A DNA stretch of 61,116 nucleotides, the filler included, from Stramenopiles sp. TOSAG23-6 (lineage: Eukaryota), in assembly GCA_900128565.1 (NCBI GenBank). It is 4 parts of 4 records of this genome, joined end to end, with 100 filler letters (N's around TTAATTAATTAA, not from the genome) between each part and the next. Parts side by side here need not be neighbours in the genome. Positions count along the whole stretch, not along the records: positions 45,957 to 61,116 come from LT636126.1; 3 more parts are not named here. One strand, 5' to 3'. The position numbers and the translations under genes are program-made. Under the pieces are notes generated by a model, which saw nothing but the letters and a program-made list of their open reading frames with translations, ran no database searches and had not been told where the DNA came from. The number at the start of each line of letters is the position of its first letter. Within the stretch, counting starts at the first letter, position 1. Shown here in pieces: positions 1 to 61,116 of this stretch.

Positions 1-494
1 GATGACATTTTATAAGTTTGTTTGAGTTGTTCTGCTTGTTCTTCTTCTTCTTCTTCTTCTTCATCATCATCATCATCTTCTTCTGATTCTTCTTCTTCAT
101 CATCATCATCATCATCTTCTTCTTCTTCTTCTTCTTCTCCGGCTTCTTCTTCTGATTCATCATCATCATAATCATCTGAATCATAGAAAACGGAATTATC
201 AACTGCATTTACGGCATCATCTGAACCATAGAAACCGAAATTATCAACTGCACGTACGGAAACAGGAGAAACATCTTCTCTTGGACTGTTAGGAGGAGCT
301 TGCCGACCTGAAATCCTAGCCTTCTTTGAAACTCTTCCCAACTGCGTTGATATACTTAGACGGAGACGGCCCCCACCACCCGCCTCACCAGGTCGCTGAC
401 GTTTTGGCGAAGATCGGGGTGAAGAAGCGTTGGTTAAATAAACCAGGCATAGCATGACGACAAGACATTTAACAGTGTGATATCCGATAGTCAT
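1..494 (-). CDS. Secreted-type protein with Asp/Glu-rich tract, 3'-partial (mirror copy 14775-15268 +)
   Basis: Hydrophobic N-terminus CLVVMLCLVYLTNA, GAA/GAT repeat tract, runs off the contig end. Confidence 0.6.
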   Translation of the reverse strand, partial: MTIGYHTVKCLVVMLCLVYLTNASSPRSSPKRQRPGEAGGGGRLRLSISTQLGRVSKKARISGRQAPPNSPREDVSPVSVRAVDNFGFYGSDDAVNAVDNSVFYDSDDYDDDESEEEAGEEEEEEEDDDDDDEEEESEEDDDDDEEEEEEEEQAEQLKQTYKMS

Positions 495-936
495 TCTTGA
501 TATAATTTAGACTTTTAGAACTCAATACGTGCAAGGATATCCTCTTATTCAATCGAAAGAAGTGGAGTTTTGTGCGCACTTAGATAGGTTTACTGTGTCG
601 AGAGTCTTCAATGAAATCTGGTCAGGTAGTTCCTGCGAGTTCCTGCGAGTTCCTGGTCAGGTGAGATCCTTGTGCTGACTCGCTTACTTGTGTTACCCGG
701 TCCTGTTTAGTTATAGGAGGTTTTTCGTGGGTTTTCGGAGACAAAAAATTGATTGGTCGAGAGGAGGAGGATTGGATTGTCGAAAAAAAACACAATTACT
801 AGCTAGTATTTTTCTAGTTGCTTGAGCAACATTTCCTTTGATTTACAAGACGAGGAATAAAACAAAAGCACACAACTTGTAAACTGTACGCCACTATCGC
901 TCTCTCTCGATTCAACTTGTATTCAATTCGAATATA

Positions 937-3123
937 ATGAAAGTAATGATTATGCTTACTCTTGTAAGTATAATAACGTTGCACGTTGATGCTGAAACCA
1001 TCCACGAAGGCTTCAACGACGACAGCAACGTTCTGAAAAAATCAAAAGAGGCATTCGACAAAGCTGTGGATAAAGTCTCTCAACAACAACAACGAGAAGC
1101 AAAACAGATGGAAATGAAAGATTTGCATTATGTTCACAGCTTGTGTGTCACTGACATTCCTGAAGAGGATTGTAAAACAAACGAAAGAAACGATGCTTAC
1201 ACAGACTACGAGGCGATATCTGATTCGTGGTGGGTAAACAAAAAAGATAAAGCCTTCAAAGCAGCAAATTTCATTAAACGTAAAGTAAAGGAAGAACTTC
1301 TTCAGTATCATTGGGAAAAAGTAGCCATGGAAAAGCGACCCGGAGGAATCACTGAAGAAAACAATCCCTTGTATAATTGCTTACTTATTAGTCTCTTCTT
1401 TGACAGTGACGACGATGGAGAAGAAGAAGGTCCTGATATAGTCTTAGAGAAATTGCCGCCTCCTGAGGAATACAAAGAGGGGGAAAATATATCCGAAATC
1501 GAAGAATTGAAAAGACGCAACTTTAGTCGAAAGTTGGATAAAATAATTGATGAACGATATCTGGAGTTACAATCTGAAGATCCACGAACGATCACACATT
1601 TCGAAAAATACGCAAAAAACTACGACAAAGATAAGTTCGAGAAAAAATATGGTATTAATTTCGGAGGCGGTATGACCTTTAAAACATTTTTGGGTCAATT
1701 AACAAAAACGTGGAGTGACGACAATGTCGAAAAGGCGAAAAGAAAAAGATCTGATAGTGGACTCAAAGGACTAGCGAAGCAAACAGTAAGTGAATTAGAG
1801 CTTACCCCAGACGAAGTATTAAAAGTAAAATTTTACATGAAAGAGTCAGGTTTGGATTTGGCTCAAGGAACACTTGATCTAATCACAAATTCAACATGGA
1901 AAGAAGTATTTAAAATGTGGCGGTCCGTAAGTCCATATACAGTGCCTGATTTTCGAGCAATATTTAACAGAAAAGTTGACGAAGAGTTCAGTCGATTGAA
2001 ACTTGCAAGACAAACCCCTAACGAGGATGCCAAATTATCAGCGGTAGCTGCATTCTCCAATGACAATTCTTATGGTGCTCAGTGGGAAAACTTTCTTGTT
2101 TCTCAACGAGAAAAAGAAAGACAAAAGGAGCTTGATGGCAAAACAACCGGGGATGAAAGAAGCATTCGTGAGAGACATGAAAATAGCGTCGAACTTACAC
2201 CAGAGGAAAGATTGAAATATTCTAAAACTGAAGAACAAATTCCGTTTCTTAAAACTTCAAACAAACCAATTCTTAAAGACAGAGATTTATCTGGAATGAC
2301 AGAGAAACAACAAGTCGAAGAAAAGAAATTCCGAGAANCAGTCAAAAAACTCAAAGTAATGGAAGATAACCGAAATCTTGCAGTGAAATATGCGTTCCAA
2401 ATTCAAGAACTTTCAAAACAAAAATCGACTCCTGAAATTGTAGAAGAAATCAGGAAAATTGTGGAAAAATTACGTCCACTTGCTGCGCAAACTTGGGCAT
2501 TATTAAATGCCAAAGAAAATGTTGAAGATTTACCAAAAGAACAAGAACGACTTGACAAAGCTCGAATGAACGATGAAGACGAAGAACCAATACATGTAGG
2601 ATGTGATGCCACAGAACAAATAATAGAAGGATATTCTGAAGTTGGATCCGATGATGATCGTCGTGATGCCCTAGAAGAAGCCGCCAAAACACTCTTTCAT
2701 CGTTTGCCTCGTTTCGGTTGTCGTTTTGAACTTGAAGCTAAGCGAGATCCTCCTGAATATTTCAAAGCTACCAGGGAGGAAGCGCAAAGATGCGGACAAT
2801 ATCCGACAGAACCTCCTTGTCATATTTGTGTGGACTTACTAAAGATGAAGACAAGATTAGATGGTCACTGGAAGCACATCGATATGCTACATCTTCATAA
2901 GAAGTTGCATGGTGCATGTGAGAATAGGAATAGTGGGTGGACATTTCATCCATGCACTCTACAATGTAAACCCCTCGAAGAAGCTAATAGATCCGTCAAT
3001 GCACATCGTTTCAAAAGTGAGCCTCATCATCATCATCATCATTACAAATCGTCTACAACCAAAGTGAAACATCATCACAAAAAGCACAAAACCTTACGAT
3101 CAAATGAAAATGATGAAATGTAG
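937..3123 (+). CDS. 728-aa hypothetical secreted protein, intron-less, Cys/His-rich C-terminus (mirror 12146-14332 -)
   Basis: Long ORF, signal-peptide-like MKVMIMLTLVSIITLHVDA, clear paralogy with the next gene. Confidence 0.8.
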   Translation: MKVMIMLTLVSIITLHVDAETIHEGFNDDSNVLKKSKEAFDKAVDKVSQQQQREAKQMEMKDLHYVHSLCVTDIPEEDCKTNERNDAYTDYEAISDSWWVNKKDKAFKAANFIKRKVKEELLQYHWEKVAMEKRPGGITEENNPLYNCLLISLFFDSDDDGEEEGPDIVLEKLPPPEEYKEGENISEIEELKRRNFSRKLDKIIDERYLELQSEDPRTITHFEKYAKNYDKDKFEKKYGINFGGGMTFKTFLGQLTKTWSDDNVEKAKRKRSDSGLKGLAKQTVSELELTPDEVLKVKFYMKESGLDLAQGTLDLITNSTWKEVFKMWRSVSPYTVPDFRAIFNRKVDEEFSRLKLARQTPNEDAKLSAVAAFSNDNSYGAQWENFLVSQREKERQKELDGKTTGDERSIRERHENSVELTPEERLKYSKTEEQIPFLKTSNKPILKDRDLSGMTEKQQVEEKKFREXVKKLKVMEDNRNLAVKYAFQIQELSKQKSTPEIVEEIRKIVEKLRPLAAQTWALLNAKENVEDLPKEQERLDKARMNDEDEEPIHVGCDATEQIIEGYSEVGSDDDRRDALEEAAKTLFHRLPRFGCRFELEAKRDPPEYFKATREEAQRCGQYPTEPPCHICVDLLKMKTRLDGHWKHIDMLHLHKKLHGACENRNSGWTFHPCTLQCKPLEEANRSVNAHRFKSEPHHHHHHYKSSTTKVKHHHKKHKTLRSNENDEM

Positions 3124-3558
3124 TAATGAAAATGGGATTTAGGTACGTAGTGTTGCACGTTTATATCATTGGATTCCATGGATACACCTTTAAGTACAAA
3201 GTTTTGGTACGTCTCTCATCAATTGATAGATACATTACAAATTCTAATAATGGGATAAAAAGGTCAATTAAACTGAGTTTGCTTTTTTATATTTCTTTAA
3301 AAAAAATAAAAACTTAGTTCTTTGTCTGAATCAACCACTTCAGTTGTGGAACATTCCTGTTTTTTTTCTCTCTCTCTACACCTCTCGACGAACTCGGAGA
3401 TTTTCGAGGCATTTTCGAGGAGACAATTTGGAAATTATTTATTTGACACACAATCAAATATTTCCCTTTGATTGTCCCTCTTGATTACTGATCTCAAGAA
3501 GGAGAAACACAAAAGCACACAACTTACTGTACGCCACTCTCAATTCCACTTGAATACA

Positions 3559-5545
3559 ATGAAAATAATGATTATGCGTACTCTTCTAAGTTTTATCATG
3601 TTGCAAGTTAATGCAGCTCGGGAAGGATCACGACCGGCCCTTGTAAACGTTGTTGACGAGATGAAGTTGAACGCTGATACTAAAACTGACAGCGTTGTTT
3701 TTGAAGGATCGGAAGAAGCCTTTGTAGAGGCTGTGCGTAAGCATTTTCCTGAAGGTCCTGAAGTTCCTGAAGTAGAGCGTGAAAAACAAACAAAACCGAT
3801 GGAAATGAGAGACTTGCATTACGTTCACAGTATGTGTGTTACACGTCAAATAGGATGCAAAGAAAACGATGCAGGGACAGACTACGAGGACATACCGATA
3901 GCGGATAAGTGGTGGGAAGTGACATCTCATGAGGTACATAAAAATGTAAAAGAATCCTTCATCAAATGGAAAGCAAAGCAAGAATTGCAAAGCTATGTTC
4001 ATGATTTTAAGGAGAATCAGAATCAGAATCAGTTTGAAGAGAAGATGCCGCTGCTTTTTATGTTCTCCCAGAGTAGTAGTAGTATTAGTAGTAGTAGTGA
4101 TATTAATGATATGGGTAAACGTAGTACTCTTGAGCAAGATAAATTTTTTGATCAGCAGTATAAAATACTCGAAAAGGCACAAATATATCATGATTACATG
4201 AAAACAATTGATGAAGTTTTGAATCAATTCGAAACATCTTATCACGATTGGAAAACATCCGCAACTGGCGGATTTTTGAGAGACTTTGACCCAGAATTAA
4301 AAACATCAATTTGGAAAGCAGACACAGAGAGGGCAGTCGATAATGAAAAATACCCAACCCCCACTCGGTCAACATTGATGCCTTATTTTTGTCAGCTAGA
4401 AATATTTACAAAAGATCCTGAAAATGCTGACTATGCTGTGTGTTTTGAATTCCTAGATCCTAAAAAAAGAAAAAGGATGGGAGCGATGGGAGAAGAGTGT
4501 GAATGTACAGGAGGAAAAAAGATTAAAACATGGAGGGAAATAAAACAGTTTATCTCAATGTTGGGTTTCACACCATATTGTTTTGATACCTTTGATGGTG
4601 ATAGAAAAAAAAAAGTCGACGAAAGATTTCAAAAAAAAAAGGAACAAATCAATTATATATTTGACAGCATAAAACAATATACAACTAAAAATATAGATTC
4701 CATGAAACATTTTATGAAACGAAACAAATTTACTTCATATGGTGATAAATGGGAAAACTTTTTACAGGATCGAAAAAAAGAGGATATGGGACAAGAAAAT
4801 GAAAAAGAAATATTTTTTTCTACAGAACTGTCTTTGGATGAAAGATGTACGTTTTCAAAATTAAATTTTTACCTAAATTTTTTTCATAGGAAATTTTGTA
4901 CCTAATGAATTTCAAGTGTAAATAATGTTCACTACACATTGAAATATTCGAAAAATCTAGAAAACAATCAAATTAAATTTCGGAATGGTGGAGACAAATC
5001 AGTTCTAAAAAACAATGTATATGTAGGGATGTCAATAAAAGACAGGAAAGAAGAAGAGGAATTCCAAGAATCTGTCACTGAACTCAAACAGATGGAAGAT
5101 GTACGTTTTCATCATATATTTTGAATATTTATTTAGTACGAAATCTTGTACCTAACGATTTTTTTTTCTTACTAAAAAAAAAAAAAAAAAAAATTTTTTT
5201 CAAAAAAATACTAATCTTGCAGTAAAGTACGCGATGCGTGTGAATGAACTTTTAAAAAAAGAAGCAACTCCTGAAATAGTCCAAGAACTCGATAGCATCG
5301 TGGAAAAATTACGTCCTCTTGTTGCGCAAAATTGGGCATTATTAAATGTCGAAAAAAATGTACGTTTTTATACTGAATTTCAAATTTAGTTTTTTTTTTC
5401 ATACGAAATTTCGTACCTAACGATTTTTTTATTTCTACATTTTTCACACACATCACATGTTGGAGATTTACCAAAGGAAGTTCAACGACTTGAAAATGCT
5501 CGAAATGAAGGTAAAGACAATAATCCAGAAAAAAAGAATGTGTGA
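3559..5545 (+). CDS. Paralogue of the 728-aa protein; exons 3559-4846, 4940-5100, 5207-5359, 5459-5545 (mirror 9722-11710 -)
   Basis: Shared blocks MEMxDLHYVHSxCVT, SYGxxWENFL, ERLKYSK, MEDNxNLAVKYA, IVEKLRPLxAQxWALLN; removing three introns restores colinearity. Confidence 0.8.
4847..4939 (+). mobile_element. Introner-like intron GT...AT, flanking repeat AT
   Basis: GAA AGA T|gtacg...ctacacat|TG AAA gives ERLK as in the paralogue. Confidence 0.85.
5101..5206 (+). mobile_element. Introner-like intron GT...AT (3' end cleaner in mirror copy 10061-10168 -)
   Basis: GAA GAT|gtacg...cacaaagtat|AAT ACT gives MEDNTNL versus paralogue MEDNRNL. Confidence 0.8.
5360..5458 (+). mobile_element. Introner-like intron GT...AT
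   Basis: AAA AAT|gtacg...catcacat|GTT GGA gives NVGDLPKE versus paralogue NVEDLPKE. Confidence 0.85.
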
Positions 5546-5657
5546 AGAGTACGGTTATAATATTGGTAGAAGTTAGGGTTAGGTTTATAATCTCAAAAGT
5601 ATTCAATAAAAATGGATTTTCGTTTCGCATAAAATTTTATGTTTGCGACATTCCTAG

Positions 5658-5674
5658 TAACCCTAACCCTAACC
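5658..5674 (+). promoter_or_regulatory. Interstitial telomere-like (telo-box-like) motif upstream of the nitrilase gene
   Basis: TAACCCTAACCCTAACC about 130 nt before the ATG. Confidence 0.4.
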
Positions 5675-5800
5675 TTCATGTCACTCGAAATTGACCTGTG
5701 TCTTGACATCACTCGTTCAACCATTTTCACTTTCTTACAAGAATCGTACAAAGAGATTTAGATTAGATTATAGTATTAGTAAATACCAGTACAAACAAAA

Positions 5801-7586
5801 ATGAAGGTTGCATTATGCCAACCGAAGCGTCGTTTACATTCAACGATTGAAGACTCAATAAGCGATCTCGTTGGTTTCGCAAAGCGAGCTCATGCTCAAA
5901 GTGCTGATCTTTTATTACTTCCTGAATTGTTCTTAGGAGGTTATTTGTGTTTTAGAGAGATGTCCCAAAGGGCAGTCTCAGTATATCCTCTCAGCAAAGA
6001 GCTTTCCCGTGTTGGCGAGATTGCTAAAGAATGTCAAGTGGCAATTTGTCTAGGGTATACAGAAGTAGATGATGCGGGGAACTTTTTTAATAGTTGTGGT
6101 CTATTCGATGTAGATGGAAAATTGATTGGAAATTATCGAAAGACTCATCTATTCGGGAAAAGAGAGAAAGCTGTATTCAAATCAGGTGATGTTTTAGGCG
6201 AAGTATTTTGTGTTGCTGGAACAAAAGTGTCCATGCTTATATGTTATGACATTGATTTCCCAGAAGCTGTTCGAAAATGTGTTGTTAATGGAGCAACTTG
6301 TATTTTAATACCAACAGCTAATTTCAAACCATATAACTGTACGTACGCATTCAAAATTGAATTTTTAAACTAAATATTTTTCGTACGAAATTCTGTACCT
6401 AACGATTTTTTTTTTTAACGAAAAAAAAAAAAATAATATTTTTTCACAATACCTTTATCAATAAAAATGTTGTTCCTGTGAGAGCATTAGAGAATCATGT
6501 TTCAATATGCTATTGTAATTGGGCAGAATTTATTGATGAAGATGGTACTGAGATGAATGGAATGTCAAGTATTTGTTCAGGCAATGGAATGAAAATTATA
6601 GAATTTTTTGAGGGAGATAAAGAAGATTTGAAAATTGCGTCAATTCCTAACCCTAACCCTAAGCATCTTACTACAGACGAAGATGATTATCTACGCGATC
6701 GTAGATTAGATTTATATACAACTAACCGAGAATTATCGGATTTATCAGATAGTGAAATGCATGAGTTGTGTAAAAAAATCCCAAAATGTGAATTACATAC
6801 TCATTTGACTGGTTCAATTAGACCTGCAACTCTTCAAGAATTTTGTAATATAAAAATAAAGGCAGGTTTGTTACCAAATGATTGTCTAAAATGTTTAAAA
6901 AATGAAAATTGGGAGGATGCATTTGGAATATTTTGGTTAATTAATAAATCTGTCGATAATTTGGACAAAGTACGACGTTTAACAAAAGAGGCCATTGAAG
7001 ATATGAGAGACTGTGGCGTTGTATACTGTGAATTTCGTGTAGGTTTAAAGCCAATGCCAACGAAAGAAGATTATATCAAGACTCTCATTGATGTGATTGA
7101 AGCAGAAACAATGTCAAGTACAGGAAGTGCAACAAACATTACGATAAAATTACTCGTATCCGTCGCTCGTCATGGAGATGTATGTTTTCATTTTTTTTTT
7201 TTCAAAATTTGAATTTTTTTTCGTACGAAATTTTGTACCTAACGATTTTTTTAAGATTTTTTAAAAAATATTTTTTCAAATTCGAATTTTTTTTCGTACG
7301 AAATGTTGTACCTAACGATTTTTTTAAGATTTTTTTTTAAATATTTTTCCAAAATACATGTTCCGTACGCATCAGAGAGTGTTGATATTGCTATTGATTA
7401 TTTTACCAACTCTGAAAAAGGAAAGGGAATTGTTGTTGGTATTGAACTGGGTGGAATTCCTAAAAAAGGTCATTTTAAAACATTTCTTCCTTTATTTGAA
7501 AGAGCACGAAAAGCTGGATTAAAAACATCTCTTCATTTCGCTGAAAATTTAAGTGATGCAATCGAAGTGGAAGAAGAACAAAATTT
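5801..7586 (+). CDS. Carbon-nitrogen hydrolase (nitrilase family) fused to adenosine deaminase-like domain, 3'-truncated; exons 5801-6338, 6455-7179, 7360-7586 (mirror 7681-9466 -)
   Basis: LPELF, YRKTHLF, LICYDIDFPE, PTAN, VRALEN, then PKCELHTHLTGSIR, VVYCEFR, VVGIELGG, SLHFAE. Confidence 0.88.
6339..6454 (+). mobile_element. Introner-like intron GT...CT, flanking repeat CT
   Basis: TAT AAC T|gtacg...cacaatacct|TT ATC restores PYNFINKNVVPVRALEN. Confidence 0.85.
7180..7359 (+). mobile_element. Introner-like intron GT...AT with duplicated core
   Basis: GGA GAT|gtatg...aaaatacat|GTT CCG; two hairpin+CTAAC cores. Confidence 0.85.
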
Positions 7587-7613
7587 GTACATTTTCATCA
7601 TTACTTTCAATTT

Positions 7614-7633
<20 letters not shown>
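7587..7633 (+). mobile_element. 5' part of an introner-like intron cut by the palindrome centre
   Basis: AAT TT|gtacattttc then poly-T. Confidence 0.65.
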
Positions 7634-7653
<20 letters not shown>

Positions 7654-10600
7654 AAATTGAAAGTAATGATGAAAATGTACAAATTTTGTTCTTCTTCCAC
7701 TTCGATTGCATCACTTAAATTTTCAGCGAAATGAAGAGATGTTTTTAATCCAGCTTTTCGTGCTCTTTCAAATAAAGGAAGAAATGTTTTAAAATGACCT
7801 TTTTTAGGAATTCCACCCAGTTCAATACCAACAACAATTCCCTTTCCTTTTTCAGAGTTGGTAAAATAATCAATAGCAATATCAACACTCTCTGATGCGT
7901 ACGGAACATGTATTTTGGAAAAATATTTAAAAAAAAATCTTAAAAAAATCGTTAGGTACAACATTTCGTACGAAAAAAAATTCGAATTTGAAAAAATATT
8001 TTTTAAAAAATCTTAAAAAAATCGTTAGGTACAAAATTTCGTACGAAAAAAAATTCAAATTTTGAAAAAAAAAAAATGAAAACATACATCTCCATGACGA
8101 GCGACGGATACGAGTAATTTTATCGTAATGTTTGTTGCACTTCCTGTACTTGACATTGTTTCTGCTTCAATCACATCAATGAGAGTCTTGATATAATCTT
8201 CTTTCGTTGGCATTGGCTTTAAACCTACACGAAATTCACAGTATACAACGCCACAGTCTCTCATATCTTCAATGGCCTCTTTTGTTAAACGTCGTACTTT
8301 GTCCAAATTATCGACAGATTTATTAATTAACCAAAATATTCCAAATGCATCCTCCCAATTTTCATTTTTTAAACATTTTAGACAATCATTTGGTAACAAA
8401 CCTGCCTTTATTTTTATATTACAAAATTCTTGAAGAGTTGCAGGTCTAATTGAACCAGTCAAATGAGTATGTAATTCACATTTTGGGATTTTTTTACACA
8501 ACTCATGCATTTCACTATCTGATAAATCCGATAATTCTCGGTTAGTTGTATATAAATCTAATCTACGATCGCGTAGATAATCATCTTCGTCTGTAGTAAG
8601 ATGCTTAGGGTTAGGGTTAGGAATTGACGCAATTTTCAAATCTTCTTTATCTCCCTCAAAAAATTCTATAATTTTCATTCCATTGCCTGAACAAATACTT
8701 GACATTCCATTCATCTCAGTACCATCTTCATCAATAAATTCTGCCCAATTACAATAGCATATTGAAACATGATTCTCTAATGCTCTCACAGGAACAACAT
8801 TTTTATTGATAAAGGTATTGTGAAAAAATATTATTTTTTTTTTTTTCGTTAAAAAAAAAAATCGTTAGGTACAGAATTTCGTACGAAAAATATTTAGTTT
8901 AAAAATTCAATTTTGAATGCGTACGTACAGTTATATGGTTTGAAATTAGCTGTTGGTATTAAAATACAAGTTGCTCCATTAACAACACATTTTCGAACAG
9001 CTTCTGGGAAATCAATGTCATAACATATAAGCATGGACACTTTTGTTCCAGCAACACAAAATACTTCGCCTAAAACATCACCTGATTTGAATACAGCTTT
9101 CTCTCTTTTCCCGAATAGATGAGTCTTTCGATAATTTCCAATCAATTTTCCATCTACATCGAATAGACCACAACTATTAAAAAAGTTCCCCGCATCATCT
9201 ACTTCTGTATACCCTAGACAAATTGCCACTTGACATTCTTTAGCAATCTCGCCAACACGGGAAAGCTCTTTGCTGAGAGGATATACTGAGACTGCCCTTT
9301 GGGACATCTCTCTAAAACACAAATAACCTCCTAAGAACAATTCAGGAAGTAATAAAAGATCAGCACTTTGAGCATGAGCTCGCTTTGCGAAACCAACGAG
9401 ATCGCTTATTGAGTCTTCAATCGTTGAATGTAAACGACGCTTCGGTTGGCATAATGCAACCTTCATTTTTGTTTGTACTGGTATTTACTAATACTATAAT
9501 CTAATCTAAATCTCTTTGTACGATTCTTGTAAGAAAGTGAAAATGGTTGAACGAGTGATGTCAAGACACAGGTCAATTTCGAGTGACATGAAGGTTAGGG
9601 TTAGGGTTACTAGGAATGTCGCAAACATAAAATTTTATGCGAAACGAAAATCCATTTTTATTGAATACTTTTGAGATTATAAACCTAACCCTAACTTCTA
9701 CCAATATTATAACCGTACTCTTCACACATTCTTTTTTTCTGGATTATTGTCTTTACCTTCATTTCGAGCATTTTCAAGTCGTTGAACTTCCTTTGGTAAA
9801 TCTCCAACATGTGATGTGTGTGAAAAATGTAGAAATAAAAAAATCGTTAGGTACGAAATTTCGTATGAAAAAAAAAACTAAATTTGAAATTCAGTATAAA
9901 AACGTACATTTTTTTCGACATTTAATAATGCCCAATTTTGCGCAACAAGAGGACGTAATTTTTCCACGATGCTATCGAGTTCTTGGACTATTTCAGGAGT
10001 TGCTTCTTTTTTTAAAAGTTCATTCACACGCATCGCGTACTTTACTGCAAGATTAGTATTATACTTTGTGAAAAAATATTTTTTTTTTTTTTTTTTGTAA
10101 GAAAAAAAAATCGTTAGGTACAAGATTTCGTACTAAATAAATATTCAAAATATATGATGAAAACGTACATCTTCCATCTGTTTGAGTTCAGTGACAGATT
10201 CTTGGAATTCCTCTTCTTCTTTCCTGTCTTTTATTGACATCCCTACATATACATTGTTTTTTAGAACTGATTTGTCTCCACCATTCCGAAATTTAATTTG
10301 ATTGTTTTCTAGATTTTTCGAATATTTCAATGTGTAGTGAACATTATTTACACTTGAAATTCATTAGGTACAAAATTTCCTATGAAAAAAATTTAGGTAA
10401 AAATTTAATTTTGAAAACGTACATCTTTCATCCAAAGACAGTTCTGTAGAAAAAAATATTTCTTTTTCATTTTCTTGTCCCATATCCTCTTTTTTTCGAT
10501 CCTGTAAAAAGTTTTCCCATTTATCACCATATGAAGTAAATTTGTTTCGTTTCATAAAATGTTTCATGGAATCTATATTTTTAGTTGTATATTGTTTTAT

Positions 10601-13600
10601 GCTGTCAAATATATAATTGATTTGTTCCTTTTTTTTTTGAAATCTTTCGTCGACTTTTTTTTTTCTATCACCATCAAAGGTATCAAAACAATATGGTGTG
10701 AAACCCAACATTGAGATAAACTGTTTTATTTCCCTCCATGTTTTAATCTTTTTTCCTCCTGTACATTCACACTCTTCTCCCATCGCTCCCATCCTTTTTC
10801 TTTTTTTAGGATCTAGGAATTCAAAACACACAGCATAGTCAGCATTTTCAGGATCTTTTGTAAATATTTCTAGCTGACAAAAATAAGGCATCAATGTTGA
10901 CCGAGTGGGGGTTGGGTATTTTTCATTATCGACTGCCCTCTCTGTGTCTGCTTTCCAAATTGATGTTTTTAATTCTGGGTCAAAGTCTCTCAAAAATCCG
11001 CCAGTTGCGGATGTTTTCCAATCGTGATAAGATGTTTCGAATTGATTCAAAACTTCATCAATTGTTTTCATGTAATCATGATATATTTGTGCCTTTTCGA
11101 GTATTTTATACTGCTGATCAAAAAATTTATCTTGCTCAAGAGTACTACGTTTACCCATATCATTAATATCACTACTACTACTAATACTACTACTACTCTG
11201 GGAGAACATAAAAAGCAGCGGCATCTTCTCTTCAAACTGATTCTGATTCTGATTCTCCTTAAAATCATGAACATAGCTTTGCAATTCTTGCTTTGCTTTC
11301 CATTTGATGAAGGATTCTTTTACATTTTTATGTACCTCATGAGATGTCACTTCCCACCACTTATCCGCTATCGGTATGTCCTCGTAGTCTGTCCCTGCAT
11401 CGTTTTCTTTGCATCCTATTTGACGTGTAACACACATACTGTGAACGTAATGCAAGTCTCTCATTTCCATCGGTTTTGTTTGTTTTTCACGCTCTACTTC
11501 AGGAACTTCAGGACCTTCAGGAAAATGCTTACGCACAGCCTCTACAAAGGCTTCTTCCGATCCTTCAAAAACAACGCTGTCAGTTTTAGTATCAGCGTTC
11601 AACTTCATCTCGTCAACAACGTTTACAAGGGCCGGTCGTGATCCTTCCCGAGCTGCATTAACTTGCAACATGATAAAACTTAGAAGAGTACGCATAATCA
11701 TTATTTTCATTGTATTCAAGTGGAATTGAGAGTGGCGTACAGTAAGTTGTGTGCTTTTGTGTTTCTCCTTCTTGAGATCAGTAATCAAGAGGGACAATCA
11801 AAGGGAAATATTTGATTGTGTGTCAAATAAATAATTTCCAAATTGTCTCCTCGAAAATGCCTCGAAAATCTCCGAGTTCGTCGAGAGGTGTAGAGAGAGA
11901 GAAAAAAAACAGGAATGTTCCACAACTGAAGTGGTTGATTCAGACAAAGAACTAAGTTTTTATTTTTTTTAAAGAAATATAAAAAAGCAAACTCAGTTTA
12001 ATTGACCTTTTTATCCCATTATTAGAATTTGTAATGTATCTATCAATTGATGAGAGACGTACCAAAACTTTGTACTTAAAGGTGTATCCATGGAATCCAA
12101 TGATATAAACGTGCAACACTACGTACCTAAATCCCATTTTCATTACTACATTTCATCATTTTCATTTGATCGTAAGGTTTTGTGCTTTTTGTGATGATGT
12201 TTCACTTTGGTTGTAGACGATTTGTAATGATGATGATGATGATGAGGCTCACTTTTGAAACGATGTGCATTGACGGATCTATTAGCTTCTTCGAGGGGTT
12301 TACATTGTAGAGTGCATGGATGAAATGTCCACCCACTATTCCTATTCTCACATGCACCATGCAACTTCTTATGAAGATGTAGCATATCGATGTGCTTCCA
12401 GTGACCATCTAATCTTGTCTTCATCTTTAGTAAGTCCACACAAATATGACAAGGAGGTTCTGTCGGATATTGTCCGCATCTTTGCGCTTCCTCCCTGGTA
12501 GCTTTGAAATATTCAGGAGGATCTCGCTTAGCTTCAAGTTCAAAACGACAACCGAAACGAGGCAAACGATGAAAGAGTGTTTTGGCGGCTTCTTCTAGGG
12601 CATCACGACGATCATCATCGGATCCAACTTCAGAATATCCTTCTATTATTTGTTCTGTGGCATCACATCCTACATGTATTGGTTCTTCGTCTTCATCGTT
12701 CATTCGAGCTTTGTCAAGTCGTTCTTGTTCTTTTGGTAAATCTTCAACATTTTCTTTGGCATTTAATAATGCCCAAGTTTGCGCAGCAAGTGGACGTAAT
12801 TTTTCCACAATTTTCCTGATTTCTTCTACAATTTCAGGAGTCGATTTTTGTTTTGAAAGTTCTTGAATTTGGAACGCATATTTCACTGCAAGATTTCGGT
12901 TATCTTCCATTACTTTGAGTTTTTTGACTGNTTCTCGGAATTTCTTTTCTTCGACTTGTTGTTTCTCTGTCATTCCAGATAAATCTCTGTCTTTAAGAAT
13001 TGGTTTGTTTGAAGTTTTAAGAAACGGAATTTGTTCTTCAGTTTTAGAATATTTCAATCTTTCCTCTGGTGTAAGTTCGACGCTATTTTCATGTCTCTCA
13101 CGAATGCTTCTTTCATCCCCGGTTGTTTTGCCATCAAGCTCCTTTTGTCTTTCTTTTTCTCGTTGAGAAACAAGAAAGTTTTCCCACTGAGCACCATAAG
13201 AATTGTCATTGGAGAATGCAGCTACCGCTGATAATTTGGCATCCTCGTTAGGGGTTTGTCTTGCAAGTTTCAATCGACTGAACTCTTCGTCAACTTTTCT
13301 GTTAAATATTGCTCGAAAATCAGGCACTGTATATGGACTTACGGACCGCCACATTTTAAATACTTCTTTCCATGTTGAATTTGTGATTAGATCAAGTGTT
13401 CCTTGAGCCAAATCCAAACCTGACTCTTTCATGTAAAATTTTACTTTTAATACTTCGTCTGGGGTAAGCTCTAATTCACTTACTGTTTGCTTCGCTAGTC
13501 CTTTGAGTCCACTATCAGATCTTTTTCTTTTCGCCTTTTCGACATTGTCGTCACTCCACGTTTTTGTTAATTGACCCAAAAATGTTTTAAAGGTCATACC

Positions 13601-15268
13601 GCCTCCGAAATTAATACCATATTTTTTCTCGAACTTATCTTTGTCGTAGTTTTTTGCGTATTTTTCGAAATGTGTGATCGTTCGTGGATCTTCAGATTGT
13701 AACTCCAGATATCGTTCATCAATTATTTTATCCAACTTTCGACTAAAGTTGCGTCTTTTCAATTCTTCGATTTCGGATATATTTTCCCCCTCTTTGTATT
13801 CCTCAGGAGGCGGCAATTTCTCTAAGACTATATCAGGACCTTCTTCTTCTCCATCGTCGTCACTGTCAAAGAAGAGACTAATAAGTAAGCAATTATACAA
13901 GGGATTGTTTTCTTCAGTGATTCCTCCGGGTCGCTTTTCCATGGCTACTTTTTCCCAATGATACTGAAGAAGTTCTTCCTTTACTTTACGTTTAATGAAA
14001 TTTGCTGCTTTGAAGGCTTTATCTTTTTTGTTTACCCACCACGAATCAGATATCGCCTCGTAGTCTGTGTAAGCATCGTTTCTTTCGTTTGTTTTACAAT
14101 CCTCTTCAGGAATGTCAGTGACACACAAGCTGTGAACATAATGCAAATCTTTCATTTCCATCTGTTTTGCTTCTCGTTGTTGTTGTTGAGAGACTTTATC
14201 CACAGCTTTGTCGAATGCCTCTTTTGATTTTTTCAGAACGTTGCTGTCGTCGTTGAAGCCTTCGTGGATGGTTTCAGCATCAACGTGCAACGTTATTATA
14301 CTTACAAGAGTAAGCATAATCATTACTTTCATTATATTCGAATTGAATACAAGTTGAATCGAGAGAGAGCGATAGTGGCGTACAGTTTACAAGTTGTGTG
14401 CTTTTGTTTTATTCCTCGTCTTGTAAATCAAAGGAAATGTTGCTCAAGCAACTAGAAAAATACTAGCTAGTAATTGTGTTTTTTTTCGACAATCCAATCC
14501 TCCTCCTCTCGACCAATCAATTTTTTGTCTCCGAAAACCCACGAAAAACCTCCTATAACTAAACAGGACCGGGTAACACAAGTAAGCGAGTCAGCACAAG
14601 GATCTCACCTGACCAGGAACTCGCAGGAACTCGCAGGAACTACCTGACCAGATTTCATTGAAGACTCTCGACACAGTAAACCTATCTAAGTGCGCACAAA
14701 ACTCCACTTCTTTCGATTGAATAAGAGGATATCCTTGCACGTATTGAGTTCTAAAAGTCTAAATTATATCAAGAATGACTATCGGATATCACACTGTTAA
14801 ATGTCTTGTCGTCATGCTATGCCTGGTTTATTTAACCAACGCTTCTTCACCCCGATCTTCGCCAAAACGTCAGCGACCTGGTGAGGCGGGTGGTGGGGGC
14901 CGTCTCCGTCTAAGTATATCAACGCAGTTGGGAAGAGTTTCAAAGAAGGCTAGGATTTCAGGTCGGCAAGCTCCTCCTAACAGTCCAAGAGAAGATGTTT
15001 CTCCTGTTTCCGTACGTGCAGTTGATAATTTCGGTTTCTATGGTTCAGATGATGCCGTAAATGCAGTTGATAATTCCGTTTTCTATGATTCAGATGATTA
15101 TGATGATGATGAATCAGAAGAAGAAGCCGGAGAAGAAGAAGAAGAAGAAGAAGATGATGATGATGATGATGAAGAAGAAGAATCAGAAGAAGATGATGAT
15201 GATGATGAAGAAGAAGAAGAAGAAGAAGAACAAGCAGAACAACTCAAACAAACTTATAAAATGTCATC

Positions 15269-15368
15269 NNNNNNNNNNNNNNNNNNNNNNNNNNNNNNNN
15301 NNNNNNNNNNNNTTAATTAATTAANNNNNNNNNNNNNNNNNNNNNNNNNNNNNNNNNNNNNNNNNNNN
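15269..15368. other. Artificial contig linker
   Basis: N44-TTAATTAATTAA-N44, stops in all frames. Confidence 0.98.
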
Positions 15369-15370
15369 CT

Positions 15371-18300
15371 ACAGGTTCATCTGATGATATTTCAGGTGAA
15401 ATTTCAATAGCCACAGGACAATCAAAGGTAGCTGGAGAAATTAATATAAATGCAGGTACTACAACTGGTGGACCTGGTGGAGATGTATTACTTACGTCTG
15501 GCGATTCAACTTCTCAAACCGGTGGTCACACAATAATTGCTTCAGGTGTAAGTACAAACGGGGCAGGTGGCGACGTCCATATTAGAATACAGGGGACAAA
15601 ATTAGTTAATAATGATAATATGTTAATCGTTAAGACCGGTCAAAATCCCCAAGGACAAAGTGGAAATGTATTACTACAGTTGGGCCACTCAACAAGCCAC
15701 GGAAGAACCAGTGGTAATATTAGTATTAAAAATGGTGATTCCGAAAATAGTCTTGGCAGTTCCGTCCACATTACAGCAGGTACTGGAAATACAGGAAATG
15801 GTGGATCTGCGTCAATAAATGCTAGTCATAGCACCAAAAAAATAGGAGGTATGATTCAATTCAAAAGTGGTGGTGGTTCGTCAAACGTAGTCGACTCTTT
15901 AATAATTTCTACTGGTGCTGAGGAAATTGGCGATAGCGGATCAGCAACTATTAAATCAGGAAATGGGAGTCTTACAGGCAACGTAGAACTTAAGGTTGGC
16001 GGAACAATCGATGGGACGGGTGGTTCAATTTCTATTCACGGAGGCAATGGAAGTGGAGATGGTGGCCTACTTAGCTTCGAAGCTGGAATGACAGAATCTG
16101 GAGGTGGAGGTGATATCAAATTTTCTGCTGGTTCAAAAGCGCATTTAAAACTAGTATCCGCTACCAGTCAGTTGAAAGGCAGCAGATCTGGAGATTTATT
16201 TGCTCGTAGTGGTGTTAGTCATAGTGGTGAATCTGGAAATGTAGAAATTACCTCAGGATCAGAAAGGATGGCTTCTGAGGAACTTGTTGCAATTCATGTT
16301 GCACCTGGAACTGCATCCACCGACAATGGGGGGTCGATACGATTCAAGTCTGGGACGACTTCAAATGGTGTTGGAGGATCTGTTGATGTAACGTCTGGTC
16401 TTGGATATCGAAGCGGTACTGTTTCACTCGTTAGTTCAGCAAAATTACCGGGTGACTATCGCAGCGGTGGGATTTCATTAATGGTCACAGACTCTGATGC
16501 ATACTCAATGGGAACGGATAAAACCATGATGGCAAGTTCAGTAGAAATAGTGTCAGGTTCTTCGGAATATGAAAACCCTGGTACAATTGAATTGACAGCA
16601 GGAGATGGTCGAATAAATGCGGGTTCAGTAAGTATAAATGCTGGTGTCTCTAATATGGATAATAATTTATCCAATGATCTTCTTTTTCCAGACCGTGGTG
16701 GGAATTTACATTTTACAGCTGGTCATCTTGGTGAAGTGAATGTCAAAAGTTCTAAAAGTTTCTCATCTGGTAATATCAAATTATCCAGTGGTCAATCAGT
16801 GTCAAAACAAAGCGGAGATTTTGAAATTGTAACTGGAAATAATTATAATCATGGCAATACCGGGCGAATTTACATTTCATCAGGGATTTCTGTAGATGGA
16901 AATAATTCTGTATCAATATTGGGTGGTTTATCTTCAGATTCCAAAGGTGCTGATTTGAAAATCTCTGGAGGTCATACAAGAAAAAATCAACGATCAAATG
17001 AAATGAACGACACTGGAGGGGGCATTCATCTTGATACGGGTATTAGTTCGAATGCTGTAAGCGGAAATGCTTCTATTATGTCATTTTATTCTATTGATTC
17101 TAATAGTGGTGAGTTGTTTCTTGGTTCAGGAAATACGACGAGTGTCGAAAAATCATCTAATATTATTGTAATGAGCGGTGAGGCTAAGACCACTGGTTCT
17201 GTCAATCTTGAGACCGGTTCGAGTGCAAAAACAAGTGGAAATATTCACATTTCTAGTGGGGAAAAAGCAAATAACAATCAAGGCAATACAGGTAATACAA
17301 CTTTTTCAACTGGTGATGCACTTCAAGGTACAGTGGGATCGATTAAGATTTCTCTTGGTTTGAGTAATAAAGAAATCCCGTCGAAGATAAAAATTCAAAG
17401 TGGACACAATTCAAATAGTGGTAGTATTCGGGTATCAACTGCAAATGATCTAGAATCATCAGGAGAAATTTCATTCGTTGTGGGGTCGTCGGATAAGTCA
17501 AATGCAGTGCAAGATATACCGGATATAGTTTTATTATCGTCTGGTACAAGTAAACATGGAATATCAGGCAACTTAACTATTTCTTCAGGAAATTCAGCAA
17601 AGACTGTTGGTGTTGTAAGTGTCACTGCTGGTTCTTTTTCGAGAAGCTTCTCTGGCGCATACAATGATGTAAGTCGCAGAGGAGGTAGTGTTGAAATTAA
17701 TTCTGGGTTTTCTACTAACGATGATGCGAGCAATGTAAAAATCACATCAGCAATTGGTTTTAAATCTGGTGACATCACGATTGGGTCAGGAATAAGTGGT
17801 AATAAAACAGGAGAAGTGCTACTTGAGTCCGGTGTAGCTTATAACAATGCTGGAAATGTACATGTTCTTGCTGCTAATAATAAACTTGGTAATGGTGGCC
17901 AAATTGATATTTCTGCTGGAAATTCGCATACTGGGAAAGCTGGAGGTCTGATATTGAGTTCAGGTGTCGCTCACAATTCAGCTCAAAATGGAAATATGCT
18001 GTTGGCTACAGCTAATGGAAGAATTTCAGGCAATGTTTACCTGGTATCCGGAAATTCAACATCTAGTTCATCTGGAAGCATATCAATTAAATCTGGCCCA
18101 GTTTTGTCGAACGGGGTAGGTGGTCAAGTGGTGCTTTCAGTTGGGAACACGACTGCTATTGAAAATGAAAAAAATGGTAGAGGTATATACATAACATCGG
18201 GAAAAGGTGTCTCAGGCGGAAACATTCATATAAAAGCTGGTGGTTATAAGAAGGAAGTGCTACACAACCTACCAACTGATGTCATGCCAGAAAAAGAGAA

Positions 18301-21300
18301 TATCTTTGGAGGAATTTTGTCTCTCACAGCAGGTGATGTTGAGACCGGATCTTTTGGTGGAGATCTGACAGTCACAACTGGGGATTCTAAGGGTGAAGTT
18401 TCTGGAGGTCAGGTTGCAATATCATCAAGCGCTTCTACAAGAATAACAGGAGTGATACATCTCACAACTGGCGACTCCGCAAAATCAACAACTAGTGCTA
18501 CCTCTCTATATTCTGGTAAAGCAACTGACGGAAGTTCTGGAGAAATATCACTATATAGTGGTACAGCAAGTAATGGATCAAGTGGTGGTGTATATATATA
18601 CCCGGGGTCTAGCAAACAAACTAGAGGTCAAGCTGTCCGAATAAAAAGTGGCACCAGCACAAATACATCTAGTGGGAAAATCACAATATCCTCACAAAGT
18701 GATGGCAATCTCAATATACAAACAGGAGTAAGTTCAAATGGTAATACTGGGAATGTTTCATTTTCAACTGGAGAATCAAAGAAGGGCTCTCCAGGCTCTG
18801 TATTTTTCCATGTTGGCAAAAATAATGAAAGTAACATTGAATCTGATAGTCATTTGCTTGGCAGTGAGATTTTTCTTGAAGCTGGTGGAAGTATTGAAAG
18901 ACAAGGTGGAAGTGTTGAAATTAACGCAGGCGACGGTGCTACTACTGCAGGGGGGGGTAATGTGATTCTCGCCGGTGGGGATGGAGGAACTGGTGGTTCT
19001 GTTATATTGTCAACAAGTTCAGGAAATAGCATATCAAGCGGAAATCTTCAGATAGGGAGCAACGATTCTTATCAATATGGGAGAAGTGGATCATTAGTAT
19101 TATCTAGCGGCAAATCTACCCAAGGTAACTCTGGTTACATTTTAGTTGAAAGTGGACATACGGAAGGCGGGGCTGGCGGAAATTTTGACATGAAACTAGG
19201 TTACGGCGACATGGGTCCTGGAAAACAGATTCATCTTAGAGCTGGGTTTAGTGAAAGTAAAAATGGTGGTTGGCTACAGTTGGAAGGTGGTAAAAGTAAT
19301 GGTGCTTGGAGAGAAGGTGGGGGCATACACATTGCTGCAAGGGAAGGATACAAAGGTGGCGGAGTAGTAATACAAGGCGGATCAAGCTTACTTACTTCAA
19401 GCGGGGATATCAAAATTGCCGTTATGAATTCAGGGATCCTTGGAATGAGTGGAAGTATGACTTTATCAACGGGGACTTCATCAATGGGGTCTTCAGGAAA
19501 TATGATGCTTTCAACGGGTGTTCCTAAGTTCGGAGGCGGTGGAGATATAAGACTGGCCGTCGGGGACACATTGGGTATCGGAGAAGGCAAAGCTGACGGA
19601 GGTCGTGTGAGTATTTTTGCTGGGAGTTCTGTCGATGCTCAAAAGTCTGGTGGATCGGTGAGTATCACTGGAGGTAAAGGTGCACATTATACAGACGGCA
19701 TAGGTGGTTCGATTATTCTAAGTGCTGGTGATGGACACGCTTATAAGGGTGGAAATGTTTCTGTAGTAAGTGGGAGCAGTGTTTCTACGTCCAGTGGACA
19801 GGTTATTATGAAATCTTTGGATTCAGGGGATGATGGGGTAAGTGGTTCAGTTGTGTTTTCCACTGGAACATCTAGTATGAAAACTACAGGCTCACTTACA
19901 TTCGACACCGGTGAATCATATCAAGGTGGTGCTGGAGATATCAGAGTTCAGGTTGGGGCTGGTGCTTCTGGGGGTCTAGTTGGTTTTAAAGCTGGCGAGA
20001 GTACTCAGTTGTATGGGGCAACTACTGGGGGGTCAGTTTCCATCACCTCTGGATACGGAATGGTTTCATCAAGTGGTGCATTTACTCTGAAAAGTGGCCG
20101 AAGTGGTCCAAATGGAGGAAGCGGTATTGTCACATTTACATCGGGGACAACAAGTGCTGGTAGCACTGGTGCAATTGCGATTAAATCGGGTGAAGCAGCT
20201 TTAGGCACAGCTGGAAGTGTAAACATTGTTATTGCAAATGCTGATACTAAATCAGGCGGGCGTCTTATGATACAAGGTGGAGAAAGTGTAGATATAGGTG
20301 GGACGGTCATTATTCTTCCTGGTGCTGGACGAAGTAGTTCGAGTGGATTATTTAGTATAAAATCCGCAGATGGTGCAAGTGGAAATTCTGGACAACTTAC
20401 ATTTGCTACTGGTACAACAAGTGCCGGTAATAGCGGATACATCTTTATGCGTTCAGGAAATTCGGAAAGATTTAGTGGGAGTGTGAGTGTTACAGTTGGT
20501 AGTGGTCTTGGGAAAAATGGTGGCAATCTTTTAATGAGTAGCGGTCAGAGTTCAATAAGTACGGGTGGTTCTCTTTCAATGATCACTGGTTTTAGTCGCA
20601 ATAAAAATAGCGGGGCAACATTTATTCGCTCAAGCAACTCTGGAATAAATGGTACAAGTGGCGGACTGCAGATTTCAACAAATACTTCAACCGTTGGTAG
20701 TACCGGTTCAATATTGATGCGTTCAGGAAATTCTACATTGGGTACGGCTGGTAGTGTCAGTGTAGTAGTGGGAAGTGGTTCACATGGAAGTGGAGGAAGT
20801 CTGAAAGTAACATCAGGTCTGAGTGATATTCAAACAGGTGGGGCTATTTCTATCGTGTCGGGATTTGGGTCTATAACATCAAGTGGTTCTTTCAGTATCA
20901 AATCTGCTGGTGCTGTCGATGTTGATGCGATATCAGGGTCAAATAGCGGCATCGTATCACTTTCATCTGGGGCAAGTAATAATGGAAGTACTGGTAATAT
21001 TATCCTTCAGACTGGGCTTGCTTCTTTTGGGAGCGCTGGTCAAATAAATATTTATGCTGGTTCAGGAAATGTTGCTACTGGTGGTCATGTCATTATTAGT
21101 AGCGGAAATAGCAAAGATCTTGATCTTGTTACAGGCGGATCAATATCACTCGTTAGCGGCTATGGATCAACTTCATCAAGCGGGTCGTTCAGTTTAAAGT
21201 CTGGAAACTCAGGAAGTTTGATGGACTACCCTAACTCATTCGGTAACAGTGGTAAATTATCATTTATTTCTGGGTCTTCGCTCAACGGTTCAAGTGGCAC

Positions 21301-24300
21301 AATTGTGCTTAGAACAGGTTCTGCGACATCAGGTGTCGGAGGTCACATAAAAGTAGAAGTTGGTCGTGGCGATAAAGGATCTTCGGGAAGATTGGCGATT
21401 TCTGCAGGTGTTGGAGAAATTTTAACTGGAGGTTCTTTATCTTTGACTACTGGTTATGGGCGGGATAGTTCAAGTGGAAGCTTTACAATTCATTCAGGTA
21501 GTAGTCTAAATCACGGCGCATCTGGCTCGATATCGATGTATTCCAGTGATACAGTTGAAGGAAGTAGCGGGACTATAATGATACGATCAGGTGAAGCTAC
21601 TTCTGGAACTGCGGGTAGTGTAAGCGTCATTATTGGTGGAGGGGCAAGTGGAAGTGGTGGTCGTGTATCCATCACTGCCGGTGAAACTACATCGCTTGAG
21701 GAAGTTGGTGGGAGCTTTTCGATAATTTCAGGATATAGTACAGCAACATCAAGTGGTTCGTTTAGTGTGAAAACACCTGACGCCGGAGACAGTGGCGTCA
21801 GTGGTGGGATTTCAATTTCAACTGGTGAAACGACATTTGGTGAAAGTGGTGGGGTTTCATTTTCAACTGGAAAATCACTTCATGGAAGACCTGGAACAGT
21901 GAACTTTGAAGCTGGAGATGGTGATTATATAGGTAAAGTTACATTTTCCGCCGGATTTAGTATTGAAAACACAGGTGGTTCTATGTCAATTGTCTCAGGT
22001 TATGGTGAAATTGCATCTAGTGGTACCTTTTCAATTCGTACAGCCAAAGGTGGAGAAGCCGGTGTTAGTGGACAACTTTCAATTGCGTCTGGCCCATCGT
22101 CAAATGGAAGTTCAGGTATGCTCATATTTAAAACGTCTAAAGCAAATGCTGGTGTCGGTGGCAGTACAAGTATCGTTGCAGGAACTGGTGACGTGTCAGT
22201 CGGAGGGCGAATTACTATATCAGCAGGACAAAGCACAGACACGATTGGACGAGGTGGTTCGATATCGATTACCAATGGCGTTGGTAATGCAACTTCAAGC
22301 GGTGCTTTTAGTATCAAAACATCGTATTCGGGAACATCTGGTAAAAGTGGGGGTATATCCATGGCAACTGGCAAGTCTGGTGGTGGTCTTAGCGGTTTTT
22401 TGATTTTGCATTCAGGAATTGCAAGCAATGGCACTGGAGGCAGTTTTAGCATTGTTGGTGGTTCTAGCAACTTAGGTGGTGCCAATGTCGCTATTAGATC
22501 GGGAACATCTACGAAAAATACTGGCGGGGATATATTCTTCACATCTGCTCCCAGCAACGAATCTAGTGGAACTTTCAGTATACGAACAGCCCACGCGACC
22601 GGCGCTTCTGGCATTATATCCTTTGCGTCTGGGGATTCCTATAATGGCAAAAGTGGTGATATAATTCTCAATACAGGGAATTCGAAGTATGGATATCCAG
22701 GGAGTATCAGTGTAATCAATAGTAGAGGAGATACAGCTAGTGGTGGCCGTGTCACAGTGAGTGCTGGTGGAAGTACATTTATTCATAATGCTACTGGTGG
22801 CAGTGTTTCATTGATCTCTGGATATGGTAGAGTTTCATCGGGCGGTACTTTCAGTATTAAATCTGCTGATGCTGAAAATGCTGGGACAAGTGGTTTATTA
22901 TCGATGTCATCTGGATCATCACAAAGTGGATCTGGGGCTGCTTTAATTGTTCGAACAGGAGTTTCTAGTCGAGGCACTGGTGGTAGTATGAGTTTATATA
23001 TTGGTAGAGGAAGTGTCAGTGGCGGTGGCCGTCTTGTTGTTAATGCGGGTAGTTCTTTTGGATCGAAAGGTACTGGTGGAAGTGTTTCGCTTGTTTCTGG
23101 TTATAGTAATGTTGGCTCTAGCGGAACTTTTAGCGTTAAAACTGCGGATGTAAACGTTGAAGGTATTAGTGGATTACTTTTATTCACGACAGGTTCTTCT
23201 TCGGGTGGTTCCAGTGGATCTAATGTTGTAGTGACGGGTAATGCAATTCATGGAACAGCAGGAAGCATCAGCCTTGCCGTGGGACCTGGTACAATACCTG
23301 GAAATATTGCGGTAACTGGTGGCGGAACAAAGGGATCTACTGGTCAAGGCGGGGCTGTGTCTATGATAAGCGGATATGGTATGATATCATCAAGTGGGAC
23401 TTTCAGCTTGAAGTCATTGTCTGCGTCAACTGATAATGGCGTTAGTGGAAGCATGGAAATTTCAAGTGGTGATTCAGAAGGAGGTTTAAGCGGTGGACTC
23501 ACATTCAGAACAGGCAATGCAAACCACGGTATCGGTGGTCATATTACTGTTTCTGTTGGCCCTGGTACTTTAAATACTGGTGGGCGTGTTGTAACCCAAG
23601 CTGGCGAGAATACTGGTGGCACTGGTGGATCTTTATCTTTAATGACAGGATATAGTAATGCATATTCTAGTGGAACATTTAGTATCAAAACGATGGATGC
23701 GGGTACAAATGGGATGAGTGGATCTATTTCACTTTCATCTGGAAATTCTACCAATGGCTCTAGCGGGGTATTATTAATGCGTACCGGAGAAGCAAAAGGA
23801 AATAGCAATGGTGTTGCAGGTAGTTTCAGTGTTTCTGTTGGTGGCACACCAGGAGGTGGGACAGGTGCAAGAGTGGCAGTCTCCGGGGGGTCCGTAACAT
23901 CAGGATTAACTGCAGGTGCTGTGTCAATATCTAGTGGTTATGGCAAAAATACATCTAGTGGAGCATTTAGTGTTCGTACTGGCGATTCTGGTATAGGTGG
24001 TGTCAGTGGCTCTTTGCAGTTAATCTCTAGTAAAACGACAGGTGGTACAAGTGGGGCTATCTCAATGAAAACAGGAAATGCAACTCAAGGCACAGGCGGA
24101 AGTCTTAGTATTTTGGTATCCAAAACTAATTTACCGGAGGAAACTGGAAGTCCTATTGTAGTTTTTGCTGGTGCAGCTGGATCTACCGGTAGAGGGGGAG
24201 CGGTTTCACTTGTATCGGGATTCGGCGGATCTTCATCGGGAGGATTGTTTGAAATTGGATTGGTTCCAGCAGGAAAGAAAGGTGTCAGTAGTAGTTTAAC

Positions 24301-27300
24301 TTTTGTATCTGGTACATCAAGCAAAGGCGTGGGTGGCGCAATTGTATTCAATACAGGGAACGCAAGTAATGGTGCTGCCGGTTCTATTCTTATTGGTGTT
24401 GGTGTTGGTACACAAAATACTGGCTCCCGTATGAGTGTCGAGGCGGGTATAAGTACTGATGCCACTGGTGGATCAATTTCGTTTGCCACTGGGTTTGGAA
24501 GACAGTTTTCTAGTGGTGCATTTAGTATTAAAACTTCAAATGCAGGTAAAATCGGAGTATCAGGCTCACTTTTTCTACAGACAGGGGCTGGGTCAGATAG
24601 CAGTTCAGGGGTAATAACTTTGCGCACAGGAAATGCCAAAAACTATGGTGGTGGTGGTAGTATCAGTATGATTGTTGGTACAGCAGATGCAATGCCCGGA
24701 AATCCTAGCAGTGCAGGGGGGAGAATTGTTATGAGCGCGGGAGAGAGTACTCATAATGGAGCATCTGGTGGGGCATTTTCTATAATTTCTGGATATGGAC
24801 GTATAACGTCAAGTGGAGGGTTTAGTGTAAAGACATTAGATTCTGGTTATCAAGGAGTCTCTTCATCTTTATCAGTCAGCTCAGGGAAATCATCAAACGG
24901 CAGTAGTGGTGCTATTACTCTCCGGTCGGGCAATGCAACAAAAGGTACATCAGGGAATTTTAGCGTCATTGTTGGAAACGGTATTTTTTCTACAGGTGGT
25001 AGAATTTCTGTGAGTGCAGGAGAAAGTAAAAATACGACAGGTGGTGCAATTTCTTTTATGTCTGGTTATGGAAAAACAACTTCTAGTGGATCATTTAGTA
25101 TTCGTACTTTAAATTCTGGTACAAATGGGGTATCTGGTTCGATTTCCATAACATCTGGTGAAGCCGACAAAGGGACTTCTGGGATGATAACAATCCGCAC
25201 AGGTTCGGCAATAAATGGCACAGGTGGCAGTATTAGTATTCTCGTTGGATCTGGTGAAAAATCAACCGGTGGTCGTATAGTGGTTAATGCAGGAAAAAGC
25301 ACAGATGTCACCGGGGGGGCAATTTCATTTGTGACAGGGTATGGATTATCAACATCAAGTGGTTCATTTAGCATCAAGACTAACGAATCTTCACCGACTG
25401 GTATTAGTGGTGGCATTTCATTATCATCTGGGCTTTCAAAAGCTGGAAGTAGCGGAGAAATTACTCTGCGAAGTGGTTCCGCGCGCAATGGCACATCTGG
25501 GAGTATTAGTATTATTGCTGGAAGTGGGACAATTAGTTCTGATATAAACGAAGTTGGTGCACGGATTGTTCTCAGTGCAGGAGGAAATGAAGATAATACG
25601 GGTGGTGCAATATCGCTGATTACGGGCTTTGGGTCCACTCGATCCAGTGGTTCTTTTAGTATACACACGGCAAATTCTGCAAACTCAAATGGTGTGTCAG
25701 GAAATATTTCAATTTCTTCAGGATCTGCATTTAAAGGTTCCAGTGGAATGCTTTCATTGAGCACAGGAGATTCAGTTTTAGGTATGGCTGGAAGTATAAG
25801 CATCCTTGTTGGTGTTGGTAATGTATCATCGGGAGGGCGTATATCTATCGAATCTGGTCAAAATGTAATCCACACCGGGGGGGCAGTTTCTATGATGACT
25901 GGTTATGGAATGTTATCATCTTCTGGAGGTTTCAGTATCAGAACACCATCTGTTGATGCAAATACTGCTGTTACAGGGTTTTTAAGTTTGGTTAGTGGAA
26001 ACTCAACAGGAGGAAACAGTGGACACAATCACATACGAACTGGAAAGGCCATTAAAGGGGCTGCAGGAAGCATCAGTGTAGTAGTTGGGAATGGAAACAA
26101 AGATAGTGGTGGTCGGATAACAATACAAGCAGGGCAGAGTACCAGTTTTACTGGTGGTGCATTTTCTATAATTACTGGGTATGGCTCTTCTTCATCCAGT
26201 GGTACATTTTCCGTGATTTCATCAAGTTCTCAAGTAGATGGTGTAAGTGGGAGTTTATCATTTGTTACAGGGAAATCTAGTAAAGGAAGTAGCGGAATGA
26301 TCGTACTTCGGTCGGGTTCTGCATTTAGTGGAACTGGTGGGAGTATTAGTATAGTTGTCGGTGATGGAAATACTTCTTCCGGTGGTAGAATTGGCGTACT
26401 TTCTGGTGAAAGCAAAACATCTACTGGTGGTAGCATATCCATCATTGCAGGGTATGGTACAATTACTTCCAGCGGATCATTTAGCATCAGAACATCAAAT
26501 GGTGGAAATGTTGGCGGTATATCGGGGAAAATGTGGCTTTCATCTGGAACCACATCAAACGGAAGTTCAGGTCAAATTTCTCTTCGCACTGGTTCGGCGA
26601 CTTTAGGCGGAGGAGGAAGTGTAAGTCTTACNATAGGCAGTGGTAAACTATCTAGTGGTGGTCGGCTTGTCTTTACATCCGGTGAAAGTTTCAATAAAAC
26701 AGGAGGCAGCATATCAATGGCTTCTGCTTACACGCCANCCACATCGAGTGGAGCTTTTAGTATTCGGACAACCAATTCCGAAAAAGTGTCAAGTTCCCTT
26801 TCACTAACGTCGGGTAANACAGAAAATGGCAGTAGTGGAATGATCGTACTTCGGTCGGGTTCTGCAACTAAAGGAACTGGTGGGAGTATTAGTATAGTTG
26901 TTGGCTCCGGTAATACTGTAGAAGGTGGGCGTTTGTCAATAAATTCAGGTAATATCGAATTCAGCACCGGTGGATCAATATCAATGATATCTGGTTATGG
27001 TTTGTCTACATCAAGTGGGTCATTCAGCATTCACACACCTAATGCTGGAACTAGCGGTACCACCGGTAATATATCTATAACATCAGGTGTGACTGGAAAA
27101 GGAAGTACTGGGGCAATTACGCTTCTTTCTGGGTATGCAACATTCGGAACATCTGGTAATGTTAGCATTACCATTGGGTCGGGAAATGGTAATACTGGTG
27201 GCCGGTTGTCTATGGCCGCAGGTGCGAGTGACACCGCGACAGGTGGGGCAATTTCATTGACCACCGGGTATGGACAGGAAAGAAGCAGCGGGTCATTCAG

Positions 27301-30300
27301 TATACAGACAGGTAAAGCTGGAAATGCAGGTGTTTCCGGATCATTGGGTATTGTATCAGGGACTTCTTCTGAAGGTAGCACTGGTGCAATTATTATGCGC
27401 ACCGGATATGCGTCAAGCGGAACTTCTGGGAGTATAAGCATTGCTGTTGGTGGAGGTAATAACGGTGTTGCTGCTAGAGTCACACTGAACGCGGGCCACA
27501 TATTGGTTCAAACTGGTGGTGCTGTTTCTTTGGTAACTGGCACTGGTTTAGCTAAATCTAGTGGTTCGTTTAGCATTAACACAACAAATGGAAAAACTAC
27601 AGGATCAATTTCCCTGAATTCGGGAACTTCAAGTAATGGGGGTAGCGGTGCGCTTATTGTCCGAACAGGCTCTTCAAAGTTTGGTGTGGGAGGAAGTATA
27701 AGTGTTGTTACTGGTGCCGGTAAATTGTCGAGTGGTGGACAAATTGTTCTGAATTCTGGTGAAAGTATGCGTGAGACAGGTGGAGCAATATCTATGATAT
27801 CTGGTTTTGGCCGAACCACTTCTTCAGGGTTCTTTAGCATAAGGACAGCGCATGCTGGTACAGGAATCTCAGGCAAGATTGCTGTAAGTTCGGGTATGAC
27901 TACAGTTGGTAGTAGCGGCGCAATTGGATTGCGAACAGGAACATCTAGTTTAGGCGTTGCTGGTGGTGTAAGCTTAATTATTGGTAGTGGTAATTTAGGT
28001 GTTGGTGGGCGTGTCATGATGGGTGGTGGTCAGAGTACGACATCCTATGGAGGTGCTTTTTCAATGATAACAGGGTACGGAACAAATACATCAAGTGGCG
28101 CGTTTAGCATTAAAACATCAAATTCAGGGACACATGGTGTTTCAGGGTCAATTGAACTTACTTCAGGATTATCAAATAAGGGTCACAGTGGCAATACTAC
28201 ATTACGTACAGGTATTGCCACTAATGGGGCTTCAGGGAGTTTCAGTGTCATTTTAGGTAGTGGTAAAACTAATAGTGGTGGTCGCATTTCTTTGACGGGA
28301 GGGGAGAGTACAAATAATATGGGTGGATCAATATCAATGATCACCGGATTTGGATTACCAACCTCTAGTGGAGTTTTCAGCATTCGTTCAGCAAATTCAG
28401 GGCTTATTGGAAAATCGGGATCTTTATTATTTACATCGGGAACGACTTCGGAAGGTGATAGTGGCTCTATTGCATTACGAACAGGTAGTGCAATCGATGG
28501 TACTGCAGGTAGTGTCAGTGTAAATATTCGAAGTGGTGATAACGGAACAGGGGGGCGCATTACACTTAATAGTGGAGAAAGTTCCAAGCTGACTGGTGGA
28601 ACAATGTCAATTATGACTGGTTTTGGGTTAGCCTCGTCCAGTGGTAGTTTTAGCATTTCTACATCTAGTTCTGGTAGTATGTCGGGAGGTATTTCAGGAT
28701 CTATTTCATTAAGTTCTGGTACTACTTCTATTGGCAGCAGTGGTAGCATTAACCTTCGTACCAGTTCTGCCACAGCTGGTACCGGTGGTAATATTAGTGT
28801 CGTAGTTGGTAGTGGAAATGCATCAACTGGAGGTCGGATCGTCTTAAGTTCCGGTGAAAGCACCAACGTTACAGGGGGTACCATATCTTTGATAAGCGGT
28901 TACGGTAACGATACATCAAGTGGATCTTTCAGCATCAGAACGAGTGAAGCAAGTGAGAGTGGCGTCAGTGGGTCTCTTTCTTTCACTTCAGGTACAACAA
29001 GTAAAGGAAGCAGTGGAATGGTAATATTGCGCTCAGGCTCTGCGACAAGAGGCACTGGGGGTAGCATTAGTGTACTTGCAGGTAGCGGAAGTTTTGGGAA
29101 AGGCGGTCGTATTGCCTTCAATGCTGGAGAAAGCACTGATGTAACTGGTGGAGCAATTTCTTTAATATCCGGATATGGACAATCAAGTTCGAGTGGTGAT
29201 TTTAGCATTGTTACCACTCACAGTGGTAACTCTGGGGTATCAGGTGCGATTTTCTTACATTCAGGTAGAGCTTCGAAAGGAAGCAGCGGTAGTCTTCTTC
29301 TCCGCACTGGNTCGGGGGGGNATGGAACATCTGGTAGTCTAAGTATTGTAGTAGGCATTGGTAACACACTTGTAGGGGGGCGCGTTTCTATCAGTGGCGG
29401 AGAAAGTACAACAGTGACAGGAGGTGCATTTTCTCTAATATCGGGAAATGGTACTATGACCTCAAGTGGCAGTTTCTCTATTCATAGTGGTAATGCTGGA
29501 AGTAGTGGTGTCTCGGGATCTCTTCTAGCAATATCAGGAGTTTCAGAAAAGGGCCGCAGTGGGTCAATAACACTTCGATCAGGATCCGCCACATCTGGAA
29601 TAGGTGGATCTGTAAGCCTTAAAATTGGAAGTGGTGCAACAATTACAGGTGGTAGGATTACTCTGTCCGCCGGTGAAAGTACTGTCTTAACTGGGGGTTC
29701 TATATCATTGATAACTGGTTATGGTAATACAAAATCAAGCGGATCTTTTAGCATACTTACGAACAAAACCAATGCTACCGCAGGTGTCTCTGGAACTGTG
29801 ACAATTAATTCTGGGATATCTTCAAAAGGAGGAAGCAGTGGATACGTTGCATTGCGCACAGGATCTTCTACCAAAGGTACTTCAGGAAGTGTAAGTATTG
29901 TTCTTGGAAGTGGCGATTATACAGCAGGGGGGCGAATCATTGTTAATTCNGGTGAAAGTATTGATGTGACAGGTGGTACAGTCTCAATTGTGACAGGATA
30001 TGGCTCTAACTCATCAAGTGGGAGTTTCAGCGTTCGAACTAGTAATGCGGGGACCACAGGCACTAGTGGNCATATATCTTTTACTACTGGTACTACAAGA
30101 CTGGGTGGAAGCGGTAAAGTTTCGCTTCGAACAGGGTCAGCAACATTAGGTATCAGTGGAAGCATAAGTGTCATAGTTGGCAANGGGAATAAAGTTACCG
30201 GTGGAAGATTAAGTCTAAGCACTGGCGAAAGTACTAGTTCAACTGGTGGTAGCTTTTCAATAATTTCTGGTTATGGTCAATCCAAGTCTAGTGGTAGTTT

Positions 30301-30562
30301 CTCAATACGCACTTCTGACATTGATGGTAATGGTGTATCCGGGCCTTTATCATTTACAACAGGAACCTCAAAAAATGGTAGGAGTGGTTCCTTCATTTTA
30401 CGTACAAGAAGATCTATTTTGGGCACTGCTGGGAGCATCAGCGTTGTCGTTGGAAGTGGAAAATCATCCGCAGGTGGGCGAATTGTATTACATGCAGGGG
30501 AAAGTACAAATTCGAGAGGAGGGACAATGTCAATCATAAGTGGGTATGGCAAAATAACATCT
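15371..30562 (+). CDS. Giant Gly/Ser/Thr-rich repeat protein (>5000 aa), partial at both ends, intron-free
   Basis: Frame is open from contig start to end; about 15-aa repeats of the form G-x-hydrophobic-x-hydrophobic-x-[ST]-G. Confidence 0.9.
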
Positions 30563-30662
30563 NNNNNNNNNNNNNNNNNNNNNNNNNNNNNNNNNNNNNN
30601 NNNNNNTTAATTAATTAANNNNNNNNNNNNNNNNNNNNNNNNNNNNNNNNNNNNNNNNNNNN
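30563..30662. other. Artificial contig linker
   Basis: N44-TTAATTAATTAA-N44. Confidence 0.98.
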
Positions 30663-30748
30663 TTTCAAAAAAAAATCTAAAAAAATTGTTAGGTACAAAA
30701 TTTCGTACGAAAAAAAATTTTTAGAATTTGAAAAAAAATAAAACATAC

Positions 30749-31274
30749 ATGCAACTTCAGCTAATGGAAGCCCAAATAAAACACCAATTCCACTACATAA
30801 AGTTCTCCAATGTGTCAATGACGCTCGTTTTGTTTCAGAATAGGTAGTACATTCTGCTGATAACGCTGATTCAGTAAGTGTAAAGGCAGTAAAGAAACAA
30901 TCAAAAAAGAAAAGCGAAGAAAAGAAATGAATGGCTAATACACTTTGTGAAGATGAGTCAGAATTTCCCCATTGATACCACGGTAATACTACAAATACAA
31001 AGACAAGCCCGAAACCACTACTAATTATTGAATACACGCGAGTTTTAAGTTTTCAAGTGTACTTTCTTTCTTATTTGTACGTCGAGGTATATTCCAATCA
31101 TTGGATTGTTGACTGCATTAGTTACAAGGAAAAACACGTGAGCGCTACAGTGAAACCTAGTGGTTCAAGACCAAAGACTTCATTAAATATACGAGTTGAA
31201 TATGCACCAAATATACTTGAAAGAAGAGCCTGTGTGAAGGATACTATACCGAGAGCAACGTAAAGTGACTGCAT
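30749..31274 (-). pseudogene. MFS (MFS_2/MFSD13A-like) transporter N-terminal part with frameshifts (mirror 45245-45770 +)
   Basis: MQSLYVALGIVSF...FSL*, then NAVNNPMIGIYLD, then FFDCFFT...SALSAE...RASL, each separated by a frame change. Confidence 0.55.
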
Positions 31275-31316
31275 TGCTCATTTATAATGTAAAGTGACTG
31301 CATTGCTCATTTATAA
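31260..31316. repeat. Tandem 29-bp duplication over the MFS start codon
   Basis: GTAAAGTGACTGCATTGCTCATTTATAA twice. Confidence 0.9.
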
Positions 31317-31870
31317 AGTACCAACTTTATCTAAATTTTATCTGTCTCTCTCTCTCTGAGAATTTTTTTTTGTCAAAATAGCAAGAATGGTCTGTCGGTT
31401 ATTTTTGGGAATCGAATGTTAATCCAAGAAGTATATCTCACAAATACTCCGAGTCAAAATGGACGTTTTGTCGATTTTCAGATTATCTGTCAACAAGATA
31501 AAGAATGACAATGTAAAATAAAGAGATTCGATTTTTCCTTTTGGATCGATCATCGATCGATAGAATATATAATTCAATAATCATGAACATCATGAATCAT
31601 GATCATTGATCTTCGAAGAATCTGATGGAGATCTCGCGCGTTTTCAATCGATCTGAGCCGCTAGGGTTAGGGTTTGATCGATTTCAAAGATGCAAGTCAA
31701 CTCAGCACATTGGTTTTTTCGGTTTTGTGGTGGTCAAGGGAAAAAGTAAAAAAACATCANAAAATAGAACCTCTTTGGCAAAACATTCCGAGCTGACAGA
31801 CTTTCAATTGTAGATTTCAATAGTATAATATTTAGTGGCATTGTTTTGCTGTTCCATAGTGCATTTAAGT

Positions 31871-33898
31871 ATGAGTAAGAGAGGTAGGAGCTTCCAAAGA
31901 GAAGCAAAGAAGAGTTTTGACAATGAACATGCCAAGATATTCGACAAAGAACATCCCAAGAAGAAGTTCAAAGACAAAGAACATGTCCGTAAAATGAGAT
32001 CGTTTCCCACAAGTACAAGTAGTTCAAATAAGCGAAAGTCGCCAAAAGCTCAGATATCACAGTCGTCCTCTAATCAGTATCAAAGTTCACATTCGACAAA
32101 TACAAGGAGATCTAAACGTAAAAAAAATGCACACGGAAGTTCTAATACAGCACTCGATCTTTGTTCCTCTAGTGAAGATAGTAGTAGTAGCTGTGAATTC
32201 ACTGATGACGATGATGTTGAAATTACCGGAGAAAGTCTCAAAGGTGCACCATTATCAGCTGCGAGATATAAATGTAGTGCACTCTTATCACAGTCTGAGC
32301 TATTAAAGATTGTTCAACATGTGGACAATGTTGATCTTTGTTTTCAAGTACCAGTAAAATCAGCATACTTTATGTGCCTCCCTATAAATAGTATAAATAA
32401 CGAAAAAGAAAATAATACTGGCGTACTTAATGATGCACTTTGTAATTTATGTATAAAGAAAATTGAACCAGAAGAAGAAATCATCGAGGCCAATACGAAT
32501 GCTGATTACAATTATTCTCTCGAAATTTCGTTATCTGGTGTACGCATAATACCAGAGCCAACAAGTGATGGCCTTCAAGAATACAAAATTAAGTGGGTTG
32601 ATATGAAAGAAACTGGTTTTAGTGATAATGATCATATTGCTGTATTTCAAAGTGAAAAAACATTAGATGATAAATATAACACTTTAATATTGACATTTGA
32701 TAAATCAGATAAGAATTGCCATTTTGAAGAGATACAACTAAGTGTAATTGACTTTGTAAAATCTCGGGAATTGCTTTGTAGCAATGATTACGCGTTACTA
32801 CAAAAGTTGTATGAATATAAGATTATAACTGTTAGTGATACCAGTACATTGAAGAATTCGTACACAAATGATACAGAAAAAGAAACTCATGTTGAAAATG
32901 ACCAAACATCTCCTTTATATAGTATTGATACATCGAATACAAATATACTTTCCTCCAGGTCAACTCGTGCTAGTACACGATTAGCGCGCAGAAATATCTC
33001 TCACATTAGAGAAGAACCCAATAAAGTTTATACAGTATATGCACCTGAAAATTCTGTGAGAGATTCTATTACATTCACACACGGTGATATGGATCGCCTT
33101 GATCCCGGTGAATTTCTCAATGATAATGTCATTGATTTTTATCTTCGATATTGCTTACAAAAAAAGCAAAAAAAGAAAAAAAAAAAGTCAAAAGCAACTG
33201 TTTACATTTTTAGTTCTCACTTTTTCAAGAGACTTATTCAAGGTTGTTATGAAGACGTGAAGTCTTGGACTAAAAATATTGATATATTTTCATATGACTT
33301 TCTTTTTTTCCCGATCAATATGCGTTTACATTGGAGCCTTGCAGTGATTTGTAATCCAGGAAATATGATGGGTCGTTTCAAAAAAAAATCAACCGTTCAT
33401 AAACCTGTCTTTGGAATTGCATTATTTGATTCTCTCATGTGTCATAGTTTACAAAAGGTGAAAAAACAATTATTTAATTATATGACTTCTGAATTAAAAG
33501 CAAGAAAGAATCTCAAAACTAGTTTGTCGATCAAAGAAATATTTGCTGCGACTACAAAGTCGCCACAACAGGATAATTCTTGTGACTGTGGAGTATATGT
33601 ATGTAAAAATGTTGAAATACTTTTAACTGACTTAGATCGTCTTTCAGTTGCAACCTTACATATGTCAAAGATGAAGGCGAAAGGCGAGAGTAAATTAAAG
33701 ATAAAAAAACGCTTTGACAAAGTTCTAAAACCTAATGCATATGAACCTCAAGATGCTGCAAGGTTACGCCAAGACCTACGTAGGATAATAACACAAATAA
33801 AACATAAAAATGAAGTAATCAAGAAAGAAGAATCAAAGAAGAAGCTTGCTGAAAAGGAGAAACGTCGGAAGAAAAAGTACGCTGATTGTGCAAAATAA
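31871..33898 (+). CDS. Ulp2/SENP-like SUMO protease (peptidase C48), intron-free (mirror 42621-44648 -)
   Basis: FLNDNVIDFYL, FSSHFF, VKSWTKNIDIF, HWSL, FDSL, PQQDNSCDCG catalytic motifs. Confidence 0.93.
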   Translation: MSKRGRSFQREAKKSFDNEHAKIFDKEHPKKKFKDKEHVRKMRSFPTSTSSSNKRKSPKAQISQSSSNQYQSSHSTNTRRSKRKKNAHGSSNTALDLCSSSEDSSSSCEFTDDDDVEITGESLKGAPLSAARYKCSALLSQSELLKIVQHVDNVDLCFQVPVKSAYFMCLPINSINNEKENNTGVLNDALCNLCIKKIEPEEEIIEANTNADYNYSLEISLSGVRIIPEPTSDGLQEYKIKWVDMKETGFSDNDHIAVFQSEKTLDDKYNTLILTFDKSDKNCHFEEIQLSVIDFVKSRELLCSNDYALLQKLYEYKIITVSDTSTLKNSYTNDTEKETHVENDQTSPLYSIDTSNTNILSSRSTRASTRLARRNISHIREEPNKVYTVYAPENSVRDSITFTHGDMDRLDPGEFLNDNVIDFYLRYCLQKKQKKKKKKSKATVYIFSSHFFKRLIQGCYEDVKSWTKNIDIFSYDFLFFPINMRLHWSLAVICNPGNMMGRFKKKSTVHKPVFGIALFDSLMCHSLQKVKKQLFNYMTSELKARKNLKTSLSIKEIFAATTKSPQQDNSCDCGVYVCKNVEILLTDLDRLSVATLHMSKMKAKGESKLKIKKRFDKVLKPNAYEPQDAARLRQDLRRIITQIKHKNEVIKKEESKKKLAEKEKRRKKKYADCAK

Positions 33899-34279
33899 AA
33901 TATAGAATTGTCTTTTATGAAGTAGACACTGAGTGTGAAATACTCGCAGTTTGTGGAATTTTATGTAAAATGTAAAATATACTGGAACGCGTATATAAAT
34001 AAACTCATAGCTGAAGCTAATATTGTGTAAATTATTATTATTACTACTATTATTTTTTTGGTTATTTTTTTGGTACCCGATTGTAAGCGGGACAAAAAAA
34101 TAAAATAAGATGCACAACCCCGTCTCTAGGGGGCATTGAACCTCTGTCTATACTTTAATATCCTGGGTTAACGATATCCAGCTGCTCCTGGTGAGCTGCA
34201 TTAATCTTTGTTATACTTTGGTCATTGCGTTTGTTTATATAAGTCTTATTTTTGTTATAATTTGATCTTTTGGTGTTGG

Positions 34280-34646
34280 ACATATGAGCTTCCTGACGGA
34301 AACATTGTGACCATTGGAGCAAGTCAATTCAAGTGCCTAGAGCTTCTCTTCCAACCATCATTCATGGGTAAAGAAGCTGATGGAATCCATTCAACAGTCT
34401 ACCGAACTATCATGAAGTGTGATGTTGGAGGTCAGACGAAGATTAAGCTGATTTTAATTCAGCATCATAGTCCATAGCAACGTAGCAGTGTTTTTCCTTG
34501 ATGTCACGAACAATCTCACGTTCTGCAGTTGTGGTGAAAGAGTAACCTTCTTCAGCGAGGCACTTCATCATGAACTCNGTCAANTCACGACCAGCAAGAT
34601 CGAGACGCTTAATTGCATGAGGAAGAGCGTAACCTTCATAGATTGG
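34280..34646. pseudogene. Actin fragment split into two oppositely oriented pieces (34280-34426 +, 34425-34646 -)
   Basis: + TYELPDGN...IMKCDV; - [23 protein letters not shown]...[12 protein letters not shown]...SA*SS with an in-frame TAA. Confidence 0.88.
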
Positions 34647-34829
34647 TAAACATCAAACAAAACCAATGTAACCATGGTGGTTACAGGTAAGGCAGCCTTT
34701 GTGGCTACATGTACCCTTTGGTTTTGTTATCTGTTTTATTCCAGCAGTGTAAAAGAGTAGGTGGTTATGAGTGTGTTGTTGCGTTGCGTTGACCCACTGG
34801 TTGTGTTCTTTGTGAATGCATGACCCAGT

Positions 34830-34952
34830 TTCACTTCTGACGCAACCACCCTACTCGCCCCGCGCGACCAACAAGTGGTCGCGGTTGACGGGAGGTGTTT
34901 CCACCACTTGGCCTGCGTCGTTGCCCCACAAAGTGGTTGCATCAGAAATGAA
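34830..34952 (-). other. GC-rich nested stem-loop element (possible structured RNA or small TIR element)
   Basis: 20-nt outer inverted repeat (18/20 match), inner 8-bp hairpin 34863-34883, GGTG-GAAA-CACC on the minus strand. Confidence 0.45.
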
Positions 34953-35192
34953 TGGAAAAATATTTTATTGATGAAAAGAACTAACCATTGATTGGTCTTG
35001 ATTGGTTGAAGACATTTCATTTTTTGAGCATTTTTTGACATCGAAATAATAAAAAATCAAATAAATTATAATTTCGTGTAAATAAATCAACGACACGTGT
35101 CTAAAAATGTTCAAAAGAACGTTGGCCAACGAACGCCAACGAACGTTGGTCAACGTTGGCAAAAGTTTGTACCAATCTGCCATATAAACAAA

Positions 35193-37029
35193 ATGTTTGA
35201 ATGGAAGTGTGACTTCTGTCAGATACACACTTGGGATCAAAAACGAGCAGATGAGGTTGAAAAGAGGAAAGAAAAGGGCAAAGAGTCAAAAAGGAAATTC
35301 AAAACCTCTAGCATTGGCAATCACGCTGAAGGCTACATTACGTGTGCCCATTGTAAGCAAGGATCTTTCCATGTCTCGTGTACAAAAGCAATTGTAAAAA
35401 AGGCTGATGAAACAACGCCCCATGTACCTTGCCCAATGCGGGACGCTATCTTAAGTAATAAAACGGGTCCTATACCCATGGCTTCATGTTGCGTCCTTGC
35501 AAAATCTCTTGAAACTCAAAGAAAGAGCAAGAAAAATCGTTTCACAAACATATTAAAAAAGATGAGAAAGAAATTCGCAAACAAAGTTGACAAAGTCGTA
35601 CGTTTGATAAAGCGGAGAAAGTTGGAAGAACCGATTCAAAAACCGATTCCTCAATGGTATGGTGGTGCTATCGTGCTCCCAGAATACGGTCTCTGCAGCT
35701 TTGCAAATTTCGATTGCATTTCATTTTTTTGTTATGGTGCGCAACATTCTCCTTCAGAAGAAAAAATACATGTATGTTTTTTTTGTAGTAAAAGTTGTAC
35801 CTAACAAAAAAANATTTTTTNTGTACTNANCAAAACATAACAATAAAAATTGAAATACATTTCACAATATATGATGGCATTGTTCATGGTGTTGTCAATG
35901 CTGATACTGCTCGTCTTGCTTCTGAAAGTAATCTTTCAATCGAAGCATTCATCAACGACGCAAAATCCTTTATGTTTGAGAAACATCGGGTTGATTTTAC
36001 AATTCTTAAACGTGTTGAAAAACCCACAATGGTAGACAATGGGAAAAACCCGACACTACAACAACTTCGGGAATGCAAGTATGTTCCTAAAAGCGAAAAG
36101 ATTCAAATGATTCTTGGCGAGAATCAAAATAATGAATATACGCTTTTGGAATTACGAATTCCGGAAAAAACTTGTTTGGATTTAATCAAAGATTTGGATG
36201 AGAATAACGAGTTTGATGATGAAAGTTTTATTTTTTTTTTCAATTTCGAATATTTTTTTGTACGAAATTTTGTACCTAACAATTTATTTTGAAATATTTT
36301 TTTATTTTGAAATATTTTTTCAAAATACATGGTAGTACAATGTTTAGTAGGCTCCCTGAAGAAATATTCGCTGTGTTGAAAAAATCGTTAAGTAAAAAGG
36401 AAAAATACGCTGTAAGTTTCAAAAGAAGTGGTGGCGCCAATGGGGAATTTGACACAGTTTCACCAGCTGTTTTGAAAAATTTCCTTAATCTGCATGGTGC
36501 TCTGCCTCGTAAATCTTCAGCGGTTCTTTTTCGCGTTGACGGGCAAAAACTCTACACGAATTATATATCTCCCTATACGGGAACTGCGAAGTCTTATCCA
36601 TATGGAATGCCACGTGAAGGAGGTGCACTTCGCCCGACATCAGATCTCATTAAATTTGATCAAGGATTTGCAAAGTTTTGCATTTCCAAAGTAATATGTG
36701 CAAAGATAATGCTCGCTTTTGGAAACGTAAACTCTGTTGCAGCTCGTACAATGTTGATGGAACAACAAGACGCAGCTTTCAAGAATAATTCGTATCCATT
36801 GTCTACATTGGCAAAATCGTGTTATATGACTCTCGTCACTCATCCAGTTGGATTTCATGTGGACAGATTCAAAGAACAGTATAGTTCATTGGAAAAAGAA
36901 ATCAAATCTGATAGAATTGAGAACAAAATTCTTTTTGTAAATAAAAGTTATAAGGTTGACAGTTATGATGGTGTTGGTCGTGGAGGTCTCCCAGGCCTAC
37001 TTTACGTATTTGGATTATTTGATTGGTAG
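35193..37029 (+). CDS. Hypothetical protein with PHD-like Cys/His N-terminus; exons 35193-35771, 35873-36220, 36331-37029 (mirror 39490-41326 -)
   Basis: CDFC...CAHCKQGSFHVSC; three ORFs join in frame across two family introns; start codon uncertain. Confidence 0.6.
35772..35872 (+). mobile_element. Introner-like intron GT...AT
   Basis: ATA CAT|gtatg...ttcacaatatat|GAT GGC. Confidence 0.75.
36221..36330 (+). mobile_element. Introner-like intron GA...AT
   Basis: GAT GAT|gaaagtttt...caaaatacat|GGT AGT; full core present. Confidence 0.7.
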
Positions 37030-37036
37030 ACTAACC

Positions 37037-37276
37037 ATTTTGGTACAATGTGTATTCTTTTGGAAATTATGCATCTGGATTTTGTTAGATATGTTTATTT
37101 TTTTTTTCTTTTCAATCTTTACAATAAAAAAATATACATATTTGGTGTTATCTAAAGAAAAAACAATTCTAAAAATTAATTTTATTTTTGTAAATAATCC
37201 AATATTATATACAAATTTTAGTACAACATGTATTCTTTTGGAATCGAATTTTGGTACAATATATATTCTTCTGGAA
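37037..37276. repeat. Three degenerate copies of a ~29-bp unit
   Basis: ATTTTRGTACAAYRYRTATTCTTYTGGAA at about 37037, 37215 and 37248. Confidence 0.7.
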
Positions 37277-40200
37277 CAAATGTTTGTCAAAATTGGATCA
37301 AACTTGAATGTACGTTTTAATCTAAAATTCGAAAAAATATATAAGTTCAAACTGTAAATGAAAAATTTTTTTTTTTTAGTTTGAAATTATTTTGAAAGTT
37401 TGAAATTATTTTTGAAAATGTACATCGTGTCATCGACATCTACTCAGAAAATAACTGGAATGTTTTTATGATCCATCAGATTATTATGATTCAAATTTAT
37501 AAAATGAATACAAAAATATTATTTTGGTGAATTTTTTAGGTATGAAATCTCTTACAAAAAAAAAAGTAAATAAATTTGAAATTAAAAAAAAATAAACAAA
37601 CCTAAAAATATTAATAGGTTTGTCCCATTATAAAAACAACGATACAACAAAAAAAATAATGTTAAAATGTAGTACAAGTAGTTATAACTAGCTAGTATAT
37701 TATATACTCATTCAGAAATCGTTCCGACTTTGAAACCATAACCATACTTTGATTTTTTTTGTACTAAAATATTAAATCGTATAAACTTTCTACGAGTATT
37801 GTGTGATAGTCAGTTTGGATTCCAAAAAAAATATTTTTAATTTTTTTCTCCACTTTTTCGAAGTTAAGTGAAAATTAACCTAGGGTTGGGTTTCAAATAT
37901 TTTTTCCCAACATTTTAGGCTCTATAGTAGTCAATCTGTACCTAAGCCCAAAAGGAGTATTCATTTGAGAACAAAACAAAATGTGCAATTTTTGAAAAAC
38001 AAAAAAATAGAATTGAAATTAATAAACTCGTGACGATTAGAACGTCAAAAAAAACGCTCAAAATGTATCAAAAAAGAAAAAATGAGGTACCACGAATTAA
38101 CGGGTACCCCGAGATATAAAATACGTTTATTCAAAAAAACTCTATCGTTCCGCTGCCAAAGAAATTGCAAGATAGTATAATACAATATTTCAAAAAATTG
38201 AATCGGTTAGGTACAAAATTTCGTACGAAAAAAAAAAAAAAAAAAAAAAAGAAAAAAAATTTTTTTTCTTTTTTTTTTTTTTTTTTTTTTTCGTACGAAA
38301 TTTTGTACCTAACCGATTCAATTTTTTGAAATATTGTATTATACTATCTTGCAATTTCTTTGGCAGCGGAACGATAGAGTTTTTTTGAATAAACGTATTT
38401 TATATCTCGGGGTACCCGTTAATTCGTGGTACCTCATTTTTTCTTTTTTGATACATTTTGAGCGTTTTTTTTGACGTTCTAATCGTCACGAGTTTATTAA
38501 TTTCAATTCTATTTTTTTGTTTTTCAAAAATTGCACATTTTGTTTTGTTCTCAAATGAATACTCCTTTTGGGCTTAGGTACAGATTGACTACTATAGAGC
38601 CTAAAATGTTGGGAAAAAATATTTGAAACCCAACCCTAGGTTAATTTTCACTTAACTTCGAAAAAGTGGAGAAAAAAATTAAAAATATTTTTTTTGGAAT
38701 CCAAACTGACTATCACACAATACTCGTAGAAAGTTTATACGATTTAATATTTTAGTACAAAAAAAATCAAAGTATGGTTATGGTTTCAAAGTCGGAACGA
38801 TTTCTGAATGAGTATATAATATACTAGCTAGTTATAACTACTTGTACTACATTTTAACATTATTTTTTTTGTTGTATCGTTGTTTTTATAATGGGACAAA
38901 CCTATTAATATTTTTAGGTTTGTTTATTTTTTTTTAATTTCAAATTTATTTACTTTTTTTTTTGTAAGAGATTTCATACCTAAAAAATTCACCAAAATAA
39001 TATTTTTGTATTCATTTTATAAATTTGAATCATAATAATCTGATGGATCATAAAAACATTCCAGTTATTTTCTGAGTAGATGTCGATGACACGATGTACA
39101 TTTTCAAAAATAATTTCAAACTTTCAAAATAATTTCAAACTAAAAAAAAAAAATTTTTCATTTACAGTTTGAACTTATATATTTTTTCGAATTTTAGATT
39201 AAAACGTACATTCAAGTTTGATCCAATTTTGACAAACATTTGTTCCAGAAGAATATATATTGTACCAAAATTCGATTCCAAAAGAATACATGTTGTACTA
39301 AAATTTGTATATAATATTGGATTATTTACAAAAATAAAATTAATTTTTAGAATTGTTTTTTCTTTAGATAACACCAAATATGTATATTTTTTTATTGTAA
39401 AGATTGAAAAGAAAAAAAAAATAAACATATCTAACAAAATCCAGATGCATAATTTCCAAAAGAATACACATTGTACCAAAATGGTTAGTCTACCAATCAA
39501 ATAATCCAAATACGTAAAGTAGGCCTGGGAGACCTCCACGACCAACACCATCATAACTGTCAACCTTATAACTTTTATTTACAAAAAGAATTTTGTTCTC
39601 AATTCTATCAGATTTGATTTCTTTTTCCAATGAACTATACTGTTCTTTGAATCTGTCCACATGAAATCCAACTGGATGAGTGACGAGAGTCATATAACAC
39701 GATTTTGCCAATGTAGACAATGGATACGAATTATTCTTGAAAGCTGCGTCTTGTTGTTCCATCAACATTGTACGAGCTGCAACAGAGTTTACGTTTCCAA
39801 AAGCGAGCATTATCTTTGCACATATTACTTTGGAAATGCAAAACTTTGCAAATCCTTGATCAAATTTAATGAGATCTGATGTCGGGCGAAGTGCACCTCC
39901 TTCACGTGGCATTCCATATGGATAAGACTTCGCAGTTCCCGTATAGGGAGATATATAATTCGTGTAGAGTTTTTGCCCGTCAACGCGAAAAAGAACCGCT
40001 GAAGATTTACGAGGCAGAGCACCATGCAGATTAAGGAAATTTTTCAAAACAGCTGGTGAAACTGTGTCAAATTCCCCATTGGCGCCACCACTTCTTTTGA
40101 AACTTACAGCGTATTTTTCCTTTTTACTTAACGATTTTTTCAACACAGCGAATATTTCTTCAGGGAGCCTACTAAACATTGTACTACCATGTATTTTGAA

Positions 40201-43200
40201 AAAATATTTCAAAATAAAAAAATATTTCAAAATAAATTGTTAGGTACAAAATTTCGTACAAAAAAATATTCGAAATTGAAAAAAAAAATAAAACTTTCAT
40301 CATCAAACTCGTTATTCTCATCCAAATCTTTGATTAAATCCAAACAAGTTTTTTCCGGAATTCGTAATTCCAAAAGCGTATATTCATTATTTTGATTCTC
40401 GCCAAGAATCATTTGAATCTTTTCGCTTTTAGGAACATACTTGCATTCCCGAAGTTGTTGTAGTGTCGGGTTTTTCCCATTGTCTACCATTGTGGGTTTT
40501 TCAACACGTTTAAGAATTGTAAAATCAACCCGATGTTTCTCAAACATAAAGGATTTTGCGTCGTTGATGAATGCTTCGATTGAAAGATTACTTTCAGAAG
40601 CAAGACGAGCAGTATCAGCATTGACAACACCATGAACAATGCCATCATATATTGTGAAATGTATTTCAATTTTTATTGTTATGTTTTGNTNAGTACANAA
40701 AAAATNTTTTTTTGTTAGGTACAACTTTTACTACAAAAAAAACATACATGTATTTTTTCTTCTGAAGGAGAATGTTGCGCACCATAACAAAAAAATGAAA
40801 TGCAATCGAAATTTGCAAAGCTGCAGAGACCGTATTCTGGGAGCACGATAGCACCACCATACCATTGAGGAATCGGTTTTTGAATCGGTTCTTCCAACTT
40901 TCTCCGCTTTATCAAACGTACGACTTTGTCAACTTTGTTTGCGAATTTCTTTCTCATCTTTTTTAATATGTTTGTGAAACGATTTTTCTTGCTCTTTCTT
41001 TGAGTTTCAAGAGATTTTGCAAGGACGCAACATGAAGCCATGGGTATAGGACCCGTTTTATTACTTAAGATAGCGTCCCGCATTGGGCAAGGTACATGGG
41101 GCGTTGTTTCATCAGCCTTTTTTACAATTGCTTTTGTACACGAGACATGGAAAGATCCTTGCTTACAATGGGCACACGTAATGTAGCCTTCAGCGTGATT
41201 GCCAATGCTAGAGGTTTTGAATTTCCTTTTTGACTCTTTGCCCTTTTCTTTCCTCTTTTCAACCTCATCTGCTCGTTTTTGATCCCAAGTGTGTATCTGA
41301 CAGAAGTCACACTTCCATTCAAACATTTTGTTTATATGGCAGATTGGTACAAACTTTTGCCAACGTTGACCAACGTTCGTTGGCGTTCGTTGGCCAACGT
41401 TCTTTTGAACATTTTTAGACACGTGTCGTTGATTTATTTACACGAAATTATAATTTATTTGATTTTTTATTATTTCGATGTCAAAAAATGCTCAAAAAAT
41501 GAAATGTCTTCAACCAATCAAGACCAATCAATGGTTAGTTCTTTTCATCAATAAAATATTTTTCCATTCATTTCTGATGCAACCACTTTGTGGGGCAACG
41601 ACGCAGGCCAAGTGGTGGAAACACCTCCCGTCAACCGCGACCACTTGTTGGTCGCGCGGGGCGAGTAGGGTGGTTGCGTCAGAAGTGAAACTGGGTCATG
41701 CATTCACAAAGAACACAACCAGTGGGTCAACGCAACGCAACAACACACTCATAACCACCTACTCTTTTACACTGCTGGAATAAAACAGATAACAAAACCA
41801 AAGGGTACATGTAGCCACAAAGGCTGCCTTACCTGTAACCACCATGGTTACATTGGTTTTGTTTGATGTTTACCAATCTATGAAGGTTACGCTCTTCCTC
41901 ATGCAATTAAGCGTCTCGATCTTGCTGGTCGTGACTTGACNGAGTTCATGATGAAGTGCCTCGCTGAAGAAGGTTACTCTTTCACCACAACTGCAGAACG
42001 TGAGATTGTTCGTGACATCAAGGAAAAACACTGCTACGTTGCTATGGACTATGATGCTGAATTAAAATCAGCTTAATCTTCGTCTGACCTCCAACATCAC
42101 ACTTCATGATAGTTCGGTAGACTGTTGAATGGATTCCATCAGCTTCTTTACCCATGAATGATGGTTGGAAGAGAAGCTCTAGGCACTTGAATTGACTTGC
42201 TCCAATGGTCACAATGTTTCCGTCAGGAAGCTCATATGTCCAACACCAAAAGATCAAATTATAACAAAAATAAGACTTATATAAACAAACGCAATGACCA
42301 AAGTATAACAAAGATTAATGCAGCTCACCAGGAGCAGCTGGATATCGTTAACCCAGGATATTAAAGTATAGACAGAGGTTCAATGCCCCCTAGAGACGGG
42401 GTTGTGCATCTTATTTTATTTTTTTGTCCCGCTTACAATCGGGTACCAAAAAAATAACCAAAAAAATAATAGTAGTAATAATAATAATTTACACAATATT
42501 AGCTTCAGCTATGAGTTTATTTATATACGCGTTCCAGTATATTTTACATTTTACATAAAATTCCACAAACTGCGAGTATTTCACACTCAGTGTCTACTTC
42601 ATAAAAGACAATTCTATATTTTATTTTGCACAATCAGCGTACTTTTTCTTCCGACGTTTCTCCTTTTCAGCAAGCTTCTTCTTTGATTCTTCTTTCTTGA
42701 TTACTTCATTTTTATGTTTTATTTGTGTTATTATCCTACGTAGGTCTTGGCGTAACCTTGCAGCATCTTGAGGTTCATATGCATTAGGTTTTAGAACTTT
42801 GTCAAAGCGTTTTTTTATCTTTAATTTACTCTCGCCTTTCGCCTTCATCTTTGACATATGTAAGGTTGCAACTGAAAGACGATCTAAGTCAGTTAAAAGT
42901 ATTTCAACATTTTTACATACATATACTCCACAGTCACAAGAATTATCCTGTTGTGGCGACTTTGTAGTCGCAGCAAATATTTCTTTGATCGACAAACTAG
43001 TTTTGAGATTCTTTCTTGCTTTTAATTCAGAAGTCATATAATTAAATAATTGTTTTTTCACCTTTTGTAAACTATGACACATGAGAGAATCAAATAATGC
43101 AATTCCAAAGACAGGTTTATGAACGGTTGATTTTTTTTTGAAACGACCCATCATATTTCCTGGATTACAAATCACTGCAAGGCTCCAATGTAAACGCATA

Positions 43201-45770
43201 TTGATCGGGAAAAAAAGAAAGTCATATGAAAATATATCAATATTTTTAGTCCAAGACTTCACGTCTTCATAACAACCTTGAATAAGTCTCTTGAAAAAGT
43301 GAGAACTAAAAATGTAAACAGTTGCTTTTGACTTTTTTTTTTTCTTTTTTTGCTTTTTTTGTAAGCAATATCGAAGATAAAAATCAATGACATTATCATT
43401 GAGAAATTCACCGGGATCAAGGCGATCCATATCACCGTGTGTGAATGTAATAGAATCTCTCACAGAATTTTCAGGTGCATATACTGTATAAACTTTATTG
43501 GGTTCTTCTCTAATGTGAGAGATATTTCTGCGCGCTAATCGTGTACTAGCACGAGTTGACCTGGAGGAAAGTATATTTGTATTCGATGTATCAATACTAT
43601 ATAAAGGAGATGTTTGGTCATTTTCAACATGAGTTTCTTTTTCTGTATCATTTGTGTACGAATTCTTCAATGTACTGGTATCACTAACAGTTATAATCTT
43701 ATATTCATACAACTTTTGTAGTAACGCGTAATCATTGCTACAAAGCAATTCCCGAGATTTTACAAAGTCAATTACACTTAGTTGTATCTCTTCAAAATGG
43801 CAATTCTTATCTGATTTATCAAATGTCAATATTAAAGTGTTATATTTATCATCTAATGTTTTTTCACTTTGAAATACAGCAATATGATCATTATCACTAA
43901 AACCAGTTTCTTTCATATCAACCCACTTAATTTTGTATTCTTGAAGGCCATCACTTGTTGGCTCTGGTATTATGCGTACACCAGATAACGAAATTTCGAG
44001 AGAATAATTGTAATCAGCATTCGTATTGGCCTCGATGATTTCTTCTTCTGGTTCAATTTTCTTTATACATAAATTACAAAGTGCATCATTAAGTACGCCA
44101 GTATTATTTTCTTTTTCGTTATTTATACTATTTATAGGGAGGCACATAAAGTATGCTGATTTTACTGGTACTTGAAAACAAAGATCAACATTGTCCACAT
44201 GTTGAACAATCTTTAATAGCTCAGACTGTGATAAGAGTGCACTACATTTATATCTCGCAGCTGATAATGGTGCACCTTTGAGACTTTCTCCGGTAATTTC
44301 AACATCATCGTCATCAGTGAATTCACAGCTACTACTACTATCTTCACTAGAGGAACAAAGATCGAGTGCTGTATTAGAACTTCCGTGTGCATTTTTTTTA
44401 CGTTTAGATCTCCTTGTATTTGTCGAATGTGAACTTTGATACTGATTAGAGGACGACTGTGATATCTGAGCTTTTGGCGACTTTCGCTTATTTGAACTAC
44501 TTGTACTTGTGGGAAACGATCTCATTTTACGGACATGTTCTTTGTCTTTGAACTTCTTCTTGGGATGTTCTTTGTCGAATATCTTGGCATGTTCATTGTC
44601 AAAACTCTTCTTTGCTTCTCTTTGGAAGCTCCTACCTCTCTTACTCATACTTAAATGCACTATGGAACAGCAAAACAATGCCACTAAATATTATACTATT
44701 GAAATCTACAATTGAAAGTCTGTCAGCTCGGAATGTTTTGCCAAAGAGGTTCTATTTTNTGATGTTTTTTTACTTTTTCCCTTGACCACCACAAAACCGA
44801 AAAAACCAATGTGCTGAGTTGACTTGCATCTTTGAAATCGATCAAACCCTAACCCTAGCGGCTCAGATCGATTGAAAACGCGCGAGATCTCCATCAGATT
44901 CTTCGAAGATCAATGATCATGATTCATGATGTTCATGATTATTGAATTATATATTCTATCGATCGATGATCGATCCAAAAGGAAAAATCGAATCTCTTTA
45001 TTTTACATTGTCATTCTTTATCTTGTTGACAGATAATCTGAAAATCGACAAAACGTCCATTTTGACTCGGAGTATTTGTGAGATATACTTCTTGGATTAA
45101 CATTCGATTCCCAAAAATAACCGACAGACCATTCTTGCTATTTTGACAAAAAAAAATTCTCAGAGAGAGAGAGACAGATAAAATTTAGATAAAGTTGGTA
45201 CTTTATAAATGAGCAATGCAGTCACTTTACATTATAAATGAGCAATGCAGTCACTTTACGTTGCTCTCGGTATAGTATCCTTCACACAGGCTCTTCTTTC
45301 AAGTATATTTGGTGCATATTCAACTCGTATATTTAATGAAGTCTTTGGTCTTGAACCACTAGGTTTCACTGTAGCGCTCACGTGTTTTTCCTTGTAACTA
45401 ATGCAGTCAACAATCCAATGATTGGAATATACCTCGACGTACAAATAAGAAAGAAAGTACACTTGAAAACTTAAAACTCGCGTGTATTCAATAATTAGTA
45501 GTGGTTTCGGGCTTGTCTTTGTATTTGTAGTATTACCGTGGTATCAATGGGGAAATTCTGACTCATCTTCACAAAGTGTATTAGCCATTCATTTCTTTTC
45601 TTCGCTTTTCTTTTTTGATTGTTTCTTTACTGCCTTTACACTTACTGAATCAGCGTTATCAGCAGAATGTACTACCTATTCTGAAACAAAACGAGCGTCA
45701 TTGACACATTGGAGAACTTTATGTAGTGGAATTGGTGTTTTATTTGGGCTTCCATTAGCTGAAGTTGCAT

Positions 45771-45856
45771 GTATGTTTTATTTTTTTTCAAATTCTAAAA
45801 ATTTTTTTTCGTACGAAATTTTGTACCTAACAATTTTTTTAGATTTTTTTTTGAAA
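45771..45856 (+). mobile_element. Introner-like intron, 3' end lost at contig end (mirror 30663-30748 -)
   Basis: GCA T|gtatgtttt plus core. Confidence 0.75.
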
Positions 45857-45956
45857 NNNNNNNNNNNNNNNNNNNNNNNNNNNNNNNNNNNNNNNNNNNN
45901 TTAATTAATTAANNNNNNNNNNNNNNNNNNNNNNNNNNNNNNNNNNNNNNNNNNNN
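45857..45956. other. Artificial contig linker
   Basis: N44-TTAATTAATTAA-N44. Confidence 0.98.
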
Positions 45957-46007
45957 GTACCTAACAAATTTTAGTTTTTTTTTTTGAAATATTTTTCCAA
46001 AATACAT
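45957..46007 (+). mobile_element. 3' part of an introner-like intron ending AT
   Basis: gtacctaac...ccaaaatacat|ACA GTT. Confidence 0.75.
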
Positions 46008-47680
46008 ACAGTTTCTGAAATTTGGTCCGAACTCGAAACAAAATATCCTGGTCTTTGTCGAAATGATAATCATTCCCATGACATGTTACCTACAAGACGC
46101 TATGGGCTAGCAGATAAACAAGCAGTATTTACACGTCAGATTCTACGGAACAGGTATGTTTTTTTTTTTTAATTATTTGAAGTTTTTTTTTCGTACGAAA
46201 TTTCGTACCTAACAAAAACAAAAAAATATTTTTTTCACAATACAGACAATCTAAGAAATTGTATAGTGCTCTTAATACAATTTTACCTCCTTGGGATGGT
46301 TTCACGTATGATTGTCAGGATATATTAGATAATCCCAAAACTAGTCAAGTAACTGCGAATAGTGTTGTATGTTTTCAAAATTGATTTTTTTACCTATTTT
46401 TTTTTGGATCAATTTTTTTCATAGAAAAAAAATATTTTTTTTTTTCATTGAAAATTTCATACCTAACGATTTTTTTTTCTTGCTCAAAAAAAATATATTT
46501 TTCACAATACATGTAGTTTCACAAGATCGATGGTGCCTTTACCCTCCATCTTTAGGTAATCCTCAACGGCAGACAAATAATCCTGGCGCACATTTAGACA
46601 TTTGTCCGTGGCAATATTTGTCTATTAATGGGCCAAATCAAACACGAAATGTACGTTTTCATCTTGAATTCATTTTTTTTTTAGTACGAAATTTCGTACC
46701 TAACAAAAAACAATTTTGAAATATTTTTACACAATACATTATTCTGAAGAAACAAATATTGATAATTTAAGGTATAAAAATGGTCTATATGATTTTAGAG
46801 CAGAGATCAACTGTGTGAAAGGAAAATTTGGTCCACATAACCAAGGTATTCTCAACCTCATTGATGCATGTTTTCATCATTCTATTTTTTACTAAAAATT
46901 CTTTGTATTACATTTTGTAATTTTTTGACAAAAAAAAAAGTTTTTTTCAAAAATCATTTTTTAAATTTTTTTTCGTACCAAATTTTGTACCTAATTATTT
47001 TTTTTACTCAAAAAAAAAATATCTTTCACAATACATAATCGTGCTGAAGATGGAGGGACAGCTGTCGTTCCAGGATTTCATAAATGCTATCCCAAATGGA
47101 GCCAGTCTCTTGGTACTTATAAGGAAAATCGAGTCGGTCAACGTCGCCGAGGGAATTCTTACGTTTTTTCTAATCCCTATGTATATTTTCATTATGAATT
47201 TTTTACCTAAAGTTTTTTTTTCATACGAAATTTTGTACCTAACGAATTTCAAATTTCTGAAATGTTTTTTCACAAAATATGATCCTATTCATAAATTAAT
47301 GAGAAGGGTTACGTTACGAGCTGGATCACTTTTGTTATGGAATCAATGTACTGTTCATGGAGCACAACCTAATACATCTGATAGGCCACGTGTAGCACAA
47401 TTTGTTCGTGGTTTTCGATTTGTACGTTTTCAAAATTGAATGTATCTTTTTTTTTAGTGCGAAATTTTGTACCTGACAAAAAAATTAAATTGAAAATATT
47501 TTTTCACAATACTTGGTGAACTTTCTGACGAAAGAAGAAAAGCAAGAGCTAAAAAAATATTACAAGAAATTAAACAAGCAAATTTACTAAAAGAATTAAC
47601 ACCTCTATCCAAACACGTTTTTGGTATTGATGAAGATTATACATCGTACCAAAACCTTAACCCNAANCCNACTGTTTNAA
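46008..47680 (+). CDS. PhyH-like Fe(II)/2OG dioxygenase, 5'-partial; exons 46008-46153, 46246-46366, 46513-46650, 46740-46865, 47037-47180, 47281-47421, 47515-~47680
   Basis: Spliced product has VSQDRW, HLDICPW (HxD), QGILNLIDNRAEDGGTAVVPGFH, AGSLLLWNQCTVHGAQPNTSDRPR; stop obscured by Ns. Confidence 0.85.
46154..46245 (+). mobile_element. Introner-like intron GT...AG, flanking repeat AG
   Basis: AAC AG|gtatg...cacaatacag|A CAA. Confidence 0.9.
46367..46512 (+). mobile_element. Introner-like intron GT...AT (exon ends TT, mismatch case)
   Basis: AGT GTT|gtatg...cacaatacat|GTA GTT. Confidence 0.8.
46651..46739 (+). mobile_element. Introner-like intron GT...AT
   Basis: CGA AAT|gtacg...cacaatacat|TAT TCT. 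Confidence 0.85.
46866..47036 (+). mobile_element. Introner-like intron GC...AT
   Basis: ATT GAT|gcatg...cacaatacat|AAT CGT restores LIDNRAEDGG. Confidence 0.85.
47181..47280 (+). mobile_element. Introner-like intron GT...AT
   Basis: CCC TAT|gtata...cacaaaatat|GAT CCT. Confidence 0.85.
47422..47514 (+). mobile_element. Introner-like intron GT...TT, flanking repeat TT
   Basis: CGA TTT|gtacg...cacaatactt|GGT GAA. Confidence 0.82.
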
Positions 47681-47774
47681 AAAAAAANGAAAAAANGAAA
47701 NGAANCCATGATCAGTGTAGAAGGAGATCTGACTTTCAGTTGATTATAAATTAATTTACTTTATTCATAATATT

Positions 47775-49037
47775 TTATACTTCTGGTTGAAGTTCTTCAA
47801 TTTCATGTTCAGGTTCAGGTTGAATTATAACATCTTTGAGACGGTTTTCCCCAAAAGGGAGCTCTGCCCCAGGAACCCGATACACAATATCTCGGTTGCC
47901 GCGGCGAAGAAGGCTTTTATGAACGTTTTTCTTTCCCGATATATATTTTTCCCCAATATTATGAATTAGATCCAGCAAAACATGGGGCACTTGAACAAAA
48001 GCAAGTAATTGCTCAGCATTCAAAAGTTTAATATTACGAAAAACACAATTAGGGTTGGCAAACTGAAAAGTTACTCGTCCGTATTTTTCAAACATAGTAC
48101 CACTCAATCCGTACTTGTCTTCGATCCTAAATGACATATTACCCGTGGGTATACTTTCGCCTCGGGGGCCAAATTTTTCAAAACATTCATTTAGGCCAAC
48201 GTTTCCCAATCCTACAGCTTCAGGCATTTGGCTAAATAAATCAAATATATGTCCAGCTGTTTTGTTCAATTTGGCTATCTCGCTTGCGTCCTCTGGACTT
48301 CCTATCATAGCCGTTAACAAAATATCTGGATTTTCTCGCATAAACTCTGGAACGTATCCGAAATCCAAGTCGTCTTCTAGAGCGGTCTTTACTACGTCAG
48401 CATCATGTTTCAGTCTGTCAGATAAAAGTTGAAACATCTGACTTTTGATTCCACTAGACATGAACCTGGCTTTATCATCAAAAATATTCAAATGATTGCA
48501 ATTTTCTTTTAGAGATTCATATTGAAGCATTTCACTAGGGTGACAAATTCCTACGCGAAGTGATAGCATAGCAGATATAACCTCCTCATCACATTGCATG
48601 TCAACTGGAATTCTTTCATAGTTCAGTTTAGAGCGGTATAATGTCGCGACAAGAACATCTCGATCAACCTGTAAAGCTCTCGGTATTTTTTTAAGAATCC
48701 AATCGCAATCCTCTGCTGTAGATTCAGTATCAGCATGTCTTTTCAATAGCGCAATTACCACGTCTTTATCGTTTACCAACTCGCCAACGTCTTTCCATAT
48801 AGTGCTTGAAGTGTCATAATAATTGAAACGAGTAACCTCTTTTATAACTTGGTCCTTATCATGCCAGTCTATTGCGTCGCGCAAAATAGAGCTTTTATTG
48901 TAAGAATCAGGATCGCCCATTTTGTCGTGCCAAAGAGAGTGGCGCCAAATAGAGCTGTTATCGTCAGAATCCATTGCTTTGGTTGTAAAACAAAGAATCG
49001 CCATCGCGCTTAACACAAGTATAGCTTTTGAGATCAT
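47775..49037 (-). CDS. Signal-peptide protein with DUF4116-like repeats
   Basis: MISKAILVLSAMAILCF; repeats IPRALQVDRDVL, LSDRLKHDADVV, VPEFMRENPDIL. Confidence 0.7.
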   Translation of the reverse strand: MISKAILVLSAMAILCFTTKAMDSDDNSSIWRHSLWHDKMGDPDSYNKSSILRDAIDWHDKDQVIKEVTRFNYYDTSSTIWKDVGELVNDKDVVIALLKRHADTESTAEDCDWILKKIPRALQVDRDVLVATLYRSKLNYERIPVDMQCDEEVISAMLSLRVGICHPSEMLQYESLKENCNHLNIFDDKARFMSSGIKSQMFQLLSDRLKHDADVVKTALEDDLDFGYVPEFMRENPDILLTAMIGSPEDASEIAKLNKTAGHIFDLFSQMPEAVGLGNVGLNECFEKFGPRGESIPTGNMSFRIEDKYGLSGTMFEKYGRVTFQFANPNCVFRNIKLLNAEQLLAFVQVPHVLLDLIHNIGEKYISGKKNVHKSLLRRGNRDIVYRVPGAELPFGENRLKDVIIQPEPEHEIEELQPEV

Positions 49038-49361
49038 TTTCAAGGTGATAAATTTTGATGATTACTTGGATCAATCAAAATTGTGGTACCTGTCTATAGA
49101 ATCTAATCTATAGAGACACACTGACTGACGCTGACTGACTTCTTGGTAAAAAGTACACTATGAAGTTCACCCTTCTTTCAGCATTCTTTGAAACTTCTTT
49201 TGAAATCAGGACAAAACTCACTATACAAAATCACGAAATCCGATAATAAAAATAAAAAAGTGATCGACACGTGCTGGTCATACTTTTAGTTCATCCTATT
49301 ATTTCACACTAGTCCCTGAAATACTTATTCTTGTTCGAATACCAATACATTTTCTTTCACG

Positions 49362-49679
49362 ATGCGCATCTTTGCTGCCGTAAGACGCATAGCTACACAT
49401 AGTAGAGGCAGTGCTCTTCACACTAGTAGAAAGTCACATCGAGGTCCTCACTTTGGAAACGTTGGTGGAGAGTCTATGAGTCAAGGGTCAATGGGTTCAA
49501 CTATGGGCGGCTCCGGTAGAAGGTCCATGGGCTCAGATAGTTTAGGAGGCTCTGGGACATTCCGTACTCATGCTCAACGCAATGCTTTACGGCGTGCGAA
49601 AATTGGTGGTATGGTAGCTTTAGTTGATTCACGTGACTTATTCCTTGCATGCTTGGGCGATGACGACGACGGAACGTAA
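49362..49679 (+). CDS. 105-aa protein with mitochondrial-presequence-like N-terminus and DDDDGT C-terminus
   Basis: Arg/Ser/Ala-rich acid-free N-terminus; higher GC than flanks. Confidence 0.6.
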   Translation: MRIFAAVRRIATHSRGSALHTSRKSHRGPHFGNVGGESMSQGSMGSTMGGSGRRSMGSDSLGGSGTFRTHAQRNALRRAKIGGMVALVDSRDLFLACLGDDDDGT

Positions 49680-50431
49680 GTTATTTTTTACCTCATACAC
49701 TTTGTGTTTCTTTCTTCCAAAATAGTTTCCCTTTGTTTCATTTAGTAAGTATACACCTCACCGAGTTCTCCACATTCCATCATATCATGAGATTTAATAG
49801 TTAACGAGTAATTTGCGGTTTTATTTTCTCATATACAGATAATAAGTTGGCTGTCATGTTCCTCTTTTGCTCGTGAGCTCTGGTCTCTCTATGGGTATTA
49901 GTAGTACTCTCAGTCTTATTGCTGGTCTATTTGGTGTGATATGTCAGTTCTCACAAAGCCCACTCCACCTGCGTTGTCGATTATTTGGAATCATGTGTCT
50001 ATAAATACGAACGATTCTCCTGTATTAAGTATTACTCTCACACAGGACGGTGACGCCATCTCCATTTTAAATATTTTCATTTGCAATTTTCATCTTCAAA
50101 ATAAATTAATATATTAGAATTTAGATTGTTTTTATTCGATAATATATTCTACTTTGAAACGTACTATTCAACCTAGCCGGCTTGCTTGCATGATCGAATT
50201 AGTGGCCTAAATGTAAGATATGCAGTTAACATCATGGTCATGGTCATGGAAACAAACGAATTCATCGAGCGGGCTAGTCACACGTGGCATTAAAATTTAA
50301 AATACTACTTTGGAATATACGGGTACCGGTATAAATGCTACCTTGGTAGTCGAGTCACTTTTGTCCAACGACCGATTAAACCCTTTATTGCTGGACATCG
50401 ATCGATCAATCGATCAATAGCGGATACTCTA

Positions 50432-51424
50432 ATGAGTGATGTCGAAGAAGAATATCAAGTTCCACTTGAAGCTTTCCCAAAGGAAGGTCCTCGGCACTAC
50501 ATATTTCGCCGAGTTCATGGGGAAGATGTACTTCAAAATGTGAAAGAATTGAAATGTGAGGGCGGTCTTGAAGTCTCTTCTAAAGGGGATAGCGCGCTTC
50601 TTTACGCCAAGTTTGGAGAGGAAGGGGGGCATGGTGGTGAAATTCGTGCTATCATGTACAACATAGATCCGGAAGATCTGAGTTACAACAACTCCAGAGA
50701 AGTTTTTCCGAGCCACAAAAAAGCATTCTTTCGTGCTGACGCTTCAACAGCTTGGGTTGACTACGGCGTGTGGAACGGTCCCATTCACCGCAGTGGAGGG
50801 CTCGGTTGTGGATTCATAGGTCAGGTTTGTGAGTTTGGTGCCCATTACGCAGAAGCAGGGAAAGTGGGTGACCTGGCGGAAGATCCTTGGTCATTCAGGG
50901 GAATTACTGCACTTATCAGTGTGGTGGACGAGCCACCGATTGAATCGATTCCTGAAGAACATCGACATTTAATACCACCTGAATTTAAACCGCTACCGAA
51001 AGGTACCCTTTTATTCACTTTATATTTCGATGATGGATCAGGTCACTATGGTAAAAGCGCGCCTATTCCTTTAAATCTTATGTTTGAACCAGTAAAGGAA
51101 TGTGATGCTACTGTATCAGTTGTACGTCTTCTTTTTCAATTTCGAACTTATTTTTTTTGGTACGTAATTTCGTACCTAACAATTTTTACAAAAAAAAAAT
51201 TCACAATATATGTACCGCCCCACGTTGCGGAGCATATCCGGAGCATAAAGAAAAATAAGAAAAAAGATCAAAAAGTTGGAGGTGACAATCATGAAAAAGT
51301 TAGAGATGACAATCAGATGAAAAAAAGTATCAATAAAAGAGACGCATCTACTCAGGAATTTCAACCAAATCAAAAAATGAAGCAAAATAATCCAAACAAA
51401 AAAGCTAAACATAATATAAAATGA
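50432..51424 (+). CDS. Hypothetical protein; exons 50432-51121, 51212-51424
   Basis: Long ORF with coding-like composition; reads through a 90-nt family intron. Confidence 0.7.
   Translation: MSDVEEEYQVPLEAFPKEGPRHYIFRRVHGEDVLQNVKELKCEGGLEVSSKGDSALLYAKFGEEGGHGGEIRAIMYNIDPEDLSYNNSREVFPSHKKAFFRADASTAWVDYGVWNGPIHRSGGLGCGFIGQVCEFGAHYAEAGKVGDLAEDPWSFRGITALISVVDEPPIESIPEEHRHLIPPEFKPLPKGTLLFTLYFDDGSGHYGKSAPIPLNLMFEPVKECDATVSVVRLLFQFRTYFFWYVISYLTIFTKKKFTIYVPPHVAEHIRSIKKNKKKDQKVGGDNHEKVRDDNQMKKSINKRDASTQEFQPNQKMKQNNPNKKAKHNIK
51122..51211 (+). mobile_element. Introner-like intron GT...AT, 3n and stop-free (exon ends TT)
   Basis: TCA GTT|gtacg...tcacaatatat|GTA CCG with core. Confidence 0.75.
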
Positions 51425-51612
51425 AGATTTTCACATCTACAAAAGAAATGATTTAGGTACAAAATTTCATAGTAAAAAAATACTTTCAAATTCAAGCTGT
51501 TGCATCAAAATATAAATTTTATTTATTTGTCTCTGAAATTTCTTCATTTTTTTTCAATTTCAATTTTTTTTATTTGTTTTTCGTACAAAATTTTGTACCT
51601 AGCTAACAAAAT

Positions 51613-52665
51613 TCACTCAGTTTTTAAAAACGATACAAACTTTTCTAATACATTTGGAGGCGAAATACCAAATGCATAACCTACGGAGCACAAATTTTTC
51701 GCTAGAGCAGCTGATAATACTTTGTGAAAAAATATTTCAAGAAGAAAAAAAATGTTACTTTTGAAATATTTTGAAAAAAAAAAAAAAAAAAAAAATGTTA
51801 GGTATGAAATTTCTTACGAAAAAAAAACGATGAAACGTACATGGAATTCCAATCTTATTTCGTTCTCGACTCTCATTCATCTCCTTTTCTCCCGGTACTA
51901 AAATAGGACCTGGCGCTTCTTCAGCAAGTGGTAGCCCATGCAAAATATCGCACAAAGTTTGCATTCTTTCAGCATAATTTTCAGTTCCAAATTTTGCAGG
52001 ATCAACACAGATAAAATATTGTAAAAAAATATTTCAAAAACATTTTTTGATTTTTTTTTGTAAGGTACGAAATTTACTATGAAAAAAAAATGAAATGAAA
52101 GAAAGCAATTTACAAACATTGACCTAATTCCGCTGGTTCTTTTCTGTCTTTTGTATTTGGATTCATAACCATACCCAGTTGTGTACTAAATTTAGCTGAG
52201 TGACCTGCAAATACACCACAGAGCATTTCAACCATCATGTATCATGAAAAAATATGTCAAATTCGAAATTTGTTAAGTATAAAAAATGTATACTAAAAAA
52301 ATTTGAAATTGAAAAAAATAAATGTGAAATTGGAATGGATGATAAAAATATACATTCCAAGACAATATCCTTTATAACCATTGCCATGTATTGTGAAATA
52401 AAATGTTTACAGTTTGAATTTGTTAGGTACCAAAGTTTGTAACAAAATGTAGTACCAAAAAAAAAAAAAAAACTCAGGTACAAAATTTTGTACGAAAAAA
52501 AAATACAGGTGTTTCGGCTCCACCCAATGGAAGTAAGCCTCCGCCAGCAAATACTTCTTTGCACACACGAGTAGGACGACCTTTGCTGTCGAGACCCCAT
52601 TGAGAGTTTTTTGGTAGAGGTTTTCCCTCTCGCATATAAACTTCAACTTTACCTAATGGAATTAC
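51613..52665 (-). CDS. Ldh_2 (type-2 malate/L-lactate dehydrogenase family) C-terminal half; exons 52665-52507, 52385-52354, 52236-52114, 52013-51841, 51716-51613
   Basis: GKVEVY, WGLDSKGRPT, LLPLGG, GYKGYCLGMMVEMLCG, LGQCFICVDP, ILVPGEKE after splicing. Confidence 0.85.
51717..51840 (-). mobile_element. Introner-like intron GT...AT
   Basis: CCA T|gtacg...cacaaagtat|TA TCA. Confidence 0.8.
52014..52113 (-). mobile_element. Introner-like intron GT...TT
   Basis: TGT TT|gtaaa...tacaatattt|T ATC restores GQCFICVDP. Confidence 0.85.
52237..52353 (-). mobile_element. Introner-like intron GT...AT
   Basis: GGA AT|gtata...catgatacat|G ATG restores LGMMVE. Confidence 0.85.
52386..52506 (-). mobile_element. 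Introner-like intron GT...AT, two cores (exon ends CT)
   Basis: ACA CCT|gtattt...cacaatacat|GGC AAT. Confidence 0.8.
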
Positions 52666-52770
52666 ATATTGAAAAAATATATTTAAAGTATACAACAACG
52701 TTAGTTTTTGTACCATTACCAAAATTAACAAAATTAGCAAAATTCGTTAAAAAAACAAAAATTAAAATGT

Positions 52771-55700
52771 ATCGTGTTTATCTGTATTTGAAGAAACAAA
52801 ATTTGTATTTTTTTCATTTTCTGTAGATTTAGATATATCAGCAGAGGTGTGTAGAATAGACACTAACTTCGCATTGCCAATAACACCCATCCATCCTGAC
52901 ATGTCTGACTTTCCTGATTGGGTGATAACACCAACAGACAGATCGGGCTCACTTGATGCAATTTCATCTTCAATTCTCACAGAAAAACGCCAAACATGAA
53001 TGCCCGAATGATATCCTGAGGAAGCTGCCATTAGTTTCCATCGCTTTGACACAGTAGTTAAATCTGGTTCATCATTAAATGTTATTTCATTGATTCGATT
53101 TGGCAGTCCATGACAATCACTCATTTTTTTAGTCGTAGTTTGTGGTTCTGGAGTATGGGGACGACAATCTGACGACACAGTTGCAGAAAAATCGGGTGGC
53201 ACTCCAAACATATCGGATATATCAAGATCTCTTGTATTTTCACTGGCACCAGACCTCCAAAGTCTATACTGTTGTATTGTAGAGTCTGATTGTGACGCTT
53301 CTTCGTCTTCAATAATGTTTCGGGTTTCTCGTACATCGTCTCTATTGCCGCTAAATGAAAGTGATGCATCTTCCCAAGTCAGTTCATTCAATCTTTCATA
53401 ATCTCCCTCACCAGTATCATTTGTAATATCTTCATCTAATGCTTTCTCGTTTTCTGTATCATTTTGTGGTATATTTTTTGACACCCGACTTGTCCGAGAA
53501 TTCATCATAAAAGTTCGATTCCCATTTTCAAGAGAAAAAATTGCAGAGTTCTTATCTCTAGCATTGGAATCTTCGGGTCTAGGTACAGGGGTTGACATAC
53601 ATGGATGCATCATAAATTTTGGATCAAAATGAAGCCTTTCCTTCAGTCGTCGGGAAGGTGTAACAAGGAAACTGTTATTATAATTTTCGGTACGAGAATT
53701 TTGAAAAGTAATGTCGATTTCTCGATATGTATAAAAAGTAGGTAAACCAAAGCCTGTAGAACGACTTTTCGGCAATTGATGTATTGTGAAAAATATTTTA
53801 ATTTAACATTAGTTAGGTGAAAAATTTTCTATGGAAAAAAATAAATAAAATTAATGATGTAAACGTACATGGGATGGATACTCGGCTCGTTTTTTATCTG
53901 TATTACCTTGAGAATAACAGTCTTTAATAATTTCCATAATAGAATTATCATATTGCTCCTTGCTTTGATGATTTCGATCATACCAAGGATCACCGCTACC
54001 AGAACTTTCCGATGAAGTAATTCTATAATTTTCACCTTCTTCAAGACAAACAGTCTTGTTCTTTTTATCCGTTCTGCAGCATGATTCATGCATTACATCA
54101 TGTATTAGTTCTGAATATGCATAACCAAGTTCATCTCGAGGACTATTATCATCAATACTTACTTCCACTAGAAGTTCACGAGTACGACATAACCACAATC
54201 TCACAACATGAGTCCGCTGTAATTGACCCCCATTTACATCAGGGTTCACTGCGCGACCAAGAGCTTTCAATTCAACACATTTACGTGCAACAAATTCAAA
54301 CCCAACCTGTCCGTCCCAGTTATCTCTCACACCTGTATACAATACCTTAAATGTATTTGCCAGTGCAGAAGGTCCAGCAGACTCTTCCCATATCATCGCA
54401 TCAACACACTCGAGTGCATCTTTAGATTGTTTTGCGGCTGGTAGCATTTCAACCACTTTAGATACTGAGGCACAAAGTTGTACTATACTTGGTAACATTA
54501 CGGATGCGAGCCATAAACGAGATGACAAAAGAGATAACGCAGTTGCAAAGGTCGGTAGTAAAGTACCAACGAAAGAGCCTTGTAATAATCGCTCTACTAA
54601 AACAGGCGGTGCTCCGCAATCGAGTTGTTTCCGCGCCGTATCCAACAGTCGTCTACAAGAATATAATAATAAACTCCCATAACGCCTCAGAACTTGACAC
54701 GGTGGTTCAGTAGCAGCGCGACAAGATGCCGCTAGTGAAACTAAATGCCTTTGGTATGCATAGAGCAGAGCATCGGCAGATGCTATCAGAGTGCATTCAT
54801 CTTTTTTTAATTTATATTTTACATTCATCTTATCGCTACCAATAAACGAAGCTTCATCATTACTTGTGTTTTTTTCCGACGATGCATTAATATCAAAAAG
54901 AGACTTCTCAGACACCATAGAAAAAAGCATTGAAAGTAGGTCCGCAATATGCAACAATTCTTCCTGTGAATAACCAATACCATTACGAGTTTTTTTTATT
55001 GGGCGTATATTTTCATCTGCAATAGATATACTTTTTTCTTTACTCAGTATCTCTTTTTTGCCAGATCCATTAGTTGGTTTGATACTATCGATTGGATTTA
55101 CCGAAACTTCAGCAATGTAATCTATAGGTAAAAGGGACACAACGCCTTTTGCGGATGTAGAGAACCGCATCAAAAGACGGTTGAGTAATGCATATCTAGG
55201 TGAATTAATATCATATGGTGTATTTCTATGTTCTTTTATCAATGATGCTAATAGCTCGAAGCGCTGTCTACTTGATGGGTACAATAATTCTAATCCAACT
55301 TCAACCGCATTTACAGCCTCGAGTCGAACATAATGCATAAGCTTATCATTTCCAATTGCATACTTCAATGTAGAATTTAATATTTCAAACGCAGAAGAAC
55401 TTAATCCAACTTCTTCGGGTCGGACGTGAGCGTCTATCAACCTTTGTAAATGAAATGATACAAGTCGGAGGAGCGAGACACAGATAGATTCAGCCTGTTC
55501 TCTATCATTGTCTTCATTATCATTGTTTTCAGGTATATTCTCAGCGAGCGGCAGTTGCACATCAAGTAGCCTACGTATTTGTGAAAAAGCAGCTAGAGAA
55601 ACCTGGAGACAATATGGAAGTTCTAAATCTATAGTAGATGGGGAATATTCATCTGATATTCTCCCTTTAGCCTTTTGTTTATTTACTGCGACCGATTTCT

Positions 55701-58700
55701 CAAGTTTTCCAGGATCCTTCGAAGTATTTATATCAAAACCGCAATGGATTGCACTCAGTTTGACAACGACATTCAGGATAGATTCGGCCACGTCACCACG
55801 GGTCGGTCGACCATCCGATCGGCGTGAACATAATAGAGACCGAATCTTCATCGGCGGTGAAGGTGGCGACAATGAGAGATGTGGTGATAACCACAATGCT
55901 AGAGGACACACTTTATCTATTATCCGATGACGTTTTTTTCCATTTGAGATAGGTGGAATACACGTAACGCGGATTATTAATTTCGAAACTCCGCTGATAT
56001 CGACAGAAAACGTACAGAGTCTTTGATAATGGGATATGTCAATACCATCTGAGGAACTATTTTGTTTTGAAGTAGACCTAGTAAACACAACACGGCTTTG
56101 AGAACTTGTTACATGCGCTTCCCACAATAGTTTACTGTCACCACTAATTGAAAAACTCATTATGGAGTTATTCTTACTATCATCTTCGAATGCGACGCGG
56201 CCTTGAAAAGATCGAAATTTTGTATTAGTTAGATCATAAGATGCCACAAGGGATGGGAAAGTATTGTGAGAATTCCAAAGATTTTTCCCTCCTTTTCGTT
56301 TCATTCTCAGGAAATCTGCGTCTTTTTCGGGAAGAAACATACAAAGGCTATTCGTCGGAACAGCAATACCATCTACACGAATTTCTTTTCTACCTAAATG
56401 TTTCATAAGTTCTTGAGCCGAACAGTTACAACATATAGCAAGATTATCTACAATATCCGAAGAAACTTGTAAAACCTCCGTTGTTTCGGTTTCTTTTTCA
56501 GTCACATCAGTATCTAGCATTACAGTTGGCACAACTCTTGAAAAACCATCATGAGTTTGTCTTAAAATATTATTGGTACCTATCTCACTGCCGTGTGAAA
56601 CGTTATTCTCAGTGTCTCCTCTTTCGAAATTATCAGTACCAGTCGTGATTGGCCATTTTGCAACAGGTGGTAGTTCAATTACTGATGATACAGCATCAGA
56701 GGTTGTACACTTTGATTGGTCGCCATTTTTAAACATATTGATCTTTACAGGAAGGTCTATCAACGAAGCTGCCGAATACGGTAAAATATTTCGTGGTGCG
56801 CCTATTCTTTCAACTTTAAGCAATGTTACCGCCCTTCCAGTGCCATAAAATGTGCACGCTGGAAATATTTCTTCTCCATTTCCCGTGACACCCGTGAACG
56901 CTATTCCTTGTGATTCACCATTTACCGAGAAAGAAATTGTACCCTTATCAAGGTCTAACTCAACACGTACTACATCACCTGGATGCCATTTACTCATAGG
57001 CTGAATTACCCTTCGTGAGCGTGAATATAAGTTACCGTTATATGCTCGATACATCCATAAACTTTCACTTCTTTCGTAGTTAGAATCAGAGACTGGTCGA
57101 ATAGCTGCTCCAACACAAGTCATTTCATCATTAAGTTTGTCACTTTCCAACCTAAATTCCCACGCAAACCTACCAGTACCAGAGAAGCCTACATCAACCA
57201 AAGCGTGCGAATTTGAGCTACTATTACTATGTACCTGTTGACCATTACTCCGCAAATCAATAGATGCAGAAGAAGCCTGTCGATCAAAAGATGCTTCTAT
57301 CAATTGAGAACCAGATGAATTTTTCATACTACAAAACTGAGACTTGGAGGTACGTGAACGCAACCTCTTCTCTTCGTCACAAATATCATTAATGTTTACT
57401 AGTAGTGAGAGTGCTGCTCGATTTTCTCGCGCAAAAGTTGCATCTGTTATATTTTTTTCTAATATTTCTTTAGGTGCTGAAGTATGTTGCGATGGAGATG
57501 CAAATTTGGAACTTGGTCGAAAGAAAAGATTTCTCGACGATTCAAGTAAAGTTGAAATAAACTGAATAAGCAAAACAAAGGAAGCGGAACCTGACACTAA
57601 TTGTAACATTAGAGACAAAGACAAACACGAAATAGCACGACTAGATTTTCCACAGCGTATTTTCATGATATTTCGAGTTACTGCGATCTTTTCCTTGTGG
57701 GTCATAGTACGAGCTTGTACAGTATTCTTTTGCAAACTATGGATAAGTTTATCAATTTCATCAGTTTCGCCATTGTCGTTAGAATTTTGAAGTGTTTCCT
57801 TTTCATTTTTCTTTGGATCAATATTTTCGTCTTCTTTTTGTCTAATTTCCTGTGCATTGACAATATGCGATAGCCATTCTTGCATCGATTGTAGAGAATC
57901 CGCAGGTGCAGTACATACTGCATGTGGCACAACACTTTTGACGACTACTTCTTCTATCCCGAAACAATTTTTCCTATTCAATGGGTGAAATCCACTCATG
58001 CGCAAACGCAAATGACGTGCAGATATACCATGCGCTTCTAAACGCTGCGTTCCTTTATTACAGAGTATTAAACACACTCTCTGCCATTGACCATCTTCAT
58101 CATCTACAGGTGGTACAGTGTCGGAAGCATCCGAGATGTCAAGCGCACAATGTGAAGGTATTTGTGTTGAAGCCCAACGAACAACTACTGAAGAAATAGG
58201 ATGAACTCGGTCAAGGGAAACTCTCCAATACGCTGGATCGTTTGGATTTCGACGTCTTTTTGATCTCCATGCTCGATTTCTGAGGCTACCTCTTTCACTC
58301 CGATTCGCACCAACAGAAGCACTTGCACGTAAATAAGATAGCGGCGATAAAGTACTCGCAGCTAACGAAGATGCTGAAGCACGGTCAAGCCATCTTGAAG
58401 TCCAACGACTAGATGTTTCCCCAAAGATTCGAGTTCTGCTACTATTATTGCTTGCAGTCGTAGTGTCACGCTCTCGAGAACTTGATAATGAACTGATACC
58501 ATCCGCGTCACTCGCTCTTTCTCTTAACGCATTTGCAGGTATTGTAAATCCAGTTGTCGTAGGTTCTGACAGAAGTGGTGATGAACTGCTTCTGCTCCTT
58601 TCTACAAATCCACTTTCTTCTGCGGTCGTTGTCGAGGCTGCAATGTGTGCTTGAAGTCGCGACAGATTATTACCACTGGTTTCCCCCCATAATTGTCTGA

Positions 58701-59691
58701 ACATACGGCTAATTCCCATTTCTTCACTTCTGACGTCACCTCGGACTCTTGCCGTCGGAGGTTCATCTTCCATCTCAGAAGATCTAGTTACACTCGAAGT
58801 GGAAATATCCCTCCATTGTAAAGCCATTGCCGCAGAATTTTCTGCACTTTCAACCGAAGATGCAACAGCATTAGATGGATCAATTATCAACTCAACTTCA
58901 GGAAAAGCAGGTGTTGGCGACCATTCTGAAAATAGATACGCAGGTGCAGAAGGTCCCGAACCTGAAACAAAACCTATACTTATCGCTTTTGCTACGGAGA
59001 CTATTGCAGGCCAAAGAATGCTAGGATCAGCAGAATAGTCATATGACTTTACTAATGTTGCAAGCATGGCAATACCAACTTCTTTGAGTTGAGCGTGTGG
59101 TAGAGGTTCTCCTCGGCGCTTGTGGGCAAAAGGTCTCTGTGCATGACTTCGCTCTTTTTGAAGAAAACGATGCACTACTTGCAAAACTTCCACTCGTTGC
59201 TTTTGCGCAATTGAAAATACCGAAGATGTTGTACGCAAGGAGCTTAGGTACTCTAATATACGTAACACTGTTACTTCCTTTTTAGACTTTTCTTCTCTCA
59301 CTCCTGCGTTACGGTGTAGGATAGAGTTGTTTACACGGTGTTGCAACTTATTCAATGAGCTATTTGTGTATTCCAAGGAATAAGTAGGAAATATAGGTTT
59401 ATTCGTTGCTTCGGATATACGATTAGATTTTGAATATAATAGAGTATCCATATTTTGCGAGTTGTTTATATTTGATCGAAAATTCATGGCAGTATTTGTT
59501 CTGTTCTGTGGACCAAGTAAGTTATCGAATCTATTTGGGTTTGTGGGACAAGACAACCGAGACTGAAAAGTGCTTGAAGATGCAAAAGCGACGAGGTTAT
59601 CGCCATTTCTGAGAAAGCTCTGCTCTACAACAGTACCATCAGTGAATCTACCATCATCACTTCCTCGAGCATTGGAAGCGGATATTCCCAT
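52771..59691 (-). CDS. N-terminal part of a giant SPRY / galactose-binding-like / NPCBM-like domain protein (HERC/HECT E3-like architecture); exons 59691-53869, 53778-52771
   Basis: SPRY: GRFAWEFRLE...TCVGAA...GDVVRVELDLDKGTISFSVNGESQGIAF; NPCBM-like YDL...FQGRV...VDISGVSKL; second SPRY start GIHVWRFSV; no HECT domain in the window. Confidence 0.72.
53779..53868 (-). mobile_element. Introner-like intron GT...AT
   Basis: TCC CAT|gtacg...cacaatacat|CAA TTG joins the 1975-aa and 337-aa ORFs in frame. Confidence 0.85.
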
Positions 59692-60372
59692 GACGAAGGA
59701 AAGATGAGTCTCCAAGTAGAACTCTTCGTGTCGTATGCGAGGAATGCAATGCAATGCAAAATTACAATCGAAAATCATAGGAACGGAAACGGAGGAGCGA
59801 TTTTGAAATACTTCTACGTAATAGCCGCTAGATATTTAGGGTTAGGGTTGTGTGGTCAGTGAATTATCCTTGACCACCAGTCAATACGCACGACGAGTAC
59901 GAGTCAAGAGTCGAGAAAAAAATTGTTGAACTTCGAGAGTGTCTTTTACTTTTATTTTTTTCTTTTACATGTTGGCACCATTGTTACAGCGAGATATAGT
60001 ATGTATTTCGCTGTTACAATGCTTCCGACAGAATGATTAAACAGCGGTTATGTTTCTGTTTGGGGAACCACCGTTTGCTTCGTTGTTTTCGTTTTTCACC
60101 ATTACCGCTTTTTTAGTTCTTATCATTTTTTTTTGTTTCCGTTAAAAAGATAGAATGACGACGAAAAACTACCTGCGCAGGGGCTTGTAGAGCTAAACGA
60201 TCCCTTCGAGGAAAGTTTTTCTCAATGAAAAAACAAAGTCATGCAAAATTGTTTCGGACTATCTTTGAAACTTTATTTTCCAACTTCCCGATTTCTTCAT
60301 ATAAATTCTTTTATTGTTGTTTGTATAATAATAAATAAAAATTAAACTTGAAAAAATATCCTCGCTTCTGTA

Positions 60373-61065
60373 TTATCTACATACTTTTGACGAAGTTGTA
60401 CAATGTATTAACTCAACTTGAAGTCCCTTTCCGAGACCATCAGCATAATCAGAACAATATTCTAACCCACTCAACTGCTTGTCAGCGACGAGCGTTCGAT
60501 CATCTCCGATAGGCAAACGTATTGTAATGTACTTAAACGGCAACTTATATGATCCCTCCATTTCTCGACATAGAGCTCGTGCATCTGTTATGACGACCTG
60601 TGTGGCGTTAGATATAGCTTCGACTGACACAATTGTATATGAGTCTTTTAAGTAAGCTAACGTTTCTCCATCATCTTCAAACCATTGGAAGGAAGCTTTG
60701 CCGCCTGCAGGAGGAATTCCAAGGACAACTTCGCGATGGTTCTTACCAACATGATGAACGCCTTCAAATGACCCTCCACTCAGGACAAGCCCACCACCCT
60801 CTCGAAGTAAGATGGGTGCACCACAACACTGAATCCCTGCATAGCTTGATGTATTTTGGAAAAATATTTCAAAAAAATATTCGTTAGGTACAAAATTGCG
60901 TACGAAAAAAAAACTCGATTTTTTTTGTATGAAAAAAAATAAAACATACATACACCATCTAAATGATTGTTATCTACATTTCTATCCAGTGGACAGTTGA
61001 CAGAAATAACACAACCACCTTGGAACCAGCTACCAGAATGTAAATCAAGCCATGAAGTTGTTGAC
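60373..61065 (-). CDS. Glycoside hydrolase family 31-like C-terminus, 5'-partial; exons 61065-60950, 60848-60373
   Basis: WLDLHSGSWFQGG...CPLD, PILLREGG, FEDDGETLAY. Confidence 0.7.
60849..60949 (-). mobile_element. Introner-like intron GT...AT
   Basis: GTA T|gtatg...ccaaaatacat|CA AGC. Confidence 0.85.
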
Positions 61066-61116
61066 ATGTATTGTAAAAAAAATTAAATTCGAAATTTGTT
61101 AGGTACAAAATTTCGT
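61066..61116 (-). mobile_element. 3' part of an introner-like intron ending AT
   Basis: core...tacaatacat|G TCA. Confidence 0.75.

Follow-up and report, generated by a model that had tools for sequence, protein, structure and literature searches.

Two adjacent genes in this stretch of DNA, here called A and B, are related, yet only B is interrupted by inserts, three in number, and the question they raise is whether B gained introns after a gene duplication or A lost them. We studied them within the window (the whole stretch of 61,116 nt that was analysed), which consists of four concatenated contigs, two of them palindromic assembly artefacts, and holds only ~46 kb of unique sequence. The second A/B pair, at 9725-14332 on the minus strand, belongs to the mirrored half of one palindromic contig and thus adds no independent data.

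A tandem gene pair and three inserts

Gene A matched no Pfam family, and homologue searches found none. A and B lie head-to-tail with a spacing of 435 nt and are tandem paralogues (Table 1). With its three inserts removed, B (3559-5545) becomes a 561-aa open frame that aligns along the length of A, with 193 of 499 aligned positions identical (38.7% amino-acid identity), and lacks the last ~175, C-terminal residues of A. The initial annotation had also proposed homologous 5' flanks, and these proved real but short. They comprise two exact blocks situated 21-75 nt before the ATG, ACAAAAGCACACAACTT (862-878 in A and 3509-3525 in B) and ACTGTACGCCACT (883-895 and 3526-3538); apart from the mirror copies, the window has no other instance of either, and further 5' the alignment of A and B is at noise level. 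Synonymous divergence between the genes was uneven, with a dS of 0.38 in the 123 codons after the first insert (e1) versus ~2 in the 374 codons of exon 1, and codons at identical residues differed in 11 of 65 cases in the 3' part versus 45 of 114 in the rest. This restriction of low dS to the intron-bearing part hints at gene conversion of the 3' region of the pair. The dN/dS after e1 was 0.88, from which B may be under weak constraint.

AT stands directly before each insert in B and also forms its end, whereas A has only one AT at the corresponding position, and the strings quoted in the initial annotation were confirmed. In A they begin at 2206 (GAAAGATTGAAA), 2359 (ATGGAAGATAA) and 2516 (AAAATGTTGAAG), and the three unoccupied sites are adjacent and span no more than 310 nt; B has ATGTACGTTTT from 4845, 5099 and 5358, and its inserts end in ...CACTACAC-AT (4939), ...CAAAAAA-AT (5209) and ...CATCAC-AT (5458). 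Across the junctions B and A read, respectively, DER|LKYSK and EER|LKYSK (junction 1), MED|TNLAVKYA and MEDNRNLAVKYA (junction 2), and EKN|VGDLPKE and KEN|VEDLPKE (junction 3). A one-codon difference between the genes falls exactly at junction 2, and positional homology there thus holds only to within one codon.

The paralogue had further been said to fix the spliced sequence of B, which holds for inserts 1 and 3, insert 2 being ambiguous by one codon. For inserts 1 and 3, comparison with A together with the open frame leaves a single predicted outcome, in which the element and one AT are taken out. For insert 2, the codon indel between A and B allows an end at either 5209 or 5206, and a GT..AG alternative with its end at 5227 would also be in frame; the sole argument against it is the loss of NLAVK, a stretch with three synonymous changes between B and A. 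Under the removal rule the frame downstream of e1 stays open for 132 codons (0 of 20,000 shuffles were stop-free, and the other two frames contain 10 stops each); read unspliced, B reaches a stop at codon 449. Other GT..AG alternatives were tried and rejected: every one for e1 runs into an immediate stop, and the in-frame one for e3 would delete the conserved VGDLPK.

Table 1. Features of the window. Flanks are given as the two nucleotides before an element/its last two nucleotides.
Feature	Position	Strand	Remarks
Conserved upstream block of A	862..895	+	17-nt and 13-nt exact matches to B, 4-nt indel between
Gene A	937..3123	+	728-aa uninterrupted ORF; signal-peptide-like start; Cys- and His-rich C-terminus
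Unoccupied site 1 in A	2211..2212	+	one AT in GAAAG-AT-TGAAA
Unoccupied site 2 in A	2366..2367	+	one AT in GGAAG-AT-AAC; A one codon longer than B
Unoccupied site 3 in A	2519..2520	+	one AT in GAAA-AT-GTTG
Conserved upstream block of B	3509..3538	+	
Gene B exon 1	3559..4846	+	
Insert/intron e1	4847..4939	+	93 nt; AT/AT; sub-type with additional TTTTTACCTAAA motif
Gene B exon 2	4940..5100	+	
Insert/intron e2	5101..5209	+	109 nt; AT/AT; 3' block degenerate; 3' end 5206 possible
Gene B exon 3	5210..5359	+	
Insert/intron e3	5360..5458	+	99 nt; AT/AT
Gene B exon 4 and stop codon	5459..5545	+	
CN-hydrolase/adenosine-deaminase gene intron	6339..6454	+	CT/CT
CN-hydrolase/adenosine-deaminase gene intron	7180..7359	+	AT/AT; 73-nt tandem duplication inside
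Mirror arm of palindromic contig 1	7634..15268	.	repeats A, B and inserts on minus strand; assembly artefact
Family intron	35772..35872	+	AT/AT
Family intron	36221..36330	+	AT/AT; 5' end GAAAGT, not GT
PhyH-like gene family intron	46154..46245	+	AG/AG; sole copy reading as canonical GT-AG
Family intron	46367..46512	+	TT/AT, no repeat
Family intron	46651..46739	+	AT/AT
Composite family intron	46870..47036	+	AT/AT; frame needs 165 nt removed, not 167: exception
Family intron	47181..47280	+	AT/AT
Family intron	47422..47514	+	TT/TT
Family intron	51122..51211	+	TT/AT, no repeat
Ldh_2-like gene family intron	51717..51840	-	AT/AT
Family intron	52016..52117	-	AT/AT; 3' end set by reading frame, no independent repeat test
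Family intron, diverged	52237..52353	-	AT/AT
Composite family intron	52386..52506	-	CT/AT, no repeat
Family intron	53779..53868	-	AT/AT; frame test uninformative
Family intron	60849..60949	-	AT/AT

An element family with a two-nucleotide flank repeat

The inserts belong to a family of AT-rich, non-coding elements of ~90-120 nt with a common layout (GTAYGT, a T-run, GTACGAAATTTYGTACCTAAC, TTTTTCACAATAC and two final nucleotides), and every intron that could be defined in six genes, B and five others of the window, is a copy of it. Counting the mirror arms, the window contains 27 occurrences of the 16-nt core where 0.96 would be expected, and an nhmmer profile found ~26 distinct sites on contigs 1, 3 and 4, none on contig 2, and one in the related metagenome contig L001. 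The inserts of B, which were themselves built into the profile, score 39.9-52.0 bits, as close to it as any other copy. Copies align over their whole length, spacers included, and unrelated genes have sub-type motifs in common: e1 is 83% identical to 47181-47280 (93 columns, 7 gap columns), and its TTTTTACCTAAA motif is found in that copy and in 46367-46512. Mean pairwise identity is 0.84, only slightly above shuffled AT-rich controls (0.78 ± 0.05), a margin too small for dating the copies. Two partial copies lie outside coding sequence, between convergent genes (51453-51495 on the minus strand and 51555-51609 on the plus strand).

The 5' end reads GT in 20 of 21 copies and GTAYGT in 15; the 3' end reads AT in 18, CT in one, TT in one and AG in only one, so that the boundaries are not those of canonical GT-AG introns. 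In 18 of the 21 complete copies the last two nucleotides of the element repeat the two before it (AT 15 times, and CT, AG and TT), a count reached in 0.07% of 500,000 permutations (p = 0.0007), and three control offsets gave 0, 0 and 3 matches. Leaving out two copies with doubtful ends (46870 and 52117) gave 16/19. AT, the left flank of 15/21 copies, makes up 8% of the dinucleotides of gene A. A third base matches on the left side in 5/21 copies, and G follows the intron in 11/21. Thus, the 2-bp duplication suggested by the initial annotation for the gene pair extends to the family as a whole, and the CT, AG and TT ends each copy their own left flank, which is not expected from a fixed splice-site consensus. 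Since the three copies without a repeat (TT/AT twice, CT/AT once) all end in AT, this AT could be partly a feature of the element or of splicing and not purely a duplication.

Removal of the elements restored reading frames, with the composite copy 46870-47036 as an exception. In 9 of 16 copies, only removal to the 3' block plus 2 nt (modulo 3) keeps ±120 nt open, and the exon chains of the contig-3 gene, the PhyH-like gene and the Ldh_2-like gene all remain open. Pfam coordinates of A_deaminase continue over the junction, exon 2 reaching profile position 136 and exon 3 starting from ~134, and Ldh_2 positions 180-223 and 267-323 lie on either side of two small exons. Such continuity in conserved enzyme genes suggests that the family would be removed from transcripts as a rule. 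Taken together, the 2-nt flank repeat and the frame restoration point to introner-like elements that duplicate 2 bp of target and mostly have a 3' end other than AG. On balance we favour the reading that the inserts of B are copies of this introner-like family acting as a type of intron, and that a tandem DNA duplication was followed by three insertions; we infer that the elements are spliced from RNA and that they insert by transposition.

According to this model, each copy would bring a GTAYGT start resembling a 5' splice site, a T-run and the core GTACGAAATTTYGTACCTAAC with its branch-site-like CTAAC, and would end in TTTTTCACAATAC plus two bases repeating the preceding two, like a 2-bp target-site duplication. 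The intron at the RNA level would be GT...(AC)AT, equivalently AT...AC, with a 3' end defined by the element end and the duplicated target and not by AG. A would retain three unoccupied target ATs, and B would have received three separate insertions after the tandem duplication of the DNA. More tentatively, nearly the whole intron complement of the uncultured marine eukaryote might derive from one ~100-nt mobile element, the 2-bp duplication providing the last two intron bases. If so, the splicing machinery would measure the 3' cut from the internal TTTTTCACAATAC plus 2 nt, with AT, CT, TT and AG all accepted, a 'ruler'-type, AG-independent choice of 3' splice site in an otherwise classical GTAYGT/CTAAC intron, and the A/B pair would be a caught-in-the-act record of three gains after gene duplication.

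Terminal inverted repeats amount at most to GTAT(G)T/ACA(A)TAC, with ~6 imperfect pairs or fewer. Nine introns gave weak predicted folds (z from +0.14 to -2.30), and in their minimum-energy structures no end-to-end pairing exceeded 3-5 bp, only a short central hairpin recurring; as read from the sequences, substitutions disrupt this hairpin in 12 of 20 copies, and none of them has a compensatory change. A Pfam scan of the ORFs and exons of the ~46 kb of unique sequence found no credible domain of a transposase or autonomous partner, the sole transposase-family match being Tnp_DNA_bind in one 48-aa exon (E 0.1, below the cut-off).

Comparison with known intron types

Introner elements, for which Huff et al. 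in 2016 reportedly gave a mechanism, share several properties with the family. In the cited parts of the literature they are ~100-nt, non-coding, multi-copy elements, common in aquatic protists, that make introns on insertion, carry part of the splicing signals and place a target-site duplication in the splice junction (PMC12130899, PMC7789003, Gozashti et al. 2022 bioRxiv). As there described, the introners of Micromonas pusilla and Aureococcus anophagefferens and of wider families resemble the present elements in size, multi-copy nature and flanking duplication, and we found both full-length homology in unrelated genes and a flanking target-site duplication (the 2-nt repeat). They are, however, characterised in the relevant section of PMC7789003 by canonical GT-AG introns, direct repeats of constant length and terminal inverted repeats, whereas here the repeat is 2 nt, 20/21 copies have no AG end, the inverted termini are imperfect and of at most ~6 nt, and one family supplies every intron definable in six genes. 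Non-GT-AG repeated introns with a presumed transposon-like spread and no evident transposase are described, in the portion cited, for the introners of Amoebophrya (Farhat et al. 2021, PMC7789003), likewise a marine protist with repeated introns whose short direct repeats overlap the exon/intron borders. By that account the Amoebophrya elements have 3-5 nt direct repeats, 8-20 nt inverted repeats pairing the intron ends, and many families and end motifs (PMC7789003). This combination of direct and inverted repeats is not found in our family, which differs by its conserved 5' GTAYGT, strong CTAAC branch-like motif, 2-nt repeat and absence of predicted end-to-end pairing.

Variable, non-AG borders are also reported, in the extracts cited, for the nonconventional introns of euglenids and for introns of hemistasiids and uncultured marine diplonemids, in which short direct repeats produce 'slidable' junctions and a MITE-like origin has been proposed (PMC12501133, PMC6221363, PMC12621601); intermediate introns of euglenids are conventional at the 5' end and unconventional at the 3' end (PMC3935182, in part). 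The family resembles them, so far as these extracts go, in its non-AG borders and in the direct repeats at them. However, euglenid nonconventional introns are without a U1-complementary 5' end and rely on a stable structure joining their ends, whereas GTAYGT predominates here and folds are weak; thus border repeats were found, and neither a lack of conserved borders nor a stable junction-joining structure was. Hemistasiid intron ends are described as G+C-rich (PMC12621601, in part) and those of our elements are A+T-rich.

Cutting 2 nt leftward would turn most copies into AT...AC, as in U12-type AT-AC introns. The U12 branch consensus is TCCTTAAC, which the TACCTAAC of the family resembles. By contrast, the 5' motif ATATCC is absent, the 5' end being (AT)GTAYGT, and between the branch-like A of CTAAC and the 3' end there are 32-81 nt (median 38), versus 10-20 nt for the U12 branch site. 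The CT, AG and TT copies are moreover unreadable as AT-AC.

Alternative readings and the direction of change

Could the AT...AT arrangement be a splice consensus specific to this lineage (exon AT|GTAYGT...ACAT|exon, or AT-AC-type), without target duplication, the introns looking alike because the splicing machinery requires long signals? The prevalence of AT on the left flank and at the 3' end agrees with it, as does the 3' AT kept by the repeat-less copies, and the major spliceosome is able to work with the A1/C-1 terminal pair of AT-AC introns. We nevertheless consider it improbable, for the non-AT 3' ends match their own left flanks, homology runs through spacers and through sub-type motifs without an obvious splicing role, and copies also occur outside coding sequence. 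Moreover, the central palindrome shows free variation in its 5' half, which breaks the hairpin in most copies, so sequence demands do not explain the conservation of that half in the remaining ones. Still less probable is that B is a decaying duplicate into which ordinary transposons inserted, with neither splicing nor intron gain. The missing C-terminus of B and its dN/dS would suit a pseudogene, but the codons after e1 are open once the inserts are removed, to an extent no shuffle matched, the unspliced frame meets a stop, and elements in the CN_hydrolase/A_deaminase, PhyH and Ldh_2 genes restore domain continuity on removal.

The assertion that three insertions followed a DNA-level duplication is weakened in that, had A lost three adjacent introns exactly, each site would show one AT just as a never-occupied target does, and the empty sites do not discriminate. 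Loss would require the introns to be older than the A/B duplication, or than the last 3' homogenisation, and to have been removed precisely from A in one event by recombination with spliced cDNA of A or B (reverse-transcriptase-mediated loss or gene conversion). We regard this as rather unlikely, even though the sites are adjacent, A is intron-free across 2.2 kb, the 3' part has the low dS and few codon differences that conversion would give, and conversion of A by a spliced cDNA would explain 3' similarity and intron absence together. Against it, long runs of sequence without introns are common in this DNA (the 689-aa Ulp1 ORF, the 1994-aa ORF and the first 1288 nt of B), and B's copies lie near the family profile, a weak argument given that they were part of it. 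The tandem layout and the conserved upstream block suit a DNA-level duplication, although the block could be a transcribed leader and so is not in itself enough to exclude an RNA-mediated route. Finally, insertion is demonstrably frequent in this genome and evidence of any loss was not seen; as all introns defined in the six genes are family copies, most with an intact repeat, insertion appears to be the prevailing process. With the genes in tandem and evidence for insertion across the family, intron gain in B is therefore the more probable direction of change.

As to the number of events, gain needs three, and one cDNA recombination could remove three adjacent introns.

Occupied and empty sites in a tandem gene pair

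Gene A is an open reading frame of 728 codons without interruption, and its tandem paralogue, gene B, starts 435 nt past the stop of A on the same strand. ATGTACGTTTT occurs in gene B at 4845, 5099 and 5358, and once its three inserts (e1, e2 and e3) are removed it encodes 561 residues, which can be aligned with A over the whole length of B starting at the first methionine, with 193 of 499 aligned positions identical; the last ~175 residues of A are absent from B, and there is no space for them before the next gene. Each insert has an AT in front of it and an AT as its own last two bases. The strings quoted for A in the initial annotation start exactly at 2206, 2359 and 2516, and its observation of one AT in A against AT-insert-AT in B was confirmed at the three junctions. 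At the second junction A is one codon longer than B (MEDNRNLAV vs MED-TNLAV), so that the sites correspond only to within one codon. The homology it had noted between the 5' flanks is real, and consists of exact blocks of 17 and 13 nt with a 4-nt indel between them, located 42-75 nt before the ATG in A and 21-50 nt before it in B; elsewhere in the window these blocks occur in mirror arms only, and beyond them the upstream regions of A and B gave no convincing alignment. The pair offers three precisely defined occupied/unoccupied sites, open to verification in related cells with PCR or sequencing reads.

The window is made of four pieces of ~15.2 kb each and is not a single molecule, so features cannot be read across the spacers that join them, in which TTAATTAATTAA puts a stop in all six frames. 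Pieces 1 and 3 are each a perfect palindrome whose arms, 99-100% complementary, abut directly at the centre, and both pivots fall within the long T-run that belongs to an intron element (T23/A23 and A8/T8, respectively). We read these palindromic contigs as assembly or amplification artefacts, probably generated by strand-switching at homopolymers during amplification or assembly. Mirror-image artefact makes up half of two window contigs, and the second A/B pair is a mirror image rather than a further copy. The Pfam families found on the window ORFs are eukaryote-typical (Ulp1 protease, SPRY, CN_hydrolase with A_deaminase, PhyH and Ldh_2), and three seawater metagenome runs contain 5-18% of the stretch's words. 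A protein atlas assigns the Ulp1 domain to Eukaryota and to no narrower group. The contig at 15369-30562 is a single open frame of 5097 codons, open at both ends, whose repeats measure ~273 nt (a 68-nt reference unit has 29 copies among the matches listed), with a G+C of 43-45%, a strong G-over-C skew and no intron element; since its composition is unlike that of the other three contigs, it may come from another organism.

Coordinates of genes, sites and other features in the window, and in contig L001 where indicated
Feature	Position	Strand	Description
Gene A	937-3123	+	
Gene B	3559-5545	+	
Insert e1	4847-4939	+	
Insert e2	5101-5209	+	
Insert e3	5360-5458	+	
Empty site 1 in A	2211-2212	+	single AT, GAAAG-AT-TGAAA
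Empty site 2 in A	2366-2367	+	single AT, GGAAG-AT-AAC
Empty site 3 in A	2519-2520	+	single AT, GAAA-AT-GTTG
Spacers	15269-15368, 30563-30662, 45857-45956		N44-TTAATTAATTAA-N44, three joints between pieces
Palindromic piece 1	1-15268		centre 7633/7634
Palindromic piece 3	30663-45856		centre 38259/38260
Mirror image of the A/B pair	9725-14332	-	
Unique sequence	1-7633, 15369-30562, 30663-38259, 45957-61116		
Telomere-like inverted repeats	5573-5583, 5659-5674; L001 ~2275-2335		TTAGGGTTAGG ... AACCCTAACCCTAACC, just downstream of the stops of gene B and the L001 gene
CCCTAA-like stretch	47655-47672		near 3' end of PhyH-like gene
Partial or diverged family copy	51453-51495	-	between stops of two convergent genes
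Partial or diverged family copy	51555-51650	+	between stops of the same two genes, opposite orientation
Strongly diverged intron-like stretch	52660-52762	-	CTAAC present, 5' end not GT

The element family and its two-base repeat

A 16-nt core shared with the inserts of gene B, GTACCTAACGATTTTT, was found 27 times in the window at up to 3 mismatches (mirror arms counted) against 0.96 expected, and a profile built from 12 copies located some 26 separate sites, distributed over pieces 1, 3 and 4 with none in piece 2, after merging of two-part matches and of the extra matches that the palindromic core causes on the opposite strand. Scanning public metagenome contigs with a 21-nt core returned one contig, L001, with one further copy; the core had no matches in viral contigs or in prokaryote genome contigs, and an Rfam scan of the window gave none. 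We curated the boundaries of 21 complete copies (20 from the window and one from L001), which are 89-180 nt long and alignable end to end. They start with GTAYGTTTTC (exact GTAYGT in 15 of 21, GT in 20), continue with a variable A/T stretch, often like CAAAATTGAAT, a T-run, GTACGAAATTTYGTACCTAAC and an A/T-rich filler often ending in GAAATATTTTT, and finish with CACAATAC plus two bases. Some copies form sub-types: TTTTTACCTAAA ahead of the T-run is common to e1, 47181-47280 and 46367-46512, while e1 and 47181-47280 also have GAATTTCAA after the core and align at 83% identity over 93 columns, 7 of them gap columns. These extra motifs have no obvious splicing role, and sub-types scattered over unrelated genes are the trace expected of a copying process.

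The last two bases of the element repeat the two bases before it in 18 of the 21 copies (AT/AT in 15, and CT/CT, AG/AG and TT/TT once each), the exceptions being TT/AT, seen twice, and CT/AT, seen once. Because AT dominates both sides, the informative copies are those with a non-AT 3' end, and all three repeat their own left flank. When the 3' dinucleotides were shuffled among copies, 18 matches were reached in 0.07% of 500,000 trials, and control offsets gave 0, 0 and 3 flank matches; leaving aside the copies with doubtful ends, 46870-47036 and 52016-52117 (whose 3' end was set by reading frame), the repeat was present in 16 of 19. The 2-bp duplication proposed earlier for the inserts of gene B is therefore well supported, and family-wide. 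AT accounts for 8% of the dinucleotides of gene A as against 15 of the 21 left flanks, so that the target or exon-side context is strongly biased, and in 11 of the 21 copies the base after the intron is G, which often lengthens the repeat to ATG. An insertion of Helitron type, between A and T with nothing duplicated, was dropped, as the CT, AG and TT copies would need co-varying element ends.

Atypical stretches were also observed. Within intron 7180-7359 a 73-nt segment is duplicated in tandem (7198-7343, copies 90% identical), which gives this intron two cores and two branch-like motifs. The two partial or diverged copies lie in 3' UTR or intergenic DNA, outside coding sequence, and the strongly diverged stretch splits a 346-codon upstream ORF from the Ldh_2-like exons.

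Putative removal of the elements, and splice-like signals

To follow the reading frames, we applied to 16 copies a frame test in which 120 nt on either side were kept open; the test is unsound beside short exons and was replaced by exon chains in the Ldh_2-like gene. For nine copies the flanks stayed open only if the 3' block was taken out along with 2 nt (mod 3), three allowed this among other solutions, two were unscorable beside a short neighbouring exon, one was uninformative and one (46870-47036) contradicted it. This last copy resembles two elements in one, and 165 nt rather than 167 must be taken out to join ...NLIDA to NRAEDGG..., a misfit that an assembly indel could equally explain. 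Under the same removal, exon chains are open in the contig-3 gene (two introns), the PhyH-like gene and the Ldh_2-like gene, the last including a 32-nt exon that codes for GNGYKGYCLG. Pfam profiles run across the junctions, with exon 2 ending at A_deaminase position 136 and exon 3 aligning from ~134, and with Ldh_2 positions 180-223 and 267-323 flanking two small exons. The 132 codons of gene B after e1 are open under this removal (none of 20,000 shuffles was stop-free), with 10 stops in each of the other two frames, and if nothing is spliced out translation ends at codon 449.

Canonical GT..AG ends were tested for the inserts of gene B. Every such end of e1 gave an immediate stop; for e2, the end at 5227 is in frame but loses TNLAVK, and within it the NLAVK stretch shows three synonymous changes between B and A and zero replacements; for e3, the end at 5476 is in frame but loses VGDLPK, which is conserved in A. 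The earlier proposal that the paralogue fixes the spliced sequence holds for two of the three inserts; e2 may also end at 5206. On the frames, the domain continuity and the canonical alternatives tested in B, the elements would most simply be removed as GT...(AC)XY, or as the slid equivalent XY-GT...AC. Here XY stands for AT in 18 of the 21 copies, and just one copy has AG.

GTAYGT resembles a classical 5' signal and CTAAC a classical branch signal, and the putative branch A lies 32-81 nt from the end (median 38, in the 19 copies with a recognisable CTRAY). RNA folds of nine introns were weak (z +0.14 to -2.30) and did not bring the ends together, leaving an RNA structure that joins them unsupported. 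The only recurring fold was a short hairpin from the palindrome GTACGAAATTTCGTAC, broken by substitutions in 12 of 20 copies without compensation, which does not support a conserved RNA hairpin. Since these changes fall mostly in the 5' half, with TTYGTACCTAAC nearly constant, the palindrome looks like inherited element sequence and not a required RNA stem. Ciliate-type DNA elimination was dropped given flanks that are not TA, long ORFs with the standard genetic code and classical splice-like signals, and U12 introns were dropped since the 5' end reads (AT)GTAYGT, with no ATATCC motif, and the branch-like A is 32-81 nt rather than 10-20 nt from the 3' end.

The gene at 5801-7633, with CN_hydrolase in exon 1, A_deaminase in exons 2-3 and exon 2 spanning both, appears to fuse a nitrilase-superfamily protein with an adenosine deaminase; no longer relatives of the bridging exon turned up in a search. 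The telomere-like repeats found past the stops of gene B and of the gene on L001 may represent another small element or serve as a signal for 3' ends.

Gain or loss in the gene pair, and relation to known introners

We consider gain of the introns in gene B fairly probable, and the conclusion of the initial annotation that they were gained after the duplication is plausible but unproven. The evidence from the whole family makes insertion the usual source of introns in this genome, and a tandem arrangement with a conserved upstream block is consistent with unequal crossing-over. The empty sites do not separate gain from loss, since exact removal of the introns from A by recombination with spliced cDNA would leave an identical single AT; moreover, one such event can take three adjacent introns, and the conserved upstream block is near enough to the ATG to have belonged to the transcript. 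Loss from A is nonetheless rather unlikely in our estimate, as both the family-wide insertion evidence and the tandem arrangement favour gain, and the remaining probability falls to gene B being a decaying copy.

The divergence of the pair is uneven. Synonymous divergence was about 2 (saturated) across 374 aligned exon 1 codons but 0.38 across the 123 that follow e1, the latter with a dN/dS of 0.88, and codons differed at 45 of 114 identical residues in exon 1 and at 11 of 65 after e1, for a saturation expectation of ~0.55. Either the intron-bearing third is under stronger constraint as DNA, or it was homogenised at a later time, in which case a spliced donor copy would yield similarity and intron absence together; the overall pattern suggests partial gene conversion or region-specific constraint. 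Along the two genes, DNA identity begins at 0.72-0.76, drops to 0.35-0.47 midway and reaches 0.76-0.79 over the final 80 codons. Pairwise identity was given up as a means of dating the inserts, as real pairs (mean 0.84) barely exceeded shuffled A/T-rich sequence (0.78 ± 0.05). No relatives of gene A were found in a word-indexed protein search or in a full HMMER scan of 1.84 billion representatives; in metagenome contigs, 69 pattern matches gave 0 confirmed by tblastn, tblastn in the window and L001 returned only A, B and the mirror copies, with no third family member, and the last 260 residues of A had no usable protein atlas match.

The origin of introns is a long-standing question, for which transposon-like introners are the best-documented source; the mechanism of introner insertion has reportedly been treated by Huff et al. 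Introners are described as transposon-derived introns that are widespread in aquatic protists and whose target duplications take part in the junction (PMC12130899), and they were surveyed across eukaryotes in a 2022 bioRxiv study (Gozashti et al. 2022). In Amoebophrya, introner elements carry direct repeats of 3-5 nt and inverted repeats of 8-20 nt, and their end motifs are numerous (PMC7789003); the other closest non-canonical cases are the euglenid nonconventional and intermediate introns and the hemistasiid diplonemid introns (PMC6221363, PMC12501133, PMC12621601, PMC3935182). In contrast to all of these, the present family unites conserved GTAYGT and CTAAC with a 2-nt repeat, and has A+T-rich ends, no end-pairing structure and mostly a 3' AT. 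A 2016 single-cell study of uncultured marine diplonemids is said by papers citing it to have predicted abundant non-canonical introns without transcripts, and these may have included the present family; a link of the window to that group is a tentative lead from those papers. Introners as such are a known kind of intron.

The family combines textbook 5' and branch signals with a non-AG 3' end that appears to be dictated by its own 2-bp duplication; if this is true in transcripts, the organism would be a natural test of how a spliceosome chooses a 3' site without AG. The wider picture is the more interesting result and calls for transcripts: a single small element would have supplied the intron complement, and the non-AG 3' ends would be linked to its target duplication. 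Gene finders expecting GT-AG would break nearly every gene of this genome.

The exons between family introns in the PhyH-like gene (46008-47660) measure 146, 121, 138, 130, 144 and 141 nt and the internal exons of gene B 161 and 150 nt, near nucleosome size, which recalls the preference for insertion into linker DNA reported for other introners.

Follow-up and report, generated by a model that had tools for sequence, protein, structure and literature searches.

A probable introner-like intron family with mostly matching exon-end and intron-end dinucleotides in Stramenopiles sp. TOSAG23-6

The introners of Micromonas, Aureococcus and Chrysochromulina are described as non-autonomous elements in which one splice site belongs to the element and the other comes from the target duplication (PMC9860276, PMC12130899). 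Like the family from Stramenopiles sp. TOSAG23-6 that we report here, they are inserted in sense orientation in many genes and usually leave the length of the mRNA unchanged. The introner families in those accounts have canonical GY/AG sites and duplications of 3–9 bp (Gozashti et al. 2022, PMC9860276; 2025, PMC12130899), whereas in TOSAG23-6 the duplication is 2 bp and AG is the end in only one of 21 complete copies. In the 2025 survey, families whose splice sites were unfamiliar were kept only if transcripts backed them (PMC12130899).

Other described systems depart from GT-AG borders. The introner elements of Amoebophrya, which have been proposed to derive from non-autonomous transposons (Farhat et al. 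2021, PMC7789003), are also repeated intronic elements in a marine protist, and their direct repeats overlap the exon/intron boundaries, making the terminal dinucleotides non-canonical and variable. In that description the direct repeats are 3–5 nt, inverted repeats of 8–20 nt bring the ends together in a hairpin, and the 5' end lacks a consensus, whereas the TOSAG23-6 family has 2-nt repeats, unpaired ends and conserved GTAYGT and CTAAC motifs. The miniature-transposon introns of Fritillaria borealis likewise have target duplications at their boundaries and non-AG 3' ends, there AG-AC and AG-AT, and a modified spliceosome of U2 type is believed to excise them (Henriet et al. 2019; PMC11282704, PMC13326754). 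In this animal, however, the 5' end (AG) is non-canonical and the introns have RNA evidence, whereas the TOSAG23-6 family has a canonical 5' end, departs only in the 3' dinucleotide and is known from DNA alone. Like the TOSAG23-6 family, the nonconventional introns of euglenids and hemistasiid diplonemids have borders other than GT-AG and junctions with short direct repeats, and are suspected to stem from transposons (PMC12621601, PMC6221363). They are described there as lacking a U1-complementary 5' end or pyrimidine tract and as depending on pairing of their ends; in TOSAG23-6 the 5' site is strong, a branch site and a T-tract are present, and the ends do not pair.

With regard to the duplication itself, the PHIS cut-and-paste group ISL2EU is given as the only described eukaryotic group with a 2-bp 5'-AT-3' target duplication as its hallmark, and was found in animals only in the survey concerned (PMC4482050). 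The TOSAG23-6 family resembles it in having AT/AT pairs in 14 of 21 complete copies. ISL2EU is described as having an A-AT-T target and inverted repeats that usually start with GG (PMC4482050), whereas the TOSAG23-6 ends start with GT and the flanks have no A..T bias (A at -3 in 4/21, T after the duplication in 5/21).

Copies, signals and source DNA

The window, by which we mean the whole stretch of 61,116 nucleotides that was analysed, is made up of four eukaryotic contigs separated by N44-TTAATTAATTAA-N44 spacers. The host, a marine protist, is uncultured, and all ORFs can be read with the standard genetic code. Two contigs, 1-15268 and 30663-45856, are perfect palindromes over their whole length, matching their reverse complements at 99.9% and 99.99% identity, respectively, with arms that differ in homopolymer-rich stretches; copies were therefore counted only in unique DNA, approximately 1-7634, 15369-30562, 30663-38260 and 45957-61116. 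Contig breaks fall inside family copies, which is expected behaviour of a high-copy repeat.

A search with the family profile (nhmmer) identified ~26 copies or fragments in the unique DNA (Table 1). Twenty complete copies are bounded in the window, and one more on the metagenome contig L004 raises the number to 21; the L004 copy is 84% identical to that at 46154 over 70 nt (BLAST hit 46149-46213), lies in a different gene, has AT at both the exon end and the intron end, and is in frame. We counted 31 occurrences of the core motif GTACSTAAY, a figure that includes palindrome duplicates and two matches outside the family, versus 1.06 expected and a maximum of four in 100 shuffles. The complete copies are 89–180 nt long with an AT content of 76–85%, are 70–85% alike rather than near-identical, and lie in sense orientation to the flanking ORFs in 21/21 cases. 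A first-pass annotation of this DNA had about 25 inserts, 20 of them complete, with the same lengths and orientation, all of which agrees with our count, but assigned them to nine genes, where we find ten host ORF sets, two of which contain partial copies alone. Its copy at 5101 is corrupted in that palindrome arm, the family 3' end being present only in the counterpart at 10061-10168. Every fully bounded intron in the window is a member of this one family, and it is a supported conclusion that a single repeat family gave rise to introns in many unrelated genes.

Table 1. Family copies and fragments in the window, with dinucleotides given as exon end/intron end.
Position	Strand	Feature	Remark
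4847..4939	+	family intron, AT/AT, coiled-coil-like ORF (3472-5540)	open frame after removal
5101..5206	+	family intron, 3' part corrupted in this arm, 3' boundary approximate	
10061-10168	-	intact counterpart of 5101 copy in other palindrome arm, AT/AT	
5360..5453	+	family intron, AT/AT	
6339..6454	+	family intron, CT/CT, nitrilase (CN_hydrolase) part of nitrilase-adenosine deaminase ORF	homologue HSPs abut
7180..7359	+	family intron, AT/AT, core internally tandem-duplicated, adenosine deaminase part	
30681..30780	-	partial copy, 5' part, exon end AT, cut by contig end	
35772..35872	+	family intron, AT/AT, N bases inside	
36221..36330	+	family intron, AT/AT, variant 5' end GAAAGT	
38199..38236	-	partial copy, centre of contig palindrome	
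45957..46007	+	partial copy, 3' part ending AT, contig start; first intron seen in PhyH gene	
46154..46245	+	family intron, AG/AG, sole canonical GT-AG copy, PhyH	61/61 homologues gap-free
46367..46512	+	family intron, TT/AT, PhyH	
46651..46739	+	family intron, AT/AT, PhyH	
46866..47036	+	family intron, AT/AT, GC donor (GCATGT), PhyH	97/99 gap-free
47181..47280	+	family intron, AT/AT, PhyH, without canonical in-frame alternative	
47422..47514	+	family intron, TT/TT, PhyH	
51122..51211	+	family intron, TT/AT, orphan gene, without in-frame stop	
51428..51497	-	short family-derived piece 3' of Ldh_2 stop codon, GTATTT...CTAAA...TGTAG; candidate intron	
51560..51610	+	family fragment between two convergent genes	
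51717..51840	-	family intron, AT/AT, Ldh_2-like gene; variant 3' motif CACAAAGTAT, AG 3 nt upstream	
52014..52113	-	family intron, TT/TT, 5' end GTAAAT, Ldh_2-like gene	
52237..52353	-	diverged family intron, AT/AT, Ldh_2-like gene	frame checked by eye
52386..52506	-	family intron, CT/AT, duplicated core, Ldh_2-like gene	
53779..53868	-	family intron, AT/AT, between 1994-aa and 346-aa exons, SPRY-domain gene	
60849..60949	-	family intron, AT/AT	
61067..61116	-	partial copy, 3' part ending AT, contig end	

The family consensus is GTAYGT...T-run...GTACGAAATTTYGTAC-CTAAC...TTCACAATAY+NN. Its start is a yeast-like 5' splice site (GTAYGT), its middle holds the T-run, a small palindrome and the CTAAC branch site, and the TTCACAATAY motif at its 3' end is joined by a T-rich tract. 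Conservation at the 5' end is high (G+1, A+3 and T+6 in 21/21, T+2 in 19/21), and the GT start proposed earlier stands for 19 of 21 copies, failing at 46866 (GCATGT) and 36221 (GAAAGT). At the 3' end, a pyrimidine occupies position -3 in 21/21 copies, with A at -2 in 18/21 and T at -1 in 20/21. The branch motif is CTAAC in 16 of 21 copies and CTAAT, CTGAC, CTTAC or TTAAC in the remainder, and lies 32–81 nt from the 3' end across the 21 complete copies. Both the GT(AYGT) 5' site and the CTRAY branch motif of U2-type introns are present, but a canonical U2-type GT-AG assignment was rejected, AG forming the last two bases in only 1/21 copies; in 1/21 the required 3' end coincides with the first AG past the branch motif.

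Terminal inverted repeats of at least 6 nt, a criterion taken from the methods of PMC9860276, were not found; the ends share only GTAY/RTAC, 4–5 nt long. RNAalifold predicted 0 pairs in an alignment of 13 rows, two of them mis-bounded, and single folds left the ends apart or unpaired in 11 of 12 copies (z-scores from +0.14 to -3.07). The unpaired ends rule against both a Euglena-type intron and an Amoebophrya hairpin introner.

Reading frames and the match of exon and intron ends

Removal of the GT..NN interval leaves an open frame in 20 of 21 complete copies; the frame of the last, at 52237, was checked by eye because its upstream exon is only 32 nt. Residue-level colinearity with homologues was established at eight junctions, one in nitrilase, one in adenosine deaminase and six in PhyH. 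The nitrilase junction falls inside a PY(S/N)F motif common to the closest eukaryotic homologues; 30 of 38 homologues have HSPs on both sides of it, and in 21 of those 30 the HSP ends are 0–2 residues apart with the same number of residues supplied by the window. At the adenosine deaminase junction, residues 19-151 of 8qch_A are followed by 156-212, which start at residue 4 of the next exon. The spliced PhyH model is free of stops over 321 aa, has 187 of 333 aligned columns in common with P0122, and consists of otherwise intact exons with about 56% identity to full-length homologues. Its closest homologues have no gaps at the six junctions, where 61/61, 39/62, 36/77, 97/99, 71/120 and 92/118 homologues are gap-free within ±3 aa, and close homologues match the 47181 junction (NPY/DPIHK) without a gap. 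Exact removal restores a conserved protein in nitrilase, PhyH and adenosine deaminase; the earlier claim of restored motifs in nitrilase, PhyH and Ldh_2 thus holds for the first two and approximately only for the third. Together, frames and homology suggest that the copies may be spliced from RNA, and, as judged from the sequences compared, an AG acceptor cannot give homologue-like products of these genes.

Of the 21 copies, 17 end in AT, two in TT, one in CT and one in AG, the first-pass tally of 16, 2, 1 and 1 among 20 being extended by L004. These final two bases equal the last two of the upstream exon in 18/21 copies, all four non-AT ends included, and the last base is the same in 21/21, which bears out the 17/20 and 20/20 reported before. 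When the pairing was shuffled 100,000 times, the mean was 11.9 matches and the probability of at least 18 was 1.3e-4. This covariation supports the transposon-like origin with a 2-bp duplication that had been suggested: the match of 5' flank and 3' end is locus-specific, as a 2-bp target-site duplication would give. No transposase was found among the ORFs scanned in the window, including the DDE/THAP and YqaJ of the autonomous ISL2EU partner, and since neither a transposase nor an empty site was seen, the argument for transposition and duplication is drawn from covariation in the four non-AT cases. In each of the three mismatched copies the intron end is AT and the exon end is not, a pattern that may reflect selection for a ..YAT 3' end in addition to duplication.

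Proposed origin and competing explanations

We consider it probable that these introner-like introns arose from a non-autonomous DNA transposon that duplicates 2 bp of its target, and that each is removed together with one duplicate. Points against this reading are the short terminal inverted repeats, the divergence among copies, the in-frame canonical pairs near most copies and the public protein P0001, which reads through one intron. The element would be ~90–120 bp and very AT-rich, and its insertion would duplicate a 2-bp target, mostly AT. From a sense copy in a transcribed gene, the spliceosome would remove the element plus one duplicate and thereby restore the pre-insertion mRNA. Under such exact removal the duplicated dinucleotide becomes the last two intron bases, so that the 3' end is Y-A-T or Y-N-T in place of Y-A-G. 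The likeliest register would be GT-AT, with cleavage just 5' of the invariant G in GTAYGT and, at the other end, 2 nt past ..TAY. We infer transposition, splicing at the RNA level, this register and a choice of 3' site independent of AG. More tentatively, and with slightly less than even confidence, an ordinary-type spliceosome may pick the 3' site two bases past ..TTCACAATAY, accepting Y-A-U or Y-N-U; the conservation of CAATAC suggests that this motif could define the site.

The same elements and mRNA could also result from AT-AC chemistry, with cleavage two bases ahead of GTAYGT on the 5' side and immediately after ..CAATAC on the 3' side, which would make most copies AT-AC introns. AT-AC terminal pairs are reported to work in U12-type and rare U2-type introns (PMC12621601). 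Where the two dinucleotides are equal (18/21), GT..AT, TG..CA and AT..AC give the same mRNA and DNA cannot tell the register, and the two copies without a GT start would still read AT..AC. We nevertheless think this register unlikely, as its first base is A in 15, T in four and C in two of 21 copies while the G two positions later is invariant (21/21), its last base is C in 15 and T in six, and, read in the GT register, GTAYGT makes a complete 5' site of U1/U6 type. U12-type introns have the 5' motif RTATCCTT and a branch motif roughly 10–26 nt from the 3' end. In the TOSAG23-6 family RTATCCTT is absent, the 5' end being GTAYGTTTT in either register, and this end and the distant branch motif rule against a U12-type intron.

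It is improbable that an ordinary GT-AG spliceosome uses cryptic sites, such as a GTTTTC donor lying 4 nt into the element and paired with the AG that comes next in the exon, and yields proteins with small deletions or substitutions. In-frame canonical GY-AG pairs do occur within ±12/±40 nt of 17/21 copies; at 46367 and at 60849 such a pair, shifted +4/+4, leaves the net length unchanged, and three PhyH junctions of the annotated CDS P0127 are of this kind. However, P0127 loses residues conserved in homologues (YSEE to VQ, NRAED to AY), translates part of one intron and stops inside another. Built from GT-AG sites only, it scores 694 against P0122 and 639 against P0124, about 170 points below the GT..NN model (865 and 814, respectively). 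Four copies, that at 47181 among them, have no canonical alternative, and each alternative at the nitrilase junction deletes 8–12 codons that homologues align. Given the alternatives near 17/21 copies, the exclusion of cryptic sites extends only by analogy to genes without homologues.

Removal from DNA, in the manner of ciliate internal eliminated sequences bounded by a short direct repeat, is very improbable, even though the inserts are short and AT-rich, have a 2-bp direct repeat at their flanks and restore genes on exact excision. DNA excision would not need the sense orientation seen in 21/21 copies, nor would the conserved 5' splice site and branch motif have a role in it, and the standard genetic code reads all ORFs. 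Excision from TA to TA would add two residues at the nitrilase junction, where 21/30 homologues are colinear; this surplus and the sense-only orientation rule against a ciliate-type element. In addition, an intron-containing gene copy is present in another public data set as P0001, the sole public protein found for the orphan gene, which reads straight through the 51122..51211 intron, a read-through ORF that exists because this intron has no in-frame stop. Hardly credible at all is that the inserts stay in and the genes are dead, or that the pattern is an amplification or assembly artefact, since, against two artefactual palindromes among four contigs with arms differing in homopolymer-rich stretches and the read-through ORF P0001, the exons are otherwise intact, frame restoration and sense-only orientation would not persist in dead genes, and the family recurs on the unrelated contig L004.

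If the spliceosome does choose the 3' site without AG, any sense insertion of this transposon, with its 2-bp duplication, would be silent at once, which would explain why all fully bounded introns in the window belong to one family. Public gene models of this organism that are based on GT-AG would then be wrong wherever family introns occur.

Family ends and the probable cutting register

The core pattern GTACSTAAY occurs 31 times in the whole window against 1.06 expected occurrences (palindrome duplicates and two non-family hits included), and a profile built from 16 copies recovered ~26 copies or fragments in unique DNA, in keeping with the roughly 25 inserts counted in the first-pass annotation. 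The copies have a modular layout, GTAYGTTTTCA..., a T-run, GTACGAAATTTYGTAC-CTAAC, a variable A/T stretch, and GAAATATTTTTTCACAATAY plus two bases. Seven of them are held by the PhyH gene within 1.7 kb, and both ends of contigs 3 and 4 fall inside copies, as would be expected if assembly is broken by a repeat of high copy number. In public metagenome contigs, a 19-nt core pattern matched four loci, one of which (L004) is a true family copy; it lies in frame in an unrelated gene, has AT as both its exon-end and intron-end dinucleotide (AT/AT), and is 84% identical over 70 nt to a copy in the window. Among prokaryote genome contigs the sole match to the same pattern was a chance one in a Bacteroidales MAG.

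Boundaries were determined for 21 complete copies, 20 from the window and that of L004. The intron-end dinucleotide is AT in 17, TT in two, CT in one and AG in one, and it equals the exon-end dinucleotide in 18 (AT/AT 14, TT/TT 2, CT/CT 1, AG/AG 1), the unequal pairs being two TT/AT and one CT/AT. In every copy, exon and intron share their last base. Shuffled pairing gave a mean of 11.9 matches (P = 1.3e-4 for at least 18), and the 17 of 20 dinucleotide and 20 of 20 last-base matches noted earlier were thus reproduced. At the 5' end, G+1, A+3 and T+6 are found in all 21 copies, T+2 and Y+4 in 19 and G+5 in 17. At the 3' end, all copies have a pyrimidine at -3, 18 have A at -2 and 20 have T at -1, and therefore the end resembles the usual YAG with U replacing G; the lone AG copy ends in a perfect CAG. 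The distance from CTAAC to the 3' site is not fixed (32–81 nt), and the required site is the first AG past the branch motif in only one of 21 copies.

The simplest account of these ends would be a cut-and-paste element that is non-autonomous and duplicates 2 bp of its target. Its first six bases would serve as the 5' splice site, and it would itself bring the branch site and T-tract. Neutrality, if precise, would require removal of the element together with one duplicate, in which case one terminal dinucleotide of the intron would be target sequence. The DNA agrees with three possible cutting registers (GT..AT, AT..AC and TG..CA), all of which would yield an identical mRNA, so that AT..AC or TG..CA could apply in place of GT..AT. 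The invariant G, together with the full GTAYGT consensus, favours a 5' cut at that point, which would place the 3' cut after the duplicate, as GT..AT. Possibly, the 3' end is additionally under selection for Y-A-U, as all three mismatched copies keep AT on the intron side and every copy has a pyrimidine at -3. The sole candidate landmark for the 3' site is the conserved TTCACAATAY block, which the splicing machinery may recognise.

Family copies are predicted not to fold in a way that brings their ends together. RNAalifold predicted no pairs in an alignment of 13 rows, two with wrong boundaries, and of 12 single folds, 11 left the ends unpaired (z-scores, +0.14 to -3.07). No compensatory changes were found in the central palindrome GTACGAAATTTYGTAC across 25 rows, two of which are chance matches.

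Predicted in-frame excision and canonical alternatives

All 21 copies lie in sense orientation. When the stretch that starts at the G of GTAYGT and ends two bases beyond ..TAY is taken out, the frame stays open across 90-nt flanks in 20; the 21st has an upstream exon of 32 nt and is in frame by eye. At the nitrilase junction (CT/CT), 30 of 38 homologues have tblastn HSPs on both sides. In eight of these the HSPs abut exactly, in five one split-codon residue is left, in eight two residues are left and the window supplies two as well, in seven they overlap, and in two six residues are left. The junction lies within a PY(S/N)F motif common to the closest eukaryotic homologues, and since this product is possible solely via GT..CT, TG..CC or CT..AC, no canonical pair can give it. 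At the adenosine deaminase junction (AT/AT, with a 180-nt intron), the upstream exon matches residues 19–151 of 8qch_A, and residues 156–212 are matched from residue 4 of the downstream exon.

In the PhyH gene, a search with a 48-aa exon found full-length relatives with 65–71% identity, and another exon, searched library-wide, recovered 188 relatives. The spliced model of 321 aa has no stop and is colinear with the homologues P0122, P0124 and P0128–P0132 at all six junctions. Among 152 homologues, counting those that span each junction, alignments are gap-free within three residues on either side in 61/61, 39/62, 36/77, 97/99, 71/120 and 92/118. For the Ldh_2-like gene, two exons match profile positions 178–223 and 267–323 of 333, coordinates that support this gene only coarsely. 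The first-pass claim that excision restores conserved motifs stands for nitrilase and for PhyH, and only approximately for Ldh_2.

The inserts might instead be spliced at nearby canonical GT-AG pairs, and in-frame GY-AG pairs do occur within ±12/±40 nt at 17 of 21 copies, but in all but two of the 17 every alternative changes the number of codons (by a net +27 to -48 nt); a further four copies have no canonical alternative whatever. A public annotated CDS of the same PhyH gene, P0127, is 100% identical in the shared exons and illustrates the outcome. It agrees with the family model at the canonical AG copy, and elsewhere it uses a GTTTTC donor 4 nt into the element and the next exonic AG. P0127 translates part of one intron and terminates inside another, and residues conserved in homologues are replaced or missing. 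Its scores against P0122 and P0124 are 694 and 639, compared with 865 and 814 for the non-canonical model begun at the same start. Canonical splicing fails in the genes with homologues; for orphan genes it would be excluded only by analogy. One orphan gene has a single public protein, P0001, a 370-aa unspliced ORF of Logan origin that reads through an intron lacking an in-frame stop. Over the part they share, P0001 and the window differ at one residue; the protein thus demonstrates that another data set also contains the insert, and it has no bearing on splicing.

Contigs and gene content

Four contigs of ~15.2 kb each make up the 61,116 bases. The palindromes of contigs 1 and 3, whose centres lie in a T-run/A-run and within a family copy, are most likely amplification or assembly artefacts; because both contigs are palindromic every feature of theirs is doubled, and our counts take one arm of each. 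The arms of contig 1 disagree within one intron, the family 3' motif being absent from one arm and present in the other, which points to local sequence errors in homopolymer-rich stretches.

Coordinates of features in the joined contigs
Position	Strand	Feature
1-15268		Contig 1, whole-contig palindrome, 99.9% identity to itself
5185-5215 vs 10061-10100		Intron in which contig 1 arms disagree
around 5570-5675		Inverted AACCCTAACCCT copies enclosing ~80 nt between two genes
5659-5670, 6649-6660, 59836-59847		Telomere-like 12-mers, AACCCTAACCCT or complement
5801-7634	+	Nitrilase (CN_hydrolase) and adenosine deaminase-like domains in one continuous frame
7180-7359		Core tandem-duplicated inside copy
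near 7634		Palindrome centre
15269-15368, 30563-30662, 45857-45956		Spacers N44-TTAATTAATTAA-N44 joining contigs
15317-30610	+	Contig 2 open frame, 5,097 codons
30663-45856		Contig 3, whole-contig palindrome, 99.99% identity to itself
near 38260		Palindrome centre
44845-44856		Telomere-like 12-mer, duplicated arm
46080-47440		Shared with annotated CDS P0127 (PhyH)
46154		Family copy resembling that of L004
50294-51424		Aligned to P0001 (orphan gene)
51122-51211		Intron read through by P0001
51428-51497	-	47-nt family-derived piece past the Ldh_2 stop, GTATTT...CTAAA...TTTTGTAG
51610-52780	-	Ldh_2-like gene
52386-52506		Core tandem-duplicated inside copy

The genes of the window are eukaryotic, and include a CN_hydrolase-adenosine deaminase ORF, a Ulp1 protease, a DUF4116 protein and a SPRY-domain giant, with the PhyH dioxygenase and the Ldh_2-like gene recognised via single exons. 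Rfam and tRNA scans of the window gave no match, and it contains no marker genes or RNAs. The DUF4116 protein had no usable match in the ESM Atlas, and for most of the short exons, Pfam and PDB searches by single exon gave too little signal to be of use. Besides source-like DNA runs, three seawater metagenome runs from one study contain 57–86% of the words sampled from a 10-kb stretch; two seawater metatranscriptome runs contain a small share (0.13), which has no bearing on splicing.

The nitrilase-deaminase ORF apparently encodes a fusion protein, and the contig palindrome truncates the gene in the deaminase domain. The recurrence of the AACCCTAACCCT 12-mer in ~45 kb is hard to ascribe to chance. 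At 6649 the 12-mer codes for NPNP, within the C-terminal part of the nitrilase domain and directly before the deaminase domain, and the closest homologues are gapped there.

Profile coverage of the Ldh_2-like gene is limited to positions 178–323 of 333, and the N-terminal half of Ldh_2 was not found. Ahead of the first exon that can be recognised is a family-like 3' end, TTCAATATGT, for which no 5' end could be identified, and the SPRY gene's stop codon lies ~100 nt upstream. The family-derived piece past the Ldh_2 stop could be a short intron of the GT-AG type within the 3' UTR.

Contig 2 is a single open frame with a GC content of 44% (~33% elsewhere) and a strong GC skew (0.22–0.28). This 15-kb ORF is without any family copy, a scan of 3,753 of its residues matched no Pfam family, and it may be a repetitive surface protein or derived from another genome.

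Known systems and meaning of the family

In the portions of the cited papers on which these comparisons draw, known introners take one splice site from the target duplication, keep canonical sites and have 3–9-bp duplications (PMC9860276), whereas the family in the window has a putative 2-bp duplication and a non-AG 3' end. Amoebophrya introners have 3–5-nt direct repeats across their boundaries and non-canonical ends, lack a 5' consensus and depend on 8–20-nt inverted repeats (PMC7789003); Fritillaria introns of miniature-transposon origin start with AG and end with AC or AT (PMC11282704); and the nonconventional introns of euglenids and hemistasiids are without U1 complementarity and have paired ends (PMC12621601). 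In Fritillaria, Amoebophrya and euglenids several splice signals are altered together, whereas in our family only the last base is. ISL2EU transposons have a hallmark 2-bp AT duplication, an A|AT|T target and GG termini (PMC4482050, in part); the duplication alone fits, and the target and termini are absent from the family. Non-canonical introns have been predicted in single-cell genomes of marine diplonemids, according to papers citing that work; a diplonemid type was dropped because of the family's canonical 5' and branch signals and because the source label of P0127 points elsewhere, hinting at an assembly of a MAST-3-type marine stramenopile. The titles, abstracts and text portions that our literature search covered describe neither a GT..AT intron family nor non-canonical introns in MAST stramenopiles, on both of which supplements may bear; in the covered text of a MAST single-cell genomics paper 'intron' appears twice, in the methods.

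The comparison with these systems makes the family a probable variant of transposon-born introns, and its combination of textbook 5' and branch signals with a non-AG 3' end from a 2-bp duplication would be new. By using canonical sites only, P0127 mis-predicts the PhyH gene; the gene models of this organism may be systematically affected, and gene counts and pseudogene claims for such genomes could suffer likewise. Judged from the DNA, the family would show that a transposon with a mere 2-bp duplication can make introns at no cost to its host. The family follows the textbook in its 5' site, branch site and pyrimidine tract and departs from it in the last base alone, U for G; if RNA confirms the junctions, it would represent a clean natural test of how far the 3' splice site can dispense with AG.

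Follow-up and report, generated by a model that had tools for sequence, protein, structure and literature searches.

The DNA analysed here belongs to a marine protist, Stramenopiles sp. TOSAG23-6 (GCA_900128565.1); the window, meaning the whole stretch of 61,116 nucleotides with filler included, takes its positions 45,957 to 61,116 from record LT636126.1. On this record lie three genes, each holding an intron whose exon-side and intron-side dinucleotides differ (Table 1). The PhyH-like gene splices to a stop-free product of 320 aa that is collinear with four homologues. The gene that hosts the 51122 intron gave no Pfam family and no usable Atlas match, and among 198 homologue candidates its one match was an unspliced, self-like read-through protein.

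Table 1. Genes, introns and predicted branch sites around the three mismatch junctions (window positions).
Feature	Position	Strand	Remarks
PhyH-like dioxygenase gene, 3' part	46008..47660	+	six family introns; PF05721 on one exon
Family intron (GT...AG)	46154..46245	+	matched AG/AG flanks
Mismatch intron GT...AT, 146 nt	46367..46512	+	flank TT at 46365-46366, end AT at 46511-46512; Val junction (shifted: Asp)
Putative branch-site motif TACCTAAC of the 46367 intron	46460..46467	+	function predicted from motif
Family intron	46651..46739	+	AT/AT
Family intron	46866..47036	+	AT/AT; GC donor
Family intron	47181..47280	+	AT/AT
Family intron (GT...TT)	47422..47514	+	matched TT/TT flanks
Host gene of the 51122 intron	50432..51424	+	
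Mismatch intron GT...AT, 90 nt	51122..51211	+	flank TT, end AT; in frame, stop-free; Val or Asp
Putative branch-site motif of the 51122 intron	51173..51180	+	short palindrome before it
Ldh_2-family dehydrogenase gene, C-terminal part	51700..52650	-	three further family introns; ends approximate
Mismatch intron GT...AT, 121 nt (52506)	52386..52506	-	flank CT, end AT; weak donor GTATTT; Pro or His
Putative branch-site motif of the 52506 intron	52422..52429	-	

Intron calling relied on motifs seeded from GT donors and gave 176 framed introns and, after three mis-calls were dropped (L015 +2995, L051 +6523, L075 -2518), a final set of 173. The two flanking dinucleotides were identical in 133 of the 176, beyond anything reached in 20,000 permutations (mean 96.6, maximum 111); the 2-nt repeat noted in an earlier, sequence-only reading thus exceeds chance. 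AT/AT flanks accounted for 111 introns, and 22 of 56 non-AT cases were matched.

For the three mismatch introns, that reading had reported flank repeats of TT/AT, TT/AT and CT/AT at 46367, 51122 and 52506, with AT on the intron side each time, and both coordinates and flanks hold. So do its codons: GTT, GTT and CCT in the GT register against GAT, GAT and CAT if the cut lies two bases upstream. An assembly error had been named as a way to lose the test; at 51122, Logan contig protein P0001 reads through the intron with residues that require TT and AT, and this argues against such an error, the contig being possibly not independent of the assembly.

The splice register, which the same reading considered ambiguous, is no longer open, since the homologues, the stop codons, U1 and U6 agree in favouring GT; it is most likely GT...AT and not U12-type AT...AC. 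At 46367, 23 homologue matches were examined, four of which lacked the motif; the 19 alignable ones all carry an aliphatic residue or Met at the junction (I11 V4 L3 M1) and none carries Asp, and the HMM score is 97.3 bits in the GT register versus 91.5 with a 2-nt shift. Elsewhere in the genome, a Myb junction reads Arg in the GT register, as in c-Myb, and Cys after a 1-nt or 2-nt shift. At an MFS_5 junction, the GT register gives the Gly seen in all eight aligned homologues and the shifts give Val or Met, with HMM scores of 40.2 versus 35.4 and 35.3; an EF-hand junction in the GT register aligns Phe with Phe. Stop codons arise at 2 of 176 junctions with a 2-nt shift (MatE, Aa_trans) and at none in the GT register. 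For the MatE exon, no relative with a solved structure was found; for Pex19, the solved-structure alignment ends one residue before the junction, where Arg is presumably a better fit than Trp. Codon-usage scores at single junctions differ within about 1 bit, the stop excepted, and codon phase had no effect on the first base of either flank (p = 0.47 and 0.78) in a test without power. Of the words sampled from 45200-54000, two seawater metatranscriptome runs from one study contained fractions of 0.15 and 0.10, which is no evidence on splicing.

That mismatch introns can decide the register, as had been proposed, is supported, and of the three named junctions the one at 46367 is decided without RNA. 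The 51122 intron, with no homologue, and the 52506 intron give no verdict: the three Ldh_2 homologues have Glu in a variable loop at the latter position, which is uninformative on Pro versus His. Across the set, 31 mismatches change the protein, and seven of these were judged. All three named pairs differ at the first base only, so cDNA there would exclude a 2-nt shift and not a 1-nt shift to the left, and right slides of 3, 4 and 1 nt would likewise be left possible. Junctions with a second-base mismatch, 17 of 40, are the better register test.

A 1-nt shift (TG...YA) is thus compatible with all three named junctions, and there is weak complementarity between the intron ends (at 3 or all 4 of the 4 terminal bases in 135 of 173), as might befit a structure-guided, non-spliceosomal removal of the kind known for euglenid non-conventional introns. 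We regard either version as highly improbable: the Myb and MFS_5 junctions rule out a shift of 1 nt, and the strong branch motif, the fit to U6 and an exactly matching U1 arm indicate a spliceosome.

Reading the introns as NN...AC, mostly AT-AC, with the cut two bases upstream of GT made by a minor or transformed spliceosome, is hardly credible. The U12-type donor consensus is RTATCC; such a donor is absent from all 173 introns in either register, as first stated, and the 8-mer ATATCCTT occurs six times elsewhere in the window. An AT...A(C/T) reading is indeed available in 111 of 173, but at 51122 the shifted intron ends in AT, not AC. The apparent AT...AC ends and a branch motif that includes CCTAAC recall U12-type introns, in the shifted end TAC, too, position -3 is a pyrimidine and -2 is A, and a pair of A+1 with C-1 is tolerated by the P-complex model (10.1101/212811). 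Unlike U12-type introns, however, those described here have no ATATCC donor, and their branch lies about 38 nt before the end; U11, U12, U4atac and U6atac were not found in the incomplete assembly by a search whose controls were prokaryotes. The shifted reading also breaks the proteins, given an Asp at 46367 that no homologue has, the two stops and the Myb, MFS_5 and EF-hand residues, and G+5, present in 159 of 173 introns in the GT register, falls to 5 and 2 in the shifts (2 in this one).

A YTAAC-core branch motif has 11,047 matches versus 179 in the control. Acceptors are AG in 9 of 173, which places the introns outside the canonical GT-AG subtype without lowering the case for a U2 mechanism. 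The GT donors might still be right and the true acceptors be nearby AGs, in which case splicing would be canonical and the proteins would gain or lose a few residues. Frame-keeping GT-AG pairs do lie near each of the three named introns, including a usable AG 21 nt downstream at 51122 and the 46371-46516 intron of public model P0005; in 32 of 173, the first AG past the branch site is in frame and lies downstream of the called end by no more than 30 nt. We nevertheless consider this unlikely. The 46371-46516 form yields Phe where homologues have V13 M3 I2 L1, P0005 drops conserved segments retained by the GT-AT model, and the AG alternatives at 52506 remove or break a conserved GG...GYKG stretch. 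Genome-wide, moreover, AT comes after the acceptor motif 4,344 times and AG 213 times, about 20:1.

AT is the favoured intron-side dinucleotide: asymmetric mismatches among the 173 comprise 28 X/AT and 6 AT/Y introns, and the bias was the same before mis-call removal (29 vs 7, p = 3e-4). The further proposal that intron ends drift toward AT is plausible and partly supported, as the exon flank is ancestral at 46367 and X/AT introns have diverged more than AT/AT introns (p = 2e-4). Against matched non-AT pairs, however, the difference reaches only p = 0.10, and some copies may carry an AT of their own.

Of the spliceosomal RNAs, U1, U2, U4, U5 and U6 are present, with U6 ACAGAGA and U2 GUAGUA intact and U5 canonical; donor G+5/U+6 is compatible with U6 ACAGAGA, and the Prp8 alpha-finger is the same as in human. 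The sole U1 snRNA found, a candidate scoring 54.1 bits against a cut-off of 69.5, has three substitutions relative to the Rfam consensus. All three complement the donor CAT:GTACGTTT (colon, splice junction) in the GT register, and one of them faces exonic -1. Its arm pairs with 9.1 of 11 positions in that register versus 2.6-3.7 at offsets of 1-2 nt; the consensus arm pairs with 6.9 of 11, and a search for the canonical arm stayed at background level (24 vs 21 matches). One U2AF2-like gene is present; U2AF1 and Prp18 were not found in the incomplete assembly, which is no evidence of their loss. The altered U1 suggests that the splicing machine itself may have adapted to invading mobile introns.

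The introns have the look of a single introner-like family that duplicates 2 nt of its target site. Subtype letters at the 5' and 3' ends are linked end to end (p = 2e-16), and nearest-neighbour scores reach 0.94, with a median of 0.69 versus 0.15 for shuffled introns, a control that destroys splice signals too. Around AT, C is favoured before and G after, and the complementarity of the intron ends is short for an inverted repeat. Alternatively, the GT register could be right and the common sequence reflect strict splicing signals with no mobile origin, the flank match being selected. In keeping with this, one canonical-looking GT-AG intron (L014) has the same branch context, and no mobilising transposase, empty site or long terminal repeat could be tied to the family; the transposase search covered DDE_Tnp_4 (Harbinger-type), and two distinct genes of this kind showed no family intron ends in the stretches examined. 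We think this origin rather unlikely in view of the end-to-end linkage and the close neighbours, and we know of no splicing rationale for TT/TT, GT/GT, AG/AG, AA/AA and TG/TG pairs. ISL2EU transposons, described in the available part of their report as DDE plus YqaJ elements that duplicate AT at a target A:AT:T (PMC4482050), were considered as a source and rejected: the flanks here favour C before and G after AT, and no element with matching ends was found among the DDE_Tnp_4 genes.

Taken with high confidence, our preferred reading is that these are major U2-type introns in the GT register, of introner-like origin, with a co-evolved U1 and a 3' end set by a motif. The splice pattern would be a donor (C)AT:GTAYGTTT, a branch at TACCTAAC about 38 nt ahead of the intron end and an acceptor YAT:G, that is, the canonical MAG:GT...YAG:G retained with T for G at both -1 positions. 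Comparing sequences shows the AT bias, the altered arm of U1 and, for several junctions, the register; the remaining steps we infer. Copies of a roughly 100-nt element with GT...AC ends would insert and duplicate 2 nt, mostly AT; splicing would take out the element and the downstream copy, restoring the codon exactly and turning the duplicated dinucleotide into the acceptor. U1 would have co-evolved with the family donors, and the position of the 3' end would depend chiefly on a T-tract and a CAMAATAY motif within the element instead of on AG. On the basis of P-complex contacts (10.1101/212811), A(-2) would still pair with the branch A and the -3 pyrimidine with Prp8, and U would replace G opposite G(+1); the 22 of 173 acceptors without A(-2) are unaccounted for by this model. 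Copies on other dinucleotides would tend toward an intron-side AT, giving the TT/AT and CT/AT mismatches. More tentatively, and with some doubt on our part, introner invasion may have rewritten the splicing code: G changed to T at the exonic and intronic -1, the exon-facing base of U1 followed, and a motif carried by the element became the reference point for the 3' end, which would let TT, GT, AA or TG act as acceptors, possibly without U2AF1 and with the Prp8 alpha-finger unchanged.

One of the closest known parallels is in Fritillaria. According to the available parts of the reports, most introns of F. borealis and F. pellucida are non-GT-AG and U2-type, and at the 3' end AT is more frequent than any other dinucleotide (44% in F. 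pellucida and 34% in F. borealis). A YAY triplet precedes the donor, another closes the intron, and the minor spliceosome is absent (PMC13326754); a transposon origin with target-site duplication has been proposed (PMC11282704). The introns described here share the mostly non-AG acceptors, the prevalence of AT and YAY on both sides, but their donors are almost all GT (161/176) with one tight consensus. The U1 5' arm is changed here and strictly kept in F. borealis (PMC13326754), and duplicated, divergent U2AF1 and U2AF2 belong to the Fritillaria pattern; one U2AF2-like gene was found in the incomplete assembly here. We infer an independent origin because the host is a stramenopile-like protist.

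As far as the accessible text of the introner literature goes, many similar short introns, precise removal, and one splice site carried by the element with the other supplied by target-site duplication are common to this family and to introners of Micromonas pusilla and others (PMC11282704, PMC12130899, 10.1101/2022.06.06.494994). Unlike in those, the dinucleotide recruited as acceptor is AT or some other non-AG, the duplication is 2 nt, any terminal inverted repeat would be only about 4 nt and no transposase is linked. In Entamoeba, Mastigamoeba and Physarum, to judge from the part of the study at hand, the U1 arm is likewise altered to complement an atypical donor, and the core ACGUAC is common to Mastigamoeba and this genome; there, however, the changes face intronic +3/+4 (and +7), whereas here exonic -1 is faced too (10.1101/2022.06.08.495308), in an intron-rich organism with non-AG acceptors.

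Few eukaryotic signals are conserved as strongly as the AG acceptor, to which genome-wide exceptions are known in a small number of lineages. If true, the present reading would add an independent protist case with a solution unlike that of Fritillaria, in which the change falls on U1 and leaves U6, U2, U5 and the Prp8 alpha-finger as they were. Two questions would become open to testing: can exons be ligated with a G(+1)-U(-1) pair in place of G-G, and are mobile introns able to drive change in core snRNAs? As to wider distribution, no AT/AT family introns were found in viral contigs, and one metagenome contig (L107) carries an AT/AT intron in a comparison that may leave out near records. Both public gene models checked, P0005 and P0030, run into or mis-splice family introns, and the predicted proteome of the lineage is therefore likely wrong at many genes.

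Most introns of this family can be read as cut at GT, mostly with AT at the end (the GT register), or two bases upstream as AT...AC. The window consists of four contigs of ~15 kb with N spacers between them, and three introns of its fourth contig carry unequal flanks; their coordinates, flanks and codons re-read as claimed.

Named introns with unequal flanks and the residue encoded at each junction
Intron (window)	Strand	Exon flank/intron end	GT register	2-nt shift	Host gene
46367-46512	+	TT/AT	Val	Asp	PhyH-like
51122-51211	+	TT/AT	Val	Asp	no assigned family
52506-52386	-	CT/AT	Pro	His	Ldh_2

Since all three flank pairs differ at the first base only, a 1-nt left shift yields the identical mRNA at each, and right slides of 3, 4 and 1 nt, respectively, are possible. 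At transcript level, the three junctions would separate the GT from the AT...AC reading without fixing the cut to one base.

The sequence-only reading expected these introns to decide the register, and among the three, homologues do so at 46367 alone. A profile-free search for that gene gave 24 matches, one of which (P0005) is an automatic model of the same gene, leaving 23. Among the 19 of these homologues that contain the motif, the junction residue is I in 11, V in 4, L in 3 and M in 1, and never Asp; an HMM of the 19 scores the GT form at 97.3 bits and the shifted form at 91.5. With all six introns spliced in the GT register, the gene encodes 320 residues, stop-free and collinear with four homologues, including conserved segments that are lost in P0005. 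That model moves the cut by 4 nt to a GT-AG pair, placing Phe at a position occupied in homologues by V (13), M (3), I (2) or L (1). Two public gene models from this lineage, P0005 and P0030, either run into introns or impose GT-AG boundaries on them.

The 52506 junction falls in a variable loop where the three Ldh_2 homologues carry Glu, so Pro and His are indistinguishable there. Immediately past its weak donor, this intron repeats part of the branch region, resembling a nested or truncated element. At 52650-53802 (- strand), the N-terminal half of the Ldh_2 gene is missing and a large SPRY-domain gene lies directly upstream, a join that may be chimeric. A homologue search for the 51122 gene found none; this intron preserves the frame and contains no stop, so either retention or use of an AG 21 nt downstream as acceptor is possible at this site.

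To place these junctions in a larger set, introns were called in ~1.0 Mb, comprising the window and partly overlapping fetched loci of the same assembly (G000; 21.1 Mb, 6,236 contigs, eukaryotic 18S rRNA present). Gene models that match G000 bear the source label MAST, pointing to a probable uncultured marine stramenopile. From 488 anchors, 278 had both end motifs, 229 were unique, 177 passed by score and reading frame (picked with the two ambiguous bases masked) and 176 lacked N; removal of three mis-calls gave a final set of 173. Mismatched flanks occur in 40 of the 173, of which 31 alter the protein and 17 differ at the second base. The judged set covers seven of the 31 protein-changing cases, and all seven favour the GT register. 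In a Myb repeat this register retains the Arg of c-Myb (Cys under both shifts), and in an MFS_5 transporter it retains a Gly shared by all 8 homologues that align there, out of 9, which the shifts would turn into Val or Met; these two junctions rule out the 1-nt shift too. Phe is retained at an EF-hand junction, a stop is gained under the 2-nt shift in a MatE gene and an Aa_trans gene, and a Pex19 junction has Arg rather than Trp, which we take to be favourable to GT. The splice register is most likely GT...AT.

The snRNAs agree with this register. Canonical U6 ACAGAGA, U2 GUAGUA and U5 loop 1 are present, and donor G+5 and T+6 pair with U6; in the GT register these bases occur in 159/173 and 169/173 donors, whereas the shifted registers leave G+5 in 5 and 2 donors. 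Genes for U5, U2, U1 and U4 lie head to tail within ~640 bases (L010:9-645, on contig C1146), with U6 elsewhere. The U1 candidate, found on two contigs, scores 54.1 bits (E 6e-13), under the 69.5 cut-off; relative to the Rfam consensus it is substituted at positions 2, 5 and 9. These face donor +7 (T in 170/173), +4 (pyrimidine in 165/173) and -1 (T in 156/173). Its arm is perfectly complementary to CAT|GTACGTTT (the bar marks the cut), and this donor 12-mer has 1,870 occurrences versus 35. Arm-donor matches average 9.1/11 in the GT register and fall to 2.6-3.7 once the arm is displaced by 1-2 nt; the consensus arm averages 6.9/11. Going by this complementarity, U1 has apparently co-evolved with the donors. 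The loops of its stem-loops 1 and 2 are also divergent. U11, U12, U4atac and U6atac were not found in G000, weak evidence given the incomplete assembly. Overall, we consider it highly probable that these are GT...AT, U2-type, introner-like introns served by a co-evolved U1; the register taken by itself is more probable still.

Family introns have a median length of 99 nt, with the branch A a median of 38 nt from the end (n=176). G000 contains 11,047 instances of the branch 9-mer GTACCTAAC, versus 179 for the reversed control, counts inflated by duplicated contigs. Calls were seeded on GT donors, and the 176 donors comprise GT 161, AT 6, GC 5, GA 2, GG 1 and TT 1. Three AT-donor introns are L040 -4071, L040 +2171 and L057 +3235; the first ends in AC, which makes it truly AT-AC although it lacks U12 signals. 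Read in the GT register, the 173 introns have acceptors AT 139, TT 12, AG 9, GT 7, AC 2 and four single cases; across the genome, AT comes after the acceptor motif 4,344 times and AG 213 times. Flanks are identical in 133/176 introns, a count that none of 20,000 permutations reached, and matched pairs include TT/TT, GT/GT, AG/AG, AA/AA and TG/TG. At window 51157-51175 and in most family introns, the branch motif begins within a short palindrome (mean folding energy -2.3 versus -0.6 kcal/mol shuffled) that may gate U2 binding. At window 7180-7350 and in locus L029, the branch region is tandemly duplicated within introns.

An AG is skipped between branch and called end in 46/173 introns, so the T-tract and a CAMAATAY motif probably define the 3' end; in 32/173 the called end is followed by an AG in frame no more than 30 nt downstream. 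In the yeast P complex, acceptor G(-1) pairs with G(+1), A(-2) pairs with the branch A, and Prp8 Gln1594 reads the -3 pyrimidine (10.1101/212811, as far as accessible). By analogy, a YAT acceptor would retain two of these three contacts; A(-2) is absent from 22/173 acceptors. The Prp8 alpha-finger has residues aligned with Gln1594 and Arg1604 in surroundings identical to the human sequence. A U2AF2-like gene is present, and searches for U2AF1 and Prp18 found neither in the incomplete G000.

The introns would derive from a mobile element that duplicates 2 nt on insertion and so provides the acceptor; the subtype letter at +10 is linked to that close to the 3' end (p = 2e-16, n=173), as expected if they are copies of one element. 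No transposase or empty site could be linked to the family. Two Harbinger-type DDE genes (loci L141 and L142), one facing a second ORF, have intron ends in neither.

AT had also been proposed as a favoured acceptor toward which intron ends drift. The preference is shown: among mismatches (n=173 set), AT stands on the intron side in 28 versus 6 in reverse. Drift is likely; the exon flank is ancestral at the 46367, Myb and MFS_5 sites, so AT there is attributable to the intron side. Median nearest-neighbour scores are 0.596 for X/AT introns, X being any other exon flank (n=28), versus 0.708 for AT/AT (n=111, p = 2e-4) and 0.707 for matched non-AT (n=22, p = 0.10), and the greater distance of X/AT introns from their nearest neighbours fits a later change to AT. 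It is possible instead that elements carry their own AT; several mismatches differ at both bases.

Accessible text on Fritillaria tunicates (PMC13326754) gives AT as the most frequent 3' end, with YAY on both sides; the U1 5' end of F. borealis is unchanged there, whereas the U1 arm is altered here. Introners take one splice site from their own duplication, according to the accessible part of PMC11282704, and the available portion of 10.1101/2022.06.08.495308 describes U1 arms co-evolved with donors at intronic positions in Entamoeba and Mastigamoeba. Stramenopiles are unmentioned in the main-text passages available from two introner surveys, and uncultured stramenopile assemblies are among the visible input-table entries of one survey. 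A search mostly of non-subscription literature found no paper on GT-AT or non-canonical introns of this stramenopile system.

The contigs at window 1-15268 and 30663-45856 are both mirror-image duplications, and the second matches its own reverse complement at 99.99% identity; they are probably amplification or assembly artefacts that raise copy counts. A single family intron at 5783-7560 (+) separates an exon of the nitrilase family (CN_hydrolase) from an adenosine-deaminase exon that follows it, which suggests a fusion protein. An intron-free frame of ~5,100 codons with Gly/Ser/Thr-rich repeats spans 15317-30610 (+), and short TAACCC-type repeats within contigs adjoin apparent gene breaks at 44830 and 47655.
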